DNA of 63,581 bases, counting the filler, from Candidatus Omnitrophota bacterium (GTDB lineage Bacteria; Omnitrophota; Gorgyraeia; JAGLLT01): assembly GCA_023140385.1 (NCBI GenBank). It is 4 parts of 4 records of this genome, joined end to end, with 100 filler letters (N's around TTAATTAATTAA, not from the genome) between each part and the next. Parts side by side here need not be neighbours in the genome. Positions count along the whole stretch, not along the records: positions 1 to 30,470 come from JAGLLT010000016.1; 3 more parts are not named here. One strand, given 5' to 3'. Both the position numbers and the translations under genes were made by a program. Shown in pieces: positions 1 to 63,581 of this stretch. The notes beneath the pieces were generated by a model. That model ran no database searches and was not told the origin of the DNA. It saw only the letters and a list, made by a program, of their open reading frames with translations. Numbering within the stretch: the first letter of the stretch is position 1; each line of letters starts with the position of its first letter.

Positions 1-729
1 TTAGCTTGTGGTGACGCGGTTATTAAAGTAGGATTATCTTCCATATTAATTAAATTAATGAAAGAGGGTTTTATTTCAGCTATAGCTATGCAGGGAGCGG
101 GAGCCATTCATGATGCTGAAATCGCTCTCATAGGGGAGACCTCGGAAGATGTAGCCGTTTCTATTAAAGACGGTAGTTTTGGTATGGCTGAAGAAACGGG
201 TAATTTTTTAAATGAGGCAATAATTGCCGGAGCTAAAGAAAATATGGGTATGGGGGAGGCCATTGGAAAAAAAATGGTTGAAGAAAACCTGCCTTTTAAA
301 GGATATAGCCTTTTGGCTAACGCCTATGAACTTGATATTCCCGTAACTATTCACGTGGCCATAGGAACTGATACTATTCACATGCATCCTAAGGTAAGCG
401 GCGAGGCCATTGGTAAAGCTTCTCATCTTGACTTCAGAAAATTTGCCTCAGTGATCAGAGAGATATCGGGGGGAGGGGTAATAATTAATATTGCTTCCGC
501 GGTTATTTTGCCAGAGGTTTTCCTAAAGGCTTTATCGATTACGCGTAATATCTACGGAGTAGAAGATTTCACTGCCTGTAACTTTGATATGATTATGCAT
601 TACAGGCCGACTGAGAACGTGGTTAAGAGGCCCACTCAGTCAGGCGGCAAGGGATATAATATTATCGGGCACTTAGAGATTATGATACCTCTTTTTGCCA
701 AAGCCCTCTTAGAGAAGGATAAGAAATGA
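1..729 (+). CDS. Deoxyhypusine-synthase-like conserved hypothetical protein, 5'-truncated by the window edge
   Basis: Frame is open from base 1 (LACGDAVIKVGLS...) into the ORF at 58. Motifs GAGAIHDAEIAL, TSEDV, HVAIGTD, SAVILPEVFLKA and GHLEIM resemble a DHS-like family. Confidence 0.55.
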   Translation, partial: LACGDAVIKVGLSSILIKLMKEGFISAIAMQGAGAIHDAEIALIGETSEDVAVSIKDGSFGMAEETGNFLNEAIIAGAKENMGMGEAIGKKMVEENLPFKGYSLLANAYELDIPVTIHVAIGTDTIHMHPKVSGEAIGKASHLDFRKFASVIREISGGGVIINIASAVILPEVFLKALSITRNIYGVEDFTACNFDMIMHYRPTENVVKRPTQSGGKGYNIIGHLEIMIPLFAKALLEKDKK

Positions 730-1628
730 GAGTTGTAATTACCGGAGCCGGTTCCTTTGTCGCTTATCATCTGGCAGAGAAACTGTTGAAAGACGGCCAC
801 GAAGTATTAGGTATAGACAGAGAGCGCAGCCGCAATATTGAGGAGCTTCAGTCTGATAAAAAGTTTACCTTTGAGGAAACGGATATTGCCGAAGGCGGCA
901 GTTTGTCCGGGTTATGCCGCGGAGCGGATGTAATATATCATCTGGCGGCTGTGTCTTCAGAAAGGTTGTGCCGTGAAGAGCCGGTGGTTTCGCTGGAGGT
1001 TAATCTTTTGGGCACGCTCCGGATGTTAGAGGCCGCCAAAGACAATAAATCCCTTTTTGTCTTTTCTTCAAGCGCTTCCGTCTATCCCGCTTCTGACAAT
1101 CCCAAAATAGAAGAAGAAGCGGACTTTACCGATGGATTTTACGGGACATCCAAACTGCTGGCTGAGAAGTACTGCCGGCTGTATCAAAAAAACTTTAGTC
1201 TGGATTGCGTCATTCTAAGATTTTGCAGGATATACGGCCCGAGAATGAAACGCAACCCTGTTTATGATATGTCAAGGGGTTTAGCCTCCGGCCAACCTGT
1301 AAAATTATACGAAAGCCTGTCTTCAAAATATGACTTTATTTACGTTTTAGACGTTGTTAAGGCTTTTTACCTGGCGATGAATAAGGAGTGGAAAAATAAA
1401 ACGGTAAACATTAGCAGTCAAACTCTGACCGCTTTATCCGAGGTTTATGAGATCATGGCCGGTTTAAGCAATGGCTGGCAGGAAATAGAAGTAGTTAATG
1501 ATAAAAAATCAATAGATGTAGTGAGTAACCGCCGCGCGCTTACCCTTGGCTGGAAGCCGAAGTATTCAATTAAAGAGGGGCTTGCCCAAACCCTCAGCTA
1601 TTTTAAAGAAGTTGAAATCACGCCGTAA
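726..1628 (+). CDS. NAD-dependent epimerase/dehydratase (extended SDR)
   Basis: TGAGSFVA Rossmann motif (variant of GxxGxxG), HLAA, SSASVY, catalytic YGTSK, IYGP. Confidence 0.85.
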   Translation: MRVVITGAGSFVAYHLAEKLLKDGHEVLGIDRERSRNIEELQSDKKFTFEETDIAEGGSLSGLCRGADVIYHLAAVSSERLCREEPVVSLEVNLLGTLRMLEAAKDNKSLFVFSSSASVYPASDNPKIEEEADFTDGFYGTSKLLAEKYCRLYQKNFSLDCVILRFCRIYGPRMKRNPVYDMSRGLASGQPVKLYESLSSKYDFIYVLDVVKAFYLAMNKEWKNKTVNISSQTLTALSEVYEIMAGLSNGWQEIEVVNDKKSIDVVSNRRALTLGWKPKYSIKEGLAQTLSYFKEVEITP

Positions 1629-1676
1629 GTCCCGGGCATTTTTGTTCATCCGCGCGTGATGTATCAGGGAGATATA

Positions 1677-2069
1677 ATGAAAAGGATAAATTTTCTTATC
1701 TGTGCCGCTGTAATTACTGCCGCGGTTAGCAGTGGCTGTGTGGAAAGAAAGTTGACAATCAGGTCAGAGCCGCCGGGAGCCGCGGTTTATTTTAATCAGG
1801 CCTATATGGGAGAGACGCCGCTTGACTTTGACTTTGAGTGGTACTGGTCGCACAGGGTAGAGCTGAAAAAGGATGGTTATGAAGAGATAAGCAATCTTGA
1901 GGTCATTAAAGCGCCGCCCCACATGTGGATACCTTTTGACCTGGTAATGGAACTACTGCCCTTTAAAATTAAGGATAGCCGCGAGCTAACCTATACCCTC
2001 AAGCCTTTAATAGAAAATTCAGGCGCCGAAGACGGGATAGTAGTAGAAGAAATTGATTTGAATGATTAA
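1677..2069 (+). CDS. PEGA-domain lipoprotein
   Basis: Lipobox-like SSGC after a hydrophobic leader; IRSEPPGAAVYFN...GETP...LKKDGY is PEGA-like. Confidence 0.75.
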   Translation: MKRINFLICAAVITAAVSSGCVERKLTIRSEPPGAAVYFNQAYMGETPLDFDFEWYWSHRVELKKDGYEEISNLEVIKAPPHMWIPFDLVMELLPFKIKDSRELTYTLKPLIENSGAEDGIVVEEIDLND

Positions 2070-2173
2070 AGTCTAATTCGGAGAAAACGGTAAAACTCAG
2101 ATATTTTACAGGTGTTAGCATTAATTGGAAGCAGTGTGCAGCTTAATAAGTGATTAGAAGAAAGGCAAAGGTT

Positions 2174-2965
2174 ATGAAAATAGATGATATAACCGTATCC
2201 AGGGCGATTATTGAAACTTACACACAGCGCTTACTGAATAATCTTGATGTCGATGTGGCTATAGTAGGCGGAGGGCCGGCGGGGCTGTGCGCGGGGTACT
2301 ACCTGGCTAAAAAGAAATACAAGGTCGCTATGTTTGAAAAAAAACTTTCTATAGGCGGCGGTATGTGGGGTGGCGGCATAATGTTCAATCAGATTGTCGT
2401 CCAGGCGGAGGGCAAGGAGATTATGGATGAGATGGAAATACGTACCGTACGTTACAGACCCGGTTATTACACGGCTGACGCGATAGAGACTGTAGCTGTA
2501 CTAATTTCAAAGGCCGTTAAGGCCGGCCTTCAGGTTTTTAATCTGATGAGCGCTGAGGACATTATGGTAAGGAAAGATAGAGTCGTGGGCTTGGTTATAA
2601 ACTGGTCTCCGGTTGACTTAGCCGGCCTTCATGTAGATCCCATAGCCACTCAGGCTAAGTGTGTAATTGACGCTACCGGCCATCCCTCTGAAATTGCCCG
2701 CCTTTTGCGGGATAAACAGGGCGTGAAGCTTTTAACTAAGACCGGAAAAGTTATGGGCGAAAAGTCTATGTGGGCTGAGATGGGAGAAAAGGCAATAATG
2801 AGTAATACAAAAAAAATATACCCCGGCCTGTATGTTGCCGGCATGGCAGCCAATGCTGTTTTCGGCGGCCAGCGTATGGGGCCTATTTTCGGAGGTATGC
2901 TGCTTTCCGGCCGGAAGGTGAGCCGTTTAATAGACTCTGATTTGCGGAGGGAAAAGAATGTTTAG
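2174..2965 (+). CDS. thi4: Sulfide-dependent adenosine diphosphate thiazole synthase (Thi4 family)
   Basis: [24 protein letters not shown] and [13 protein letters not shown] signatures. Confidence 0.92.
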
Positions 2966-3305
2966 AAAGATGTGCAGGGCTAAGATACACCGGGCCTTCA
3001 TTACTAAAAAGGATTATGGGTATAAAGGAAGTATAGGAATATCCGGGGCTTTGCTTGAGGCCTCCGGTATTTTACCCAACGAGATGGTTCTGGTTCTTAA
3101 TTACAACAATGGCCAAAGATTTGAAACCTACGTGATTGAAGAGAAGGATGCGGGGGCAATCGCTCTCTACGGACCGGCGGCCAAGCTGGGTGAGGTTGGT
3201 GATGAGTTGATAATTATGTCCTCTGTTTACGCGGATGAACAAGAAGCCAAAGAGATGCGGATGAAAATTGTAAAAGTGGATAAAGACAATAAAGTTATTA
3301 ATTAA
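2958..3305 (+). CDS. panD: Aspartate 1-decarboxylase
   Basis: AKIHRA, self-cleavage site [19 protein letters not shown]. Confidence 0.9.
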
Positions 3306-3308
3306 TCT

Positions 3309-4247
3309 ATGGCAGAGAATTTTGTAGATAAGGATATAGTTATTATTGGAGCGGGGCCGGCAGGCCTGACGGCCGCTATTTATGCCCGGCGCGCGGGCCT
3401 GAATTTGATAATCCTTGAGGATAAACTTGCCGGCGGCCAACTTAATTTGACGAGTATTATAGAAAATTATCCAGGTTTTCCCGGGGGCATCGGCGGCGGA
3501 GAACTGGCTGAAAAAATGAAGGAGCAGGCTAACGCGGCCGGCGTAGAGATTGTTAATGTCCGGGCAAACGCGATAAGCGAAGAGAGCGGCATGTTTTTCG
3601 TGACCGCTTCAAAAGAGACGTACAGGGCAAAGACGGTGATTATTGCCACCGGAGCTGTACCAAAAAGGCTGGGTATTAAAGGTGAGGAGGAGTTAACCGG
3701 CAAAGGTGTTTCTTTCTGCGCTGTCTGTGACGCGCCGCTGTATAAAGATAAAGTGATAGCGGCCGTTGGAGGCGGAGACACCGCCTTGGAAGAGGCGTTA
3801 TTTTTATCCAGGTTCGCGGTCAAGGTATATCTTATTCACCGGCGTGATGAATTTAGGGCGGCGCGGATTCTCGTGAAGAGAATAAAGGATAATAAAAAGA
3901 TTGAAGTTTTACACAGTTATATTCCTCTCGAGGTTACCGGCGGTACGCGGGTTGAAGGAGTAAAGCTTCAAAGCAAAAAGGACGGGAGCATTAAGGAGAT
4001 TAGCATTAACGGCCTATTTGTCTTTGTCGGTTCTGAGCCTCAGGCGCGGATTATTAAGGATCTGGTGGAAACGGATAAAGACGGATTTATCATTACCGAT
4101 GAAAATATGCGGGCCGGTAAAAAAGGAATTTTTGCCGCCGGCGATGTACGAAAGAAAAAGATTAGACAGGTAGTCTTAGCCTGTTCGGAAGGGGCTCAGG
4201 CCGCCCTCTCGGCCGCCGGATACTTAAAAGATGGCGCTGAATTATAA
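3309..4247 (+). CDS. trxB: Thioredoxin-disulfide reductase
   Basis: GAGPAG, ENYPG, GVSFCAVCD redox CxxC, GGGDTA, HRRDEFRA, AAGD. Confidence 0.95.
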   Translation: MAENFVDKDIVIIGAGPAGLTAAIYARRAGLNLIILEDKLAGGQLNLTSIIENYPGFPGGIGGGELAEKMKEQANAAGVEIVNVRANAISEESGMFFVTASKETYRAKTVIIATGAVPKRLGIKGEEELTGKGVSFCAVCDAPLYKDKVIAAVGGGDTALEEALFLSRFAVKVYLIHRRDEFRAARILVKRIKDNKKIEVLHSYIPLEVTGGTRVEGVKLQSKKDGSIKEISINGLFVFVGSEPQARIIKDLVETDKDGFIITDENMRAGKKGIFAAGDVRKKKIRQVVLACSEGAQAALSAAGYLKDGAEL

Positions 4248-4248
4248 G

Positions 4249-4965
4249 ATGAAAATCGTTATTAAAGGGTTTGTAAAATCTTCTCTTATAGATTGGGACG
4301 GAAGAATAGTATCCACTCTATACGTGCCATGTTGTAATATGCGTTGTCCCTTTTGCCACAATGGAGGCCTTTTGCTTAATCCGGAGGGATATCAAACTAT
4401 ACCTATTAATGAAATAAAAGATTTTTATAAGCAGCGTCAGGATTTTATGGACGGCATTTGCCTGACGGGTGGCGAACCCTGCCTTTATGAAGACGTATTG
4501 GACTTTATGGAGGAGTTTAAAGAAATAGGAGCCATGGTAAAACTTGATACAAATGGGACAAACCCCGGTATAATTGAGGAAGCTATCAGCAAAAGGATAG
4601 TTGACTATATAGCAATGGACATAAAAGCTCCGCTCGAATTTGATGCTTACAACAAAGCGTCAAAAGTGCAATCAGAGAAATTGTTTAAAAATGTTAAAGA
4701 GTCTATAAAAATTATTATGAGCTCTGATATTGATTACGAGTTTAGAACTACGGTGGTTCCCGGCTTGCATGATAAAGAGGACATCAGAAAGATAGTTGAA
4801 TTTATTAGAGGCGCCAAAAGATACGCCTTGCAAAATTTTCAACCGGATGGTGTGCTGGATAAAAAGCTTCAGGAGATTAAGCCTTACAAAAAAGAAATAC
4901 TTGAGAAAATCGCGGATGGCATTAGGGGGAGCGTTGAAAGTGTAATTGTCAGAGGCAGGGAGTAA
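4249..4965 (+). CDS. Anaerobic ribonucleoside-triphosphate reductase activating protein-like radical SAM enzyme
   Basis: CNMRCPFCHN, TGGEP, KLDTNG, AMDIKAP, YEFRTTVVP. Confidence 0.85.
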   Translation: MKIVIKGFVKSSLIDWDGRIVSTLYVPCCNMRCPFCHNGGLLLNPEGYQTIPINEIKDFYKQRQDFMDGICLTGGEPCLYEDVLDFMEEFKEIGAMVKLDTNGTNPGIIEEAISKRIVDYIAMDIKAPLEFDAYNKASKVQSEKLFKNVKESIKIIMSSDIDYEFRTTVVPGLHDKEDIRKIVEFIRGAKRYALQNFQPDGVLDKKLQEIKPYKKEILEKIADGIRGSVESVIVRGRE

Positions 4966-4970
4966 GGAAA

Positions 4971-5495
4971 ATGTCAGTTTACAAAATTGTTACCTACCCG
5001 GCGCCAATTTTAAGAATAAAGGCCAGGATTGTTCAGAGTATATCGGCCAGCCAGAGAGTGTTCTTAATAAATATGGCCGAGACAATGTATGATAATAAAG
5101 TTGCCGTGGGTCTGGCGGCCGAACAGGTAAGCCTGGATGAAAAGCTGGTGGTCATTGACGTTTGTGATAAAAACGGCCTCATAAAGCTGATCAATCCGCG
5201 CATTAAAGAAAAAAAGGGCGAGACCATTCTTATGGAAGAGGGTTGTATGAGTATGCCCGGAATTTCAGTAGTGGTGCCGAGAGCCGAGAAGGTTAAAGTG
5301 GAAGCAAAAGATGAAAGGGGACGGGCTATTATCCTGGAAGCGGACGGCTTTTTAGCACGTGTCATTCAGCACGAGATAGATCATTTAAACGGCAAGCTTA
5401 TTATAGATTATCTTAGTCCCGCTAAAAAATTATTGGTTGAGTCGAAATACAGAGTTAAAAAAACCTTTAATAAAATAGGAAAGGGCGCTAAGTGA
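4971..5495 (+). CDS. def: Peptide deformylase
   Basis: VGLAAEQ, EGCMS, QHEIDHLNG. Confidence 0.92.
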   Translation: MSVYKIVTYPAPILRIKARIVQSISASQRVFLINMAETMYDNKVAVGLAAEQVSLDEKLVVIDVCDKNGLIKLINPRIKEKKGETILMEEGCMSMPGISVVVPRAEKVKVEAKDERGRAIILEADGFLARVIQHEIDHLNGKLIIDYLSPAKKLLVESKYRVKKTFNKIGKGAK

Positions 5496-7222
5496 ACTTC
5501 CTTGGTATAAATACCGCTATTACCTTAGACTTTACCTTTAAGTTGGTTGTAAGTGTCGTTCTCCTGTTGAATTACTTTGAAAACAAGGATAAGATTTTTA
5601 TCTGGTGGTTTTTAGGATGGCTGTTTTTTGCTTTGCAGGCGTTTTGTGAACAACTTCTTTTAGGCCTCAATTATGAATATCTATGGTTTTTGCGGCATCT
5701 AATCTCAGCTCTTTCCGCGGTTTTTTTCTTCTCCGGCATATGTCTTTTAATAAAAAAGAAAAGATATGGTGTTTATTTAGTTCTTCTAGCGATAATCGCT
5801 TTCCTGTCGGCCTTTGTGGGTATATATGTCTTTAACAGCTGGTTTTTATCGGCATTGTCCACCTCAATAATCAGCGGTTCGGCTTTTATCATTAGCGGCT
5901 GTTACTATTATAAAAAAAGTATCGACAAGAAGTCAAGCTATCATCTATTAATTACCCTGGGTTTTATCCTTAATGGAATTCATAACTTTGATTATCCCTT
6001 TTTAAGAGGGGTGGAGTGGTTTGCTCCTTTTGGATTTATAGTGGGTGTGGTTTTTTCCATTATATTTGGCCTGGGAATGATACTGAAGGCGAGTGAGGAA
6101 AGCCGGCTCCAGAAAAAGGTTAATATCGAGCGGATTCGTGAAATAACAACCCTTTATAGTATAACTTCTACCGTCTGCCGCAGTAGAAAGTTGGATCAAA
6201 TGCTGTATTCGGTTATTGATAATCTCCTGAGAGTATTAAAGTTGGACATGGGAGCAATATTTTTAATAGATGCCGGCTTGGGCAATTTACATCTTAAGGC
6301 CCAAAGAGGGCTTTCTAAAAAGTTAGTAGAAAAGATTACTAAGGTACCCGTGAGTGATGCCATTTCAGCGGAGTGTATTGAAAAGAATAAAATGACTTTT
6401 CTGGAGAATGTCAGTAAATCCGGCAGTCTAATCAAAGACGCGGTTATAAAAGAGGGAATAAACTGCCTTGTATCCGTTCCTTTAAGGTCGGGTAATAAAG
6501 TATTGGGAGCTTTTGAGCTGGGCTTAAAAAAGGCCAGAAGATTTTCTTCTCAGGACGTTCGCCTGCTTGAGTCTGCCGGTGATGAACTGGGGGTGGCTAT
6601 TGATAACAAACAGTTGTCCGAAAATCTCGAAAGTGTGTATCTCTCAACCGTCCTTACCTTAACCGACATGGTAGAGGCCAAAGATCACTACACCCGCAGC
6701 CACTCAGATGAAGTGGCGCGCTACGCGGTAATGACAGCCAAAGAATTAAAACTGCCTGATAAAAAAATAGAACAGGTAAGAATGGCTTCCCAACTTCACG
6801 ATCTGGGCAAGATTGCCATCAGCGATTTAATTTTACTTAAGAAGGGTAAGCTTACTAAGAGAGAGTTGAAGGAAATCAAGAAACATCCGGAAAAAGCGGT
6901 TGAGATATTAAAACCGCTTAGATTTTTGCATGATGATAACGGTGTCTTAGAGTATATCAAAAGCCACCATGAGAGATATGACGGCAAAGGTTATCCCAAC
7001 GGCTACAAAAAACAGCAGATAAAACTTGGAGCCCGTATATTAGCTGTTGCCGACTCATATCACGCTATGATTTCATCCCGGCCTTACCGCAAAAGGGCTT
7101 TAACTGTTAAGCAGGCCAAGTTGGAACTTAAGCGTAACGCCGGACTACAGTTTGATCCCGAGGTTGTTGAAACCTTCCTGAACGTTCTCGCGGAGATTGA
7201 AAGAAGTAAAGATAAGTATTAA
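5492..7222 (+). CDS. Membrane sensor with GAF and HD-GYP domains (putative c-di-GMP phosphodiesterase)
   Basis: About seven N-terminal hydrophobic helices, GAF (VPLRSGNKVLG), YTRSHS, LHDLGK, HHERYDGKGYP, AVADSYHAM, RPY. Confidence 0.88.
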   Translation: MNFLGINTAITLDFTFKLVVSVVLLLNYFENKDKIFIWWFLGWLFFALQAFCEQLLLGLNYEYLWFLRHLISALSAVFFFSGICLLIKKKRYGVYLVLLAIIAFLSAFVGIYVFNSWFLSALSTSIISGSAFIISGCYYYKKSIDKKSSYHLLITLGFILNGIHNFDYPFLRGVEWFAPFGFIVGVVFSIIFGLGMILKASEESRLQKKVNIERIREITTLYSITSTVCRSRKLDQMLYSVIDNLLRVLKLDMGAIFLIDAGLGNLHLKAQRGLSKKLVEKITKVPVSDAISAECIEKNKMTFLENVSKSGSLIKDAVIKEGINCLVSVPLRSGNKVLGAFELGLKKARRFSSQDVRLLESAGDELGVAIDNKQLSENLESVYLSTVLTLTDMVEAKDHYTRSHSDEVARYAVMTAKELKLPDKKIEQVRMASQLHDLGKIAISDLILLKKGKLTKRELKEIKKHPEKAVEILKPLRFLHDDNGVLEYIKSHHERYDGKGYPNGYKKQQIKLGARILAVADSYHAMISSRPYRKRALTVKQAKLELKRNAGLQFDPEVVETFLNVLAEIERSKDKY

Positions 7223-7248
7223 GAGAAGCGATTAAACAAAGACGCTTT

Positions 7249-8268
7249 ATGACGATGAAGAAGGCTTTATTTTATGAGAAGTTAAATGACGGTAGGGTTC
7301 ATTGCCGGCTATGCGCTCACAACTGCTTAATTAATGAAGGCCGGCGGGGTATTTGCGGCGTAAGAGAAAACAGGCAGGGTGAGCTTTATAGTATAGTTTA
7401 CGGCAGGGTTATAGCTTCCTGCCTTGATCCCATCGAGAAAAAACCACTCTTTCATTTCTATCCCGGTTCGTCTTCATATTCGATAGCGACGGCAGGCTGT
7501 AATTTTAAATGCTTGCATTGCCAGAACGCGGATATTTCTCAGGCAGACGTTAGCCTTCCGATAGGATCAGGGAGCCGGGTATCCAGCCGGGATGTGGTCG
7601 ATGAGGCGGCAAGGTGTAAGGCGGAAAGTATCTCTTATACCTATACGGAGCCGACTATCTTTTTTGAGTTTGCCTATGAGACAGCTTGCTTAGCAAATAG
7701 CAAGGGGCTGAAAAATATTTTTGTGACCAACGGTTATATGCTTAAAGAACCCTTAAAATATATAAAACCCTATCTGGACGCGGCCAATGTTGACCTGAAA
7801 TTTTTTGATGACAATCTTTATAGAAAAGTATGCGGCGGGAGCCTGAAGCCGGTCTTGGAAACTATAAGGCTTATGAAAGAACTGGGTATCTGGCTTGAGG
7901 TAACCACTTTGATTATTCCCGGTTATAATGATTCAAAGGAACAGCTGAAGAAGATTGCCGATTTCTTAGTGTCGGTTGATAGAAATATTCCCTGGCACGT
8001 AAGCGCCTTTTACCCCGCGTTTAAAATGACTGATACGGCTCCAACCTCTCCGGAGACTCTTTACATGGCCAGAGATGTAGGCTTAGTAGAAGGCCTTAAA
8101 TATGTCTATTGCGGAAACATAGACTCAGGAGAGGAAGAAAACACATACTGCCCTGATTGCGGCAAACTGCTTATAGAAAGACGCGGTTATAACCTGGTTA
8201 GCTATAATATAAAGGACTCCGCTTGTATATACTGCCGTAACAAAATAGACGGAGAGGGATTAAGGTAA
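7249..8268 (+). CDS. amrS: AmmeMemoRadiSam system radical SAM enzyme
   Basis: CRLCAHNC, DPIEKKPLFHF, GCNFKCLHCQN, YTYTEP, C-terminal CPDC...CIYC. Confidence 0.9.
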   Translation: MTMKKALFYEKLNDGRVHCRLCAHNCLINEGRRGICGVRENRQGELYSIVYGRVIASCLDPIEKKPLFHFYPGSSSYSIATAGCNFKCLHCQNADISQADVSLPIGSGSRVSSRDVVDEAARCKAESISYTYTEPTIFFEFAYETACLANSKGLKNIFVTNGYMLKEPLKYIKPYLDAANVDLKFFDDNLYRKVCGGSLKPVLETIRLMKELGIWLEVTTLIIPGYNDSKEQLKKIADFLVSVDRNIPWHVSAFYPAFKMTDTAPTSPETLYMARDVGLVEGLKYVYCGNIDSGEEENTYCPDCGKLLIERRGYNLVSYNIKDSACIYCRNKIDGEGLR

Positions 8269-8270
8269 GA

Positions 8271-8702
8271 ATGAGAAAAACAGGAGTGGTAACCGAACTA
8301 AAAGAAGGAGCTGTCTGGGTTAGCCTGTATCCTGAGGCTAATGCCTGCCGGGGATGCGGTGCATCCGGTTTATGCGGTATTAGGCTGGACGGAAAAAAGC
8401 TGAAAGCTATAAGTGAAATTAAGGTGCGGGCGGGGGATAGGGTAGAGGTTGAAATAAAGTCAGAGCAGTCATTAGCGATTGCCTTTTTTGTTTATATTGT
8501 GCCTGTTGCCGTATTTATTTTAGCGGCAGAGACGGCCGGATTTTTTGGCAGGTCTCAGGTTTTTCAGCTTGTTTCGGGCGCCGCCGGATTTTTAATAACC
8601 TGCATAGCTTTATATGCGGCAGATAAAAATAGAGGGCGTTCTGCCGCCTATCTGCCGAAAATTAAAAAGATTATCAGCGATTCTTACGAGGAAAAGGAGT
8701 AG
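8271..8702 (+). CDS. RseC/MucC family protein
   Basis: CRGCGASGLC motif, GDRVEV, two C-terminal TM helices with VYIVP. Confidence 0.8.
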   Translation: MRKTGVVTELKEGAVWVSLYPEANACRGCGASGLCGIRLDGKKLKAISEIKVRAGDRVEVEIKSEQSLAIAFFVYIVPVAVFILAAETAGFFGRSQVFQLVSGAAGFLITCIALYAADKNRGRSAAYLPKIKKIISDSYEEKE

Positions 8703-8706
8703 TTAT

Positions 8707-9771
8707 ATGGCAAAGTGGCAAAGGGGTAAAAGGTTAAGTCCCTCTGTTTTTGACCTGCCGGTAAAAAAAATAAAAAAAGGCTGGTATTCTGATAAGTATT
8801 TTATCAGGACTAAGCGGATTTTAGAGCTGGATAATAATCATAGCCGGGTTTTAATGCAGATTTTCTGCCGTAAAAACGCTATAGTTTGCGGCATAGATGA
8901 GGCTATTGCTGTTTTGAAGTTATGTTCAGAGAAGCCGGGTAACTTGAAAATCAGGGCGCTTTATGATGGAGATAAGGTAAGGGCCAATGAAACGGTGATG
9001 ACTATTGAAGGTGATTATTCAACCTTTGCTCATTTGGAAACGGTTTACCTGGGAGTGATGGCCAGGCCGACCGCGGTAGCTACATCAGTAAGGGAAGTTG
9101 TAAAGGCGGCGGGCAAAAAAAAGGTGCTGTTTTTTCCTGCCAGATTTGACCATTACAGGGTCCAGGCTACAGACGGTTATGCCGCTTTTATATCAGGCGC
9201 TTTAGGTGTTTCGACTGATGCTCAGGGAACATGGTGGGGCGAAAAAGGCATTGGAACCGTTCCGCACGGTTTGATTGCCGCCTACGGAGGAGATGTAGTT
9301 AAGGCGGCCTTAGCCTTTGATAAGTATATGGCGCGCGGTATTGACAGGATAGTGCTGGTTGATTTTGACAATGACTGTATCGGAAGCTCCCTCAAAGTTG
9401 CCGGGGCATTGGGAAGAAAGCTGTGGGGGGTTAGATTTGATACGCCCCTTGACGTTAAGGATAAGTCTGTTACAAGGACTAAGGGTAAAGGCGCTTATGG
9501 GGTTTGTCCTGAGTTGGTCTTTAAGGCCAGAAAGGTATTTGACAGGGAAGGCTTTGGCTATATTAAGATAATTGTTTCCAGCGGTTTTGATAGGGAGAAA
9601 ATAGAGAGGTTTAATAAACTTAATGTTCCTTTTGATGCCGTTGGTGTCGGTTCCGCTTTGTTTAAAGAGAAGATAGACTTTACGGCTGACATAGTAAAGG
9701 TTAATAATAAACCGCTGTCTAAGGCAGGCAGAAGATATATTTCCAACCGCAGGCTGAAGTTGGTAAAATGA
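8707..9771 (+). CDS. Nicotinate/quinolinate phosphoribosyltransferase family protein
   Basis: YSDKYF, LETVYLG, GTVPHGL, VLVDFDND, GVRFDT, IIVSSGF, GVGS, FTADIV. SD AAGGAG supports the start at 8707. Confidence 0.8.
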   Translation: MAKWQRGKRLSPSVFDLPVKKIKKGWYSDKYFIRTKRILELDNNHSRVLMQIFCRKNAIVCGIDEAIAVLKLCSEKPGNLKIRALYDGDKVRANETVMTIEGDYSTFAHLETVYLGVMARPTAVATSVREVVKAAGKKKVLFFPARFDHYRVQATDGYAAFISGALGVSTDAQGTWWGEKGIGTVPHGLIAAYGGDVVKAALAFDKYMARGIDRIVLVDFDNDCIGSSLKVAGALGRKLWGVRFDTPLDVKDKSVTRTKGKGAYGVCPELVFKARKVFDREGFGYIKIIVSSGFDREKIERFNKLNVPFDAVGVGSALFKEKIDFTADIVKVNNKPLSKAGRRYISNRRLKLVK

Positions 9772-11612
9772 ATCCGTCCCCCTTTTTTCTCACCTTGATT
9801 TTGCTGTCCGGATTTTTGACTTTAAGCGCGCCGGAGGTAAGAGCTGAGGATAGAGGTATTGAATTGGGAGAGATAGTCGTTACTCCCCATAAGATACCTC
9901 AGGAGGCGGGCCAATCAACCAGGTGTATCCAAATAATCGGTGAAGAGTTTATTAAGGAAGCGCCGGTTGATTCAGTGGAAGATCTATTGCGGTCTTGTCA
10001 GAGCGTGGATGTAAGAAGAAGGGGTACATTTGGCGTCCAGTCTGATATTAGTATAAGAGGCTCTACCTTTGAACAGGTGTTGATTCTTATTAACGGAGTT
10101 AAGGTTAATGACGCGCAAACTGGCCACCACAATATGGATTTACCGGTGAGTTTGAGTGATATAGAGAGGATTGAGGTAATAAGCGGGCCGGCCTCTTCAG
10201 CTTATGGGGCAAACGCCTTTTCGGGAGCCGTAAATATAATAACTAAAAAGCCGGATAAGGAACAAGTTATTCTTGATGTTTCGATAGGTGAGCATAGCCT
10301 TTCTAAGCAGTCAATATCGGCATCCTGCTCGCTGGGGGGTTTTAGTAACCGCCTTAGCCTTGAACGTAAAGAGTCATCAGGCTGGCGTCCTGATACTGAT
10401 TTTGAAATTACTACTCTTAGTTTTGAATCTACCGGCGCCAATGAGAATGGAAGCCTGGAGCTCTTTGCCGGCTATGCGGAAAAGGACTTTGGGGCGAGCA
10501 CCTTTTATTCTAATTTGTATCCTCATGAAGAAGAACATACCCGGACAACCTTTTTAACCCTCAAGGCTAAAAAGGAAAATGATTATTTTTTGATAAATCC
10601 TGCTCTTTATTACAGGCGCCACCGCGATAAGTTTATTCTGGATAGAAACAGGCCCTGGTGGTATACCAACATTCATACTACTTATAGCTATGGATTGGAT
10701 TTGCCGCTGAATTTTCACAGTGAATGGATGGATTTGCTAATAGGCTCAGAGATAAGCCGGTCAAAAATCCGTTCCAGCCGACTCGGTAATCATACAAGGA
10801 AACAGGCAGGCGTATATACACAGCTCAAACCCAATTTTGGTGAAAGGGTAATCTGTGATTTGAACGTGAGAGCGGACTATTACGAAGATTGGGACTGGGA
10901 GGTATCTCCGTCGGTTGGCATTGGATATCATTTGACCCCTTCTTTTAAGCTAAAGAGTTCTATCTCCCGCGGTTTCAGGATTCCAACCTTTACGGAATTA
11001 TATTATGACAGTCCGGCCAACGTCGGCAATGAAAATTTAGGCTGTGAGAAGGCAGTGTCGTATGAAGCCGGTTTTGATATAAAAAGGGACAACTTTACGG
11101 CAGGCGCGGCCGTGTTTAGAAGAGAAGCAGATGACCTTATAGATTGGAGCAGAAACAGTGAAAGCGAACCCTGGAGAGTGCGAAATGTCAGCAGTGTTGA
11201 TACGCAAGGCCTTGAGTTGAGAGGTAGTCTGATACGCGGCTGGTCTAATGAATTTTTTGGTATACCGAGCGTATCTTTGGGATATACTTATTTAAATTCC
11301 GACTGTGAATACGAAGGAGTAAACTTTATTAAGTACAGCTCTGACTATCTCAGGCATCAGTTTTTGCTGGAGACGGTTTTGGAGATGCCCTTTAACTTAA
11401 GGCAGGTAATCAGGCTGAATTATGAAGAAAGGGTTAACCAGCGCTGCTGTTTTTTGCTGGATACGAGGATATCCAAAAAAATCGAGAAAGATAAATTTGA
11501 GACGGAGATTTACCTCTCAGGTTCCAACCTTTTAAACACCTCCTATAATGAGACAGGGGCGGTGCCTATGCCGGGAAGGTGGCTGGAAGCCGGCGTGAAA
11601 GTCACCTTTTAA
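9768..11612 (+). CDS. TonB-dependent outer-membrane receptor
   Basis: Signal peptide, TonB-box-like EIVVT, plug motifs (SIRGS, LINGV, IERIEVISGPASSAYGANAFSGAVNIITK), C-terminal Phe. Confidence 0.92.
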   Translation: MNPSPFFLTLILLSGFLTLSAPEVRAEDRGIELGEIVVTPHKIPQEAGQSTRCIQIIGEEFIKEAPVDSVEDLLRSCQSVDVRRRGTFGVQSDISIRGSTFEQVLILINGVKVNDAQTGHHNMDLPVSLSDIERIEVISGPASSAYGANAFSGAVNIITKKPDKEQVILDVSIGEHSLSKQSISASCSLGGFSNRLSLERKESSGWRPDTDFEITTLSFESTGANENGSLELFAGYAEKDFGASTFYSNLYPHEEEHTRTTFLTLKAKKENDYFLINPALYYRRHRDKFILDRNRPWWYTNIHTTYSYGLDLPLNFHSEWMDLLIGSEISRSKIRSSRLGNHTRKQAGVYTQLKPNFGERVICDLNVRADYYEDWDWEVSPSVGIGYHLTPSFKLKSSISRGFRIPTFTELYYDSPANVGNENLGCEKAVSYEAGFDIKRDNFTAGAAVFRREADDLIDWSRNSESEPWRVRNVSSVDTQGLELRGSLIRGWSNEFFGIPSVSLGYTYLNSDCEYEGVNFIKYSSDYLRHQFLLETVLEMPFNLRQVIRLNYEERVNQRCCFLLDTRISKKIEKDKFETEIYLSGSNLLNTSYNETGAVPMPGRWLEAGVKVTF

Positions 11613-11652
11613 AAAAAGCTCTGACCCACCTAGTATTTTTTAAAAAAAATGC

Positions 11653-11681
11653 TTGACAAAATAATAGGTATATGTTAGGCT
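11653..11681 (+). promoter_or_regulatory. Sigma70-type promoter of the DUF3793-flavodoxin-pilin operon
   Basis: TTGACA (11653-11658), 17-nt spacer ending TGT, TAGGCT (11676-11681). Confidence 0.75.
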
Positions 11682-11690
11682 TGTCTAACA
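11673..11690. promoter_or_regulatory. Putative DtxR/MntR-family operator 1
   Basis: Palindrome TGTTAG-GCTTGT-CTAACA overlapping the -10; same TTAG-N6-CTAA geometry as SirR/MntR boxes. Confidence 0.78.
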
Positions 11691-11735
11691 AATAAAGGAT
11701 TGACTAAAATTGAGGGCTATTTTTTTTGTTTTGAA

Positions 11736-11753
11736 TGTTAGACGTATCTAATA
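11736..11753. promoter_or_regulatory. Putative DtxR/MntR-family operator 2
   Basis: TGTTAG-ACGTAT-CTAATA, 63 nt downstream of operator 1, in the 5' UTR. Confidence 0.68.
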
Positions 11754-11784
11754 TAGTTTTATTTGCCAAACAAAAGGAATAAAA

Positions 11785-12450
11785 ATGGTGCCGGTATTGG
11801 GATCTGTAGAAAAAGAGAAGCGGCAAGATTGTTTACTGAAATATCTTATGGTAAGACTTGCCGCAATTTTAATGAAACTTAAGCCTTCCTGTTTACTTTG
11901 TCTATGTAACTGCGAAAAATCAGGCGGTGGGGATTACTACGATTTATGGAAAGAGCAAAAAGTCGGCATAGCAAGAAAACTCAAAATTTCATTTAAGGAA
12001 CTGAAAAATACCTCTTGGGGAAAACAAGTGCTTTTTTATAATCCGGAAATTCTCTTTGATACAGTTACACAGCCGGAAAATTATATTTTTCTTAAAAAAT
12101 TTGGTTATTCATCCTGTAAAAACACAAAAGACTATTTAGATACGTTGAAGAAACGTTTTTGCGCCTTTGATAACAGCAATCCTCTCTTTCCTCATGAGAT
12201 AGGTATATTTTTAGGTTATCCCTTAAAAGACGTAAAAGGTTTTATAGAAAAGGGAAGTTTGCCTTTAACTGGAATGGGCCGCTGGCAGGTATTTGGTGAG
12301 CCGGAAGAGTCAAGACGGCTTATGCAAATGCGCGATAAAGCGGAAAAGGTATTCTTGAACCTTATAAAAAACGGAAGAAATCCCGCGTTACTTATAGAGC
12401 GCTTAAGCGTACATTTTAGAGAAATGAGTAATTTAATTACTGTTAATTAA
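11785..12450 (+). CDS. DUF3793 family protein
   Basis: LKPSCL, FPHEIGIFLGYPLKDVKGFI, GRWQVFG; next to a flavodoxin. Confidence 0.85.
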   Translation: MVPVLGSVEKEKRQDCLLKYLMVRLAAILMKLKPSCLLCLCNCEKSGGGDYYDLWKEQKVGIARKLKISFKELKNTSWGKQVLFYNPEILFDTVTQPENYIFLKKFGYSSCKNTKDYLDTLKKRFCAFDNSNPLFPHEIGIFLGYPLKDVKGFIEKGSLPLTGMGRWQVFGEPEESRRLMQMRDKAEKVFLNLIKNGRNPALLIERLSVHFREMSNLITVN

Positions 12451-12468
12451 GCATAAAAAGGGAAGAAA

Positions 12469-12906
12469 ATGACAAAAGCAATTATTGTTTATGGCAGTAC
12501 AACAGGAAACACCGAGACCTTATCTAAATCTGTAGGAGAAGGATTGAAGGATTTAGGAGTAGAGGTGTTGGTTAAGAACGCGGCGCAGGTAACTCCGGAA
12601 GAATTAAAAGATTATGACGGAATTATATTAGGTTGTTCGACCTGGGGAGACGGTGAATTGCAGGATGATTTTGTTTCATTTGAAGAAGAGATGGGAAAAA
12701 TAAGACTTGATGGAAAAAAAGCCGCCTGCTTTGGCCCCGGAGATAGTATGTATCCTCAATTTTGCAAAGCCATTGATATTTTAGAAGATAAATTGAAGGA
12801 ATGCGGAGCAGAAATCATTATGGATTCTTTAAAGATTGACGGAGACGTGGAGTCTGAACTTGAAAAGGTGAAAGATTGGGGGAAGGAAATAGCAGGGAAA
12901 CTGTAA
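12469..12906 (+). CDS. Short-chain flavodoxin
   Basis: YGSTTGNTE, GCSTWGDGELQ, FGPGDSMYPQFC. Confidence 0.95.
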   Translation: MTKAIIVYGSTTGNTETLSKSVGEGLKDLGVEVLVKNAAQVTPEELKDYDGIILGCSTWGDGELQDDFVSFEEEMGKIRLDGKKAACFGPGDSMYPQFCKAIDILEDKLKECGAEIIMDSLKIDGDVESELEKVKDWGKEIAGKL

Positions 12907-13103
12907 TGATAAAGAAAATTTCAACAAATAAAGAAGTTAAGGCTAAAATTTCAGAACTTTATGATGAGGTATTTAAACACGATGGCTATGGTGAGATTAA
13001 AGTAGATATTCGTATTTTGCGCCGTGGGCAGAAGGAAGTAATCATTCACTGCGGCAAACAGTACCGATTTGTAGTGGGTTTTAACGCAGAAGGCGGAAGA
13101 TAG
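12906..13103 (+). CDS. Small conserved-looking hypothetical protein (65 aa)
   Basis: ATG overlaps the flavodoxin stop (TAATG); sequence HDGYGEIKVDIRILRRGQKEVIIHCGKQYRFVV. Confidence 0.7.
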   Translation: MIKKISTNKEVKAKISELYDEVFKHDGYGEIKVDIRILRRGQKEVIIHCGKQYRFVVGFNAEGGR

Positions 13104-13282
13104 AAAACAGAAAATAAATTTTTCTATCTTTTAAAAAAAAGGAGGTGATGCGAAAAGAAGAAAATTTGAATCCTGTCAGTGTGATGCTGAAGGAATAACT
13201 TAAAATTTTTGGAAGTTAATAAATATACGCAAGAAGGACTTAGCGGGTAAGTATCTTGCGGTAATTAAGGGAGAAAAAAGAA

Positions 13283-14275
13283 ATGAATAAGCGTAGAAAA
13301 AAAGCGCAAGCGGGTTTTACCCTGCTGGAAATCCTGGTGGTACTTATGATTATGGGATTTCTTTTGGCAATGGTAGCGCCTAAGTTGTTAGGCGTCTTTC
13401 AGGATTCGGAGGATACCATTTGCGACACCAACATCAAGGATAGCAAAAAGTATGTCTCGCTCTTTGAGATACAGTATAGCAAACTGCCTGACAAGATGAT
13501 GGCGCCTGCTTATTTGGATACTGCCGGTGCCTGGTATGGCCCGACAGAGGAAAATGTGGCCGCGGATGGTAATGAGGTGTTTACAGCTGCCATTTTAGAG
13601 AGGCTTCGTTTAGCAAAGCATGTTTTGAATCAGAATGAAATTGACGAGATAGTAAACGATCTTGGAATTCGCGAGGTAGTAGTGTTGAATAACCCGGATG
13701 ATATTCAGGCGGTAGCTAAGAACGATATTTATGGCGCCGCGCTTCCTGCAACCGGTACAACCGAGGATTCACAATTTAAGCTAGTAACTCTTGGAAGTAT
13801 TGCTACTGCGACCCTGCCGATGATTGGCGGAGGTGACGCTGTTGGCGGCGGCGCAGGCTGGGCAAATAATACTGACTGGGATGCTGTAGGTGAGAATATC
13901 GCTGACCCGGAATGGGCCTACAGGCTTATTTTGGGAATTGGTCCTGACAGTGAGCTTATGCACAGGATTATTGCCGCCGAAGGTACCTGCCCAAGCTTTG
14001 AGCGGGTAGCTGCTGACGATACTATGTGGGGTTGGTATGTAGTAGTACTTCCCCGTTTGCAGGCAACCGTTGACAGCCTTACCGCTGTTCCCGGTACTGT
14101 GCTTGAGAATGTGACCTGCTGGGCAGATTCAGCTGATGTTACATCACAGAGAAAGACATTTGATTTAACCTCTGTGGATGAGGAGTACAAGAGAGCGTCC
14201 TTTGATATCTTCTGTCCGGAAGGCCACAGGTATCCTGAGGTAGTAGAGTTTTGGGGGATTGAGAGCATTAATTAA
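13283..14275 (+). CDS. Large acidic prepilin-type protein (candidate major pilin)
   Basis: Class III signal KKAQAG|FTLLEILVVL with Glu5; Asp/Glu-rich mature part ending CPEGH; followed by strong hairpins. Confidence 0.85.
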   Translation: MNKRRKKAQAGFTLLEILVVLMIMGFLLAMVAPKLLGVFQDSEDTICDTNIKDSKKYVSLFEIQYSKLPDKMMAPAYLDTAGAWYGPTEENVAADGNEVFTAAILERLRLAKHVLNQNEIDEIVNDLGIREVVVLNNPDDIQAVAKNDIYGAALPATGTTEDSQFKLVTLGSIATATLPMIGGGDAVGGGAGWANNTDWDAVGENIADPEWAYRLILGIGPDSELMHRIIAAEGTCPSFERVAADDTMWGWYVVVLPRLQATVDSLTAVPGTVLENVTCWADSADVTSQRKTFDLTSVDEEYKRASFDIFCPEGHRYPEVVEFWGIESIN

Positions 14276-14298
14276 TCATCCCAAGCTCCATTAGTAAA

Positions 14299-14365
14299 TT
14301 GAGAAGGGGGCAGGGGTATTTGCTCCCTTTTCAACTAAAATGCATCCCGATGAAATAATCGGGAT
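14299..14365 (+). terminator. Two stem-loops after the first pilin gene (partial terminator or mRNA stabiliser)
   Basis: TTGAGAAGGGGGCA...TGCTCCCTTTTCAA (14299-14334) and ATCCCGAT-GAAATA-ATCGGGAT (14344-14365). Confidence 0.6.
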
Positions 14366-14465
14366 TTCGCTCAGTAGTTAAATTATGGTGTTCAAAAATG
14401 AAAAATGAAGAGTTAAAAATTAATAGTAGTTATTTAAGCCTGCAGTTTGCAGATAGGAACGTGAG

Positions 14466-15509
14466 GTGCGAAACGTGAGACGTAAATTTTCAAGTTATAT
14501 CTTATGTTCTTGCACGCTTATGTTCTTATACCTTGTGCACTTGCCTGTGCCCACTTGTGCCCTTGAGGGTATTGGAGTATGCACTAATGCTCTTGCGAAT
14601 GAGCGCTCAATTGCCATAATTCAGATTTACAATCAAAAGGGTAAGGTGATTGGCAAGGAAGCAGGTGTTTTTATATCCGAAGACGAAGTGCTAACACATT
14701 ATTACGTATTTTCCGGTGTGGAAAGAGCGCTTTTGAAGTCAGAAGGCAAAGAATTTGAAATAAAGGGGATTTGCGGAAGGAATACAGAGAAGAAGTTACT
14801 AAAGATAAAAATTGGCGGAAATGGATTTAAAAAGGCGGATTTTGCCAAAGAGATAAGAGAAAACCAGGAAGTATTTATAAGACTGCCTGAAGGGGGGGCT
14901 CTAAAAGGGAAAATTGTTTCTATAAAAGATAGGATAAAAATAGAAACAGATTCTCAAATGCCAAAGATAAGAGGGTTGCCTGTTTTTAATAAAGATGGGC
15001 AGGTTTTGGGGATTATTGAGTTTTTCATTCGTGATAAGAATTATGTTTATGCTATCCCTGCTTTAGAGGGAATTTCTTTTGAAGACACAGGCCTTTTAAA
15101 TATAAAAGAATGGAAGGAAAAAAGAACTGCGGAATGGATGGAGAGTGATACAGGAAAAAGACAGATAATCGTTTATCTTATGGGAATAGGTGAATATGAA
15201 AAAGCAATTATAAAGTTAAAAGAGCTGATTAAAGAGCATCCTGAGGAAGAAGAAGTATATTTTAAACTCGGTGTTTGTTACGGAAAATCAGAAAGATGCA
15301 GAGAGGCGATAGAGGCCTATAAGAAATATAATTCGCTTTCACCTGATGATTTTAAAGCCCATTATAACCTTGGGATTTTATATATAAGTATGGCAGATAT
15401 AAAAACAGCAAAAAAGGAATATGAGTTTTTAAAGGGATTTAATTCAAAAGAAGCTATCGTGCTTTCAGAGCGTTTACTCAAATATATTGAGAAGGGAGAA
15501 AACCCGTGA
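14466..15509 (+). CDS. Exported protein with a degenerate trypsin-like domain and C-terminal TPRs
   Basis: GVFIS..VLTHYYV and GLPVFNKDGQVLGI echo trypsin-like motifs; TPR motifs YFKLGVCY and AHYNLGILY. Confidence 0.65.
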   Translation: MRNVRRKFSSYILCSCTLMFLYLVHLPVPTCALEGIGVCTNALANERSIAIIQIYNQKGKVIGKEAGVFISEDEVLTHYYVFSGVERALLKSEGKEFEIKGICGRNTEKKLLKIKIGGNGFKKADFAKEIRENQEVFIRLPEGGALKGKIVSIKDRIKIETDSQMPKIRGLPVFNKDGQVLGIIEFFIRDKNYVYAIPALEGISFEDTGLLNIKEWKEKRTAEWMESDTGKRQIIVYLMGIGEYEKAIIKLKELIKEHPEEEEVYFKLGVCYGKSERCREAIEAYKKYNSLSPDDFKAHYNLGILYISMADIKTAKKEYEFLKGFNSKEAIVLSERLLKYIEKGENP

Positions 15510-16402
15510 GTAAGAAAGGTTTTACCCTTCTTGAAGTTCTGGTAGTTCTTATGATTTTGGGGTTTTTGACAGCAATGGTTGCAGGCCACCTTTCCCGCAT
15601 TAAAGGAGAAGCGGCTATTGTTATAGCGCTTAATGAAATGAAGGACATTAAAGAGGCAATAAGAGACAGATTTTATCCGGACTTAGGCCTTATTCCTGAA
15701 GATTTAGGCCCGGATGGTTTTGCTGATCATTTAGGTCCGAATGGTATACCTGATGATGGAGATGAGATTTTTGATGCGAAACCCGAATTTTCTGTTAAGT
15801 TTCTTTGTCTTAAGGACGATGGTATTGCTGGTGATGAGTATAATGAGATGCTTGTTTTCTTGACAGAGTATGGAAAAGCCAGCTTAATAGACTGGGATAA
15901 ATATAGTTATAAGGGTTGGCGTGGGCCATATATGGAGCAGGAAGTAAGCCATGATTATGATGGTTTAGTAGGGGCGGGGACAGATTATTGGCCAATTATT
16001 GTTAATCCCTGGGCTGATTTATGGGAGGATAAAGCTCAGGAGGAGGAGAAGAAGCAGGAGGTTGGTTGGCGGGCACGTGCTGATGCTTTCCGAGAAAAGA
16101 AATGCTACCGCATCTTTGGCGGGCAGGATAAAAATTTAGTTCAGATTGTTTGTTATGGAGCTGATGGTGAAGCGGATTGTGACAAGGTTGTAGGAACGGA
16201 TGGGAATACGTATGTTTGTATTGAAATGCATACATCAGCAGCCGCAAATCACCCTGTAAGCGGTATAGATTGGGCTGATTTTTGGGCTTTGGACAATACA
16301 CAGACAGGAAATGTTTGGGCAGCAGGGATGGATTATGAAAGCTTTGCTGGTGATGACTTAGTAATGTTTATTTTTGGTACAGGGCCGATTAGGAGACCGT
16401 GA
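15506..16402 (+). CDS. Prepilin-type (GspG-like) protein
   Basis: MSKKG|FTLLEVLVVL; GWRGPY, NPW, CYGADG and terminal GDD resemble GspG C-terminal motifs. Confidence 0.85.
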   Translation: MSKKGFTLLEVLVVLMILGFLTAMVAGHLSRIKGEAAIVIALNEMKDIKEAIRDRFYPDLGLIPEDLGPDGFADHLGPNGIPDDGDEIFDAKPEFSVKFLCLKDDGIAGDEYNEMLVFLTEYGKASLIDWDKYSYKGWRGPYMEQEVSHDYDGLVGAGTDYWPIIVNPWADLWEDKAQEEEKKQEVGWRARADAFREKKCYRIFGGQDKNLVQIVCYGADGEADCDKVVGTDGNTYVCIEMHTSAAANHPVSGIDWADFWALDNTQTGNVWAAGMDYESFAGDDLVMFIFGTGPIRRP

Positions 16403-17301
16403 AAAAATTAAAAATGCAAAATTCAAAATGCAAAATTAAATTAACCAAACGAGGGTTTTCTCTCATTGAATTACTTGTGGTTTTGGCTATTATGGGGTTT
16501 TTTGTGGCTATGATGACACAGGTTTTTACCAAAGGTGATGATCAGCGGCGGTTTGATGAGACAAGGATAAGGATGGAGGAGATTAAAAAGGCAATTTTAG
16601 GCAGTGAAGGCGCCTATGCTCACGGTCAGCGGCAGTTTGCTGGATACGCGGCGGATATGGGGGGCTTGCCACTGCTTGATGATGCTTTAGATGATGGTGT
16701 TGCTACCAATCAGCCGGAGGGGCTTTGGATAGTTGACCTTGATCATGGCCCAAATCCGGATTTACCCACTTGGGGATATCAAGCAGTTTCAAGGATATGG
16801 ATGGGTTGGAGAGGGCCTTATATTGAAGAACCAACTTTGAGATCGGGTGAAGTTTTGGGACAGGAAAAATTAAGAGATGGCTGGGGAAACCCGTTTGTTT
16901 TTGATAATACAGCAAGCCCCGGTGATTTAATTGTAACAAGCCCCGGCGCGAATGGAGCAATAAATGCCATGGATACGGGATTTGATGAAGATATAATATT
17001 AACAATAAAACTAACTGAATATATGGCTCCTGTAGCAGGGAGAGTAGATGGAGGGGTAACAGATGTTGAAATCTATTATCCCATGTTCGATGGAATGGAT
17101 ACTGATGGTGATGGCTCGGATTTAACAGAAAGTTGGACAATCTCAGGTTTAAGTGATGGGGATTATTTTCGTTTTGAGAGCACAGTTCCTAACACAGATA
17201 TTCCAATTGGCGTAAGGAGTATTCAGGTCACAGGAGGATCTGGGGAGCTTTACATTTTTACAATAGAACCCACTGGAAATTGGATAGGAACACTCAATTG
17301 A
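16399..17301 (+). CDS. Prepilin-type (GspG-like) protein
   Basis: KRG|FSLIELLVVL; GWRGPY, DGWGNPF, SPGANG, DEDI. Confidence 0.85.
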   Translation: MKKLKMQNSKCKIKLTKRGFSLIELLVVLAIMGFFVAMMTQVFTKGDDQRRFDETRIRMEEIKKAILGSEGAYAHGQRQFAGYAADMGGLPLLDDALDDGVATNQPEGLWIVDLDHGPNPDLPTWGYQAVSRIWMGWRGPYIEEPTLRSGEVLGQEKLRDGWGNPFVFDNTASPGDLIVTSPGANGAINAMDTGFDEDIILTIKLTEYMAPVAGRVDGGVTDVEIYYPMFDGMDTDGDGSDLTESWTISGLSDGDYFRFESTVPNTDIPIGVRSIQVTGGSGELYIFTIEPTGNWIGTLN

Positions 17302-17319
17302 GAACTTGGAGCGTGAAGT

Positions 17320-18204
17320 ATGAAACGTGAAAAAGGTATTATTCTTTTAATGATGCTGGCGATGATTTCTTCGCTTGCGATTGTAATTATGATTTGTGCT
17401 TTTGTGTTAAGTCATGAAGTGAATAAAGATGAGAGGCATGATATTACCCGGCAAAGAATGTTGGAAGTAAAACGAGCCCTTATCGGCAGGTTGGCCGATG
17501 TTTCAGGTGGAGAGGATATTATTTCCTGTGATGGGTTTATAAGTGATTTTGGGGAGCCGATAGATACACCGGTTAATTTTATTGATAGGTTACTCAACGA
17601 ACAGGATCCGGCTGTCGGGCCGGATATTTGGGTGGATTGGCATTATGATTCACAGCCCTTACCTGAATTCTGGGCCGGCTATAGAGTTGCGGCACCTAAT
17701 GACGGCTGTTATTTAAAGGTTCCGCCTGCTCAACCAAATCCTACAAATGAATTTTTAGATGGTTGGGGATTTCCGATTGAAGTGGTATTTGTTGGAGGTG
17801 TTGGCGGTAATACGATAGATATTATCAGCCGTGGCAGTGATGGACAGCCCAACGCGGTAAACCCTGGAAGTTATGATGAAGACATTATAAATACGTTTTA
17901 CTGGAAGAGGCCTCAAGTGGATGTATCAGTAAAAAATACTGTTGCCGCGGGAGCAAATCTGAATGTAGAACTAATTTATCCCCAGCGGGGTAATGTTCAA
18001 TCGGAATTACAGAATTACAATTTTCTCGCAGGCGAAACTCATATATTTAGTTTTACCAATGGTGGAAATGGAATTCCGGTAGGTTTAAGAAAGGTTGTTA
18101 TTCGCGATGCTGGCGCGGGTAATGTGGTGAAAATAATTAGAATGCTCTGTCTCACTTCTGGCAGTGGAACGTATATAATGGAGCAAATAGAATATTCCGG
18201 GTAA
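17320..18204 (+). CDS. Minor pilin-like protein lacking Glu5 (PilX/GspK-type N-terminus)
   Basis: MKREKG|IILLMML; DGWGFP, SRGSDG and DEDI shared with the preceding paralog. Confidence 0.72.
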   Translation: MKREKGIILLMMLAMISSLAIVIMICAFVLSHEVNKDERHDITRQRMLEVKRALIGRLADVSGGEDIISCDGFISDFGEPIDTPVNFIDRLLNEQDPAVGPDIWVDWHYDSQPLPEFWAGYRVAAPNDGCYLKVPPAQPNPTNEFLDGWGFPIEVVFVGGVGGNTIDIISRGSDGQPNAVNPGSYDEDIINTFYWKRPQVDVSVKNTVAAGANLNVELIYPQRGNVQSELQNYNFLAGETHIFSFTNGGNGIPVGLRKVVIRDAGAGNVVKIIRMLCLTSGSGTYIMEQIEYSG

Positions 18205-18244
18205 AATATTACTTGTGGCTTGAAGCGTGTAGCGGAGTTAAATT

Positions 18245-19687
18245 ATGCTAAACAAACTCAAAAACTTATTTTCATATTTCAAAAAAAACGAAATTCTTGC
18301 CATTGAGCTTGGTAGAGATGTTATCAGGGGAGTGGTTGTTAAAAAAGAGGGCGAGAAGGTAGCTATTCTGACAAAGGCAGAGGTTGTCACAAGTCACAAG
18401 TTTACCAATTACCATGAAGATATTGACAGAGTTCTGGAAAAATTAGGACGTTACCCTAAGCGGGTAGTATTAGTTAGTCCGGAAGTGAAGTTTTTAACAG
18501 GTGAATTGCCTATACCCGCGAATACAAAACTGTCTTCAGGTAAATTATCTGAAGCGGTAAAGTGGGAAGCTCAAGCCTATCTCGATTTTTCTATATCTGA
18601 GGGCCTTTTTGGATATCAGTTGCAGGACAATAAATACTCAAGCGGAAAAGCTGTACCCGTTTTAATAACGGCAATATCTAAAGGGACCTATGGACGGCTG
18701 GCTGATATTTGTAAAAGATGCCATTTGAATTTGGAGGCTGTTTATGCCAAAGAGAACGCGTTCGCGTATTCTCTTAACCGTTTTTCAGGGGCAAAAAAAA
18801 GCGTTATTCTCAATTTAGAACAAAATTTAATAGGCGGGGCGCTTATAAATAGCGGTCATCCGATTGTCTTTCAGACTGCTCCTCTTGATGCTGTTGAGAG
18901 ATTAGTTTCTGATTTGATATCAGTGGCCGGAGGAGTAGATAAGGTGATTATTGCCGGTAGTCAGGGAGGATATGTTGAAAAAGTTATTGATAAACTAAGA
19001 GGCCTTATGCTATCAGTTAGGCTATGGAGGCCTCAAGATGATATTTTAGGGTTTCAGACCAAAAATTTATCTGGGATTAGTTCACAATTTGCCTCTTGCG
19101 CGGGCGCGGCTTTACAGGAATTAAAAGTCACAAGTAAAGGCGAATTAGGCATTGATGATAGAGTAGCTTTAAATGTACGATTTAAGTTAAGCGCCCATAT
19201 TCTGCCTTTGGTAATAGTCGGCGTAGTTCTCGCAGGTTTTTTAGTACACTATCTTTTTATAAAATCTTCCTTTTGGCGATATTCTTCAGTTGTTAAAAAA
19301 CTTGAAATAGAAAAGAGAACGTATGAAAATAATCTTTCAGAACTAAAAAACATAAAGTCTCAGATAAGCAGCAGCTATAAGAAAAAGAACTATATCGAAA
19401 CGGTTCTACCTGCGCGCAACAAGCGTTTGCTCAACTTATTTGATGGTATAGCCGGAGAAATTCCTTATGATGTTATATTAGACAGGATAATTCAGGATGA
19501 GAGCGATGTCTTTTTACTTGAGGGTTCAGGGCTTTCGGCCGGCTCTATTACTACGTTTGTAGGACAATTGGAACATCTTAAGGTAACTCAGGAGGCAAAG
19601 CTCCAGTCTATAAGTGAGAAAAAGACCGGCGCTGAAGATACCGATATGTTTTTGTATCAATTTAGAATAAAAGTAGTTCTAAAATAG
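18245..19687 (+). CDS. PilM-PilN fusion (GspL-like architecture)
   Basis: N-terminal actin-like PilM features (LAIELG, EAVKWEA, VIIAG), one TM, coiled coil, PilN-like end (IPYDVILDRI, LEGSG, FRIKVVLK). Confidence 0.72.
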   Translation: MLNKLKNLFSYFKKNEILAIELGRDVIRGVVVKKEGEKVAILTKAEVVTSHKFTNYHEDIDRVLEKLGRYPKRVVLVSPEVKFLTGELPIPANTKLSSGKLSEAVKWEAQAYLDFSISEGLFGYQLQDNKYSSGKAVPVLITAISKGTYGRLADICKRCHLNLEAVYAKENAFAYSLNRFSGAKKSVILNLEQNLIGGALINSGHPIVFQTAPLDAVERLVSDLISVAGGVDKVIIAGSQGGYVEKVIDKLRGLMLSVRLWRPQDDILGFQTKNLSGISSQFASCAGAALQELKVTSKGELGIDDRVALNVRFKLSAHILPLVIVGVVLAGFLVHYLFIKSSFWRYSSVVKKLEIEKRTYENNLSELKNIKSQISSSYKKKNYIETVLPARNKRLLNLFDGIAGEIPYDVILDRIIQDESDVFLLEGSGLSAGSITTFVGQLEHLKVTQEAKLQSISEKKTGAEDTDMFLYQFRIKVVLK

Positions 19688-19708
19688 CGCGCAAGGCGCG
19701 AGGATTGA

Positions 19709-20275
19709 ATGAAGATGGCTAAGAAAAAACTGACTAAACTTGAACAGATGGGTATTATCGCTCTTATCGCGGTAATAGCCTGCTTCTTTTATGTTAAGGA
19801 GGTTTATGAACCTGAGTGCAAAAAATTTAAAGCGCTCAAAGAAAATTGGACTAAATTATCCAAAGAAGTTAAGGAGTTAAAGTGGAAGCAGGGAAGTAAA
19901 GATATTTTTTCTTCTATTCAGGAAAAGGAAGAGGAGTTAGCAGAAGCGAAATCCAAACTCAAAAAGGCAAGCGCTATTTTAGCCGACAAGGAAGACTTGT
20001 CAAAAGTTATGACTATAATCAGTCAATTGGCAAGACAGCATAATCTAAAAATACAAGAATTTTCGCCAGTAGAAGGAAATAATCCTCAGGACGCTAAAGA
20101 AGTATTTTTAAACCGTGATTTTCATAAGTTAATTATTGTTGGTGAGTTTTTGGATTTAAAAGAATTTTTGAAAGGATTAAATTTTTTGCCGAAGCTTGTT
20201 ACGGTAGATAAAGTGTTAATAGAACGAGAAGGTAAAAAGAGTAATTTAAAGATAACTATGTTACTTTCAATTTGA
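19709..20275 (+). CDS. pilO: PilO/GspM-like assembly protein
   Basis: N-terminal TM, coiled coil, LKIQEFSP, GEFLDLKEFL...LPKLVTV. Confidence 0.75.
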   Translation: MKMAKKKLTKLEQMGIIALIAVIACFFYVKEVYEPECKKFKALKENWTKLSKEVKELKWKQGSKDIFSSIQEKEEELAEAKSKLKKASAILADKEDLSKVMTIISQLARQHNLKIQEFSPVEGNNPQDAKEVFLNRDFHKLIIVGEFLDLKEFLKGLNFLPKLVTVDKVLIEREGKKSNLKITMLLSI

Positions 20276-20311
20276 CAATATGTAAGAAGCGGAATAAGTG
20301 AGGTAGAGAGA

Positions 20312-20770
20312 ATGAACAAGCTAAAGAAATCTTTTGTAGTTGTTGTTTGTTTTTTGTTTTTAACAGGTTCTGTTTGCGGAGATGAGGTTTCAAAGAAAAA
20401 AGAAACAAACACGGCAGAGGCAAGTCAATCTGTTTCCGTAAGGAAGCGTGATCCATTCAATCTCAGCACGGAACTTCTTAGAGAAACTATGCAGGATAAA
20501 TACGTCTCTTTTGCGGGAGAAGGTCTGGACAGATTTAATCTGCCCAGGATTGAAATTACCGGCGTTATGATTGTAGGTGATAAAGCAATGGCTACGGCGG
20601 AAATAGAGACCCTGGGAGCGGTAACTCTTAAACCACAAGACAAAATAGTCTTCGCGGCCTCTAACACAGGTAAAAAACGTTTTAATTCTTTTATAATAAA
20701 AGAAATTACCCCGGATAAGCTGGTTATCCTGGTAGAAGGAGGATATGAGATTCATGGGAGATTCCGGTAA
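20312..20770 (+). CDS. PilP-like exported protein
   Basis: Signal peptide, RDPF motif, ITGVM; lies between pilO and the secretin. Confidence 0.6.
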   Translation: MNKLKKSFVVVVCFLFLTGSVCGDEVSKKKETNTAEASQSVSVRKRDPFNLSTELLRETMQDKYVSFAGEGLDRFNLPRIEITGVMIVGDKAMATAEIETLGAVTLKPQDKIVFAASNTGKKRFNSFIIKEITPDKLVILVEGGYEIHGRFR

Positions 20771-20901
20771 AAAAATTAAAAATTAAAAATTAAAAATTAA
20801 AATGACAAATCAAAATTCAAAGTTAAAGGATTTAATATCTATGGTTTAATATTTGTAAGCTGAAGGCGGAAATTTATAATAAGAATTTTAAGGAGTAAAA
20901 A

Positions 20902-22869
20902 ATGAATATGTTAAAGAAAGTGATTTGCGTAGTTTTTGTTTTATTTGTGTCGGGAGTTTTTCCTTTAGCGGCGGAGGAGTTTAATCAGATGGCATCTCAA
21001 ACTACAGGCCAAGAGGAAAAAATTAGCGTTTTTGATTTTAAAGAGACGCCGATAGTTGATGTTTCCAAGGTCTTTACTGACTTAACAGGGAAGAATGTTG
21101 TTGTCAGTAAAGATATTATGAAACTCAAGATAACCCTTTTTCTAAAAGAAGTTACTCCTCAAGACGCTCTAAAGACGATGTGCAAACTTTACAATCTCTG
21201 GTTTAGCGAGGAAGATAATGTTATCCGGATTATGACTGTTGAGGAGTATGGAAAAGAGCTGACCGTTCGGCGGGATGAGAAGACTGTGGTATATAATCTT
21301 AAATACGCTTCTTGTTTAGCGGTGGCTGACTTACTTGATAATTTATTTGGTGACCGCATTGAATATGTTGAACCGGATGAAGTTAAAAGTTACGGCCACA
21401 TAGGGACAGAGGAAAAAACAAGCAGCAGCCGTAAAAGGCGGGGTCAAAGCGGATATGGAGCTCTTATGACCCGGTACAATTCTACCTATGGCCGTCGCGG
21501 GATAGAAATAGATTTAGGGATTGAAAAAGAGCTTACTTCACAAAAAATTGAGGAACTCGAAAAAAAGGCTGAAGAAAGAGAGTTAGAAGCAATAGATATT
21601 CTTGAAGCCAGGCGCAAGCAGGCTATTGTCTATTTAGCCGTTTTTCCCCGCAATAACTCTATTGTCTGCCGCTCGGTTGATTTGAGGATACTGCGCGATA
21701 TAGGTGATTTTATCAAAGAGATGGATGCTCCCACCTCGCAGGTTCTGCTGGAGGGTAAGATATTAGAGATTACTCTGGCTGATGATGATGAATCTTTTTT
21801 TGATTTCGCGATAACTCCCGGGGCGGGAAAACATGGTATTTTTAGCGTGCCGGGTTATACATCCCTTGATTCAGCGACGTTTGTTTACGATTTTATTGAT
21901 AGACAGATAGAAACCCGCCTGGAATTATTTGAGGAAAGTAACCGCGTAAAGATTATTGGCACGCCAATGCTTCTTTGTGCCAACAATGCCCCCGGAGAAT
22001 TTTTTATCGGAGAAGAAAGGCCGATTACTGTTAATTACGAACATGAAATACGGGAATTTCAAGAACGAACCACTGAGTTAATCAGGGCGGTTATTGAGCT
22101 CAGGGATATCGGGACAAAACTTACCGTTACTCCTTCTATTAATGAAGACAGAACCATCACGATGCGTTTTTTAGCGGAAGTTGATACGGTTAATGTGGGT
22201 GGAGCGAGTACGAGCATTGTTACTGAGGAGGGGAAGGTGGTATCCCTGCCTATAGATACGGTTAATGCTTCCCGGGTAGAAAATATCATTATTGCTAAAG
22301 ACGCGAGCACCCTGGCTATCGGGGGACTTATACGGGAGTCCAGCCGGGAATATGAGCGTAAGGTTCCGCTTTTAGGTGATATACCTATATTAGGACTTCT
22401 TTTTAAGAGGAAGGGCGTGACAAAAGAAAAGACAGAAACCGTTTTTTTAATTACTCCCCACATTATGATGGCACCCGGAGAAGCTCAGGGGGTATCTGAC
22501 AGGGTATTGTCGGAAGTTTCCGACCATCCGTATATTAAAGAAAAACAGAAGAGACTTTTACAATATGATGAGGAAGAAAAAGAACTTAAAATGATAGAAA
22601 GTCCGCGAAGAGAAAAAGAAGATAAATCTAATCCCGGTGGTTTATTGAAGGGTGAGGTTTTGGTTGTAGAGAAAAAGTATAATTTCGCGATTATAAATCT
22701 GGGTGAAGATGACGGACTTAAAGCGGGTGATATCCTGCCGGTTTATTTTAAAGGTAAGTTTGTGGGTGATATTAAAGTCGTTGAATTTCGGCAGGGCATG
22801 ACAGTGGTAGATACGACTAAAGCGCCCGGGGTAAAAGAAGGATATAAAATAATAACCGAGAGGAATTAA
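20902..22869 (+). CDS. Secretin (GspD/PilQ family) with extra C-terminal beta domain
   Basis: N0/N3-like domains, QVLLEGKILEI, GTKLTVTP, IGGLI, KVPLLGDIPILGLLFK, FLITPHI. Confidence 0.92.
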   Translation: MNMLKKVICVVFVLFVSGVFPLAAEEFNQMASQTTGQEEKISVFDFKETPIVDVSKVFTDLTGKNVVVSKDIMKLKITLFLKEVTPQDALKTMCKLYNLWFSEEDNVIRIMTVEEYGKELTVRRDEKTVVYNLKYASCLAVADLLDNLFGDRIEYVEPDEVKSYGHIGTEEKTSSSRKRRGQSGYGALMTRYNSTYGRRGIEIDLGIEKELTSQKIEELEKKAEERELEAIDILEARRKQAIVYLAVFPRNNSIVCRSVDLRILRDIGDFIKEMDAPTSQVLLEGKILEITLADDDESFFDFAITPGAGKHGIFSVPGYTSLDSATFVYDFIDRQIETRLELFEESNRVKIIGTPMLLCANNAPGEFFIGEERPITVNYEHEIREFQERTTELIRAVIELRDIGTKLTVTPSINEDRTITMRFLAEVDTVNVGGASTSIVTEEGKVVSLPIDTVNASRVENIIIAKDASTLAIGGLIRESSREYERKVPLLGDIPILGLLFKRKGVTKEKTETVFLITPHIMMAPGEAQGVSDRVLSEVSDHPYIKEKQKRLLQYDEEEKELKMIESPRREKEDKSNPGGLLKGEVLVVEKKYNFAIINLGEDDGLKAGDILPVYFKGKFVGDIKVVEFRQGMTVVDTTKAPGVKEGYKIITERN

Positions 22870-23922
22870 ATGGATATATTTGAACTTTTACGTTTAACCG
22901 CTAAAGAACAAGCGTCTGATTTACACCTTACGCCTAACAGTCCGCCTCTTTTGCGTGTTCATGGAGAGTTGGTCGCGGTTAAAGATAAAAAGTTATCCTC
23001 TGAAAATACCAGGGAGATGATTTTTCGGATACTTTCATCAGAGCAAAGGGAAGTGTTTGAAAAGAAGCGTTCCATTGATTTGGCTTATAGCCTTGAGGGC
23101 GCGGGGCGTTTTCGCATAAACGCCTATTATCAAAGGGGTTCAATAAGTATCGCCTTTCGTAATCTTCCCGATAAAATACTTAGCCTTACAGAGCTTGGTT
23201 TGCCTGAAAGCCTTCATCAGCTTTCTAATTTGCGGGATGGAATGGTCTTAGTTACCGGGCCTACCGGCTGCGGCAAAACCACTACCTTGGCAGCTCTTAT
23301 TGATATGATAAATCAGACCCGCGCTTGTCATATTATTACGATAGAAGACCCTATTGAGTATCTGCATACCCACAAAAAGGGCATTGTTAACCAAAGAGAG
23401 CTTTACACCGACATTGACTCCTTTGCTGAAGCAATGCGTTATGCTCTTCGGGAAGACCCGGATGTTATTTTGGTAGGTGAGATGCGGGATTTAGATACTA
23501 TGCGCACAGCTATTATGGCGGCTGAGACGGGGCATCTGGTTTTTTCTACTCTGCATACCCGGGATACGGTATCGTCCATTGACCGCATACTGGGAGTTTT
23601 CCCGCCTGTTGAGCAGCAGCACGTTCGGCAGCAGCTTTCTGAGACTTTAAAGGCGGTAGTCTCGCAAAGGTTGTTAAAGTGCGCGGATGGAAATAGCCGC
23701 GTTCCCACAGTAGAGCTGATGATGGTTACTAAAGCAATAAGTAACTTGATACGACTAGGTAAAACCGAACAGATATACTCAGCTATTGAGACAGGTATGA
23801 ATTTCGGTATGCAAACAATGGAGCAGTCATTAGTGGCTCTTTATCAGGAGGGTAAGATTGATAAGGAGACCGCTTTTAAAACGGCAAAAAATGTAAAACT
23901 TATTGAACGTAGGATTACTTGA
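22870..23922 (+). CDS. pilT: Type IV pilus retraction ATPase
   Basis: ASDLHL, GRFRINAY, GPTGCGKTTT, TIEDPIE, ALREDPDVILVGEMRD, AETGHLVFSTLHT, GMQTM. Confidence 0.92.
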   Translation: MDIFELLRLTAKEQASDLHLTPNSPPLLRVHGELVAVKDKKLSSENTREMIFRILSSEQREVFEKKRSIDLAYSLEGAGRFRINAYYQRGSISIAFRNLPDKILSLTELGLPESLHQLSNLRDGMVLVTGPTGCGKTTTLAALIDMINQTRACHIITIEDPIEYLHTHKKGIVNQRELYTDIDSFAEAMRYALREDPDVILVGEMRDLDTMRTAIMAAETGHLVFSTLHTRDTVSSIDRILGVFPPVEQQHVRQQLSETLKAVVSQRLLKCADGNSRVPTVELMMVTKAISNLIRLGKTEQIYSAIETGMNFGMQTMEQSLVALYQEGKIDKETAFKTAKNVKLIERRIT

Positions 23923-23935
23923 GAGAAAATTAGAG

Positions 23936-25552
23936 ATGCTTGGTGAGATATTAGTAGAAAAGAAAATTATTGATGAAGAACAGTTAAATGAAGCCTTGAA
24001 GGCCCAGACAAAGTATAGAGAGCTTTTGGGTCAAACGCTGGTCAAATTAGGGCACTGCATGGAAGAAGATGTGGCGCGAGCTATAGCTGAAATTTATAAA
24101 CTACCTTATATAGAATTGGAAGAGATGGATATAGAATCCGGAGCCAGTCAGTCTATTCCAGCCAATCTTGCTATTAAGTATAATATTATTCCTGTAAAAA
24201 TAGATGGAGATACCCTATGCCTTGCCTGCGCGAAGCCTTTAAGCCCCCAAATAGCCGCTAACTTACAAAGGTTAACCAATAAACAGATTGCTTTTTATAT
24301 TGGCGCGGATACTACTATTGGATCTTTGCTGAAAAAGCATTATAGGGTCAATTCAGCATCTGTGGAGGAAGAATTAGCGGAAGAAACTATTGATCAATCC
24401 GTTATTGATATTTTGAATGACTATATCTCCAGGGCATTAAGGCAAAGGGCCTCAGACATTCATTTTGAACCTCAGGAAACAAAAGTGCGGATAAGGTTTA
24501 GAATAGATGGGGTATTAAGAGAGATAGGTTTTTTGCCGGCCGGCCTTGCCCCTCCCGTTATTTCCAGAATTAAGATTCTTTCAGGATTAAACATAGCTGA
24601 AAAGCGCGCTCCCCAGGACGGGAGTTTTGTCTTTGAATATATGGATGAATCAATTGATATTCGGGTTTCCACTTTACCTAATGTCAATGGCGAGAAGGCG
24701 GTCTTAAGGCTTCTTCCTTCTAAAAGAAGGATAATTTCTTTAGAGTCGCTGGGTATAGAAAAGGATACTTTGGAGATATTCAAGTCGCTTATTAAAAGGC
24801 CGCACGGTATTATTCTTATTACAGGGCCGACGGGCAGTGGCAAATCTACTACTTTATACGCTTCACTTTTACTTATTCGTTCTGCCGGTATCAATATTAC
24901 CACCATTGAGGATCCTGTAGAGTATCGCATTGAAGGTATTACCCAGACGCAGGTGGATCATGTTAACAAAATTACTTTTCCTAAGGCGCTCAGGCATATT
25001 TTGCGTCAGGATCCTGATGTTATTATGGTAGGGGAAATTCGTGACAAGGAAACGGCGGATATTGCTTTAAGGGCCGCCCTCACCGGCCATCTTGTTTTCG
25101 CTACTTTACATACCAATGACGCTTCCAGCGCGCTTACCCGCTTAATTGATATGGGTTGTGAACCGTTTTTTGTCAGTTCTACTGTTTGCGCTATTGCAGC
25201 TCAACGTCTGGTAAGGATTAATTGTGAATTTTGTAAGGAGCCCTTTAGGCCGACGCGGGATGAACTCAGGATGTGTGGGTTAGAAGATATTGAGCAAAGC
25301 AGGCAATGGTTTCACTCGCCTGGCTGCCGGCGCTGTCAAAAAACAGGATATAGGGGGCGCACGGGAATATTTGAACTGCTTAAAGTAGACAACCTGATTC
25401 AGAAGGAGATTATAAAGAATTCTTCTGTGGATAAGATTAAGGAGACTGCTGTATCTTGTGGCATGCGTACACTGCGTCAGGATGCCTTTTTGAAGGTTGA
25501 ACGCGGCCTGACTTCATTTGAGGAGGCGTTGAGAGTAACGGTGCTGGATTAA
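23936..25552 (+). CDS. pilB: Assembly ATPase (PilB/GspE family)
   Basis: MshEN-like LGEILV...LGQTLV, ASDIHFEP, GPTGSGKSTTLY, LRQDPD, CxxC..CxxC zinc motif. Confidence 0.92.
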   Translation: MLGEILVEKKIIDEEQLNEALKAQTKYRELLGQTLVKLGHCMEEDVARAIAEIYKLPYIELEEMDIESGASQSIPANLAIKYNIIPVKIDGDTLCLACAKPLSPQIAANLQRLTNKQIAFYIGADTTIGSLLKKHYRVNSASVEEELAEETIDQSVIDILNDYISRALRQRASDIHFEPQETKVRIRFRIDGVLREIGFLPAGLAPPVISRIKILSGLNIAEKRAPQDGSFVFEYMDESIDIRVSTLPNVNGEKAVLRLLPSKRRIISLESLGIEKDTLEIFKSLIKRPHGIILITGPTGSGKSTTLYASLLLIRSAGINITTIEDPVEYRIEGITQTQVDHVNKITFPKALRHILRQDPDVIMVGEIRDKETADIALRAALTGHLVFATLHTNDASSALTRLIDMGCEPFFVSSTVCAIAAQRLVRINCEFCKEPFRPTRDELRMCGLEDIEQSRQWFHSPGCRRCQKTGYRGRTGIFELLKVDNLIQKEIIKNSSVDKIKETAVSCGMRTLRQDAFLKVERGLTSFEEALRVTVLD

Positions 25553-25555
25553 AAA

Positions 25556-26788
25556 ATGGCAAAGTTTTTCTATACTACCATAGGCAGTAACGGGAAAGAA
25601 GTTTCGGGGACGGTTGAAGCTTCTGACATTAATATTGCGGCCGGTAATCTTCGCGGCCAGGGAAGGGCTATAACTTCGTTAAAAGAAATCGGTGGTACGT
25701 CAAAGGAGAATGAAGAGTTAATTCGTGCTTCGTCATTTGATTGTTTTAGTTTTATTTGGAGTTCCGATATCGTTATAATGTTTCGCCAGCTTTCCGTTCT
25801 TATTACTGCCGGCGTTACTTTAGTTAGTTCTTTACAGATACTTCAGAGGCAGACGAGGAAAAGAAAATTAAAACGGCTTCTCAGTCAAGTTTTACATAGT
25901 ATTGAAGAAGGTTCAACCTTCGCTGACGCTTTAAAAAAACACCCCGGAGTTTTTTCTTTTTTTATTACCAATATGATTGAAAGCGGAGAAGTTGGGGGAA
26001 CATTGGATATAATCCTGGAGCGTATTGCTGACTATCTTGAAGAGCAAGCAGCGTTTCGCACACAAATTATCACCAGTTTTATTTATCCGGCTATTGTAAT
26101 CGTGATGAGTATTATTATGGTGAGTTTTTTGGTTGGCTTTGTTATCCCTCAGTTTATGCCCTTTATAAAAGCGCGAGGCGGAAAACTGCCATGGAATACA
26201 CAGTTTTTAATGGATAGCACGCGCTGGTTAAGGAATTATTGGAAGTATATTGTTGGCGGCGCGGGAGCGGGATTTTTAGGATTGTATTTTTTAAGCAGGT
26301 TTGAAGGTGTAAAATACTGGATAGATAGAATTAAAATGAGGCTTCCTATTGTGGGTCCTATTTTTGTTTATTCGGTAGTGGTTCAATTTTCCAGAAATTT
26401 AGCTTCTTTATTAAGCAGTGGTGTCAGTATATTGGAATCGCTGCGTACAGTTCGTAATACTCTTGGCAATTGCGCGGCAATGCGGGTGATGGATATTATG
26501 GAAAGACGTGTTACCAGAGGCGAGAGTCTATCCGCGCCCGTTCGAGATGCTGTCCACGTTTTTCCTCCTATGGTGGCTGAGATGATAGCCGTAGGAGAAG
26601 AAACAGGCGGACTGGATGAAGCTTTAAATTTAACCGCCCAAATCCACGAGAAGTTGTTACAAACCTATGTTAAGCGTATGAATTCCTTAATTGAACCCGT
26701 GCTTATTCTTACATTAGGAGGTATAGTCGCGTTTGTGGCATGGAGTCTAATTGCCGGTATTTTAACTATGTACGGAATTTATAGATAA
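25556..26788 (+). CDS. pilC: Inner-membrane platform protein (PilC/GspF family)
   Basis: FRQLSVLITAGV, GEVGGTL, YPAIV, GEETGGLD, LIEP. Confidence 0.92.
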   Translation: MAKFFYTTIGSNGKEVSGTVEASDINIAAGNLRGQGRAITSLKEIGGTSKENEELIRASSFDCFSFIWSSDIVIMFRQLSVLITAGVTLVSSLQILQRQTRKRKLKRLLSQVLHSIEEGSTFADALKKHPGVFSFFITNMIESGEVGGTLDIILERIADYLEEQAAFRTQIITSFIYPAIVIVMSIIMVSFLVGFVIPQFMPFIKARGGKLPWNTQFLMDSTRWLRNYWKYIVGGAGAGFLGLYFLSRFEGVKYWIDRIKMRLPIVGPIFVYSVVVQFSRNLASLLSSGVSILESLRTVRNTLGNCAAMRVMDIMERRVTRGESLSAPVRDAVHVFPPMVAEMIAVGEETGGLDEALNLTAQIHEKLLQTYVKRMNSLIEPVLILTLGGIVAFVAWSLIAGILTMYGIYR

Positions 26789-26922
26789 GGTGTAAAGAAG
26801 CGAGGATAAAATAACTTAAAGTTGAAGAATCGGCTGAAGTCACTAATTTAGTTGTAAAAAAGGCGTAAGTTGACACATAAGGTTGAACCTAAAGTGTAAA
26901 GTTATAATCTACTACATAGAAC

Positions 26923-26960
26923 TTGACAAAGAAGTGTGAATATGTTAGTGTTATCTAACA
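26923..26960 (+). promoter_or_regulatory. Promoter of dtxR-feoAAB with overlapping operator 3
   Basis: TTGACA (26923-26928), 17 nt, TAGTGT; palindrome TGTTAG-TGTTAT-CTAACA (26943-26960); same layout as the 11653 promoter. Confidence 0.8.
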
Positions 26961-26988
26961 AAGAAAGGTAAATTTACTATTAAAGGAG

Positions 26989-27504
26989 TTGCAAATGCAT
27001 ATTGAAAATGTTGGGGAAAAATTAAGTTCTAATATGGAAGATTATCTGGAGGCTATTGCTCTTATAGAAAAAGATAAGGGTGTTGCCAGGGTTAAGGATA
27101 TAAGCCGTTTAATGAAGGTAAAGACACCGAGTGTTACCAGCGCTCTTAACGTTTTGGTCGATAAGGGCCTTGTTGAACATGAACGTTACGGTTACGCGGA
27201 GCTTACCAAAGACGGAAAACGGATAGCTCAGGATGTGCTCAAGCGGCATAAGATGTTGACTAAATTTTTATCCAGTATTTTAAAGATTGACCCCCAGGTA
27301 GCCGCAGGCGACGCCTGTAAAATGGAGCACGCTCTTAGCCCTGAAACATACAAGAAATTGAGTACGTTTGTTGAGTTTGTAGAAACCGGCTCTGAAGTTG
27401 ACAGGCCGTTGTGGCTTAAAGGATTTGATCATTATCTTAAGACAGGTAAACGGGTACAGTGTAAAAATAAGCAAGCGCTGAAAAAAGTTAAAAGCAGGAA
27501 GTAA
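26989..27504 (+). CDS. DtxR/MntR-family metal-dependent repressor
   Basis: MEDYLEAI, ARVKDIS..KTPSVT HTH, RHKMLTKFL, DACKMEH metal ligands. Confidence 0.92.
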   Translation: MQMHIENVGEKLSSNMEDYLEAIALIEKDKGVARVKDISRLMKVKTPSVTSALNVLVDKGLVEHERYGYAELTKDGKRIAQDVLKRHKMLTKFLSSILKIDPQVAAGDACKMEHALSPETYKKLSTFVEFVETGSEVDRPLWLKGFDHYLKTGKRVQCKNKQALKKVKSRK

Positions 27505-27525
27505 TTTTTGAAAGGGAGAAGCGGA

Positions 27526-27759
27526 ATGAGTGAAAAGACGTTGGATAAATTAAGGCCTGGGGAAAAAGGCCGGGTGGTAAAGGTATCAGGGGGGAATGAT
27601 ATCAGCCGGCGGCTTTTGGCGATGGGGGTTATCAGAGGAACCGGGATAGAGGTAGAGAGGGTCGCCCCTTTAGGTGATCCTATTGAAGTAAAGATTAAAA
27701 GTTATCACTTATCTTTTCGTAAAGAGGAAGCGGCTAATATTATAGTGGAGGTTGATTAA
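27526..27759 (+). CDS. feoA: Ferrous iron transport protein A
   Basis: RRLLAMGVIRG, VAPLGDPIEV, LSFRKEEA. Confidence 0.92.
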   Translation: MSEKTLDKLRPGEKGRVVKVSGGNDISRRLLAMGVIRGTGIEVERVAPLGDPIEVKIKSYHLSFRKEEAANIIVEVD

Positions 27760-27760
27760 A

Positions 27761-27997
27761 ATGCCCGGGGCTGTTTCGCCGTTATTAATGGTTTCGCCCG
27801 GCAAAGAGGTAATTCTGGTCTCTTTGGACGGAGGGCTAAATTTTCGGAGAAGGCTTACCGATATGGGCTTGGCGGAAGGCGTGAGGTTTAAAGTTCTGCA
27901 TTCACAGGGGCGGGGACAGTGTATCGTCCGGGTGGGCAATACCAGGTTGGCCATAGGCTGTGGTATGGCGCAAAAAATTATGGTAAGAGAGACATAA
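27761..27997 (+). CDS. feoA: Second FeoA family protein
   Basis: RRLTDMGLAEG, RLAIGCGMAQKIMV. Confidence 0.88.
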   Translation: MPGAVSPLLMVSPGKEVILVSLDGGLNFRRRLTDMGLAEGVRFKVLHSQGRGQCIVRVGNTRLAIGCGMAQKIMVRET

Positions 27998-27999
27998 TA

Positions 28000-30084
28000 A
28001 TGATAAAGAAAATAACAATTGCTTTAGCGGGCAACCCTAACTGCGGCAAAAGCTCGATTTTTAACAATCTTACAGGGGCGCGCCAGCATGTAAGCAATTA
28101 TCCGGGTGTAACGGTTGAGAAAAAAGAGGGCAGGTTAAAGTATAAAGATTATGAAATAAATGTTATCGATTTACCCGGAACATACAGCCTATCGGCCTAT
28201 TCCGAAGATGAAATTATTGCCAGAAATTTCATTGTACAAAGAGAGGCTGATATTATCGTCAATATTATCGACTCCTCTAATCTGGAAAGAAACTTGTATC
28301 TAACAACACAATTAATGGAATTGGACGTGCCTCTCATATTAGCTATGAATATGAGTGATATCGTTGAAAAAAAAGGCGAGCATATAGATTATTCTGAACT
28401 TTCAAAACTTTTGGGGCACCCGCTTATACCCACTGTAGGCAATAAAAATAAAGGAACCCAAAAGCTTTTGGAAACCATCATCGGAGTTTATGAAAAGAAG
28501 ATTGAGTTTGAGAAAGTTTACGTAAATTACGGAGCTGAGGTGTGGGAGGAGATAGATAAGATAAAAAAGATACTTATCAAAGATGAGGCCTTAATTAAGG
28601 CTTATCCTCTCAGATGGCTAATTATTAAACTTATAGAGGATGACCGGCTTGTTTTAGATGTTGTTGAGAAGTCGGCTGTTGGCGGGGAAGTCGTTGAACA
28701 GGCGGAAAAAAGCCGGAGACATCTAAAAGCGCATTTTGGCGATAGTACAGATGTCATTGTGGCTGAAAGAAGATATGGTTTTATAAGCGGCGCCTGCACT
28801 CAGTCGCTAAAGGTATCTGTTGAGGATAGGCACACTATATCCGATAAAATAGACAGGATTACTTTAAACAGATTTGCCGGCGTGCCTATTTTTGCCGTTG
28901 TCATGTATCTTGTTTTTAAATTTACCTTTGTTTTATCAGGGCCCGTTGTGGGATGGTGTGAAGGTTTTTTTAATTGGCTGGCGGGAATTGTTGGCGGCCT
29001 AATTCCCCAGGTGTTACTGCGGTCTCTTGTAGTTGACGGTATTATTGGGGGAGTCGGCGGCGTGTTGGGATTTTTTCCGCTTATTCTGTTTATGTTTTTT
29101 GCTATAGCTTTTTTTGAAGATTCCGGTTATATGGCCAGAGCCGCTTTTGTAATGGATAAGCTGATGAGTAAATTCGGGCTTCACGGTAAGTCTTTTCTAC
29201 CGCTGATGATATCGACCAACGGATGTGCCGTTCCCGGGATTATGGCCACCAGGACGCTGGAAAACAAAAGAGACCGATTGATTACTATGATGATTACTCC
29301 CTTTATGATTTGCGGGGCAAAGCTCCCTATATTCGCTCTTTTTATTGGAGCTTTTTTTCCGGCTGAATATAGCGCTAATATTATGTTTTTAATGTACGTT
29401 CTAAGTATTATTATTGCCTTTGGCTGCGCCAAGCTTCTGAAGACATTAGTTTTTAAAGGTGAAAGCGCCCACTTTGTAATGGAACTCCCGCCGTACCGCA
29501 TTCCGACATTTAAGGGCATCCTGCTTAAGATGTGGGAAAGAGGCTGGATGTACATAAAAAAGGCGGGAACGATTATCATTCTTGTTTCGGTAATTATCTG
29601 GGCGGGATTTACCTTTCCTCAGAATCCTGTTATAGAAGAAGGAAAGAGTTTGACGGAGGATGAAGTAGCGGCCTTGCAGATGGAACAAAGTTATGCCGGA
29701 AGATTTGGCCACGGCATTGAACCTGTTATTAAACCTCTGGGGTTGGACTGGAGAGCCGGCGTTGCTCTGACAGCAGGCTTTGCCGCCAAAGAGGTAGTGG
29801 TCAGCACTTACGGGACTATGTACAGTTTGGGGGAGGTTGACCCTGAAGAGGCAGGCTCTTTAAAGGAATCTATCGGAAAGGATGCTTCATGGAATCCGCT
29901 TAAGGCGATGTCTTTTCTCATCTTTTCCCTTATTTACATTCCCTGTGTGGTAGTGATGGCGGTTTTTCATAGAGAAGCGGGTTCTTCCTGGAAGTGGACC
30001 TCATTTATGATTTTTTGGACAACTGCCTTAGCCTGGACGGCATCTTTTATTGTTTATCAGGCAGGTTTGCTTTTCGGCCTGTAG
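28000..30084 (+). CDS. feoB: Ferrous iron transporter B
   Basis: GNPNCGKS, NYPGVTVE, DLPGTYSL, NMSD, EDSGYMAR, FVMELPPY, AKEVVV, YIPC. Confidence 0.96.
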   Translation: MIKKITIALAGNPNCGKSSIFNNLTGARQHVSNYPGVTVEKKEGRLKYKDYEINVIDLPGTYSLSAYSEDEIIARNFIVQREADIIVNIIDSSNLERNLYLTTQLMELDVPLILAMNMSDIVEKKGEHIDYSELSKLLGHPLIPTVGNKNKGTQKLLETIIGVYEKKIEFEKVYVNYGAEVWEEIDKIKKILIKDEALIKAYPLRWLIIKLIEDDRLVLDVVEKSAVGGEVVEQAEKSRRHLKAHFGDSTDVIVAERRYGFISGACTQSLKVSVEDRHTISDKIDRITLNRFAGVPIFAVVMYLVFKFTFVLSGPVVGWCEGFFNWLAGIVGGLIPQVLLRSLVVDGIIGGVGGVLGFFPLILFMFFAIAFFEDSGYMARAAFVMDKLMSKFGLHGKSFLPLMISTNGCAVPGIMATRTLENKRDRLITMMITPFMICGAKLPIFALFIGAFFPAEYSANIMFLMYVLSIIIAFGCAKLLKTLVFKGESAHFVMELPPYRIPTFKGILLKMWERGWMYIKKAGTIIILVSVIIWAGFTFPQNPVIEEGKSLTEDEVAALQMEQSYAGRFGHGIEPVIKPLGLDWRAGVALTAGFAAKEVVVSTYGTMYSLGEVDPEEAGSLKESIGKDASWNPLKAMSFLIFSLIYIPCVVVMAVFHREAGSSWKWTSFMIFWTTALAWTASFIVYQAGLLFGL

Positions 30085-30135
30085 AGAAATGGGGTTTAAT
30101 TCCCGCAATATTCAAGACGTTCGCGTTTGCTCACT

Positions 30136-30284
30136 TTAAGGATTAAGACGCTCATTTTATTCGCTCTAAGGATTAAGTTTTTTTCACTTAATCCCTGCTT
30201 TTATTTAATCTTATTTTTTAATTCTTTAACTTAATCCTTAAAGCTCACCAATAATTTGTCGATGGTGAGCGTCTTAATCCTTAA
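30136..30284. repeat. 149-bp element bounded by perfect 19-bp inverted repeats
   Basis: TTAAGGATTAAGACGCTCA (30136-30154) and TGAGCGTCTTAATCCTTAA (30266-30284); internal GGATTAA/TTAATCC units. Confidence 0.75.
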
Positions 30285-30470
30285 TCCTGTTTTTGCTTCT
30301 TGATTATTTTATTCCCACTTTCCTATTTAACTTAATTAAAAGTGACCCCAATATTTTACTTGGCATTTTCGGCTTTAGGGTATAATATACCCAAAAGGGC
30401 ACAAATACTCCGAAGCGTATTAAATACGGTGCATGATAAAGAGAGAGGGAAATCCTAAATCCTAAATCCG

Positions 30471-30570
30471 NNNNNNNNNNNNNNNNNNNNNNNNNNNNNN
30501 NNNNNNNNNNNNNNTTAATTAATTAANNNNNNNNNNNNNNNNNNNNNNNNNNNNNNNNNNNNNNNNNNNN
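30471..30570. other. Artificial contig spacer
   Basis: 100 nt: N runs around TTAATTAATTAA (stops in all frames). Confidence 0.98.
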
Positions 30571-31304
<734 letters not shown>

Positions 31305-31432
31305 ACACTTTTTAGCTCTTCTCTAAATTTGATATAAAAAGGAAAGAACCTGAAAAATTTTCCTTACGTAAAAATAACAAAACAACTTTTTTAGTACTAA
31401 ATTCTTTTATCATAATCGGGAAGGCTTCTAAA

Positions 31433-32719
31433 TCATCGCTTTAACTTAAAGATCACTTCCATAAAGCCCGGGAAGGAAGTTTTTATACAGGCCGTATCCA
31501 GAACTGTAGTTTCACCTTCCGCCGCTAATCCGGCAATTATCATACTCATAGCCGTACGGTGGTCGCCGAAACTTGAAACCACATTACCCTTCAGAACTGT
31601 CGGACCTTTAATTATTACATCGTTCCCTGTAACATTAACGCTGGCTCCCAGCTTTCTCAGGCCGCGAACCATAGAATTAATCCTGTCCGTTTCTTTTACC
31701 CTCAACTCCGCCGCGTCTTTTATTATACTTTCACCGTCGGCTTGCGTGGCGGCTACCATTAAAACAGGAATTTCATCAATTAACCTCGGAATCAAATTCC
31801 CATCGATTTTAAACGGCTTTAAACCTTTTGATTTTACTATAATGTCAGCTTGCGGCTCAAAAGAATCCGAACTTATATTTGTTACTTGAATATCAGCCTG
31901 CATAGCTTTTAATATCTCAATTATACCGATCCTTGTCGGATTAACGCCCACACCCTTCAGGCACAACTCAGCGTTTTTTAGAATTGCCGCCGCTACCATA
32001 AAGAAGGAGGCGCTGGAAATATCCGATGGAATCTCAACTTTATCTGCCGCTAACTCCGGCCCCGGCCTGAGGGAAATACTTAATCCCTCAACTTTTAAAT
32101 CGGCTCCGAAACGCGACAACATACGCTCCGTGTGATCGCGGGACTTAAACGGTTCAGTAATCGTAGTTGTTCCCTCAGCATAAAGCCCGGCAAGTAAAAT
32201 AGAGGATTTCACCTGAGCGCTGGCTATAGGGCTTTGATAATCAATGGCCCGCAAGCCGCGGCCTTTTACCTCTAAAGGAAGATAATCGGCATCTTCCTTT
32301 CCGGCAATTACCGCCCCCATCTGCCGCAAAGGCATAGTAATTCTTTTCATTGGCCTTTTAGAAAGGGAGTCATCACCGGTCAGTATTGACACGAATGGGC
32401 TTCCTGAAAGCACGCCGGCCGTCAACCTCAACCCCGTTCCTGAATTTCCAAAATAGAGCGCGCCGGCCGCCTTCTTAAGCCCCCTTAACCCTCTGCCTTT
32501 GACAATTAAAGACAGCTTCGCCGTCTCTATTTCAACACCCAGCCTTTTAAAAACGTCTACCGTCCATAAACAGTCTTCACTTTCTAAAAAATTATGAATT
32601 TCCGTACGGCCGCGGGAAATAGCGCCCAATATTACAGACCTGTGGGATATAGACTTGTCAGCCGGAACCACCACCTGCCCCGTAATACCTTTTAACTTTT
32701 TTATAATTACTTTTTCCAT
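31433..32719 (-). CDS. aroA: 3-phosphoshikimate 1-carboxyvinyltransferase
   Basis: DKSISHR, GNSGTG, SAQVKS, RDHTE, DISSA, ELRVKETDRI, DHR. Confidence 0.96.
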   Translation of the reverse strand: MEKVIIKKLKGITGQVVVPADKSISHRSVILGAISRGRTEIHNFLESEDCLWTVDVFKRLGVEIETAKLSLIVKGRGLRGLKKAAGALYFGNSGTGLRLTAGVLSGSPFVSILTGDDSLSKRPMKRITMPLRQMGAVIAGKEDADYLPLEVKGRGLRAIDYQSPIASAQVKSSILLAGLYAEGTTTITEPFKSRDHTERMLSRFGADLKVEGLSISLRPGPELAADKVEIPSDISSASFFMVAAAILKNAELCLKGVGVNPTRIGIIEILKAMQADIQVTNISSDSFEPQADIIVKSKGLKPFKIDGNLIPRLIDEIPVLMVAATQADGESIIKDAAELRVKETDRINSMVRGLRKLGASVNVTGNDVIIKGPTVLKGNVVSSFGDHRTAMSMIIAGLAAEGETTVLDTACIKTSFPGFMEVIFKLKR

Positions 32720-32731
32720 AAATTCACCAAT

Positions 32732-32763
32732 AAAAAATAAGGGCTAGCTTCAACTAACCCTTA
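32732..32763 (-). terminator. Intrinsic terminator-like hairpin just upstream of aroA
   Basis: Minus strand TAAGGGTTAG-TTGAAG-CTAGCCCTTA followed by T6. Confidence 0.6.
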
Positions 32764-32819
32764 AGTGCTCCGGGAGCAAATGTATAACTTTTTATTTGAT
32801 CAACCTCTGAATGTCCAAA

Positions 32820-33593
32820 TTAAAACACCCTAACTTCGTCATCCTCCTGAATTTCACCTTGTAGTTCTCCGGGTAAAATCTTAGCAGAAGACATATCTCC
32901 ATAAACCTCTTCTACCTCAACCTTAGCCAGTAACTCATCTTCACGGTAAACGCCGAATTGTATCCCTTCTTCAACTCCGCTGTCTTCACCTAAATCAATA
33001 ACAATAAAGTTGAATTCCCTATTGACAACCAGAACCCTTCCTTTATCATTAATATTTTGCGGTTTTACAACCACTGTTCCCAACTCAACCACTTCTTCGC
33101 CCACCGCTTCCATTCCGGCCGTTCCAATCTTAGCCTCGAGTGCCTTTTTAGCCAACCGGATCTGGTTTAGTTTACCTATAAGTTCTTCGTTCTCCATCTC
33201 AATTGAGGCATATTTACTCTTTAATTCACTTATTGTTCGCTCAACATCGTCAAACTCGCTTTTTAACACTGAAATCTCCGACTTCTTCTTGTCAAGATCA
33301 CTTTGGGCTTTTTCTTTCTGCCTTTTTTCAAGAGCCACGCTTTCCTCTAATTCCATAGCCCGCTCTTTAAAAGAAGACAGCTCCGTCTGTACCTCTTTCT
33401 TTTCAACAAGAATCTTATCCAGCTCTATCTGAACGGCGGCCTTCTTAGCCTCCAGATCATTTACCGCCGCCTGCAGCTTTACGACCGTCCGATGCTCCTG
33501 CTGCTGCATTACAAATAAACCTACGGCGCTAACAGCAAAAACTACGCAAAATATTATTAAAATTATCAATCCTGCCTTAGAACTTTGAGCCAT
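32820..33593 (-). CDS. Membrane-anchored coiled-coil protein with C-terminal FlgT-C-like beta domain
   Basis: N-terminal TM, long heptad region, GRVLVVNREFNFIVIDLGEDSGV. Confidence 0.65.
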   Translation of the reverse strand: MAQSSKAGLIILIIFCVVFAVSAVGLFVMQQQEHRTVVKLQAAVNDLEAKKAAVQIELDKILVEKKEVQTELSSFKERAMELEESVALEKRQKEKAQSDLDKKKSEISVLKSEFDDVERTISELKSKYASIEMENEELIGKLNQIRLAKKALEAKIGTAGMEAVGEEVVELGTVVVKPQNINDKGRVLVVNREFNFIVIDLGEDSGVEEGIQFGVYREDELLAKVEVEEVYGDMSSAKILPGELQGEIQEDDEVRVF

Positions 33594-33627
33594 CTCACCC
33601 TCCTTTTTAATAACCTAAATCAAGAAT

Positions 33628-33656
33628 AGTATAACACATAACCCCTGGAAATGCAA
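33628..33656 (-). promoter_or_regulatory. Sigma70-type promoter
   Basis: Minus strand TTGCAT-17 nt-TATACT with TG extension. Confidence 0.6.
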
Positions 33657-33699
33657 GGCAGCTTTTACTTTTGATTTTTTTCTTTTTGATACCGCTCTT

Positions 33700-33999
33700 T
33701 TAATCTGCTTCTTCAAGGCTTAAGCGGAGAATATTTCTTATTTCTTTTAGGAGTTCAATTATTTGGACATTTTGGTAATATATCGCTTTAATTTCAGCCG
33801 TTGTATAAATGCTATCAGGTGTTACCAAATCCGGCTTGCTAAGCATTTCTTCCTGAATTTTGTGAAACTTCTCAGCCATCATCTCTGCTTCCTGTGTTTC
33901 TTGAGAAAAGGAAAAATTGCCGGTATTTATTAAAAAAATTGAAATAAAGAACAAAAAAACTTTTATAAACCAAACCCCTTTCATCTTTAGTCTAAACAA
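33700..33999 (-). CDS. Small exported hypothetical protein
   Basis: Strong SD (AAGGAGGTG), signal-peptide-like N-terminus. Confidence 0.6.
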   Translation of the reverse strand: MFRLKMKGVWFIKVFLFFISIFLINTGNFSFSQETQEAEMMAEKFHKIQEEMLSKPDLVTPDSIYTTAEIKAIYYQNVQIIELLKEIRNILRLSLEEAD

Positions 34000-34062
34000 A
34001 AAATCACACCTCCTTCCTTTTTTGTCCGAAGATTCACTTCGGACAGACTTGAGAGAGTTCTT

Positions 34063-34518
34063 TTATTTAATCCAAAATAAAAAACTCGGCTCATCAATAG
34101 AAACTGACTCTTCGGAGTCCTGGTATTGACCCTGCAGGGTCAATACCCCTGCTCCCCTTAAAACAACTTTGCCTTTACTATGATTTGATATTGCGACATT
34201 TGACGAAGAATCGGGAGCAACTACACCAAAGACAAAATTCTCACTTGTCAAGGTAGAGTTTTCTCGTGTTCCGATATCGATAGATTTCGCCTTAAAAGTT
34301 GACTCACATTTTACACTAAGATCTTTCGCGTCAATGAGAACTTCATTTTCTGAGTTTGGCACAGATGCTGGAAACCAATTATCGTCGTCTGACCAACTCA
34401 CCCCGTCACCTGCGCCGCTCCAAGTCTTCTCTTCAGCGCAAACTAATCCACAATCCGCAATCCATACTCCATAAATCACGACCCATAAAAACCCAATAGT
34501 TACCCATAGTTTATTCAT
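34063..34518 (-). CDS. Exported beta-rich hypothetical protein
   Basis: Signal peptide, then TWSGAGDGVSWSDDDNW..P, a motif typical of the start of beta-helical passenger-like domains. Confidence 0.6.
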   Translation of the reverse strand: MNKLWVTIGFLWVVIYGVWIADCGLVCAEEKTWSGAGDGVSWSDDDNWFPASVPNSENEVLIDAKDLSVKCESTFKAKSIDIGTRENSTLTSENFVFGVVAPDSSSNVAISNHSKGKVVLRGAGVLTLQGQYQDSEESVSIDEPSFLFWIK

Positions 34519-34543
34519 TATAGTATCTCCCGCGCGCGCCCTC

Positions 34544-35755
34544 TTATGGCCTGACAAACAACCCAGCTCCATCTATATCCATACTTTTAACCTCAAGCAT
34601 AACTTCGCCTTCCAGTAAAACAAAATCCTCCATATCCGCGTCATCGTCATAATCATAAAGTCCGTTAGCGCCGATGGTAAGCAGGTTTAAACCTAAATCA
34701 ATACCCGAGCGGGGATATTCCGTATAAATCGGATAGCCGACAGGATACTCTATAGTATAACTTTCAATAATTGGCTTAGTGAGCCCTCTTCGTCCAAATT
34801 CAACCTTTAGCCTCCAGGACTTACCTGAGTGTGGGGTTGCTTCAATCTGCAAAATATCTCCATTACTTACTCCTGAAAAATTACTTAAAAGAAGGGTGTG
34901 GACATTACGGCTATCAGGAATGGGAATGCGGGTGTTCTCACTTAAAAGAAAATAACCTGAGTGCAAGGGTGCATTGCGAAGATTAGCAAAATTAATTAAA
35001 CTCAATGAGTACTGACCCAACCGCGCCTCAATAAAGATTTCAACACCGCTGATCAAGCTTAGGTCTTTCATATCCACCCATTCAAAGGAAGTAATTGGGT
35101 TATTGGTGTTATCATAATAACGCAGCCGCATATCAGTTATTTTCACTCCAAAAGGATTGCGTGATAGAATCAATCTTTCTCCTTTGTATTCAGAATAAAT
35201 TTGACCTTTTTCAGCATCCCACCGGATAGTCTTTACCACATCGGCATTAGCCTTTGAGTCAGGATGATATGTAAAACGCAGCTGGCTGCCAACGGGCACC
35301 GCGGAAGCTATTTTTACCCTTGAGGCGGAAGTATCTTCGGATTCAACTTTTACCACTGATATAAACCTGTATTCTTCTGTCTCAGGAAGCTTCACTTCTC
35401 CGATAGGAAGAGCCGTGCCCGGTTTAATTTTGCGGTTGAGAGTATAGATAAAGTTGCTTGTTACAACCCTGTGAATATCATCTGTCCAGGGAGGTACAAA
35501 TTCAACATAACCCGGTCCCGCCGCTTTAATTTCCAAAGCGCTCCTTAAGCCAAAACTTATTGGAGTACCATTAGCTGTCTCATCAATTGCTTCCCCTAAA
35601 ACCTTCTGCAAAGCAAGCTGGTCGCTGGAATATTCCCAAATATCCAAAGCAGTGCTGAAACTAAAATAAATTACAGCAGTTATTAAACCGGCAATGGCAA
35701 TGGAGATAAGTAACTCAATAAGGGTAAACCCGATTAGATTCTTATTCCTCTGCAT
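34544..35755 (-). CDS. Large prepilin-type protein (PilW/GspJ-like)
   Basis: MQRNKNLIG|FTLIELLISIAI class III signal; LRYYD and VEIFI..NLRN resemble a minor-pilin core, followed by an extra domain. Confidence 0.78.
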   Translation of the reverse strand: MQRNKNLIGFTLIELLISIAIAGLITAVIYFSFSTALDIWEYSSDQLALQKVLGEAIDETANGTPISFGLRSALEIKAAGPGYVEFVPPWTDDIHRVVTSNFIYTLNRKIKPGTALPIGEVKLPETEEYRFISVVKVESEDTSASRVKIASAVPVGSQLRFTYHPDSKANADVVKTIRWDAEKGQIYSEYKGERLILSRNPFGVKITDMRLRYYDNTNNPITSFEWVDMKDLSLISGVEIFIEARLGQYSLSLINFANLRNAPLHSGYFLLSENTRIPIPDSRNVHTLLLSNFSGVSNGDILQIEATPHSGKSWRLKVEFGRRGLTKPIIESYTIEYPVGYPIYTEYPRSGIDLGLNLLTIGANGLYDYDDDADMEDFVLLEGEVMLEVKSMDIDGAGLFVRP

Positions 35756-35819
35756 AACTTCTCTTACGTAGATTAGGTCTCCATATTCCATGTACGACAT
35801 GGAGACCTGATCCCCTTTT

Positions 35820-36179
35820 TTACTGCGTTTTTTCTCTTTCTACAAACTTTGTCTTTTCTTCGTCATAGATATACAACCCGGAACGGAACTTGTCAGGGTC
35901 CAACTTGTACTGGTCGCAAAATACCGCCTGCATCTGGCGTAAATTCGCTATTTCTTCATTCAAAAGCTGCTGAAGAACCGCCACCTTAATTTCTCTATTA
36001 CGCATAGCGTTAATATTGGCAACAAGTATATCTTTCTCCTGCTTGGCTTCCTGAGAAGGAACCTTTATTTCCACCTGCTTAGCGGCATCAGATTTTTTAT
36101 CCTGCTTGCGTTCTCTAGCAAGCGCCGGCGTACTCAGTATCGTCACCATTAACATTATCATCAAAAAACATCTTACCAT
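35820..36179 (-). CDS. Small exported coiled-coil protein
   Basis: Signal peptide ending ALA, SD GGAGAGG. Confidence 0.65.
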   Translation of the reverse strand: MVRCFLMIMLMVTILSTPALARERKQDKKSDAAKQVEIKVPSQEAKQEKDILVANINAMRNREIKVAVLQQLLNEEIANLRQMQAVFCDQYKLDPDKFRSGLYIYDEEKTKFVEREKTQ

Positions 36180-36227
36180 CTTCCTCTCCTTTCTTGCGCA
36201 GATTACACTGCTCTTAGTTATAAAATA

Positions 36228-38501
36228 TTAATCCTTAACCTCCCTCCACATAAGCGTTCCTATACCCGTCTTGGCAATACGGCCAAAGACAACTGTACCT
36301 TTTTTAACCTTAAAATCGTATATTGATCGCGGCCGGATTGTAACTATTTCTGATTGTGTGTTACTCACCAAGACTTTAGCCACTCCCTTATTAAACTTAA
36401 CCGCATTTAAAACAGCAGAAGAATGGGCGCTGGAATCGGCATATTCTTCTTCCAATTCCAATGTTATCTCAAGGGTATCTTCGCAAATGATAACATTGCC
36501 TTCTTCATCAACTAATCTGATAGTCACTTCGGTAGTACCTACGGGCGCGACTGTAGAAATTACCTCTAAGGTTGCCTCCTTTACCTTGATACCAAGTTTT
36601 TCGCTTTGTAAGTCAGCTGTCTTATCTTCAAAGTAGACAGAATAAAATCCCGCTGAATTAACAGAGGTAACAAAAATATATTTACCCGCGTCTCCTGCCG
36701 TAAACTGATACTCACCCGGAAGACCCAGCCCTAACGTTGAGTATATCTTAATCTTTTCTAAATAGTTGGGTATAGGTACCTTTAAGCTATCAAGGGCGGA
36801 TATAGATATCTTCATCTTCTCACCAATATAGAAAAATTCCCTGTCCGAAGATGAGCTCTCAACCTCAGCCAAAAGTTCTGAAGGACGAAATTTAATGGCC
36901 CCGCTTAAACCATTACGAGCAGGATACACACTATCACAAACCTCTATCTTTATAGCCCCCCAACGATTATAAGAAACGTCAACTTCTGCTAAACCTTCAC
37001 TAAAGTCTCCCGAAGTAAGAGCAGTGGGTTTAAGCTCACCCGAAGACAGGCCCTGCGGCGAAACCAGGACAACTTTAAGTCCTGCCTGCCTCTGATAATT
37101 AGGAGTAACTTGCCCCTGAGCATTAAGGCCGCTAATACTCAAAGAAAAAGGTTTGCTTACTATTTGCTGACTTTCAGCGCTTATATTAAAACTTACCGGG
37201 ATAAAAAGAATTTGACCTGATTTACCGGTATTTAAAGAGTCATTTATATCTTTCACCATTATCTCAATTATACCGCAATCGGGATACATCGCGCTTAATT
37301 CTAATTTACCTTTTTCAAATCCCGAACTAACAGTAGGTGTAATCTGCATCCTGCCGGCAGCGGGCGCAATGTAATTTGCAAAGATATTTATTTCGCCATT
37401 ATATAATTCATCAACCTCACCCTCATCATCACGGGCAGTAATCTTTATATTGAAATATTCACCTGCCGCATGAGGTGTTGTAACCGCCACATCAAAATAT
37501 GTAGCTTTGGCTACAATCTTCTGCTGCTGCAAAGCCTCGCTCCAGCCTCTATCAGGATATTCCTTAACCGTAATAATCGGCTGTCCTGTTTTAGAATCCT
37601 TATAATAAAAAGACGCGCTTTGAGCATTTTCTTCGATGATAACCTGACTTACTGAATTCCAATTATCCTTGTCCAGAGAAAATTTTCCTTTCTCCGAAGA
37701 AGATTTAAGTTCCAGTGTAATATCGCGCCAGGAGACCTGCGGCTCAGAATAAATATTCTGCAACTGCACTGTAATGGGATTTGACGGCTGATCTTCCACC
37801 AGGGTTTGAGAAGCGCTAATAATTTGCAGCCTATCAACAAAATGAATAATTAAATCGTCTATATATGTTTCGTCTATACGCGTAGTGCTATAGACGCCCC
37901 CAAAACCTATTTGATTTAATGAATTAATAGTGGGATCAATAAAGGCAAGATTTTCTTTAACCGGAATAAATTCAATCATAGGCGCGCTTACCAACTCAAT
38001 ATATACGGCATAAAGATGTGTAGCAAAATTCAATTTCAATATAACCCGATACCATTCTGTTTCGGTGAAGCCCTTGCCGGTATCAACCCAGGAAGAACCG
38101 TCAGAGGTGTAGATTTTGCCGGAATAATCAAAAGTTACGGCCGCTATCTTGCCTGTTGGAATTTCTCTCGCCTGAGCGCCAATGCCCGGCTTTACAATAA
38201 ATTCTACCCAGCAGGGAGAAAGATTTCCATAGACAGCGCCGCGTAAAACATTAACCGCTGTTTCCGCGCCGGTTAACTCCAGGGCCTTACCGCTTCCTGT
38301 ATAAGTAGTAGAATCCTGGGTGATAACCTTTAAAGTTTCACCTTCATTTACAACCCAGTAATCTATGCCGTCAATCGTAGTATCATCCTGACGACTATCA
38401 AAATCCTCAAAATAGTTATCAGCGGCCCCGGCATCAACTGAACCTATTGCCGTAAATAGAAACAATATTATAAAAACTATTCTTTTAATCATCCTTAACA
38501 T
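36228..38501 (-). CDS. Exported multi-domain beta-sandwich protein (lectin-like N-domain plus Ig-like repeats)
   Basis: Signal peptide; FEDFD...WYRV...IDDL lectin-like pattern; repeated ITVQLQN, ITARDD, ISGLNA, ISALDS, IRLVDE modules with F..G motifs. Confidence 0.6.
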   Translation of the reverse strand: MLRMIKRIVFIILFLFTAIGSVDAGAADNYFEDFDSRQDDTTIDGIDYWVVNEGETLKVITQDSTTYTGSGKALELTGAETAVNVLRGAVYGNLSPCWVEFIVKPGIGAQAREIPTGKIAAVTFDYSGKIYTSDGSSWVDTGKGFTETEWYRVILKLNFATHLYAVYIELVSAPMIEFIPVKENLAFIDPTINSLNQIGFGGVYSTTRIDETYIDDLIIHFVDRLQIISASQTLVEDQPSNPITVQLQNIYSEPQVSWRDITLELKSSSEKGKFSLDKDNWNSVSQVIIEENAQSASFYYKDSKTGQPIITVKEYPDRGWSEALQQQKIVAKATYFDVAVTTPHAAGEYFNIKITARDDEGEVDELYNGEINIFANYIAPAAGRMQITPTVSSGFEKGKLELSAMYPDCGIIEIMVKDINDSLNTGKSGQILFIPVSFNISAESQQIVSKPFSLSISGLNAQGQVTPNYQRQAGLKVVLVSPQGLSSGELKPTALTSGDFSEGLAEVDVSYNRWGAIKIEVCDSVYPARNGLSGAIKFRPSELLAEVESSSSDREFFYIGEKMKISISALDSLKVPIPNYLEKIKIYSTLGLGLPGEYQFTAGDAGKYIFVTSVNSAGFYSVYFEDKTADLQSEKLGIKVKEATLEVISTVAPVGTTEVTIRLVDEEGNVIICEDTLEITLELEEEYADSSAHSSAVLNAVKFNKGVAKVLVSNTQSEIVTIRPRSIYDFKVKKGTVVFGRIAKTGIGTLMWREVKD

Positions 38502-38533
38502 TCACATCCTATTTCCGCTTTCATCCCCTTCTA

Positions 38534-41500
38534 TTACCAGGCTCCTCCTGCTGAATGGTCGAATAAGGTTGACCATTTTGTAACACCTCCGGCCTTACCA
38601 GCTATCAACACATCGCCGTCATCACCCTTGCCGGTTCCATCGCTCATCCAGATTACACACTCCCCTTCCGCGGGTTCTGTTGGGTCGGCAGACTTCTCAA
38701 GCATACTTATCGCGCCGTCAACCTGCAATTCGTAATTTGGCCCCGTCGTGCCAATGCCAACATTGCCGTCCCCATCAATTATTACCTGGTCTACTCCTCT
38801 GGGGGCGAATATTATCGCATTATCATCAGTAGTAGGCACAGTACCCGTTCCTACATTTGCTCCTGTGGTAATAACAAGATTCTCTTGGTTATGAGTAAAT
38901 GAACCCCATTGGTTGTTTGAAGTGTTAGGAGATAGAGCAGAATTGATAAACAGGGTCGGGTCGGTTTGAACAGCGTGGTCATGGTCCATACTAACGTTAG
39001 CATTAGTAGTTACAACAAGCATATTTCCAGTTGCTACATAAAGACTCATCCTCATTTCATCATCAACTCTATCACCTTGAAAACCTAAAATTCCAGAGCC
39101 TACATTCATAAATATTATATCTTGTCCACCAGCATCAAGTCCAATGTCACTAGCACAGTCGAATACAAAATCTGCCCCTGTTGTACCGTCAAAGTTTATA
39201 TCTCCACCAGAGTCTACATACATACGCAGAGAATCATCACCTACAGCCGCTTTTCTATGAACATATAAACTCTTTCCATCAACATCATTCTCAACATTAG
39301 TATCTTCAAAGAAAGTAACATCTTGGGCGGCAGTTGGATTAATTTTTAAAGCTGCTCCAGTATTCTGAATACCATAAGTAGATTGAATATTCAAATTAGC
39401 ATTATCCAGAATAACATCATTGCCTGCTGGGTCTAAGGTTAGATCGGCGTCGCAGGTTATATCATCGCCATTTACAGCAAGATCACCGACTAAAGTTAAA
39501 TCACCTGTAGAAGTAAGAGTAGACCTTGCTGCCCAGTCCCAGTATGCTGTATAATTATTATCTCCGATGCATCCTATTCGCCATTTAGTAACATTATTAT
39601 CTTCATATGCTATATGGGCATTATTTGCAGTAGCACTCTTATCCAAAGTAAGAGCCGCAGAGTCTGCATCTATTTCAATAGCATCCAAGCTTGCGGTAGA
39701 AGTTAATTTACCTACCAAAGTGGTCGTCCCCTCAATTCTTAAATTATTATCTCCTGCTTCTGTGGTAGAGCCAACAGTCAAACCGCCATCAAGTAACAAA
39801 TCATCGCCTGCGGGCGTAATCGTCAGATCGCCAACCCCGGTAGTTATTGCGCCGGAAGCAGTGTCTGCGGCACTGCCTAAAGCAAGAGTTGCCGCATTAG
39901 CGCTATTGTCAGAGTTTATCGTAAACGTATCAGCTGTGGTGCCTGTTAATGCTGAGCCGCCTGAGACGGTAGCGGTGAGAGTGCCGCCTACGGTTAAATC
40001 CCCGTCAAGGAGAACATTGCCTGCATCTACCCATAAAGCATAGGGGTTGGTGATGGTCATGTTTGTGCCTGCGGCTGGAGCGTTAGCAATGTACAGGGTA
40101 GCAGCATCAGTGATGGTAACGGCATTTGTGCCGGCTAAGGTGGGTTGGGCAAAGGAGCTTACCACACCTGTCGCGCGTGTGCCGGCAACGTCCGTGTCAG
40201 TGAAGGTAGCCGCAGCCCCCTGATACTGAATACCCGCGGTAAGCCATGAAGCGGCTGAGACATCGCCTGCAACGTGGAGTTTGCCGGCAGGCCCCGTCAC
40301 CCCGATGCCGACGTTGCCGTCATTTAATGACATCACGTGCTTCGTACCTGCATCACCCGCCGCATCCACTCCGTAATTCCAAACATAAAAATCTATAGCA
40401 TTACTAACTCCTGCGCTTCCGTTATGCCGTGTTCTGATGTTGTGGGCAAAAGAAGCTCCACCATTATATGAGAATAATATTTGATAAGCATCAGGAGCAC
40501 CTAAATCGCCTCCGCGTAACCTTAAAGTTTTTGTACCGGCTGTCGCAGACCCCATTATATCAAGATAACTATCCGGCGTCGTGCCAATACCAAGGTTGCC
40601 GTCTTTATCCATTACTGCCTTTACAACTCCCTGTTTCTTCCACTCTTGGAGGTGTCCTGTAGAAGCGGTGTCGTCTTCTACTTGCAATACAGCAGCAGTC
40701 GCGTCGAAAGCTCCTAAAGCTAAACTTCTGTGTGCCCTCACCGCTGGCGAAATATTATTTGCGGTTAAGGTTCCCTGTTGCGTAGCGCCTATTGCATAAC
40801 CTGCTGTACTCGTTCCAAAAACACCATAAACGCTGCCATCTCCATAAACACCTACACTACTACCGCCTCCGTAAATAGATGCACCACTTGCGCCGCTGCC
40901 GCCTACAGAGAGCGTTGAATTCGCCGTCGCCGTTCCGATGCCGACGCTGCAACCCATTACTTCTATATTACCCCCTGTCCCATCAAATACAATCCTTTCC
41001 GCGGCTGAGCCTATTCCTATCCAATCACCATCACCCATGGTAATATTACCACCCGGGGTGAGTCCTGTCCCATATATTGTTCCATCCACTTCCAAGCTTC
41101 CGTCTACAAAGAGGTCGCCGTCTGATGTGGCATTGTTTACAGTGTGAGTGCCGTCTGTTATCATAACTGGCCCGCCTGTGAAGTAGGCGGGGTAGTTGGT
41201 AGAACCACTGGAGGCTTTCCCATAAACTCCATAATTAGTTCCAAGGCCTGCTGCCGAACCATACACTCCAAAACAAGGAACAGAACTATGATCACTATCG
41301 GCATTAAACCGTCCTCCATATACATTCCAAATATCACATGTCGTAGTAGAATCATCGTAAGCACTAACACGTAAACCTGTTATTGAGCCCTGGTCGGTTG
41401 CTCCTGCCGCAGTCGCTGAGATACTTATACTTAATGCTTCTAAATAACCCTGCACTACAAACGCATCCGTTAAATCAACATCTATATAATTAGCCTCCCA

Positions 41501-41730
41501 AGTGCTACCTGTAAAAGTGGTATTTTTTGTACAGTCAAAATCTATCTCTAACGCGCGGTCATCCATTACATCGCTTGAGCGGGTTATCATTAACGAACTT
41601 GTAGTGTCGGGGGCGCCACCAATAGCGGCTACTCCTTCCACTCTTAAATTATCGTCTCCTGCTTCCGTGGCGGAACCGACGGTCAAGCCGCCGTCGAGTA
41701 ATAAGTCATCGCCTGCGGGCGTAATCGTCA
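38534..41730 (-). CDS. C-terminal part (over 1,060 aa) of a very large Gly/Thr/Asp-rich surface or fibre protein, 5'-truncated by the gap
   Basis: Frame open to the contig end; recurrent G(N/S)(V/L)GIG(T/V)T, YGVYG and LTITPAGDDLLLDGGLTVGS motifs. Confidence 0.8.
39741..41730 (-). repeat. Intragenic ~85-bp repeat pair (39741-39825 and 41646-41730)
   Basis: Both copies encode TITPAGDDLLLDGGLTVGS(T/A)TEAGD(N/D)NL; 25 nt are identical (39801-39825 and 41706-41730). Confidence 0.85.
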
Positions 41731-41830
41731 NNNNNNNNNNNNNNNNNNNNNNNNNNNNNNNNNNNNNNNNNNNNTTAATTAATTAANNNNNNNNNNNNNN
41801 NNNNNNNNNNNNNNNNNNNNNNNNNNNNNN
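41731..41830. other. Artificial contig spacer
   Basis: N runs with TTAATTAATTAA. Confidence 0.98.
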
Positions 41831-41832
41831 CC

Positions 41833-42933
41833 AACCTGCATCACCCCAATATTGTTCCTATCTACGCTATGGGTAAAAAAGGCGACCTGGACTTTTTTGC
41901 TATGGAGAAAATAGAGGGGAATACCCTCGATGAAATTTTAGAAAGCGGAGAAGGGCTTTCTATAGGCAAGACGTATAGAATTATCAGAAGCGTAGCTAAA
42001 GCCGCAAGTTACGCGCATACACAGGGAATTGTGCACAGGGATATCAAGCCTTCCAATATTATGATTGATAAAATTGGACGCATATTGGTTACGGACTTCG
42101 GCCTGGCAAAGTCAATAAAATGGAACAAAGTAACCTCAAGTCAAACCGTGCTCGGCACTCCTGTTTATATGTCTCCCGAGCAGGCCCAGGGCGAAGAGAC
42201 CGACGCCAGAACCGACATTTATTCTTTGGGGGTTGTTTTGTATGAGATGGTATGTAAAGGGGTACCTTTTTACGCGGAAGAGCCGATAGCGATTTTAAGA
42301 AAAGTAATTGAAAAAGACGCCGAAGAGCCGAGGAGTATAAATAGTGATATCCCAAAGGATTTAGAAACTATAATACTTAAATGCCTTGAGAAAAATCCGG
42401 CAAAAAGATATCAGACTATGGGGTTGTTTTTAAGAGATATCGAACTTTGCCAAAAAAATCTGCCCCTGCTTACCAGGCGTTCTGAAATAACTATTTTTGC
42501 TAAAAAAAGAAGAGAATATCTTATTAAAGCGGCTGGCGTCCTTTTGCTAACCATGGTGATTAGCAGTGCCATTATATTTGTTATGGGGCGAAGGGGAAGC
42601 TTTGACGGCTTTATCAGGAGGCTGACAGCTGCTATACCTACTTATGAAAGAAGGAAGGCGGTCAATGTAAAGAGTGAGAAACCTGCTTCTACCGGCTGGC
42701 CGAAGGATGAACTGCCCGTCCCCTTAGCGGAAGAACTGGCGGACATTATTTATCTTAAAAACGGCAGAAAAATTATAGGGATAATAGAAGAAGCGAGTGA
42801 CAAAAAGGTAATCATCCGCCTCAGAATCGGAACAGCCACCTATCCCCGCAGAGATATATCTTCCATTGAGTATTCCACCCCTAAAAAAAGAGAAAAGTTG
42901 ATGAAGTTCTGGGGGGGGGATGACAGGGGTTAG
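41833..42933 (+). CDS. Hanks-type Ser/Thr protein kinase with TM and small C-terminal beta domain, 5'-truncated
   Basis: NLHHPNIV upstream of the called ATG, HRDIKPSN, DFGLA, GTPVYMSPEQ, DIYSLG. Confidence 0.93.
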   Translation, partial: NLHHPNIVPIYAMGKKGDLDFFAMEKIEGNTLDEILESGEGLSIGKTYRIIRSVAKAASYAHTQGIVHRDIKPSNIMIDKIGRILVTDFGLAKSIKWNKVTSSQTVLGTPVYMSPEQAQGEETDARTDIYSLGVVLYEMVCKGVPFYAEEPIAILRKVIEKDAEEPRSINSDIPKDLETIILKCLEKNPAKRYQTMGLFLRDIELCQKNLPLLTRRSEITIFAKKRREYLIKAAGVLLLTMVISSAIIFVMGRRGSFDGFIRRLTAAIPTYERRKAVNVKSEKPASTGWPKDELPVPLAEELADIIYLKNGRKIIGIIEEASDKKVIIRLRIGTATYPRRDISSIEYSTPKKREKLMKFWGGDDRG

Positions 42934-43018
42934 TGGAGGATGACGGGGATTGTTAATTGATATATTTGTCAAAATTCCGGAATTCTATATCTCCCTTACC
43001 CTTTGGAAGGAAAACAAG

Positions 43019-43342
43019 ATGAATCTATGGGCAATAATTTTGACGATTTTAGCATTAGTAGTTGTTATTTTTATAGTTGTTTATGCTATTAAAAACAAAG
43101 GAAAGGAAGTTTTCTTACTTTTAGGGATTTGCTTTCTTATTCCTGCTATTATATTTACAATAGAACTATTATTTGCTGATTTTCCTATAAGTAAAATATC
43201 TATAACATCAAAAGTTCTGCTAACTTTTGCTATAATTTGGGGATTATTTTTCTCTATTAGCCATTTTGTAAAGCATTTTAGGAATAGAATCAGATTAGTA
43301 GTGTACAGGAAAAATCTACAAAATGGCTTTATCTTCTTGTAA
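43019..43342 (+). CDS. Small 3-TM hypothetical protein
   Basis: Hydrophobic AT-rich ORF; AAGGA precedes the ATG at 43019. Confidence 0.5.
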   Translation: MNLWAIILTILALVVVIFIVVYAIKNKGKEVFLLLGICFLIPAIIFTIELLFADFPISKISITSKVLLTFAIIWGLFFSISHFVKHFRNRIRLVVYRKNLQNGFIFL

Positions 43343-43387
43343 AATCTTGTACTAAAATTGCGTTTTAAAATAAAGGAGAAATTAGAA

Positions 43388-43993
43388 ATGAAGATTTTTT
43401 CAATAAAAGTTTTTGACAGGATCTATATTAGAACGATGATTCTGTTTTCTTTTGCCATGCTTTATGGGGGTTTTCAGTTTGGATTTAGACCTCTAATAGG
43501 CATGAGCATTATGCTCCCTCTAGTATTATATATAGCTCCAGTCATACTTTTAATTACAGTTATCTATTTTATAACCCTAATTGTTATGCGCCTAAAAACA
43601 AAAAAATGGATGCAAAACAAATGGACAAATATTCTACCCATATTAATAGTTCTGTCTTTTTTTGTAAGCCTAAATATGATTAATGTAGGAACATACACTG
43701 CTTATTTTTATGCTGGATTTAACAACCTAAGAAAAGACGCAGATGAATTAATAGCAACAGCGCCAGCGGAGCGAACAGAAGTTAATCATTCTGAATATCC
43801 ACCAAGCTTCAAAAGAGTTGGCGCTGGCCGTGTATTTAAGAGCAGTTCCTCAGTTACTATTTGGCGGGGAGGGTGGGTTAGTAAGAAAAATGGAATCATT
43901 ATTTATGCTAATGATAGTCACAAAGCAATTAATTCAGGTGCCTACAATGAGAGCCAACTAAGTAACCGAATATTTAATTTTAGTCTGAATTGA
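43388..43993 (+). CDS. Membrane hypothetical protein
   Basis: Three TM segments plus a soluble C-domain; SD AAGGAG. Confidence 0.6.
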   Translation: MKIFSIKVFDRIYIRTMILFSFAMLYGGFQFGFRPLIGMSIMLPLVLYIAPVILLITVIYFITLIVMRLKTKKWMQNKWTNILPILIVLSFFVSLNMINVGTYTAYFYAGFNNLRKDADELIATAPAERTEVNHSEYPPSFKRVGAGRVFKSSSSVTIWRGGWVSKKNGIIIYANDSHKAINSGAYNESQLSNRIFNFSLN

Positions 43994-44309
43994 TGAAGAT
44001 AAATTAAGAAAAAGTACCAAAAGATAAGAAACATTCGTGCAAATAGAGGACGCTCGAAAAGAGTAAATAAAAAGAAACGTATACGATACTTTCAAAACAA
44101 TTTTGTTTGGCAACGGAGGAAATCAAAAAGAAAGAAGGGTGTTATCAGGATTTTAAAAAAATGATAAAGATGCTTAAGTTCAAAGTTAAAACTTGAACTT
44201 CCCTTCTTTTAATATAAGCGATATGACAGGGGTTAGTGGAGAATAGAGAGTGAAAGGGATGTTGATGCATTTATATGTTTTTCATAAAGATAATAAGTAG
44301 CGAGGGGTT

Positions 44310-45590
44310 ATGAAAATAAATATAAAAAAAGGTGTACTTATCATAATTGTTTTTGCAGTTGTATTTGCCGTGGCCGTAAAGCTCCTTTTAGATAAATTTC
44401 CCAGTGGAGGAACAGGGGAAACGGTTACGGAAAGCGGAGTTCAAGCTCAGGATTTAAAAAAGTTTGTAATCATTCCTAAAGAAATATCACGCGATTTTAG
44501 TTTGATACGCGATAAGCAAACTTTGAAGTCTGCACGTATAAAGAAGAATCCCGGTAGAGTTTTAAAAGATAAGAGAAAGGAAGTAATTCCAGTAATTAAG
44601 TTAGCCAAAACTCCTATTGTTCCGGATAAGGCTTTTTTAGGAGAAACCCTTGATGTGGTTATTCGTGATGAAAAGGGCCAATTTTCGCCAGAAGAAACAA
44701 CTTCCGTTGATTTTGGAATGTTTGTAGAGGTAAATTCTTTTCGTGTGGATAGTCCTACACAGATAAGCGCTAATATTATGATAACTGAGCACATGCCTTA
44801 TAGTACAACCGTAAGTGTTAAGGTTACTACCGCAGGCAAAGAAAAGATCTGTGGGAGATTCAGTATTATTATTCCCCATCTTGCACCTGTAATTGAACGC
44901 ATTGAGCCAGAACCAGGAAAGCCCGGTGAGCTGGTTACTATCCATGGTAAAAATTTTGCTACAAGGTCGCTTAATGCTAACCATATTTACTTTAATGACA
45001 TGCTGGGTATGGTTCAGGAGGCGGAGTTAGACAAAATGGTTGTATTTGTTCCTATGAAATTCAGGGGTGGAAAGGTCATCGTGGTAGTAATAGGAGAAGA
45101 TTGTACTGAAAAAACAAGTAATTCTGTTAATTACACTGTTACAAATCTTCCAAAGCTCAACACCATAGAGTTTGGTCAGACCATAGAAGGAGAGATTCTC
45201 GATTCAGAGTTTTTCGACAGGTATATTTTTGAAGCTATAGAAGGAACCATAGCAACGATAATCGTAAACCGTGTGGCCAATCTTCCCAATGGAGAAGGGA
45301 GCTTGAACCCCATGGTTATGCTCGAGGATAAGGATAGAAGAGGTACGGTTGCCTGGGATGATGACAGTGGAACGGACATCCCCCCAGGGCCAGGAAACAA
45401 TGCTTTAATTCAGAGTGTAGTTTTGGCCAAAACAGGAACCTATGTCATCCTCATAAATGCAGGTACTGGTTATGAAAGTGGGGAAGAGATAATTAGGGTT
45501 AAGAATGGTGACATTATAACGGATTTTAGTAAGCTGCGGGGATTAGGGCCGTATAAGTTGACTTTGATAAAAGAGGATAGTATAAGATAA
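44310..45590 (+). CDS. Membrane-anchored protein with IPT/TIG and PPC-like domains
   Basis: PVIERIEP..G.PGELVTIHGKNF (IPT); DRYIFEAIEG...DDDSG...TGTYVI (PPC-like). Confidence 0.72.
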   Translation: MKINIKKGVLIIIVFAVVFAVAVKLLLDKFPSGGTGETVTESGVQAQDLKKFVIIPKEISRDFSLIRDKQTLKSARIKKNPGRVLKDKRKEVIPVIKLAKTPIVPDKAFLGETLDVVIRDEKGQFSPEETTSVDFGMFVEVNSFRVDSPTQISANIMITEHMPYSTTVSVKVTTAGKEKICGRFSIIIPHLAPVIERIEPEPGKPGELVTIHGKNFATRSLNANHIYFNDMLGMVQEAELDKMVVFVPMKFRGGKVIVVVIGEDCTEKTSNSVNYTVTNLPKLNTIEFGQTIEGEILDSEFFDRYIFEAIEGTIATIIVNRVANLPNGEGSLNPMVMLEDKDRRGTVAWDDDSGTDIPPGPGNNALIQSVVLAKTGTYVILINAGTGYESGEEIIRVKNGDIITDFSKLRGLGPYKLTLIKEDSIR

Positions 45591-45614
45591 AAATTGCTGC
45601 AAAGGAATGAGTAA

Positions 45615-46997
45615 ATGAGAAGTGAGAAATCTATACTTGCTGTATTTTTATGTGTGATTCTAATTAGAGTCTTTTTCCATATAAGTATTTTATCGCCTCT
45701 GCGTCTGTCGCCTGCATTAGATACACTTCAAAAGGGCCGGCCTCATAACAAAATACAATTGGAGAGGGCGAGGGTTTCAAGAGAGTATTATGAAGAAGAG
45801 CAGAAACCCAAACCCCTTCCAAAAGAATTTGTGCTTGCTCTAAAAGATGTAGTTACAGGTGAAAGAGTGGGGATAACTTACACTGTAAGGCGATTAACTG
45901 ACACAGATAGTGCAAGATGCCCTTTTCAGCCGCAAATAAATGAAAAGGGAGATGTTCTGTGGAATACAAGGAGTTGTATTTTTCTTTATGGTGGTAAAGA
46001 TATAAAATCTCTTGGTAAAGGTTTTCATTATTTGCACAATGTAAGAATGAACAATAAGGGCCAAGTAGTGTGGGCGGGAAAAAAAATGCATTTAGGGGAC
46101 GATGAAATATTTTTCTATGACGGTAGAAAAGTTAGGCAGCTAACTAATAATAAACATAGCGATGGATCTCCGAGCATAAATGACCATGGAGAGGTTGTTT
46201 GGAGTGGTTTTGATGGAAAAGATGTGGAAATATTTCTTTACGATGGCAGCAATATAATTCAGCTTACAGATGATACAGATTGTCATAATAATCCCGAAAT
46301 AAATAATCGGGGAGAAGTGGTGTGGGAGATGAATTCAAAAAGAGAAGATTCGGAAATATTCTTTTATGACGGCCAAGGTGTAGAAGTGCTTACGAATAAT
46401 TCAGTTTATGATTATTCTCCTCAAATAAATGATCAGGGGAAAGTAGTGTGGTTCTCAAGGGTAGGTACGGAAGGAAGGGATCGCGATGATGAAATATTGA
46501 TTTATGACGGTAAAGACGTCGTTTGGTTAACGGATAACAAGAGAAGAGAACGTAATGTTCAAATAAATAACCGCGGACAGGCGGTATGGGAAGAGCACGA
46601 CGGGCATGATTGGGAAATATTTTTTGACAATGGCAAAACCGTAATTCAGTTGACGGATAATGATATAGATGATGTTACTCCTCAAATAAACGATGAGGGA
46701 GAAATAGTTTGGTGTGGCGCAGGCCGAGCGCTGCAGTGTGGAAGAAAAATTGAAAGGCAGATATTTTTCTATAACGGCAAAGTTGTAATGCAGCTTACAG
46801 AGGAGGCCGAGGATGTATATGACAATGTACATCCCCATATAAATAACCGGGGAAATATTGTATGGTCCGGCGATTACGGAAGCGGCTACGATATTTTCCT
46901 TGCCACAAAAAACCTCGATCTTTTTGAATCTGCCTTTCCTGGTGATGAGGATAAAATTAAGGCTACGGATATCATAGGCCGAAAACTTCCTTTATAA
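45615..46997 (+). CDS. Exported beta-propeller-like repeat protein
   Basis: Eight ~40-aa repeats PxIN(D/N)xGxVVW...EIFxYDG...QLT. Confidence 0.8.
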   Translation: MRSEKSILAVFLCVILIRVFFHISILSPLRLSPALDTLQKGRPHNKIQLERARVSREYYEEEQKPKPLPKEFVLALKDVVTGERVGITYTVRRLTDTDSARCPFQPQINEKGDVLWNTRSCIFLYGGKDIKSLGKGFHYLHNVRMNNKGQVVWAGKKMHLGDDEIFFYDGRKVRQLTNNKHSDGSPSINDHGEVVWSGFDGKDVEIFLYDGSNIIQLTDDTDCHNNPEINNRGEVVWEMNSKREDSEIFFYDGQGVEVLTNNSVYDYSPQINDQGKVVWFSRVGTEGRDRDDEILIYDGKDVVWLTDNKRRERNVQINNRGQAVWEEHDGHDWEIFFDNGKTVIQLTDNDIDDVTPQINDEGEIVWCGAGRALQCGRKIERQIFFYNGKVVMQLTEEAEDVYDNVHPHINNRGNIVWSGDYGSGYDIFLATKNLDLFESAFPGDEDKIKATDIIGRKLPL

Positions 46998-47225
46998 ATA
47001 TATCTCTATATAATAACTATGGCCGCAAATAATATGATGGTGACCATGTTTCAAAGTTGTTTCTCTATAACGGTAAAACTATTACTCAGCTTGCAGGGAA
47101 AGTATCATGGGAAGACAGATAAAAGGTGTCTTCCCCCAAAAGAACAATAAAGCCCCGCCTTTTGTGTAAATGTAAAAAATTTATCCCGTAATAATTCATA
47201 GAGAAGAAATATTTTGAAAAAATAC

Positions 47226-47254
47226 TTGACAAGTCAACTATTGTATGGTAAACT
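47226..47254 (+). promoter_or_regulatory. Promoter of the MarR-led operon with a palindrome over the -35
   Basis: TTGACA-17 nt-TAAACT with TG extension; TTGAC-AA-GTCAA at 47226-47237. Confidence 0.7.
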
Positions 47255-47277
47255 ATGTTTAAAATAAGGAGAAAGCT

Positions 47278-47757
47278 ATGGAAAAATCTGATTTTTTTAA
47301 GACCTTTGGTGTGGAGTTAAATAATAAGAGATATTATGAAGAGGCCGTCTACAGCGTAGCCTTGATTTATAACGCGCTTAATAATCATATCTCGCGCCAT
47401 CTAAAGGATTATGGGTTGAGCGTAGCCAAATTTAATGTTTTGCTGGTCATCAAGCATCAGGGGCGGGAAGAAGGTGCCAGCCAGGTGAGCATAAGCCAGC
47501 ATCTGGTAGTTACTCCCTCTAATATGACCCGCCTTCTTGATAAACTTGAAAAAGAAAAACTGATTCGCCGCGTCTGCCAAAAAGGCGACAGAAGAGTAAA
47601 TCTAATAAAGATAACGGATAAAGGAATTAATTTGCTGGATAAAATCTGGCCGGGCTATCTTAATAAATTGCAAAGCCTAAGTTCGCACATAACCGCCGCT
47701 GAGAAAAAAATAGTCTCAACGGTGCTTATAAAGTGGTTGAAGGGAGTATTGCAATGA
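47278..47757 (+). CDS. MarR family transcriptional regulator
   Basis: GLSVAKFNVL, SNMTRLLDKLE, DRRVNLIKITDKG. Confidence 0.92.
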   Translation: MEKSDFFKTFGVELNNKRYYEEAVYSVALIYNALNNHISRHLKDYGLSVAKFNVLLVIKHQGREEGASQVSISQHLVVTPSNMTRLLDKLEKEKLIRRVCQKGDRRVNLIKITDKGINLLDKIWPGYLNKLQSLSSHITAAEKKIVSTVLIKWLKGVLQ

Positions 47758-47802
47758 AGGGATTTTTTGCCTAAAGGAGGAAGCTGAAGAAAGGCGGTTT
47801 AA

Positions 47803-48993
47803 ATGAAAAAAGAAGATTTAATTAAGAGTATGGTTGTTGATAAAAGCCCTTTAGTCAAAGCGGGCTTTAATCCTTATTATCAACCTGTCCGGAGCGGCTT
47901 GGGCAGAAATATAAACGTTAACGGTAAATCTCTGATTTCACTGGGTACAAATGATTATCTGGGTATAGCCAATAATGAAGAGATAAAAAAGGAGGCGCTA
48001 AGGGCATTAAGGAAGTTTGGCGTAAGTATGTGCGGCACGCCGATTGTCGTCGGCCAGACCGCCATCAATAGAAAACTCGAGACGGAAATAGCCAGTTTTT
48101 TAAAACAGGAGGACGCTTTAATATTCCCTTCCTGCTACCAGTGCAATATGGGGATTTTCGGCCTTTTGACAACCGGCGAAGATGTAATTATTGCTGACAG
48201 GGAGATTCATTCTTCTTTGTTGAATGGCATTGGCCTGTCCAAAGCCTCTTTTAAGATATTTTCACACAACAATCTTGATAAGCTAGAAAAAGCTTTAGCA
48301 AGATACAGTAACTGCCGGATGAAATTTATAGTTGTTGAAGGTTTGTATAGTACTAACGGAGATGTTCCGCCATTAGACGGGATGATGAAATTAGCGGAGA
48401 AATACGACGCCTTTATCATTGTTGATGATGCCCATGGTGTGGGTGTGCTGGGCAGGGAGGGGCGAGGCGTTTTGGAGGTTTTTGATGCGTTTAAAGAAAT
48501 AGATTTGGTTACCGGCTCGCTGGGTAAGGGAGTAGGTGCCTTCGGAGGATTTTTAGCGGGAGGCGCTCGATTAATTGATTATTTTCGATACAACTCTCCC
48601 CAGTACTTTTACTCCACAGCCCTGCCGCCAGCTATCGCGGCCGCCTCCATTATCTCCCTCAGATATATCAAAGAACACCCTGAAATACGGGAGAGGATAA
48701 ACAGTTATGCCCGAAAACTATATCAAAAACTTGAAACATTAGGTTTTCGCCTGACTAAATCCACCACTCCGGTAGTCTGCGTTCTTTTTGAAACTGCCGA
48801 AGATGCCATTCTGGCAACTAAGATGCTCTATGAAAAAGGTATTTATACGGTTGTCTTTGTGCCGCCCAGTGTGGCCAAAGGGGCTTCGCGAATCAGGTTG
48901 ACTTTAAATGCCAATCTGCAAAGTGAAGACATTGATTTTGTTATCAGCGTCTTTAGTGACATCAAAAAGAGAAAACCGCAGTGGGTAAACTAA
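47803..48993 (+). CDS. PLP-dependent alpha-oxoamine synthase (SPT/BioF/Kbl family)
   Basis: NDYLG, HSSL, FSHNN, EGLYSTNGD, DDAHG, GSLGK (PLP Lys), YSTALPP, SRIRL. Confidence 0.9.
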   Translation: MKKEDLIKSMVVDKSPLVKAGFNPYYQPVRSGLGRNINVNGKSLISLGTNDYLGIANNEEIKKEALRALRKFGVSMCGTPIVVGQTAINRKLETEIASFLKQEDALIFPSCYQCNMGIFGLLTTGEDVIIADREIHSSLLNGIGLSKASFKIFSHNNLDKLEKALARYSNCRMKFIVVEGLYSTNGDVPPLDGMMKLAEKYDAFIIVDDAHGVGVLGREGRGVLEVFDAFKEIDLVTGSLGKGVGAFGGFLAGGARLIDYFRYNSPQYFYSTALPPAIAAASIISLRYIKEHPEIRERINSYARKLYQKLETLGFRLTKSTTPVVCVLFETAEDAILATKMLYEKGIYTVVFVPPSVAKGASRIRLTLNANLQSEDIDFVISVFSDIKKRKPQWVN

Positions 48994-49913
48994 GGTATTA
49001 TCTAATTATGAATCCCGCCTCGAAATCCGGACGAAGCAAAAAGTCCTGCCAACGCGTACTATCTATACTTGACAAGAGAAAGCTCGACTTTAACTATAAA
49101 TTTACCCGCGGGCCGGAGGAAGCGGTAACTCTTGCCGGAGAAGCGGCCGGGAAGGGTTGGGATGTAGTCGTGGCCGTAGGCGGAGACGGGACTATATGCG
49201 AGGTTATCAGCGGGCTTTTAAAAAACGGCCCTTGCGGCCGCCTGCCCAAGCTGGGGGTTTTACATACGGGAACCAGTCCGGACTTTAACCGGTATCACAA
49301 TATTCCGGTTAATTTAAGTGAGGCTGTTGAGGTGTTAATAAGAGGCAAAAGTAAACTCATAGACGCAGGTAAGATTACCTATATGAAGAATTCCTGGAAA
49401 AAAAACATAGCTTACTTTGGCAGTAACGTTAATATAGGCCTGGGGCCGCTGATTGCCGGCAAGGCCAACTCCAGGCATAGAAAACATCTCGGAGATTTTT
49501 TGGGAACCCTTTGCGCTCTCCTGAGTTCTTTGACTGCTTTTAAAGGAGTTGAACTGAAAATCAAAATTGACGGTGAAAAGATAGCTTCCGGCAAATTGAT
49601 TAATTTAACCGTGGGCAAAGATCCTTATCTGGCTTCGGGTATGCGTGTTTTTAGCGGGATAAGGCCGGATGACGGTAAATTGTACGTTCTTCCGGTAAAA
49701 AAGATGCCAGTCCTTTTGTTTCTGATAAATATCTACAGATTATATTGGGGAGATTTTCTAAAATCTAAGGCGGCCAGTATTATCTACGGCAGAAAAATAG
49801 AAATAGAAGGTAATGTTGAACATACTCAGGTAGAGTTTGATGGTGACGTGAGGGGATATTTGCCGGTTAAGATTGAAGTTATTCCCAAAGCTTTAGAGGT
49901 GATATCTCAATGA
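48981..49913 (+). CDS. Diacylglycerol/sphingosine kinase family lipid kinase
   Basis: NPASKSG, GGDGTICEV, GTSPDF, DDGKL, FDGD. Confidence 0.88.
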   Translation: MGKLRYYLIMNPASKSGRSKKSCQRVLSILDKRKLDFNYKFTRGPEEAVTLAGEAAGKGWDVVVAVGGDGTICEVISGLLKNGPCGRLPKLGVLHTGTSPDFNRYHNIPVNLSEAVEVLIRGKSKLIDAGKITYMKNSWKKNIAYFGSNVNIGLGPLIAGKANSRHRKHLGDFLGTLCALLSSLTAFKGVELKIKIDGEKIASGKLINLTVGKDPYLASGMRVFSGIRPDDGKLYVLPVKKMPVLLFLINIYRLYWGDFLKSKAASIIYGRKIEIEGNVEHTQVEFDGDVRGYLPVKIEVIPKALEVISQ

Positions 49914-52273
49914 CTATAAAACATAAGAGAGTATTTATTACCGGTGCCAGCGGTTTTATAGGAAGCCACATTGTAGACAGGCTGGTTGAGGCTGGCTACG
50001 AACTTACAGCTTTAGTTAGAGAGCAAAGCGACCTCTCATTTGTTCCCACTGATAGGTTGACTCTTTGTCAGGGTGATCTGACAGACTATGAAAGTGTAGA
50101 AAAAGCTATGAAAAATTGTGAGGTGGTAGTTCACGCGGCCGCCCGCACATCAGATTGGGGGAATAAAGAAAAATTTTACAGAGCAAACGTAGAAGGAACT
50201 CAAAACCTCTTAAAGGCCGCCCGCGAAAATAAAATCAAGAAGATTATTTTGATTAGTACAACGGCCGTCCTCGGAGAAGAAGACAGCCCTCTGCCGAAGA
50301 AGGAAGATTGTCCATACAAGCCAGTTATGCCCTACTTTATTGGAGGATATTTTGGCTCTGGTATGAATTTGTACCGTCATACAAAGATGCTGGCTGAGAA
50401 GAAGGCCATTAAATTTTGTAGTGAGAACGGCATAGGCCTAATTGTTCTCAGGCCTGTGTGGGTCTATGGCCCCAGGGAGTTTCACGCCGGGCCGTATGAA
50501 TTTTGCCGGGCAGTTTTAAGCGGCAGCCGGTTCCTGCCCATGGGCAGGAAGAACAGGTTTCACGTTATCTATGTCAAGGACGTAGCTATTTCAGTAGAGC
50601 TGGCATTAAAAAAGGATTTAGCCGGAGTGCATATTTTTAACTTAGGCAATGAAGAGGCGCCCTGTATAAGAAACTATTTTAGTCTCTTTTGCGAACACCT
50701 AAACGTAAAATCCCCGTTTTATGTTTCTTTCCGACTGGTTTATCCCGCGGGAATATTATTGGAACTGCTGGCAAGGTTGTTCAGGGCAAAAAAGCCGTAT
50801 TTGTTAACTTCAGCCAGGGTCAAGATGTTTTATTGTAATAATATTTATGATGTTTCAAAAGCAAGAAGAGTTTTAGGTTTTAGGGCCGAAATGCCGCTTG
50901 ATGAAGGAGTAAGGGAGACTATTCAGTGGTGGAAGGATAACGGCTATCTGGCGGATAGAAAAGAGAAGCACCGGAAGTTAAAACAAAGATACGTTGTGGG
51001 GGCGGAAAGGCTTCTTCTCGACATTCGTATAGCTGTAACTGTATTTTTAAAATATTTACTTCGTCTTTTTAAAGGAGAAATCAGCCTCAGGCAGTATCTG
51101 ATTTTTCTTAAAAGGCTTATGTTGTTTTCCAAAGTTTTTTCTTACAACAAGGCGGTGCGTATCAACGGTGCTTACAAAATTCACCTCTATCTGCCAGCCT
51201 TTCCCAGTAGGGCGTTTTACCGCGCGATTGATAAGTTTTTAATCCTGGATGAAAAGACCATTCCAACCACTGTTATTTTTTCTATGACCAGAGCTTGTAC
51301 TTACAATTGCGCTTATTGCTACCAAAAGAGAGACGGCGGAGACGACTTGCCGGAGGACAAACTAATACAAACAGCAAAAGAAATTCAAAACCTCGGCGTC
51401 AGCCTCTTTGACATCGAGGGTGGTGAACCATTGTTAAGGTTTGAAAGACTGTTTAACCTGATACAGACGATAGATGATAGAAGCGAGGTATGGATTAACA
51501 CTACCGGCCATAGCCTGACTTATCAAAAAGCGCTGAGGCTAAAAAAGGCTGGTTTGTTTGGAGTAATGATATCTATTCACCGGACCGAAGCCGGCCGGCA
51601 CGATGAATTAGTAGGCCGCAAAGGAGCCTATCAAATCGCTTGTTCTGCCATAAAGATTTTTCAGCGGGCAGGTCTTAATACGGTTATAAACTGCTGTCCA
51701 TCGCTTAAAATGATAAAAGAAGGCGGAATAGAAAAAATAATGGAGCTTGGCCGCGGGCTTAACTGCAGCTTTGTGCAGATTATTCATGAAAAACCTTCGG
51801 GCGGCCGGTTGAGTTTAAATAACACCTTTATGGATAAGAAAACGCTGGACGCGCTTTGCGATAAACATATTGGATACAATAGAAAGGAAGGCTTGAAGTT
51901 ATATCCATCCCTATCTATGCAGGTTTTTGAGGCCTCTCCCATAGCCTTTGGATGTACCGCCGGTGGTATAGAAAGATTTTATGTAAATGCTCACGGTGAA
52001 GTTCAGCCCTGCGAGTTTTTAAATATCTCTTTTGGTAACGTGCAAGATGAAGGTTTTATGGAGATATATAAAAGAATGAGAGATAATTTTAAAAAGCCCG
52101 CCTTAGAGTGGCTGTGTAATAGCAGGTGTTCTTCGATAGCAAAGTACGTTAACGGGCACAATATTTCCTTCCTCCCGCTTAAAAAAGAAGATACCCTGAA
52201 ATTGATAAAAACCTGGCCTAAACGGGATGAAGTGCCGCTTTACGGTAAAATGAAAATTTGCGAGAGGGTGTGA
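49910..52273 (+). CDS. Fusion of an extended SDR (3-beta-HSD-like) and a radical SAM/SPASM-twitch domain
   Basis: TGASGFIG, YRHTK, RPVWVYGP in the N-half; CTYNCAYC, GGEP and CTAG...GEVQPC in the C-half; one uninterrupted ORF. Confidence 0.88.
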   Translation: MTIKHKRVFITGASGFIGSHIVDRLVEAGYELTALVREQSDLSFVPTDRLTLCQGDLTDYESVEKAMKNCEVVVHAAARTSDWGNKEKFYRANVEGTQNLLKAARENKIKKIILISTTAVLGEEDSPLPKKEDCPYKPVMPYFIGGYFGSGMNLYRHTKMLAEKKAIKFCSENGIGLIVLRPVWVYGPREFHAGPYEFCRAVLSGSRFLPMGRKNRFHVIYVKDVAISVELALKKDLAGVHIFNLGNEEAPCIRNYFSLFCEHLNVKSPFYVSFRLVYPAGILLELLARLFRAKKPYLLTSARVKMFYCNNIYDVSKARRVLGFRAEMPLDEGVRETIQWWKDNGYLADRKEKHRKLKQRYVVGAERLLLDIRIAVTVFLKYLLRLFKGEISLRQYLIFLKRLMLFSKVFSYNKAVRINGAYKIHLYLPAFPSRAFYRAIDKFLILDEKTIPTTVIFSMTRACTYNCAYCYQKRDGGDDLPEDKLIQTAKEIQNLGVSLFDIEGGEPLLRFERLFNLIQTIDDRSEVWINTTGHSLTYQKALRLKKAGLFGVMISIHRTEAGRHDELVGRKGAYQIACSAIKIFQRAGLNTVINCCPSLKMIKEGGIEKIMELGRGLNCSFVQIIHEKPSGGRLSLNNTFMDKKTLDALCDKHIGYNRKEGLKLYPSLSMQVFEASPIAFGCTAGGIERFYVNAHGEVQPCEFLNISFGNVQDEGFMEIYKRMRDNFKKPALEWLCNSRCSSIAKYVNGHNISFLPLKKEDTLKLIKTWPKRDEVPLYGKMKICERV

Positions 52274-52274
52274 A

Positions 52275-53228
52275 ATGTTTTCTAAAAGGATTATTATTTC
52301 TTATGTAAAGTCAACGCGCCCGTATCTGTTTTTTGTTTCAGGTATGGCCGGCTTGCTTGGCATTGTCTTTTCGGAAACAATAGCCTCCTGTGGAAGGACT
52401 ATTTGTATCTTAATCGTACTTTTTTTAGGCTGGGGGGTAAATCAGGTTATCAATGACCTGCTCGGTTTAAGAGAAGATAGAATTAATGCTCCTCATCGTC
52501 CTTTGGTGAGCGGAGAGCTGCCCATTAAAGCGGCCGTTGTCATAAGTCTTCTTTTATTTGCCGGCGGCGGATTAGTTACCTTCTTATTAAACCCGCAGGC
52601 TTTGTTTATCTACAGCGCGATATTTCTCATGAACTTCATTTACGAATATTCAAAAAGTGTACCGGTTCTTGGTAATTTTATCTTTGGTTTTTTGCTCGCC
52701 CTTTGCGTTTATTACGGCGCTGTCTGTCTCAGTCCCCGGGGCTTAGATGCCTTCCTTGATAAAAAACTGCTATTATTGGCGATAAGCGTGGTTTTGATAA
52801 ACATTACGACAGCCTTTTACACTTATTATAAAGACGCCAGAGGTGATTATCTTGCCGGAAAGAAGACTATAATTGTTTGCCTGAAGCCTGACAGAGCAAG
52901 ATATTTGAATTTTATCGTTAGCCTCCTTCCTTTTGTGATCGTTCCGGCTTTGCTATTTTCTCCGGCATGGAACGAAAAAATAAATATATATTTTATAGCT
53001 TTCCTTTTTTTATCTTTTGTTATTTTACAATACACGGCCCTGCTCTTTTTTAAGCATCCCCGGGGCCCTCAAACCTACTTCTCGCTTAGGTGGAATTTTA
53101 CGGGAGCCGTTTTATTTAAAACTTCTTTTGTTGCTCTTGTAAACCCTCTTTTGGCAGGTGTATTATTTTTGGCCAACTTTATCTTAATTAAGTTTTTATT
53201 TAAATTACATTCGGATTATTTGGTTTAA
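52275..53228 (+). CDS. UbiA family prenyltransferase
   Basis: TRP, NDLLGLREDRINAPHRPLVSG, YKDARGD...GKKT; multiple TM helices. Confidence 0.9.
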   Translation: MFSKRIIISYVKSTRPYLFFVSGMAGLLGIVFSETIASCGRTICILIVLFLGWGVNQVINDLLGLREDRINAPHRPLVSGELPIKAAVVISLLLFAGGGLVTFLLNPQALFIYSAIFLMNFIYEYSKSVPVLGNFIFGFLLALCVYYGAVCLSPRGLDAFLDKKLLLLAISVVLINITTAFYTYYKDARGDYLAGKKTIIVCLKPDRARYLNFIVSLLPFVIVPALLFSPAWNEKINIYFIAFLFLSFVILQYTALLFFKHPRGPQTYFSLRWNFTGAVLFKTSFVALVNPLLAGVLFLANFILIKFLFKLHSDYLV

Positions 53229-53270
53229 AATGGTATAATTATAAAAAATGTAGAAACAAAAGGAGGATAT

Positions 53271-53669
53271 ATGAAAGTTCAAAAGTGGATAAAGCCTTTT
53301 TTTATTATTGCCGGTTTATATGACGGAATTTTGGGTATTATTTTTTTAATAGTTCCGCTTGAACTTTTTAAGACGGCTGCCATCGCCCCGCCCAATCACA
53401 TTGGCTACGTGCAATTTCCGGCACTACTTTTAATTGTCATTGCGGTGATGTTCTTTAATATTGCTAAAGATCCCATAGCCAACCGCAACCTGATTTTATA
53501 CGGTATCTTAGTCAAAATTTCCTACTGCCTGGTAGTATTTCCGCATTGGCTGACCGGCAACATACCGTCTATCTGGATACCCTTTGCTTTTTTTGACCTT
53601 GGGTTTTTGGTAATGTTTTTTATTGCAGGCAAAACACTTAAGCAGACGATGCTAAATAGTCAAAAATAG
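53271..53669 (+). CDS. 4-TM hypothetical membrane protein
   Basis: SD AAGGAGG; AGLYDG, DPIANR, FAFFD. Confidence 0.7.
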   Translation: MKVQKWIKPFFIIAGLYDGILGIIFLIVPLELFKTAAIAPPNHIGYVQFPALLLIVIAVMFFNIAKDPIANRNLILYGILVKISYCLVVFPHWLTGNIPSIWIPFAFFDLGFLVMFFIAGKTLKQTMLNSQK

Positions 53670-53677
53670 ATAATCAA

Positions 53678-53975
53678 ATACGGCCTATTTACACAATTTA
53701 AGATTTATAACGAAGCCAACATTGAGTTGATGTGGGTAAAGCGTAATTTTCTCGGTACGAAAATAACTTTTTTCCTCGCCGGCAGAGAAGAAGTTTCTTT
53801 ATTTTCCCTTAAGAGGGCATCAACAAAGTTTGGCCTATTAAGAGGGAGTATATTTGACCAGCATAAGATGCTGGCAGGGGGTTTTGAGTGTCAATAGGTA
53901 TCGATTCTATGAAATTTTACGCAGTGTTGGATAAGTATAATCAAAAGATAGGGGACACTGATTACGAAGTTTGAT
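53678..53975 (+). pseudogene. Possible decayed gene fragment (LURP-one/scramblase-like pattern)
   Basis: Startless frame YGLFTQFKIYNEANIELMWVKR...IFDQ ends in a stop; VLDKYNQKIG continues in another frame. Confidence 0.3.
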
Positions 53976-53990
53976 AAAAAGATTCTTGAA

Positions 53991-54230
53991 ATGGAAAAAG
54001 TGTTGAATGTTGAGAACCTGGCCCCTTACGACCGCATGACCCTATACTTCTATACTGGTGATGATTTTATTGATTTGAATGATAATAGATTATGGGATGA
54101 AGGAGAACCATGCGATGACGGGAACAATGATGGTGAATATACTCCTCCAGGATTTAAAACCGAAGGAGATTTAATTGATAATCCAGGCTTTGGAATTGAA
54201 CCAGATAAATTGAATTCTAAACTTAATTAG
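53991..54230 (+). CDS. Short acidic ORF, probably the C-terminal remnant of a larger Ca-binding-repeat protein
   Basis: FIDLNDNRLWDEGEPCDDGNNDGEY motif. Confidence 0.4.
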   Translation: MEKVLNVENLAPYDRMTLYFYTGDDFIDLNDNRLWDEGEPCDDGNNDGEYTPPGFKTEGDLIDNPGFGIEPDKLNSKLN

Positions 54231-54239
54231 GGAATCACT

Positions 54240-55205
54240 ATGAAAACAAAATATATTTTGATTTGTCTTAGTTTGCTTTTAACTATTATTTCTTTCAATA
54301 TTTATGCAGATAATAAAATAGAAACTTTAAAAACATATTTAGAAGACAAAAAAATATCAGACTCACCAAATGCCAATGGATTATCCCATCTGGGATCCAA
54401 AGGGTATATAAAACCTGAAGATCAAGTATATATAAATTTAGTTAATAATTTATATGAAATATATCCTCAAAGATTTAGTGTTAGTGTAAGAATTAGTTTA
54501 GCAAAAGAATTAATATCGATTGAAAAAAATGACAAAGCAATAGATATTCTCTTGCCACTAATAAATGAAGTAAAAAAAAGATCTGTATTCTGGGAGTATT
54601 GTTCTAATTGGACATTCAGAGAAGCTCAAGCTAAAGAATTAGAAGGGTTATTTTTATTAACGGAATTATATTTGAAGGATAATAATGTAGATAAAGCACT
54701 TGATGTTTTAATAATTATAAAACAATATTATCCATTTAGAGAAAAAAGTATCGATTCTTTTCTTCTATTTAAAGAGAAATTGAGAAAGTTTAATGAAAAG
54801 CAGAAAGCTATTTTTAATCGTCTTATAACAAAGCAGTTAATTTTTATGAATTCAAACAAATGGGAAGAGCTTGGATTGTTAAGGGATGACAGATTAAATA
54901 AATTGAAGTCGGAACTAGTTGCTTCAGAACCAATTGACGAATTATCATTAAATATAGAGTTCTATAGTTTTGAATCAGAAAAATATTTTATGGTAGTTGC
55001 TTATGTTTCACCAAATACTTCTTTAGTTAACTGTTCTTTTAATTGGGTTATCGAAGGTTCTTACAAAGGAGATAGAGTCTTTAATAATTTTGTATTAATA
55101 GAAAAAGAAAACTTAAAAAATAAAAAAATAAAATTAACAATTACAGATAAGGAAGATAAAATTATTGAAAAGGAATATAATATTTTGCCATCAGCACCCC
55201 AATAA
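54240..55205 (+). CDS. AT-rich exported helical (TPR-like) hypothetical protein
   Basis: Signal peptide ending IYA; LTELYLKDNNVDKALDVL; markedly AT-rich. Confidence 0.6.
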   Translation: MKTKYILICLSLLLTIISFNIYADNKIETLKTYLEDKKISDSPNANGLSHLGSKGYIKPEDQVYINLVNNLYEIYPQRFSVSVRISLAKELISIEKNDKAIDILLPLINEVKKRSVFWEYCSNWTFREAQAKELEGLFLLTELYLKDNNVDKALDVLIIIKQYYPFREKSIDSFLLFKEKLRKFNEKQKAIFNRLITKQLIFMNSNKWEELGLLRDDRLNKLKSELVASEPIDELSLNIEFYSFESEKYFMVVAYVSPNTSLVNCSFNWVIEGSYKGDRVFNNFVLIEKENLKNKKIKLTITDKEDKIIEKEYNILPSAPQ

Positions 55206-55323
55206 CCCCTAAACATAAACTGATAGCGTGTAGATAAATTAGGGGTATAGGGGTAGGGGGCCAGGTCTTTAATCTTGACATAAATATAAGTAAATAAATA
55301 AAAATGGTAAGGTATAAGGCATT

Positions 55324-55665
55324 ATGGCAAGACCATTGCGAATAGAATACGATGGAGCTGTTTATCATATAACAGCCAGGGGAAATGAAAGGAGGCCTAT
55401 TTTTAAGGATAATGAAGATAGGTTTCTCTTTTTTAATATTATGAATCAAGTAAAGAAGAAATACAACTGGCTTTGCCACACATATTGTTTGATGAATAAT
55501 CATTATCATTTATTGATAGAGACTCCAGATGGGAATCTTTCCCATGGGATGAGGCAATTGAATGGGGTGTATACACAGGTGTTTAATAAGAAGCATAAAA
55601 GAGTTGGGCATGTGTTCCAAGGAAGATATAAAGCGATATTGATACAAACTAAACAGTCGTTTTAA
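55324..55665 (+). pseudogene. Truncated REP-associated tyrosine transposase (Y1 HUH family)
   Basis: MARPLRIE, YHITARGN, CLMNNHYHLL (HUH), GHVFQGRYKA; stops before the catalytic-Tyr (YIHxNP) segment. Confidence 0.85.
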
Positions 55666-55687
55666 CCAAATTGAGGATAAGTGCGCT

Positions 55688-56752
55688 ATGAGAAAGATTA
55701 TATTAGCTCTTCTTTTTTCTGTTTGCCTAATATCTCAGTCATCTTCCGAAGAGGTGTCGCAGGCTCAGATTATGGAAGAATTCGGAGAAACTATAGGAGA
55801 GCCCATAGATTCAGGATTCGTCTTCTTTGATGGTTGTTATATTGATGCGCCGTATCGAGTAATAAGAAAAGGACTTGCAGTCTATATCAACAATGTGATG
55901 ATACGCAAACCCATCCCATGGCCTCCGAGAGACTTAAGAGTTTCACAAGATCCTGGGGTTCCAAAAGGGCTAACAGAAAATAGCAGCTTTGAGGATCTTG
56001 ATGATAAGAATGATCCATACAATGGATATCGTGCGAGAAAATGGCGATATATGCACCAGCATTTTTCTTCAGAAGTAGCTGTCAAGAAGATGGCGGATTA
56101 CTATGCTTCTTTTCCCTTTGTGCGTAGTGTGACGTTTGAAGATTCTGTCACTATCATTGTAGAGACCGTAAAGGGAGAAAAAAGAGGAATAGATGTGGGA
56201 CCTCCATCTCGTGATTCGTGGTTTCTCAAGCCACCAAAGCGAGAGGATGTGTTGAAGGAAGTTCAATACGTTTGCACTCGCTTCGAGAATCGCCTTGCGG
56301 AAAATGATTGTTTTTTCCTGTTTAGCAAGGGCGGGGAACTGTCCTTTGGAAAGACGAAAGTTTGTAAAGATTTAGGATTAATTGTCACCATCCTTCGTTC
56401 TAAAAGGTCAGATGATGAAAAGATTATTTTATTAAAACGTTTGAGTGTTCTACCTCCAGAGGGTGAAGTATTCAAGCCATTAGTGACAAATTTTCAAGCC
56501 TCAGCTCAGCTTGAACAACGGATTGATGCCGCTGTAAAAAAATCAGGCATAACTCCGAGAACCTTCGATGAGATTCCTCTTATACCACTTCATTTGGAAC
56601 AGAGGCTATCTCTGATTAAAGATGACAAAATCCGGACAAAAAATTCTCTTGAAAAAGAGAAAGACCCCGAGGTCAGAGAAAAACTGCAGAGGAGGTTAAA
56701 ATTCCTTGAAAGAGAAGAGAAAGAAATAAGGGAGAAATACAGAAAAAGATAG
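55688..56752 (+). CDS. Exported hypothetical protein
   Basis: Signal peptide; 354-aa ORF with a charged C-terminal helix. Confidence 0.65.
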   Translation: MRKIILALLFSVCLISQSSSEEVSQAQIMEEFGETIGEPIDSGFVFFDGCYIDAPYRVIRKGLAVYINNVMIRKPIPWPPRDLRVSQDPGVPKGLTENSSFEDLDDKNDPYNGYRARKWRYMHQHFSSEVAVKKMADYYASFPFVRSVTFEDSVTIIVETVKGEKRGIDVGPPSRDSWFLKPPKREDVLKEVQYVCTRFENRLAENDCFFLFSKGGELSFGKTKVCKDLGLIVTILRSKRSDDEKIILLKRLSVLPPEGEVFKPLVTNFQASAQLEQRIDAAVKKSGITPRTFDEIPLIPLHLEQRLSLIKDDKIRTKNSLEKEKDPEVREKLQRRLKFLEREEKEIREKYRKR

Positions 56753-56829
56753 ATTCCCATAAGTAAACAAGCAATCAGGGAACACTGGACTTCCCCAAGT
56801 AAAATGGATGCCAGATAGTGGTATAATAT

Positions 56830-56910
56830 TGAGCTGCCTCGGATTTGACGGACACTGTATAGTAGAGACAAGTTGAAATGGAGGTGTCCGATGAAGAAGA
56901 AAAGAATGGT
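56830..56910 (+). mobile_element. Possible IS3-family left-end remnant
   Basis: TGAGCTGCCTCGGATTTGACGGACAC end-like sequence, GGACAC/GTGTCC inversion, SD GGAGG and ATG-KKKR start with no transposase following. Confidence 0.4.
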
Positions 56911-56955
56911 TTTTTATGGATGTCTCCCCGATTTATGCCCCCTGATTTAAAATAC

Positions 56956-56984
56956 TTGATTTTTTAAAATCATTAAGTTATAAT
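56956..56984 (+). promoter_or_regulatory. Sigma70-type promoter of the DUF212 to accA run
   Basis: TTGATT-17 nt-TATAAT. Confidence 0.6.
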
Positions 56985-57036
56985 AAATTATCCTGACATA
57001 CACAATAGGCAAAAATTAATAAAAAAGAGAGTTTGT

Positions 57037-57483
57037 ATGGGTGAATTTTTTGGCGCTTTGTTTAGCAATAAGGTTTTGTTGATTGCCGTTTTGTCCTGGT
57101 TTATAGCTCAGAGCGTCAAGGTGTTGGTGGGTATTATAAGGGAAAAGAGATTTAACTTTAAGTGGTTTGTGGGGACGGGGGGGATGCCCAGTTCTCACGC
57201 GGCCGGCGTAGCGGCTCTGGCGATGGCCGTTGGTTTAAGTAAAGGTTTTGATTCCGTGATCTTCGCGGTTTCACTGCTCTTTGCCGTAATTGTAATGTTT
57301 GACGCGCAGGGAGTAAGGCAGGATACAGGCATTCAGGCGGAGGTTCTTAATGAGATTACTGATGACATATACTTTAAGCGCGGAATTAAGGAAGAGAAGT
57401 TAAGGGAACTTGTGGGACATACGCCGGTTGAGGTATTGGCCGGTATGATTCTGGGAATCTTAATCAGTTTAGTATTTTATTGA
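57037..57483 (+). CDS. Divergent PAP2 family protein (DUF212)
   Basis: AQSVK, TGGMPSSHAA, VMFDAQGVR, ELVGHTPVEV. Confidence 0.9.
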   Translation: MGEFFGALFSNKVLLIAVLSWFIAQSVKVLVGIIREKRFNFKWFVGTGGMPSSHAAGVAALAMAVGLSKGFDSVIFAVSLLFAVIVMFDAQGVRQDTGIQAEVLNEITDDIYFKRGIKEEKLRELVGHTPVEVLAGMILGILISLVFY

Positions 57484-57516
57484 TATTTTTAAAATAGTTT
57501 TATTGGGGAGGCATAG

Positions 57517-58416
57517 TTGAAAAAGATAGTTATTACGGCTGTAGTTATCGTAGTAATAACCGCGGTTTTCATATCCTTTATAACACATTCCAGGAACTCA
57601 GCGTCGTCCTTAGAAAGCCGGCTGAGTAAGGCGCGGTTGTTGGTGAAAAACCAGAACTTAAAAGAGGCCAAGGAAAGCTACCGCTTGATTATTGATGATT
57701 TTAAAGAGTCTGAAAAAGCGGCAATTGCTCTAAGTGAGCTGGCGGACATCTATCGCGCGGAAGGCCAGCCTTTAAAGGCCAAGCAGATTTATACTGATAT
57801 TATTCGCCGGTATCCGGAGCATAACGCGGTGGTTGAAATTCAGGATAAACTTTGGAATCTTAATATTGAAATACTTTTTTCGGGGCTGATAACGGATAAT
57901 AGTGCGGTCTATGAGGTTAAGGCTGGAGATACTTTAAGTAAAATAGCAAAAAAGTTTAAGACGACGGTTGAGTTGATGAAAAGAAGCAATGACATAAAAA
58001 ACTTAACCATCCGGCCCAATGACAGGTTAAAAGTTGTAACAGCCGCCTTCAGCATTGTGGTTGATAAGTCTCAAAACACACTTACGTTAAAAGCGGGAGA
58101 TGAAGTTATCAAAATTTACAGTGTATCGACCGGCAAGGATAACTGTACTCCGACAGGTGATTTTACGATTGTTACTAAGCTGAAAGATCCCGTTCATTTT
58201 CAACCCGGAAAGATAATTCCGGCGGAAAGCCCGGAAAACGTTTTAGGCTCGCGCTGGATGGGCCTTTCGGTCAAGTCCTACGGAATACACGGTACAGTCG
58301 AAGAGGGAAGTATAGGCCAGCAGATTACTAAGGGATGTGTCAGAATGACGAACGGGGAAGTTGAAGAGCTTTATGATATTGTTACTAAGGGCACTGAAGT
58401 AACCATAGTGGATTAG
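57517..58416 (+). CDS. L,D-transpeptidase (YkuD) with TPR and LysM domains
   Basis: [13 protein letters not shown] (LysM), YGIHGT...TKGCVRM. Confidence 0.9.
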
Positions 58417-58420
58417 ACAA

Positions 58421-59401
58421 ATGAGCGGAAACGGTTTGGAATTTGAAAAACCCATAATAGAGCTGGAGAAAAAGATAGCGGAGCTTCAAAGTTTTACCTC
58501 CGGCGAGAAGATGGATCTTAATAATGAGATCCAAAGTCTTCAGAAAAAATTGGAGCAGTTGAAGAAGGAGATATATAAAAATTTAACTCCCTGGCAAAGG
58601 GTGCAGATAGCGCGCCACCTCCAGAGGCCCTATATGATGGACTACGTAAAAGCTATTACTCAGGGCTTTATAGAGCTTCATGGAGACAGAAGGTTTGGCG
58701 ATGACAAGGCGATGGTGGGCGGATTTGCGACAATAGAGGGGGACAAGGTATTAGTAATCGGGCATCAAAAAGGCCGGGGCATAAAACAACAGGTAGAAAG
58801 AAACTTCGGATGCGCTCATCCGGAGGGGTACCGCAAGGCTCTAAGGTTAATGAAGCTGGCGGAGAAGTTTGACATTCCTATTATTTGTCTTATTGATACG
58901 CCGGGCGCCTATCCGGGCGTTGGAGGTGAAGAGAGGGGCCAGGCGGAAGCTATTGCGGTTAATTTAAGGGAAATGGTTTCTCTGAGAACCCCGATAGTTG
59001 TGGTAGTAATTGGAGAGGGCGGTTCTGGTGGAGCTTTGGGTATAGGTGTAGGAGACAGGATATGTGTTTTAGAGAACGCCTATTACTCTGTTATTTCACC
59101 CGAAGGCTGTTCGGCGATTCTGTGGAAGAAGAAAGAGTTAGCTGAAGAGGCGGCCAGGGTATTAAAGTTAACGGCAAAGGATTTGCTTGACCTTAAGATA
59201 ATTGATAAAATTATTTCTGAGCCCTTAGGCGGAGCCCACCGGGATTATGAAAAGGCGGCCAAGGCCGTCAAAGAGGCAATACTCGGACATCTTCAGGAAT
59301 TAAAAAAAATGAGCAAAGATGAGTTGATTGAAGCAAGATATCAGAAGTATAGAAAGATAGGCGTCTTTAAAGAGCCTCCGTTAGAAAGCAGTGTTTCTTA
59401 A
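58421..59401 (+). CDS. accA: Acetyl-CoA carboxylase carboxyltransferase alpha subunit
   Basis: [40 protein letters not shown]. Confidence 0.97.
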
Positions 59402-59429
59402 CGGGTAAAATTTATTTTTAGGAGAAGAA

Positions 59430-60020
59430 ATGGCCGCGAACATTAATATTCTGCCCGGATTTAAAAGGGTGTTGAGCTATGAGATAGAAGTGTCTAAAAC
59501 AGCCGTTAAAGCCTTATCAGTTTCTGTCTTTATTGTGCTGATGGCGTTGGGCGCCTACGTAAGGATGCCTTTGCCTTTTACACCGGTTCCGGTCACATTG
59601 CAAACTCTATTTATAATGTTGGCGGCGGTTTGTCTGGGATGCAGGCTGGCCGGTTTGTCACAGCTTGGCTACCTCTTATTAGGCTGTTTAGGAGTGCCCG
59701 TTTTTGCCGGCGCCGCTTCCGGAATTTCTTATTTAACGGGAGTTACGGGAGGCTATTTGATCGGTTTTGTTTTGGCCGCTTATACCATTGGCTTTTTAAT
59801 GAAGTTGAGAGGCGGTCTCTTGTGGACGGCAGTTAGTTTTTTAAGCGGTTTTTTTGTTTTGTATTTGTCGGGGACACTCTGGTTAAAAGTAAGTATGAAC
59901 GTAACTTTTCAGGAGGCTTTTAGTTTGGGAGTCGCGCCCTTTATGCCCGGATGCTGCGTAAAAATGATAGCGGCCTTATCTTTTTATAAGACATTTAGAA
60001 ATAAGTTTAAGGGCTTTTGA
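59430..60020 (+). CDS. bioY: Biotin transporter BioY
   Basis: PFTPVPVTLQT, GVPVFAG, TGGYLIGF. Confidence 0.92.
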   Translation: MAANINILPGFKRVLSYEIEVSKTAVKALSVSVFIVLMALGAYVRMPLPFTPVPVTLQTLFIMLAAVCLGCRLAGLSQLGYLLLGCLGVPVFAGAASGISYLTGVTGGYLIGFVLAAYTIGFLMKLRGGLLWTAVSFLSGFFVLYLSGTLWLKVSMNVTFQEAFSLGVAPFMPGCCVKMIAALSFYKTFRNKFKGF

Positions 60021-60073
60021 ATAATAACTAATTAAATCCTCCCTGATTAAAAATTAAATTTTCAGATAACTTT

Positions 60074-60150
60074 GGCGGTGTAGCTCAGTTGGTTAGAGCA
60101 GTCGGCTCATACCCGGCGCGTCGGCCGTTCGAGTCGGCCCACCGCTACCA
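60074..60150 (+). tRNA. tRNA with CAT anticodon, most likely elongator tRNA-Met
   Basis: 77-nt cloverleaf: acceptor GGCGGTG/CACCGCT, D-arm AGCTCAGTTGGTTAGAGC, loop CTCATAC, TTCGAG T-loop, encoded CCA. Confidence 0.93.
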
Positions 60151-60155
60151 ATTTT

Positions 60156-61565
60156 ATGATAGTTCAGGATAAATTCATCAAAGCAATTGAAGAATACGGT
60201 ATGCTGAAAAAGAAGGATACCGTTTTAGCTGGTGTCTCAGGCGGCCCTGATTCAGTTGCCCTCTTAATGCTTCTTGCCGAGTTCAAAGATAGGTTCTCCC
60301 TCAAGGTACACGTTGTTCATTTTAATCATATGCTAAGAAAGAGAGAGGCGGAAAAAGAGGAGCGGTTTGTCAGAGTGCTGGCGAAGAATTTGGGGTTTTC
60401 GGTTACCGTCAGGCGCGGGAACGCGGCTCTTAAAGCAAAGAAAGACAGGCTCTCACTGGAAGATGCCGCCCGGCGCCTGCGTTATGACTTTTTTTTTAAG
60501 ATAGCAAGTAAATTTAAATCCGATAAAATTGCTCTGGGGCATACCCTGGATGATCAGGCTGAAACATTTATTATGCGCGCCGTCAGAGGCGCGGGCATAA
60601 GGGGGTTGGCCGGCATTTGGCCCGTACGCAAGATGAAAAATTGTTATATTATCAGGCCATTACTTAAAACGACAAAGAAGGAAGTTCTTGAGTACCTGAA
60701 AAAAAATAAGGCCGGCTTTTGTGTGGACTCCTCAAATCTGAATACCGTTTACCTCAGAAATGAAGTGCGGCTGAAAGTTATACCTTACCTGATGAGAAGG
60801 CACAACCCTCAAATAAAAGAAACACTGTCGAAAGAGGCGGAGCTTTTAAGGGAAGGCTATCAGTATATAAGCAAAGAGGCTCAAAAAGTTTTAAAGAAGC
60901 TGGAAAAAAAGTCTGCCGGCGGACTATCAATTGATCTGACTAAATTTAAAAAAATAGATGTTTGTCTACAGACAGAATTACTTTGCCAGCTTATTTCTAA
61001 AGTGAAGGGCGGCTTGAGCAGGATTTCTTTTGAGCACATATCAAATATGAAGACCTTGATTGGCCGGGAGCGGGGTACTTCAGAGCTCCATCTTCCGGGC
61101 GGGATAGAAGTCGTAAAAGAGTATAATTTTTTGAAGGTTTTTAAGAGGGTGCGCCGGAAAGAGACGGCTGGCGGCCTGCCGTTAAAACTTAAAATTCCCG
61201 GCCGTACAAAAATAAATAGCCTGGGGCTGGTAGTTGAGGCCGAGGCTCTTGATAAAAGTTCATTTAAACCGCAAAAATGCAAAAAGACGGAATTTATAGA
61301 TGCCGATAAATTAAAAGAAAAGATGCTTTTAAGAACGAGAAAATCTAATGATAGGTTTAAACCTCTGGGAATGAAAAAAAATAAAAGCCTTAAAGAGTTC
61401 TTTATTGATGCCAAGATACCGCGAAGGGCAAGAGAGAAAACTCTGCTTCTGGTATCAGGGCATAAAATTGTCTGGGTGGCTGGCCACCGCCTGTCAGAGG
61501 ACTTTAAAGTAGATAAAGAAACGAAAAGGGTTTTAAAATTAAAGTTAGGGGGGTTAAGTTTCTAA
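60156..61565 (+). CDS. tilS: tRNA(Ile)-lysidine synthase
   Basis: SGGPDS PP-loop, HFNHMLR, ARRLRY, GHTLDDQAET, IRPLL, DSSN, RNEVR, TilS C-domain. Confidence 0.96.
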   Translation: MIVQDKFIKAIEEYGMLKKKDTVLAGVSGGPDSVALLMLLAEFKDRFSLKVHVVHFNHMLRKREAEKEERFVRVLAKNLGFSVTVRRGNAALKAKKDRLSLEDAARRLRYDFFFKIASKFKSDKIALGHTLDDQAETFIMRAVRGAGIRGLAGIWPVRKMKNCYIIRPLLKTTKKEVLEYLKKNKAGFCVDSSNLNTVYLRNEVRLKVIPYLMRRHNPQIKETLSKEAELLREGYQYISKEAQKVLKKLEKKSAGGLSIDLTKFKKIDVCLQTELLCQLISKVKGGLSRISFEHISNMKTLIGRERGTSELHLPGGIEVVKEYNFLKVFKRVRRKETAGGLPLKLKIPGRTKINSLGLVVEAEALDKSSFKPQKCKKTEFIDADKLKEKMLLRTRKSNDRFKPLGMKKNKSLKEFFIDAKIPRRAREKTLLLVSGHKIVWVAGHRLSEDFKVDKETKRVLKLKLGGLSF

Positions 61566-61605
61566 AAAAAGTTCTAATCCCTGTAAATTGTAATCACAAG
61601 TGCGA

Positions 61606-61705
61606 NNNNNNNNNNNNNNNNNNNNNNNNNNNNNNNNNNNNNNNNNNNNTTAATTAATTAANNNNNNNNNNNNNNNNNNNNNNNNNNNNNNNNNNNNNNN
61701 NNNNN
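61606..61705. other. Artificial contig spacer
   Basis: N runs with TTAATTAATTAA. Confidence 0.98.
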
Positions 61706-61743
61706 AAGAAATGGTGATTGCTGAAAAATGAAAGAGCAAAAAC

Positions 61744-63432
61744 TTGAAATTTAGAAAATCGCTTATTTTTAATGTTACTATAGCCGTTATTGTTGCTTCC
61801 TGCTTGTTAGCTTTTTCGGGAAGAGGTTTTCTAAAGCGCATGGAATTAGGCAGCATGGATCTCCTTTTTCGTTTAAGAGGTTTGTCTTTATGCAGCCCCA
61901 ATATAGTTATTATAGAAATAGATGATGAAAATATCTCAAAGATTGGCAGATGGCCGTGGTCAAGAAAATGGCATACCGCGATTGTTAAAGCATTAGGAGA
62001 TCTGGGCGCGGAGTATATCTATTTTGATGTTATATTTTCTGAAGTATCTACCGAAGAAGATGATTTTATATTTACCGAAGCTATAAAAGAGGCGGGAAAT
62101 GTGTATCTGCCTTTTTCTTTTCAGGGGCGCTCGCAGGATTTTGAAGACGCGATTTTGCCCATAGAAAGGTTTTCCTCTCATATAAAAGGGACAGGTTCAA
62201 TAAATGTTTATCCTGATATAGATGGTGTGTTAAGAAGTATCCCCCTCTTTTTCATGTCTAAAGAAAATGTTTATTATAACATGGCGTTGACAATCGCTAT
62301 GGATTATTCAGATTTGAAGATTAAGGAGATAGCCGCCGATTATCTTGTTATGGCTAATGCCGCGGGGAAAGAGACAAAAATTCCTTTAATAGAAAAAAAT
62401 AAAATGCTGATTAATTGGACAGGCCAATGGGGAGACGCGTTTAAACATTATTCTTTTCTGGAAGTTTTAGCAGCCTATAAAGCTTCTTTGGAAGGCAAAA
62501 AGCCGGATATTGATTTAGAGCCATTTAAAAATAGTATTTGTATTGTTGCTGTTACAGCTATCGGGCTGTTTGATATAAAACCTACTCCCATTCAGTCTGA
62601 ATATCCCAGTGTAGGGGGGCTGGCCACATTAATAAGTAATATTTCAGAAAATAAATTTATGCAAACTCCTTCTCTTTGGGTAAAGTGGACGCTTGTTTAT
62701 ATTTTAACCTTAACCGCCTCCCTATTAATTTCGGGAAAGAATCCTTTGAGGGAATTTTTCTTGACCACTTGTGTAGGAGTAGTTTTTTTTACCTCGAGTT
62801 TTGTATTTTTTAAAAGAGGAATAATAATAAATTTTTCATTACCTTTGCTTGGTCTTTTGGTTAATTACATAACTATTAGTACTTATAACTTCGCGCGCGT
62901 CTCAATAGAAAAGCAGCGCCTTTCTAAATTAGCCAATACTGATGGACTGACAAATTTGTATAATCAAAGTTATTTCAAGATAGTCTTAAAGGCGGAACGT
63001 CTCGCGGCTAGATCTGAAGTTAACGGAAACAAAGGTTTTTGTGTAGCTATGATTGATATAGACAATTTTAAACATTTTAATGATACTTACGGGCACCAGG
63101 TTGGAGATTTGGTGTTAAAAGAGGTGGCAAATATCTTAAAATCTTCAATGCGTTCTTCAGATGTTGTGGCCAGGTACGGGGGGGAGGAAATGATTCTTCT
63201 CTTAAAAAATGCTTCACTAAAGAATGGCTTAACTCTAACGGAAAAAATAAGAAAGGCTATTGATGAACACCAATTGGTCGGAGAGAAAGGGGAAATATAT
63301 AAGGTAACTATAAGCGCGGGGGTGTCCGCTTACAATTTCCAAGATGACGAAAAGACAATAATATTTAGAGCAGATCAAGCCTTATACAAAGCTAAGAATT
63401 CAGGGAGAAACAGAGTAGCCGCTGAGGACTAA
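61744..63432 (+). CDS. CHASE2-domain diguanylate cyclase
   Basis: IGRWPWSR, PDIDGVLR (CHASE2), three TMs, DGLT, DIDNFK..NDTYGH..GD, RSSD I-site, RYGGEE. Confidence 0.92.
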   Translation: MKFRKSLIFNVTIAVIVASCLLAFSGRGFLKRMELGSMDLLFRLRGLSLCSPNIVIIEIDDENISKIGRWPWSRKWHTAIVKALGDLGAEYIYFDVIFSEVSTEEDDFIFTEAIKEAGNVYLPFSFQGRSQDFEDAILPIERFSSHIKGTGSINVYPDIDGVLRSIPLFFMSKENVYYNMALTIAMDYSDLKIKEIAADYLVMANAAGKETKIPLIEKNKMLINWTGQWGDAFKHYSFLEVLAAYKASLEGKKPDIDLEPFKNSICIVAVTAIGLFDIKPTPIQSEYPSVGGLATLISNISENKFMQTPSLWVKWTLVYILTLTASLLISGKNPLREFFLTTCVGVVFFTSSFVFFKRGIIINFSLPLLGLLVNYITISTYNFARVSIEKQRLSKLANTDGLTNLYNQSYFKIVLKAERLAARSEVNGNKGFCVAMIDIDNFKHFNDTYGHQVGDLVLKEVANILKSSMRSSDVVARYGGEEMILLLKNASLKNGLTLTEKIRKAIDEHQLVGEKGEIYKVTISAGVSAYNFQDDEKTIIFRADQALYKAKNSGRNRVAAED

Positions 63433-63581
63433 TTCTTCTTACAACAACAAGAACATCATGCTTTTTCTTCTTGAAAGTATTCAGTTTATAAGGTAAGCTA
63501 TTAAGCAGATAATAGCGGACAGCACATCAACAAAGCGGTTTTTGTATATAACTTTTTACGTAGGAAAAAGCGGGAGGAAAT

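Follow-up and report, generated by a model that had tools for sequence, protein, structure and literature searches.

A second, starvation-specific secretion machine has precedent, and one nutrient-specific T2SS, Hxc, is associated with phosphate limitation. Type IV pilins have likewise been linked to growth when iron or manganese is scarce: Synechocystis PilA1 is reported to act in growth on iron oxides (PMC4144903) and in manganese acquisition (PMC5634550), and Legionella PilA2 is described as a pilin that aids metal acquisition, with an effect independent of piliation (PMC13170364). Both are general pilins of their organisms, and neither is known to be encoded within a metal regulon, whereas the locus described here carries a dedicated second machine embedded between operator-controlled iron operons.

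Gene order and filament machinery

The analysed window (63,581 nt, filler included) joins several contigs; only positions 1-30470 belong to contig C8 of the genome (G000), which is that of an uncultured Omnitrophota bacterium, and Ns start at 30470. Within this part, ORFs and Pfam and NCBIfam matches outline a co-oriented block, all on the + strand, in which a two-box promoter precedes the DUF3793 gene, the flavodoxin gene and a small ORF termed small75; the type IV filament cluster comes next, spanning 13.5 kb, and a one-box promoter then leads into the dtxR/mntR-like gene and feoA-feoA-feoB (Table 1). A consensus scan placed a terminator-like hairpin at 30170-30194, beyond feoB. The gene layout agrees with the preliminary description in order and orientation, except that the TPR gene sits between the first and second pilin genes and not after all four.

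Table 1 Features of the locus, with positions in the window
Feature	Coordinates	Strand	Evidence
TonB-dependent receptor	9768-11612	+	Pfam Plug and TonB_dep_Rec_b-barrel matches
DUF3793-flavodoxin-small75 promoter-operator	11653-11760	+	TTGACA 11653-11658; box 1 11673-11690 TGTTAGGCTTGTCTAACA; box 2 11736-11753, 1 mismatch
DUF3793 protein	11785-12450	+	Pfam PF12672, 130 bits
Short-chain flavodoxin	12469-12906	+	TIGR01753 157.5 bits (cut-off 123); PF00258
small75, 65-aa ORF	12906-13103	+	Family conserved, unnamed
Non-coding pilin leader	13137-13282	+	Alignments, predicted folds
Prepilin, probable major pilin, 330 aa	13283-14275	+	Prepilin leader, GspG-like N-terminus
TPR protein, secreted	14466-15509	+	Pfam TPR matches
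Prepilin 2	15506-16402	+	N_methyl match
Prepilin 3	16399-17301	+	N_methyl match
Fourth pilin-like ORF	17320-18204	+	No Pfam match, no Glu5
PilM-PilN fusion	18245-19687	+	Pfam PilN 26.2 bits (cut-off 22.8); PilM_2 19.1 bits (below 27)
PilO	19709-20275	+	Pfam PilO 37.6 bits (cut-off 22)
152-aa ORF, 'PilP-like' by position only	20312-20770	+	No Pfam match
Secretin	20902-22869	+	PF00263, 128 bits
PilT retraction ATPase	22870-23922	+	TIGR01420 459 bits (cut-off 319)
PilB-type assembly ATPase with MshEN c-di-GMP motif	23903-25552	+	NF053729 59.6 bits (cut-off 38)
PilC/GspF platform protein	25556-26788	+	PilC and GspF models below cut-off
dtxR-feoAAB promoter-operator	26923-26960	+	TTGACA 26923-26928; box 26943-26960 TGTTAGTGTTATCTAACA
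DtxR/MntR-family regulator	26989-27504	+	PF01325 and PF02742 above cut-off
feoA, first	27508-27759	+	Pfam FeoA
feoA, second	27752-27997	+	Pfam FeoA
feoB	27919-30084	+	Pfam FeoB_N, Gate, FeoB_C, FeoB_Cyto

The block 13283-26788 encodes a type IV filament machine that is accessory, the same genome having its canonical T4P cluster separately on contig C33. With the type IVa pilus the block shares prepilins with short G|F..E leaders, PilM, PilN and PilO domains, a secretin, a PilC-type platform and two ATPases, one PilB-type and the other a PilT-family retraction ATPase that scores above its curated cut-off. It departs from that pilus in the fusion of PilM to PilN, in PilB, PilC and PilQ model scores that stay below cut-off, in pilins of about 300-330 aa with GspG-like N-termini and heads of unassigned fold, and in small75, an additional conserved cytoplasmic protein. 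The leader of the major pilin candidate ends in G|FTLLE, and its large head, to which no known fold was assigned, holds a co-conserved set of Cys47/Cys236/Cys311/His315; the fourth pilin-like ORF has, by eye, a class-III-like N-terminus. The pilin-like genes at 15506-18204 have orthologues in G382 and L034, and the TPR protein has orthologues in G002 and L034 at 58-63%. TPR-secretin fusions occur among the secretin homologues (P0013 and P0039 in the series P0001-P0080), and the TPR protein is a candidate secretin-associated (pilotin-like) factor.

The earlier label 'T4P/T2SS hybrid' suits the cluster: PilT exceeds its NCBIfam cut-off, while GspD, GspF and GspG are the best-scoring models for the secretin, the platform protein and the pilins, all below the curated cut-offs (secretin to GspD, 160.5 bits against 351), with PilB and GspE scores for the assembly ATPase about equal and both below theirs. 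The Gsp-type scores, shared with the T2SS (GspC-M) as is a set of pilin-like genes with one major and three minor members, would also fit a T2SS-like exporter induced by starvation, in which a short pseudopilus, and not a long iron-binding retractile fibre, drives a protein that scavenges metal or lyses hosts out through the secretin. The PilM-PilN fusion, which has the domain order of GspL, and DGWGxP-type motifs in the pilin-like genes point the same way. There are precedents: a T2SS exoprotein of Legionella is reported to be iron-regulated (PMC11705809), and an atypical T2SS of Geobacter is reported to be needed to secrete OmpB, which is active in Fe(III) oxide reduction (PMC3543383). We nevertheless consider an exporter unlikely, as every Gsp equivalog model stays below cut-off and no conserved cargo candidate was found in the cluster, the TPR gene of G000, G002 and L034 being replaced in G382 by an omptin-like gene. 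The cluster also includes PilT, which to our knowledge T2SSs normally lack; Pfam and NCBIfam gave no GspC, GspL or GspM family match in it.

One operator in two look-alike promoters

The palindrome TGTTAG-N6-CTAACA, allowing ≤1 mismatch, occurs at four sites genome-wide, three of them in the two promoters that flank the filament cluster and the fourth within a 1059-aa ORF. Two perfect boxes and one with a single mismatch occupy these promoters, which are alike across about 45 nt. With up to two mismatches, the window has 5 matches against 2.24 expected, a raw count that is not significant because 8/100 shuffles reach 5; what counts is the placement of the boxes in two look-alike promoters. The half-site GTTAG/CTAAC corresponds to the inner portion of the classical DtxR box, from which the operator here differs in its 6-nt spacer. 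Boxes are kept in G001, G002, G003, G382, G368, G006 and G039. The two-box pair of the DUF3793 promoter persists in G001 and G002; G003 keeps both boxes too, there in front of dtxR. The box of the dtxR-feoAAB promoter is kept in G001, and G382 and G368 show this promoter's architecture as well.

A single PF02742 match marks the regulator as the only DtxR/MntR-family gene found in the genome. Its assignment to the DtxR family in the preliminary description is borne out by both Pfam domains, with the amendment that it scores nearer MntR (the best NCBIfam model, below cut-off) than DtxR, so manganese is possible as the metal beside iron. Compared by eye with DtxR and MntR, the protein seems to carry Asp, as in MntR, at the site of Met10 in DtxR, and Cys, as in DtxR, at position Cys102. 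The arrangement resembles the DtxR, IdeR and MntR regulons in that a two-domain DtxR-family repressor would control its own transcription along with that of a metal importer and, through a palindrome that overlaps the promoter, an iron-sparing flavodoxin operon.

The same description had both promoters, in a block with a TonB-dependent receptor directly upstream, share one operator. This is so for the DUF3793 and dtxR promoters; before the TonB receptor gene, a palindrome scan of the window found no box. The start of the receptor gene overlaps the stop of a nicotinate phosphoribosyltransferase-like gene, and it lies upstream of DUF3793 in G001 too; the receptor is a neighbour outside the control of the shared operator.

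small75 and linkage to metal genes across genomes

The small75 protein is predicted to be cytoplasmic and is a member of a very highly conserved family without a name; it has no match in Pfam or NCBIfam, and its AF2 model (pLDDT 87.6) shows an alpha-beta3 fold. Its start overlaps the flavodoxin stop as TAATG, and the junction is tight elsewhere (8 nt after an FmdE-like gene in G002, 21 nt after a CobN-like gene in G382), so that transcription of small75 apart from metal genes would take a promoter within the gene preceding it. On its other side, small75 stands directly upstream of the pilin gene in G001, G002, G382, G368 and G436. Its family adjoins this pilin type in several phyla, the two protein accessions being adjacent in a 'bacterium' MAG and three apart in a 'Deltaproteobacteria' MAG, and on this placement small75 is a gene of the filament system. 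Both families are widespread, cultured Desulfobacterota included, and the system thus extends beyond this locus. The machine is a member of a widespread family, so far uncharacterised, with four marks: small75, a GspG-like pilin of about 330 aa with a large head, a GspL-like PilM-PilN fusion with PilO, and a secretin with PilT, PilB (MshEN) and PilC.

Distribution, too, ties small75 to the filament system: among 401 genomes drawn from the phylum, 3 have the secretin orthologue and 4 have small75 (G000, G002 and G382 in both lists, G368 with small75 only). The filament cluster adjoins dtxR-feoAAB and flavodoxin in all five Omnitrophota genomes that have both small75 and an orthologous feoB, in three arrangements and across three families. 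G001 and G002 share the arrangement of the window, DUF3793 orthologues preceding flavodoxin in both; G382 has dtxR-feoAAB-[box]-...-Fld-DUF2023-...-FmdE-CobN-small75-pilins...PilC, and the closed genome G368 has dtxR-feoAAB-...-Fld-DUF2023-small75-pilins...secretin-PilT. Pilin clusters unlinked to iron genes had been named as what would refute the proposal; within the phylum the proposal withstands this, as linkage of the cluster to dtxR-feoAAB and flavodoxin recurs, rearranged, in other families (G382 and G368).

Such a neighbourhood could exist without co-regulation: an independent accessory pilus, with its own leader or promoter and c-di-GMP input through PilB, may travel with the iron island while metal status has no effect on it. 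We regard this as possible, though doubtful. It is consistent with the FeoB tree, in which the copies of f1, G382, G368 and G039 form one clade (support 100/100), so that the three arrangements may share one ancestral island, are not fully independent, and could reflect inheritance or transfer as a block. In G003, the block from DUF3793 to PilC is deleted and the box-driven dtxR-feoAAB is kept, so Feo does not need the filament. Across the wider secretin family, 0/80 loci from metagenomes have a match to feoB, feoA, dtxR, flavodoxin or DUF3793; these loci, which have no small75 match (tblastn, E≤1), do not reach small75 and so barely test the iron-gene side. Against an unregulated neighbour stand the tight junctions of small75 with metal genes, a linkage that persisted through at least two rearrangements and between genomes whose secretins are as little as 30% identical, and the fetched flanks of feoB in six relatives without small75 (G003, G006, G011, G031, G037 and G039), none of which holds a filament gene.

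A different common theme would be uptake of metal-tetrapyrroles (haem or corrinoid) and not of ionic iron, the filament capturing haem or cobalamin sources. Directly upstream of small75, G382 encodes a CobN-like chelatase, a MotA/ExbB-like protein and DUF2149. A sister cluster in G436 and L026 (secretin 52-53% identical) lies beside cobalamin salvage genes; after it come CobU-CobT-CobS, CbiB and CobQ genes and those of a FecCD/periplasmic-binding ABC importer. The stretch in view around it has neither feo nor dtxR nor a flavodoxin gene, and no feoB was found in G436, a genome 86% complete, which also tells against the iron-starvation reading set out below. The TonB receptor of the window, too, matches B12 and haem receptors best in NCBIfam. 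We hold this theme to be very improbable: these receptor scores are all far below cut-off and the gene has no operator, CobN or cobalamin genes are absent from the locus in G000 and G368, and the genes that do recur, feoAAB, dtxR and flavodoxin, point to Fe(II).

Proposed routes from metal status to the filament

In G000, G001, G002, G382 and G368, neither the front of the pilin gene nor the cluster interior has a box with ≤1 mismatch to the core, so any metal control must come by read-through or through small75. The DtxR-type operator is real and shared; the earlier term 'metal-repressed', applied to the filament, is an inference by way of presumed read-through and a presumed role of small75. 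Our leading reading, held with about even confidence, is that an accessory T4aP/T2SS-like filament was recruited into a metal-starvation island, where metal depletion derepresses the flanking operons and raises filament expression. A sigma-70-type promoter with two DtxR-type boxes would drive DUF3793, flavodoxin and small75, and a near-identical one-box promoter directly after pilC would drive dtxR-feoA-feoA-feoB. With enough Fe(II), possibly Mn(II), the DtxR/MntR-like repressor would sit on the boxes; on depletion, both operons would be derepressed, flavodoxin would spare iron, Feo would bring in Fe(II), small75 would be made, and read-through, perhaps tuned at the conserved pilin leader, would lift expression of the filament genes. 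Judged from the gene context, co-regulation of the filament and the iron operons is likely, with production of the filament probable under metal scarcity. The filament could attach itself to a host cell, a mineral or some other metal source and retract from it, or could alternatively export a scavenging factor in T2SS-like fashion; that it binds and retrieves iron, as proposed earlier, is conjecture.

In line with read-through, the consensus scan listed no promoter-like site in the gaps 13103-13283 and 14275-14466 and no +-strand terminator in 13103-13283; the gap 14275-14466 has only a minus-strand hairpin, 14365-14344. An AT-rich 13-bp hairpin follows small75, hairpins also occur there in G001 and G382, and they could terminate transcription. 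The pilin leader, which starts with AAGGAGGTGA, is non-coding and conserved, has three predicted hairpins and matches no Rfam family; alignments delimit a conserved block of about 130 nt upstream of the pilin gene, which suggests separate control. Like the lack of an operator in the cluster, these hairpins and this leader favour a pilus controlled independently of the iron genes, as does the MshEN c-di-GMP motif in PilB, which would give the filament a further, independent input.

Gene order, operator and regulator

Window positions 1–30470 are the whole of contig C8 of the source genome (G000; 1.50 Mb, 57 contigs, 92.7% complete), the remainder of the window being other sequence, and DNA runs labelled cold seep metagenome (X1–X4, all from one study) contain this stretch. 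ORF listing combined with Pfam and NCBIfam searches recovered the co-oriented block claimed in the preliminary description, which runs from a TonB-dependent receptor gene through DUF3793, a short-chain flavodoxin, a 65-aa ORF (small75), a 330-aa prepilin, a TPR protein, two more prepilins, a fourth pilin-like ORF that by eye lacks Glu5, a PilM–PilN fusion, PilO, a 152-aa ORF, a secretin, PilT, PilB and PilC to a DtxR-family regulator, feoA, feoA and feoB. The Feo genes encode FeoA and a FeoB with G-domain, Gate and FeoB_C, every domain scoring above its Pfam cut-off. Genes in the first part of the contig have mainly housekeeping roles; they encode thiazole synthase, aspartate decarboxylase, a thioredoxin-reductase-like protein, deformylase, a GAF–HD protein, an AmmeMemoRadiSam radical-SAM enzyme, an RseC-like protein and a nicotinate phosphoribosyltransferase-like protein. 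The GAF and HD (HD_5) protein is a possible cyclic-nucleotide phosphodiesterase, and the PilB of the cluster has a c-di-GMP motif. The window contains 264 N, and an MreB-like ORF beyond the contig change (241 aa against a 327-position profile) is cut short where a contig ends and does not neighbour feoB.

Positions of features in the window and in other sequences (box, TGTTAG-N6-CTAACA)
Feature	Sequence	Positions	Strand
Contig C8, ending at a contig change	window	1–30470	
Mostly housekeeping genes	window	1–9771	
GAF–HD protein gene	window	5492–7222	
Boxed promoter, DUF3793	window	11653–11760	
small75	window	12906–13103	+
Gap between small75 and pilin	window	13103–13283	
Pilin leader	window	13137–13282	
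GG-N10-TTGC-like string	window	about 13243–13258	
330-aa pilin	window	13283–14275	+
Gap after pilin	window	14275–14466	
Terminator-like hairpin	window	14365–14344	−
Promoter-like site ahead of secretin	window	20853–20880	
PilC	window	25556–26788	+
Boxed promoter, dtxR	window	26923–26960	
dtxR–feoA–feoA–feoB	window	26989–30084	
MreB-like ORF	window	30523–31248	
Fourth genomic box	G000, C12	48669	
Canonical T4P cluster	G000, C33 (L015)	35000–55000	
Two-box promoter joined to dtxR	G003, C3 (L016)	10705–10965	
Sister cluster followed by cobalamin operon and importer	L026	12024–21148	
Sister cluster followed by cobalamin operon and importer	L105	34–1619	
Small Cys/His ORF	L018	3121–3351	
Small Cys/His ORF	L019	2646–2894	
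Small Cys/His ORF	L024	15554–15754	
Small Cys/His ORF	L110	16125–16298	

The DUF3793 and dtxR promoters are similar over ~45 nt, both having TTGACA followed by the palindrome TGTTAG-N6-CTAACA (the box), and the DUF3793 promoter carries a second copy 63 nt downstream of the first. Allowing up to one mismatch, the genome contains four box sites, three of which are the boxes of these two promoters; the fourth falls within a 1059-aa ORF and was put down to chance. Raw counts in shuffled genomes, obtained with an approximate filter, were comparable (3–9), so the argument for an operator comes from position and conservation: the boxes are retained in the relatives G001, G002 and G003, and the same promoter–box design precedes dtxR in G382, G368, G006 and G039. 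The TonB receptor gene, previously thought to share this operator, overlaps the gene before it and lacks a box. Besides the gene of this 171-aa regulator no DtxR-family gene was found in the genome, which encodes one Fur-family gene elsewhere, and the regulator scores above the cut-offs for the DtxR/MntR family domains (PF01325, 55.4 bits against 26; PF02742, 63.6 bits against 27). Among NCBIfam equivalogs the MntR models rank first, but the scores fall below cut-off for both MntR (83.8 against 138) and DtxR (33.6 against 290), so the metal sensed may be either iron or manganese.

The filament machine and its pilin

Mixed family scores make 'T4aP/T2SS-like accessory filament' a fair name for what had been labelled a T4P/T2SS hybrid. 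The cluster resembles a type IVa pilus in having a PilT/PilU-family retraction ATPase (TIGR01420, 459.3 bits; cut-off 319.1) but differs in that its assembly ATPase and its secretin, in which the Pfam Secretin domain is present, fall below the equivalog cut-offs for PilB (TIGR02538, 540.3 against 675.65 bits) and PilQ (TIGR02515, 136 against 284.35 bits). The assembly ATPase scored about the same with GspE (TIGR02533, 525.5 against 630.25). From a type II secretion system the cluster is set apart by its PilT, by the lack of any Pfam or NCBIfam match to GspC, GspL or GspM within it, and by scores below the cut-off of every Gsp equivalog, including GspD (160.5 against 351.35), GspF (314.5 against 424) and GspG (42 against 88.85). 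PilC and GspF models, like GspD and PilQ models, gave similar scores, all below cut-off, and the pilins resemble GspG solely at the N-terminus. Scores against MSH-type pilus models diverge: the ATPase matches MshEN (Pfam, 58.3 bits; NF053729, 59.6 bits with a cut-off of 38), and the secretin lies below the MshL cut-off (TIGR02519, 93.9 against 250.2 bits). Of the alignment proteins, two score above their cut-offs, PilN with 26.2 against 22.8 bits and PilO with 37.6 against 22; PilM_2, in the part fused to PilN, stays below (19.1 against 27), and the 152-aa ORF has no match. One prepilin peptidase is encoded elsewhere in the genome. Contig C33 carries a separate canonical T4P cluster with PilB, PilT, PilB, PilC, pilins, a 555-aa PilM–N-like ORF and two secretin-like stretches; relatives have 3–9 secretin matches per ~1-Mb genome.

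Of 4006 candidates, 337 are homologues of the 330-aa pilin at E ≤ 1e-5, including full-length homologues of 30–35% identity in cultured organisms named by their sources as Desulfonatronum, Desulfuromonas thiophila, Desulfomicrobium, Desulfoluna and Clostridium aceticum. AF2 models the pilin with confidence (pLDDT 91), and by that model the head matches nothing solved: a Foldseek search of the PDB returned no match at E ≤ 0.001, and the best hits of a wide VIA alignment were EpsG (Z 3.5, rmsd 4.1, 85 residues aligned) and PulG (Z 3.3). Cys47, Cys236, Cys311 and His315 are co-conserved, with C-C-C-H in 51 of 60 aligned homologues; the three cysteines are jointly absent in six rows, five of which lack the histidine too, and the G382 pilin is among the rows without the set. 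From this pattern the four residues look like a putative Cys3His metal site in an exported pilin. Small75, this large GspG-like pilin with its putative Cys3His site, the PilM–PilN fusion and PilT together define an uncharacterised filament family, and because cultured bacteria carry it too (named by the sources as Desulfonatronum, Desulfuromonas, Desulfomicrobium and Clostridium aceticum), genetics is possible there.

The pilin is unusually conserved, being 72% identical between G000 and a 'Deltaproteobacteria' MAG, and the PilM–PilN proteins only 29%. The cluster looks modular: its pilin and TPR protein have their nearest counterparts in the metagenome locus L034 (72% and 58% identical), whose PilM–N is only 29% identical. 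G382 (L023/L024) is nearer in the machine (PilM–N ~40%, 152-aa ORF 68%), but its pilin head differs and an omptin-like gene replaces the TPR gene.

Tests of linkage to iron genes

Orthologues of the system are rare in the phylum. Secretin orthologues at E ≤ 1e-60 were found in 3 of 401 phylum genomes (G000, G002, G382) and in 2 of 151 from the order of G382 (G382, G436), and PilM–PilN orthologues among 40 class relatives in G001 and G002 only. Small75 was similarly scarce, in 4 of the 401 genomes of the phylum draw (G000, G002, G382, G368), and additionally occurs in G001 and G436.

In G001, of the same genus, two stretches are syntenic, PilMN to feoB and TonB receptor to small75. G002, of another genus, matches on four short contigs whose order was inferred from contig ends; ZIP and FmdE-like genes lie between its flavodoxin and small75, and a GH3 gene lies upstream. 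Its congener G003 has the same GH3 gene (88% identical) followed by the two-box promoter and the first ~13 codons of a small upstream ORF joined to dtxR–feoAAB; on this sequence comparison, the genes from DUF3793 to PilC have been cleanly deleted. G382, from another family and with a 4.1-Mb genome, has the whole iron–filament run on one strand: [box]dtxR–[box]feoA–feoA–feoB–[box]–Zn-ribbon ORF–small ORF–flavodoxin–DUF2023, then 254-aa ORF–MotA/ExbB-like–DUF2149–FmdE-like–CobN-like–small75, and finally pilin–pilin–omptin-like–pilin–pilin–PilMN–PilO–152-aa ORF–secretin–PilT–PilB–PilC, with Fur and NicO/DUF1007 genes beyond. The closed genome G368, from a third family, reads [box]dtxR–[box]feoA–feoA–feoB–methyltransferase–Zn-ribbon ORF–small ORF–flavodoxin–DUF2023–tiny Cys-rich ORF–small75, followed by pilins and, further on, PilB–PilC–157-aa ORF–secretin (30% identical)–PilT.

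The claimed linkage of the pilin cluster to iron genes thus held within Omnitrophota: small75 and the orthologous feoB lie side by side in all five genomes having both, in three arrangements, and filament genes were near feoB in none of six relatives with feoB and without small75 (G003, G006, G011, G031, G037 and G039), judged from the fetched flanks, some cut by contig ends. In the FeoB tree the f1 genomes joined G382, G368 and G039 with 100/100 support, excluding G006 of the sister family. The iron–filament island may have arisen once and may have been transferred among lineages, so the three arrangements cannot count as wholly independent samples. What was retained through these rearrangements is a second, dedicated filament machine inside a metal-starvation island.

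Other results speak against a general tie of such filaments to iron. A sister cluster in G436 and the metagenome contig L026 (secretin 52–53%, small75 57–58% identical) is flanked by a TIM-barrel gene upstream and by CobU–CobT–CobS, more cobalamin genes and a FecCD-type importer downstream; feo, dtxR and flavodoxin were not found in its visible flanks, nor was feoB found in the 86%-complete G436. In L026 and L105 the genes that follow the sister cluster are an operon of CobU, CobT, CobS, CbiB, CobQ and CbiJ for cobalamin salvage or biosynthesis and a FecCD-type ABC importer. L034 has nothing metal-related within 1.1 kb 5′ of the pilin, and Fur-family, NifX-like and DUF4198 genes lie 2–4 kb past its PilC. 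For the wider secretin family, a tblastn search of 80 metagenome loci with a set of metal genes detected no feoB, feoA, dtxR, flavodoxin or DUF3793; it did detect a single Fur-family gene, in L034, and a single TonB receptor, in L041. None of these loci has a small75 match, so they do not reach the flank that holds the iron genes in G382 and G368 and are hardly a test.

Expression and possible role of the filament

The box core GTTAG-N6-CTAAC, with up to one mismatch, does not occur between 11760 and 26940 in G000 or within the clusters of G001, G002, G382 or G368, and direct metal repression of the pilin promoter is therefore unsupported. The gene layout of the preliminary description is thus confirmed, and its interpretation is supported in part. 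Several features nevertheless point to a link with the boxed DUF3793 promoter. The small75 ATG overlaps the flavodoxin stop codon (TAATG), small75 is itself a gene of the filament system, and a consensus scan gave zero promoter-like sites in the gaps before and after the pilin gene and zero plus-strand terminators in the first, the sole terminator-like element in the second being a minus-strand hairpin. Against the link are a 13-bp AT-rich hairpin after small75, a ~130-nt block 5′ of the pilin that is conserved in G000, G001, G002 and partly G382, the above-cut-off c-di-GMP-binding MshEN motif in PilB, and a good promoter-like site in the consensus scan ahead of the secretin gene. The account best supported by these sequence features is that a filament system from a widespread, unstudied family was recruited into a DtxR/MntR-controlled metal-starvation island, such that small75, its first gene, now belongs to the flavodoxin operon and the remaining filament genes would probably be expressed by read-through, the pilin leader and c-di-GMP being further points of control.

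The pilin leader is conserved, with L018, L024, L110 and L034 compared 5′ of their pilin genes, and hairpins are predicted in it. A perfect anti-16S-like AAGGAGGTGA lies ~110–145 nt 5′ of the pilin ATG in G000, G002, G382, G368 and L034, and is also present in G001, whose contig ends before the ATG. Three leader sequences gave double changes at 10 of 25 predicted pairs, and the consensus energy for six more distant sequences shrank to −0.81 kcal/mol; the predicted RNA structure, its signal fading with distance, is a lead. Rfam (E ≤ 1) returned no match in 11000–30470, neither a riboswitch nor another known RNA. A leader peptide in the conserved block was rejected, as the short ORF is not conserved (ATG TGA in G001), and so was a sigma-54 promoter at the GG-N10-TTGC-like string, because a search of the 92.7%-complete genome turned up no Sigma54_DBD and the GG reads AG in G002.

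Of 387 candidates, 386 are homologues of small75 at E ≤ 0.001 (53–88% identity), from sources named as Deltaproteobacteria, Aureabacteria, Chromatiaceae, Psychromonas, Ammonifex and Desulfothermobacter. Small75 is directly 5′ of the pilin in G001, G002, G382, G368 and G436, and by protein accession the two are adjacent in one MAG and three apart in another. No homologue has a Pfam domain, an ESM Atlas search gave unnamed clusters only, and in a profile search of PDB sequences no hit had an E-value under 0.7. In an alignment of 38 sequences thirteen positions never vary, one His and one Cys among them. The AF2 model (pLDDT 87.6) has one helix and three strands; its best matches, SRP9 in Foldseek (E 0.16, TM 0.61) and SRP9/14 (Z 4.5) followed by dsRBDs (Z 3.6–3.7) in VIA, are too weak for the model to name a fold.

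Type IV filaments serve motility, adhesion, DNA uptake and secretion; known ties to metal nutrition are few and indirect. Omnitrophota is a phylum of tiny, mostly uncultured bacteria, in which this locus provides a concrete, testable case of a filament in a nutrient-limitation response. We consider it unlikely, although worth stating, that the filament is a metal-handling organelle, a retractile PilT-powered fibre with a putative metal or Fe–S site in each subunit and small75 as a switch. Such a fibre, switched on along with Feo and flavodoxin, would take up metal from minerals or prey, or hand electrons over to them, and would reel the metal in, and small75 would couple metal status to the pilin leader RNA, a role for which its invariant His and Cys and its weakly scoring SRP9/dsRBD-like alpha–beta3 fold are cited. 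Iron retrieval by the filament is conjecture only. Precedents for pilins in iron or manganese nutrition come from Synechocystis (PMC4144903, PMC5634550) and Legionella (PMC13170364), and an atypical T2SS of Geobacter is required to secrete OmpB, which is active in Fe(III) oxide reduction (PMC3543383). A limited search of literature on Omnitrophota, type IV pili and iron found no filament cluster in a DtxR regulon, which does not in itself establish novelty.

A family of small Cys/His ORFs (66–82 aa) precedes DUF3793 or flavodoxin in G002, G001, G382 and G368 and is missing in G000. In G382 and G368 a Zn-ribbon-like ORF is found just 5′ of this ORF, as is a hairpin followed by or containing a run of T.

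Follow-up and report, generated by a model that had tools for sequence, protein, structure and literature searches.

A conserved operon of a Candidatus Omnitrophota bacterium that may direct synthesis of an amino alcohol-isoprenoid membrane lipid

Described pathways closest to the locus

The core of bacterial ceramide and sphingolipid synthesis comprises Spt, a dedicated ACP, the reductase CerR and bCerS, and ceramide or sphingoid kinases are also known. Lipid alcohols can be activated in two steps to feed a UbiA enzyme, as by plant VTE5 and VTE6 with VTE2, and BtrN and AprD4/AprD3 exemplify amino-alcohol chemistry by a radical SAM (rSAM) enzyme paired with an NAD(P) reductase, their substrates being aminoglycosides. 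The archaeal DGGGP synthase (DGGGPS) prenylates the hydroxyl adjoining the phosphate-bearing carbon of a single-chain lipid. Pairs of GGGPS and DGGGPS have been described in FCB bacteria (Coleman et al. 2019, PMC6431249), and Tes/GDGT-MAS, Gms, Grs and Mss are radical SAM modifiers of lipids (PMC11868695), both according to the available portions of these papers. The accessible part of Ding et al. 2024 (PMC11334938) further describes many unassigned nitrogen-containing lipids in the environmental lipidomics of euxinic waters.

We compared these systems with a gene cassette in a 63,581-nt stretch of DNA (the window, filler included) from Candidatus Omnitrophota bacterium GCA_023140385.1 and with 80 loci harbouring relatives of its radical SAM domain. 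Like the bacterial sphingolipid core, the cassette has an amino acid-acyl condensing alpha-oxoamine synthase (AOS), an extended SDR and a DAGK-family kinase, with an ACP in its fuller versions. Unlike that core, its AOS passes no SPT model, no N-acyltransferase recurs, and a UbiA prenyltransferase and a radical SAM enzyme are obligatory partners. Its wide occurrence among anaerobes from many phyla parallels that of Spt-like genes in the Black Sea, but archaeal contigs also carry the cassette, whereas Ding et al. 2024 (PMC11334938) found no Spt-like genes in Archaea. The UbiA protein has archaeal DGGGP synthase as its closest solved and curated relative, yet it differs in scoring far under the family cut-offs, in its first motif, in a genome that lacks GGGPS, and in a presumed acceptor that is not a glycerol ether. 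Finally, 48 of the 80 loci pair a lipid kinase with a ThiL-like kinase near UbiA, a likeness to the geranylgeraniol kinase and GGP kinase of Archaea (PMC9385802, in the part available). Unlike the two-step activation systems, the cassette draws on different kinase families, and the window is without the second kinase.

Gene layout and enzyme families

The window chains four contig pieces of a 92.7% complete genome (G000), and the cassette lies entirely inside one of them (41831-61605, corresponding to G000:C10:70071-89845). ORF calls placed six genes on the plus strand, overlapping or 1-45 nt apart. The kinase ORF overlaps that of the AOS by 13 nt, the SDR::rSAM fusion overlaps the kinase by 4 nt, and gaps of 1 nt and 42 nt precede the UbiA gene and the gene for a four-transmembrane (4-TM) protein, respectively. 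The initial annotation had described a tightly coupled operon, and these distances agree with it, as do the Pfam and NCBIfam assignments for the families of its six genes, the 4-TM protein being the one member without a family in either. Without the MarR gene, the cassette is ~5.9 kb long. Its GC content of 41.7%, against a genome mean of 41.0%, gives no sign of a foreign insert, and this composition comparison lent no support to horizontal transfer into the genome. A DUF212/PAP2 gene 3.4 kb downstream (57037-57483) was rejected as a cassette member, having 0 matches in the 80 loci.

The first gene (47278-47757, plus strand) encodes a 159-aa MarR-family transcription regulator of the winged-helix type, recognized by Pfam MarR (38.2 bits, cut-off 24.6), MarR_2 (38.3, cut-off 27) and SarA/Rot (42.4 bits), and under every NCBIfam equivalog cut-off. 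Upstream, the best promoter-like site pairs TTGACA with TAAACT at a 17-nt spacing and has an extended TG (47226..47254, plus strand, 10/12 matches). Its -35 element begins at 47226, the position from which the initial annotation had started the operon. It was the best of 22 sites where 17.5 were expected in shuffles, and is hence weak taken alone. The -35 element is overlapped by a short palindrome read by eye, TTGACAAGTCAA (47226-47237), a candidate MarR operator that is absent from the repeat-finder output for the region; an RBS-like AAGGAGA, also read by eye, lies at 47266-47272 on the plus strand. The operon had been called MarR-controlled. A MarR gene indeed adjoins the cassette here and in loci L015 (an orthologue with 51% identity at the same position), L037 and L046, but with such a companion in only 3/80 loci by tblastn and 5 by clustering, the control itself is to be viewed with caution.

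The AOS (396 aa, 47803-48993, plus strand) is a PLP enzyme of the BioF/Kbl/SPT superfamily, matching Pfam Aminotran_1_2 with 167 bits, and is present as a single copy in the genome. It scored against BioF and Kbl as highly as against SPT and passed no curated model: bioF gave 334 bits (cut-off 426.45), the two Kbl models 326.7 (460) and 282.2 (493), and the SPT models NF047599, NF047600 and NF047603 gave 293.9 (500), 286.4 (640) and 225.6 (670). The AOS proteins of cassettes at other loci likewise fail the curated SPT models. The lipid had been described as sphingoid or as an amino-lipid. The enzyme assignment holds at the level of the AOS superfamily, and because every curated SPT model is failed, sphingoid denotes an analogy and not a membership.

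The adjoining kinase (310 aa, 48981-49913, plus strand) is a soluble lipid kinase of the DgkB/YegS type, with DAGK_cat at 90.9 bits (cut-off 23.6) and YegS_C at 66.4 (cut-off 27). It narrowly misses TIGR00147 (114.8 against 118.65), and DgkB (2qv7, E 7e-19) is its closest relative of solved structure.

The next gene (49910-52273, plus strand) encodes the SDR::rSAM fusion. Its SDR half (residues 1 to ~354, 49910-50971) matches Pfam Epimerase over residues 8-246 with 136 bits and resembles HpnA/OleD ketoreductases, with NCBIfam scores of 168 for HpnA and 141 and 124 bits for OleD-type models, all under cut-off. Its best solved relative is 3wj7, a 'putative oxidoreductase'. The rSAM half (residues ~355-787, 50972-52273) matches Radical_SAM (66.9, cut-off 29.5) and SPASM (29.3, cut-off 21.5) over fusion residues 458-740, and carries a CX3CX2C motif. 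In the alignment, C109, C113, C116, C328, C347 and C382 are invariant. Judged against the definition of the SPASM motif, the C-terminus with its three invariant cysteines is a partial, 'twitch'-like SPASM domain offering one auxiliary-cluster motif, which places the protein in the SPASM/twitch subgroup. The half has two long N-terminal amphipathic helices and no transmembrane segment. Fold comparison of its AF2 model (pLDDT 94.3) retrieved SkfB (Z 23.4), BlsE (21.2), PqqE (21.2), GDGT-MAS (17.2, rank 11) and BtrN (12.4); these fold relatives are generic SPASM/twitch enzymes and point to no function. The likeness to GDGT-MAS (Tes) is confined to the core (E 4.6e-5), and the 25 best NCBIfam matches of the fusion do not include the Tes model. 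Curated NCBIfam families gave no assignment for the rSAM half, for nine relatives or for one UbiA::rSAM fusion. The protein shares with the radical SAM lipid modifiers a presumed oxygen-free action on membrane lipids, and the wider family is fused or adjacent to UbiA and PlsC. Its likeness to Tes/GDGT-MAS is generic, GDGT-MAS ranking under SkfB, BlsE and PqqE, and it has one auxiliary-cluster motif instead of several. In the same way, a twitch rSAM domain coupled, here by fusion, to an SDR and a presumed amino-alcohol substrate recall BtrN and AprD4/AprD3, but neither sequence nor fold relates it to them specifically, and the presumed substrate is a lipid.

The UbiA-family prenyltransferase (317 aa, 52275-53228, plus strand) is DGGGPS-like. 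Superfamily membership follows from Pfam (92 bits, cut-off 34.2), nine Kyte-Doolittle hydrophobic segments and two acidic motifs, N-D-x-x-G-x-x-E-D and K-D-x-x-G-D, whose residues N60, D61, E67 and D68, and K186, D187 and D191, are invariant, the first motif recurring in all 36 aligned members. Scores against the DGGGPS models remained under cut-off (92 against 269, 83.5 against 353, 71.6 against 296); the closest solved relative is the archaeal enzyme 6m31 (E 2.5e-10). In the canonical UbiA first motif the middle residue is Asp. Since Gly replaces it here, the diphosphate substrate may be unusual. GGGPS of the PcrB family was sought in the genome, where the best match reached 18.6 bits (cut-off 23.9), while archaeal and Bacillus control genomes passed; with no GGGPS in the genome, the canonical archaeal ether-lipid route does not apply. 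The last gene (53271-53669, plus strand) encodes the 132-aa protein with four Kyte-Doolittle hydrophobic segments. Its Atlas matches were all unnamed clusters, with weak DoxX-like folds, and serve as leads only. Its gene accompanies a subset of cassettes (15 loci by clustering, 11/80 by tblastn), with a 63%-identical counterpart in L130.

Conservation and variation of the cassette

Because a query with the whole fusion found a single, weak SDR relative, we used an alignment of the rSAM domain instead, which yielded 150 relatives in species-representative genomes, and examined the neighbourhoods of 80. All five enzyme functions lay within 8 kb in 44 of these 80 loci, the kinase in 69, UbiA in 69, the SDR in 54 and the AOS in 52. 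Where 6 kb or more were available on each side (31 loci), 24 held all five functions. Given this co-occurrence in 44/80 and 24/31 loci, the association exceeds chance. Conservation of the set extends over several phyla and at least three gene orders, so that the doubt raised at the outset, namely that these genes might not be kept together, did not materialize. Carriers include many uncultured anaerobes from numerous bacterial phyla, along with some archaeal contigs, and every named rSAM match came from a metagenome-assembled genome. By contrast, none of 40 close relatives (0/40) and only 1/200 other sampled genomes of the phylum carry the cassette, which is therefore dispensable.

The SDR::rSAM fusion was found in 21 clusters. 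Elsewhere, the rSAM domain is fused to UbiA (P0203, P0204) and, in the wider family, to PlsC (P0332), and in a relative of the same class (L104) a UbiA gene immediately adjoins a 35%-identical rSAM paralogue, with a polyprenyl synthase close by. From the fusions, we propose that UbiA and the rSAM domain may be in contact. Fuller cassettes add an ACP, a KS, a ThiL-like kinase and an OYE reductase. A dedicated ACP (8 loci) and KS (11 loci) lie beside the AOS, MMPL exporters occur in 4 loci, and the OYE reductase in 38/80. The ThiL-like kinase, of the phosphate-to-diphosphate type, follows the lipid kinase directly and often with overlap; ThiL is its best curated match (120-140 bits). No ThiL-like gene was present in the window or in the other loci sharing its gene order, and the sole match elsewhere in the genome was 29% identical over 97 residues. 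A further DAGK-type kinase, found downstream in L013, was rejected as a general component (1/80 loci). Since none of the 80 neighbourhoods, taken to 8 kb, showed a recurring N-acyltransferase family, a ceramide pathway appears unlikely. Some loci are reduced: L038, a truly archaeal contig with room on both sides, has the order kinase-rSAM-UbiA-4-TM with no AOS or SDR within 10 kb; L076 has UbiA-rSAM-kinase-ThiL-OYE without AOS or SDR, likewise despite room on both sides; and L012 retains the rSAM and 4-TM genes only.

A full-text search of a limited collection, supplements excluded, found no paper on this gene combination, and we found no curated family or published account covering the cassette. 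New here are the UbiA::rSAM fusions, the rSAM paralogue beside UbiA and a polyprenyl synthase, and the fuller ACP, KS, ThiL-like and OYE versions.

Proposed pathway and alternative readings

Judging from the enzyme families, the operon could well direct the oxygen-independent biosynthesis of an undescribed membrane lipid in which a long-chain amino alcohol is joined to an isoprenoid, a reading that we favour tentatively. In a condensation catalysed by the AOS, an amino acid and a fatty acyl group carried by ACP or CoA would give an alpha-amino ketone, which the SDR half would reduce to an amino alcohol. The DgkB/YegS-type kinase would phosphorylate a hydroxyl of this lipid, and UbiA would attach a polyprenyl group, taken from polyprenyl diphosphate, to an unoccupied OH or NH2 on the phosphorylated lipid, much as archaeal DGGGP synthase does with GGGP. 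The donor can come from the MEP pathway (IspH was found) and the single polyprenyl synthase of the genome. At the membrane beside UbiA, the twitch-type rSAM half would then make a further radical modification, for which dehydrogenation or desaturation, or C-C bond formation, are candidate chemistries. The 4-TM protein would be an accessory membrane partner, and MarR may repress the operon via the palindrome over the -35. The dedicated ACP and KS, the MMPL exporters and the PlsC::rSAM and UbiA::rSAM fusions suggest a lipid product, as do the closest likenesses of the SDR (HpnA/OleD), the kinase (DgkB) and UbiA (DGGGPS), while the SDR::rSAM and UbiA::rSAM fusions suggest that the pathway steps are tied together. 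The initial annotation had put forward a hybrid lipid made by condensation, reduction, phosphorylation, prenylation and radical modification: its enzyme families and their coupling and conservation stand as observed, along with the gene content and fusions, whereas the substrates, including the amino acid and that of the kinase, the product and the step order are what we infer from the enzyme families.

The five-step scheme leaves the ThiL-like kinase and the OYE reductase unexplained, both of which fit kinases making a diphosphate donor, and loci L038, L076 and L012 count against it. It is conceivable, if unlikely, that kinase, rSAM and UbiA form the conserved core and act on a lipid alcohol of which the AOS need not be the source, the kinases making the mono- and then the diphosphate as UbiA substrate and the AOS and SDR only supplying one possible acceptor or precursor. 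Candidates for this alcohol are polyprenols, ether-lipid fragments that have been scavenged and the amino alcohol of the cassette itself, salvaged or activated as geranylgeraniol kinase and GGP kinase do to feed prenyltransferases. The prenyltransferases known so far depend on pyrophosphate donors, and both kinase activities occur in Sulfolobus (PMC9385802, available portion). The frequent ThiL-like gene, the loci keeping the core without AOS or SDR, and the small genomes of many carriers, which may depend on hosts, are in line with such an activation. However, with no ThiL-like gene in the window or in loci of the same order, the diphosphate could not be made in this way here, the genome makes its own isoprenoid diphosphates, and 27 of the 31 loci that have ample flanks hold AOS and SDR. 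Moreover, we know of no DAGK_cat-family enzyme that phosphorylates prenols.

Distinctly unlikely is a diffusible small molecule in place of a bulk membrane lipid, a prenylated amino ketone or alcohol resembling the alpha-hydroxyketone signals of CqsA/LqsA or pyrazine precursors, with MarR as sensor and regulator. The AOS family does include autoinducer synthases (PRK07179 matched with 213 bits, CqsA structures at E 2e-30), SPASM/twitch enzymes often serve secondary metabolism, the cassette is scattered among relatives, and MarR adjoins the cassette in the loci named above; but this companion is rare, neither a sensor kinase nor an exporter shows general conservation, and ACP, KS, MMPL, the DgkB-like kinase, the membrane protein UbiA and UbiA::rSAM indicate a membrane-bound lipid substrate. 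An AOS that is simply a BioF or Kbl among unrelated neighbours is very improbable and close to refuted: although these families supply its top NCBIfam scores and Kbl structures its best solved relatives, both scores lie under cut-off, the genes overlap and the set is conserved, and among 54 solved relatives of the SDR half none is named as a threonine dehydrogenase, the partner expected of Kbl. As the 92.7% complete genome has this one AOS and its best BioB match reaches 49.9 where the cut-off is 225, BioF is excluded, and the original argument against it, from the lack of neighbouring biotin genes, is supported. Most improbable is a tetrapyrrole-type cofactor branch of an ALAS-like AOS (238 bits), an AhbD/NirJ-like rSAM (NirJ2 88.9 and AhbD 85.2 being the best NCBIfam matches of this half) and a UbiA resembling heme-O or chlorophyll synthases (weak ChlG/BchG matches), because these scores lie far under the cut-offs (500, 500, 313 and 338.55), porphobilinogen-pathway genes do not recur in the neighbourhoods, and the lipid kinase, SDR, ACP and KS would be left unexplained.

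Returning to the amino alcohol-isoprenoid lipid, a more specific version appears doubtful at present: an anaerobic hybrid membrane lipid that combines a sphingoid-like amino alcohol phosphate with an archaeal-style isoprenoid, attached by a DGGGPS-like enzyme switched to a non-glycerol acceptor and finished by the rSAM enzyme, its pathway being shared by horizontal transfer between anaerobes from many bacterial phyla and the archaeal DPANN and Thermoplasmatota. The cassette is short and self-contained, and thus directly testable by heterologous expression. Linking these genes to a lipid would yield a new biomarker, a new UbiA-family activity and a new radical SAM reaction. If the reading is true, a widespread and unrecognised lipid class would exist in anoxic sediments, groundwater and seeps, mixing three lipid worlds in one molecule, namely a sphingoid base, a phosphate head and an isoprenoid ether or amine. 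Under the more specific version, a sphingoid-type lipid route would for the first time be assigned to Archaea, and the 'lipid divide' between bacteria and archaea would be breached once more.

Operon organization and enzyme families

The operon lies entirely within the piece at 41831-61605 of the window, which represents the end of contig C10 of the source genome G000 (C10:70071-89845), and ORF calling combined with Pfam and NCBIfam searches placed all of its genes on the plus strand. A MarR regulator (47278-47757) is followed by an alpha-oxoamine synthase (AOS, 47803-48993), a lipid kinase (48981-49913) whose gene shares 13 nt with the AOS gene, a 787-residue SDR::radical SAM (rSAM) fusion (49910-52273) overlapping the kinase gene by 4 nt, a UbiA prenyltransferase with nine hydrophobic segments (52275-53228) that starts after a gap of 1 nt and, 42 nt further on, a 132-residue protein with four hydrophobic segments (4-TM, 53271-53669). 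Each of the gene families named by the initial annotation, which had proposed a MarR-controlled operon for a possibly prenylated sphingoid or amino-lipid, was recovered by Pfam and NCBIfam. Position 47226, where that annotation had set the beginning of the system, is also the first base of the region's top promoter-like site, TTGACA-17-TAAACT, which has an extended TG. Read by eye, the palindrome TTGACAAGTCAA contains the -35 element of this site and is a plausible candidate MarR operator. The GC content of the operon (41.7%) is near the genome mean (41.0%), thus giving no compositional anomaly.

Upstream of the operon, an IPT/TIG-domain protein is encoded at 44310-45590 and a repeat or beta-propeller-like protein at 45615-46997. 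On the 3' side, 53670-56752 holds an AT-rich stretch (28% GC at 54000-54999) and two family-less genes at 54240-55205 (321 aa, hydrophobic N-terminus) and 55688-56752 (354 aa). At 57037-57483, 3.4 kb downstream of the operon, a gene scores 172 bits for DUF212 ('divergent PAP2'). Lipid phosphates are substrates of PAP2 phosphatases, but this gene was near the cassette in 0 of 80 loci analyzed. The N runs at 30471-30570, 41731-41830 and 61606-61705 separate pieces of four contigs (C8:1-30470, C9:65754-76913, C10:70071-89845 and C20:1-1876), and linking features across these joints is invalid.

Judged by model scores, no cassette enzyme falls in a curated, named family. For the AOS, NCBIfam scores were near-equal (BioF 334, Kbl 327, SPT 294 and 286) and all below cut-off, with solved relatives being a mix of Kbl, BioF/Kbl and SPT. 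NCBIfam and solved relatives agree on a DgkB/YegS-type kinase. The SDR half is nearest to the lipid ketoreductases HpnA and OleD in NCBIfam, and its solved relatives set it apart from threonine dehydrogenases. For UbiA, the nearest solved relative is the archaeal DGGGP synthase 6m31 (E 2.5e-10), with scores far below the DGGGPS cut-offs. The canonical first UbiA motif carries a third Asp where the cassette proteins have Gly: all 36 of 36 aligned sequences read N-D-x-x-G-x-x-E-D, while retaining the second motif, K-D-x-x-G-D. The rSAM half, for which NCBIfam has no curated model covering the family, aligns with CX3CX2C and only three more invariant cysteines, a pattern we interpret as a 'twitch' or partial SPASM domain that has a single auxiliary cluster. 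AlphaFold models this half with high confidence (pLDDT 94.3), and the fold relatives comprise SkfB, BlsE, PqqE, SuiB, viperin, MoaA and anSME; GDGT-MAS and BtrN rank lower. This likeness settles the rSAM subgroup and says nothing on the reaction.

Conservation and distribution of the cassette

Using the rSAM half as profile query, we found 703 clusters at E <= 1e-60 among 8000 candidates scored and 607 representatives at E <= 1e-30 from 1.84 billion proteins. Fused to an SDR, the rSAM is present in 21 protein clusters, the window's own included, and a stand-alone form of about 430-445 aa in many more. A tblastn count of neighbors up to 8 kb from the rSAM gene covered the best 80 of 150 relatives found in species-representative genomes. 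The kinase and UbiA were each present in 69/80 loci, the SDR in 54, the AOS in 52, a ThiL-like gene in 48, an OYE-type flavin reductase in 38, a ketosynthase (KS) and the 4-TM gene in 11 each, an acyl carrier protein (ACP) in 8 and MarR in 3. All five core functions were complete in 44 loci, many contigs ending short, and in 24 of the 31 loci having at least 6 kb on each side (the exceptions being L012, L021, L022, L026, L034, L038 and L076). ThiL is an AIRS-family member that converts a phosphate into a diphosphate; the accessory AIRS-family gene scored 120-140 bits against the ThiL cut-off of 184.

Several gene orders recur, with taxa as labelled. The window's order, AOS-Kin-SDR-rSAM-UbiA-4TM, is found in Omnitrophota, a 'Planctomycetia' MAG, Woese-, Pace- and Nanoarchaeota and Thermoplasmatota; UbiA-rSAM-Kin-ThiL-(OYE)-AOS-SDR in Kiritimatiellia, Lentisphaerae, Verrucomicrobiota, Phycisphaerae, Armatimonadota and Elusimicrobiales; and (KS)-ACP-AOS-SDR-rSAM-Kin in Riflebacteria/Ozemobacteraceae and Bdellovibrionales. 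Given this co-occurrence across loci and gene orders, the five genes are conserved together, a point on which the initial annotation had made its proposal depend. Archaeal carriage is genuine for at least two contigs: L038 encodes aCPSF1 (771 bits, cut-off 580) and further archaeal markers, and L024 an archaeal phosphoglucose/phosphomannose isomerase and Rad50. The flanking genes of the Thermoplasmatota loci are non-diagnostic.

Among relatives of G000 the spread is patchy, with an orthologue in 0 of 40 (top match to the rSAM part 35% identical) and the cassette in 1 of 200 further sampled genomes of the phylum. The latter genome, G194, is of the same class, and its cassette (L130, contig C16, 2174-11747) comprises ten mostly overlapping genes on one strand, ordered UbiA-OYE-ACP-AOS-Kin-ThiL-like-KS-SDR-rSAM-4TM, whose proteins are 37-63% identical to the window's. 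At L012 (9977-11739), from an Omnitrophota MAG, a stand-alone rSAM (62% identical) and a 4-TM gene are embedded by themselves in a housekeeping region with secDF, mfd, surA, pdxA and ksgA; AOS, kinase, SDR and UbiA are absent within 10 kb of this pair. Two PVC loci (L046:7228-8970 and L077:586-2358) encode a 580-aa PLP enzyme between MarR and UbiA, having a family-less N-terminal extension of about 240 aa and being nearest to the threonine-phosphate decarboxylase CobD (175 bits, below cut-off), which hints that these versions pass through a phosphorylated amino acid as an intermediate.

Fusions and paralogues of the radical SAM enzyme

Two proteins of the cassette rSAM family, P0203 (721 aa, 483 bits) and P0204 (739 aa, 470 bits), are UbiA::rSAM fusions. 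Together with the SDR::rSAM fusion, they place the radical SAM step beside the reductase and prenyl-transfer steps, at the membrane. In remoter family members, the fusion partner is a PlsC-type acyltransferase (P0332) or a methyltransferase. P0208 (1467 aa) has a cassette-type rSAM at its N-terminus (432 bits) and DUF362 near its C-terminus, separated by ~650 family-less residues.

In the class relative G027, an rSAM paralogue (35% identical) immediately follows a UbiA gene, in an operon that also contains a polyprenyl synthase and two more radical SAM genes, which argues that the link of the rSAM-UbiA partnership to isoprenoids and the partnership itself predate the cassette. On the minus strand at about 1630-9830 of this locus (L104, G027:C62:1-10243) are genes for an alpha/beta hydrolase, the polyprenyl synthase, a methyltransferase::radical-SAM/SPASM fusion, a family-less 289-aa protein, UbiA, the radical SAM/SPASM paralogue, a family-less 152-aa protein and a third radical SAM protein bearing a zinc ribbon of the HMPTM type; by its gene families, this looks like another undescribed isoprenoid-modifying cluster. 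A locus of genome G026 (L103, C7:99000-117000, about 6287-17301) encodes three B12-binding radical SAM proteins, one methyltransferase-fused, two glycosyltransferases of family GT2 and, as a gene pair, a radical SAM and an SDR that are distant kin of the window's fusion.

A putative route to a hybrid lipid

G000 (1.50 Mb, 57 contigs, 92.7% complete) has the cassette AOS as its only one and no BioB over cut-off, which argues against BioF, as the initial annotation had reasoned from the neighboring genes; a BioF/Kbl housekeeping reading is close to refuted, as is a tetrapyrrole branch. PlsC and one FabF indicate that ordinary phospholipid synthesis coexists, and IspH and one polyprenyl synthase, adjoining on contig C15, make a polyprenyl diphosphate donor available. 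No GGGPS was found in G000, excluding the canonical archaeal ether-lipid route. A second G000 UbiA gene (C7:29577-30290, 74 bits; L094, C7:28077-31790), flanked by two epimerase/SDR-type genes, one with an in-frame TAG, could belong to a separate prenyl- or phosphoribosyl-transfer cluster.

The best-supported reading, which we hold tentatively and rate slightly below an even chance, is that the cassette builds a hybrid lipid by a pathway that needs no oxygen. AOS and SDR would generate a long-chain amino alcohol, with ACP and KS dedicated to supply in fuller versions; the kinase would phosphorylate it, the DGGGPS-like UbiA would prenylate the phosphorylated product, and the twitch radical SAM would modify the product or its precursor, every step being read from family resemblance. 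The main rival, which we consider unlikely, regards kinase, rSAM and UbiA as the core trio, with the kinase and the ThiL-like kinase turning a lipid alcohol into a diphosphate substrate for UbiA. The frequent ThiL-like gene (48/80) and the loci L038 and L076, which are without AOS and SDR, speak for it, as does the statement, in a review, that prenyltransferases require a pyrophosphate donor (PMC9385802); however, the window is without a second kinase. A third reading, in which MarR controls production of a diffusible signal (a prenylated amino ketone or amino alcohol), seems quite improbable and fits the membrane and ACP context more poorly than a hybrid lipid does.

A hybrid-lipid cassette would work like a cross of the bacterial sphingolipid core and the archaeal DGGGP synthase step. 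With the former it shares AOS, reductase, lipid kinase and ACP, whereas its AOS fails SPT models and no ceramide synthase recurs around it; it resembles the latter in its DGGGPS-like UbiA, which however fails DGGGPS models, and GGGPS is absent from G000. The cassette thus probably belongs to neither pathway. The excerpts of Ding et al. describe Spt-like genes from 38 phyla of bacteria in the anoxic Black Sea and from no archaea, and name neither UbiA nor radical SAM enzymes as partners (Ding et al., 2024, PMC11334938). Bacterial DGGGPS-like UbiA genes are described, in an earlier study, as widespread and of uncertain function (Coleman et al., 2019, PMC6431249). The cassette, of which gene content, coupling, conservation and fusions only are observed directly, is real and conserved, and as a biosynthetic unit it is uncharacterised. 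It is a new form of a familiar lipid-building logic, and there is a fair chance that it encodes a truly new lipid class.
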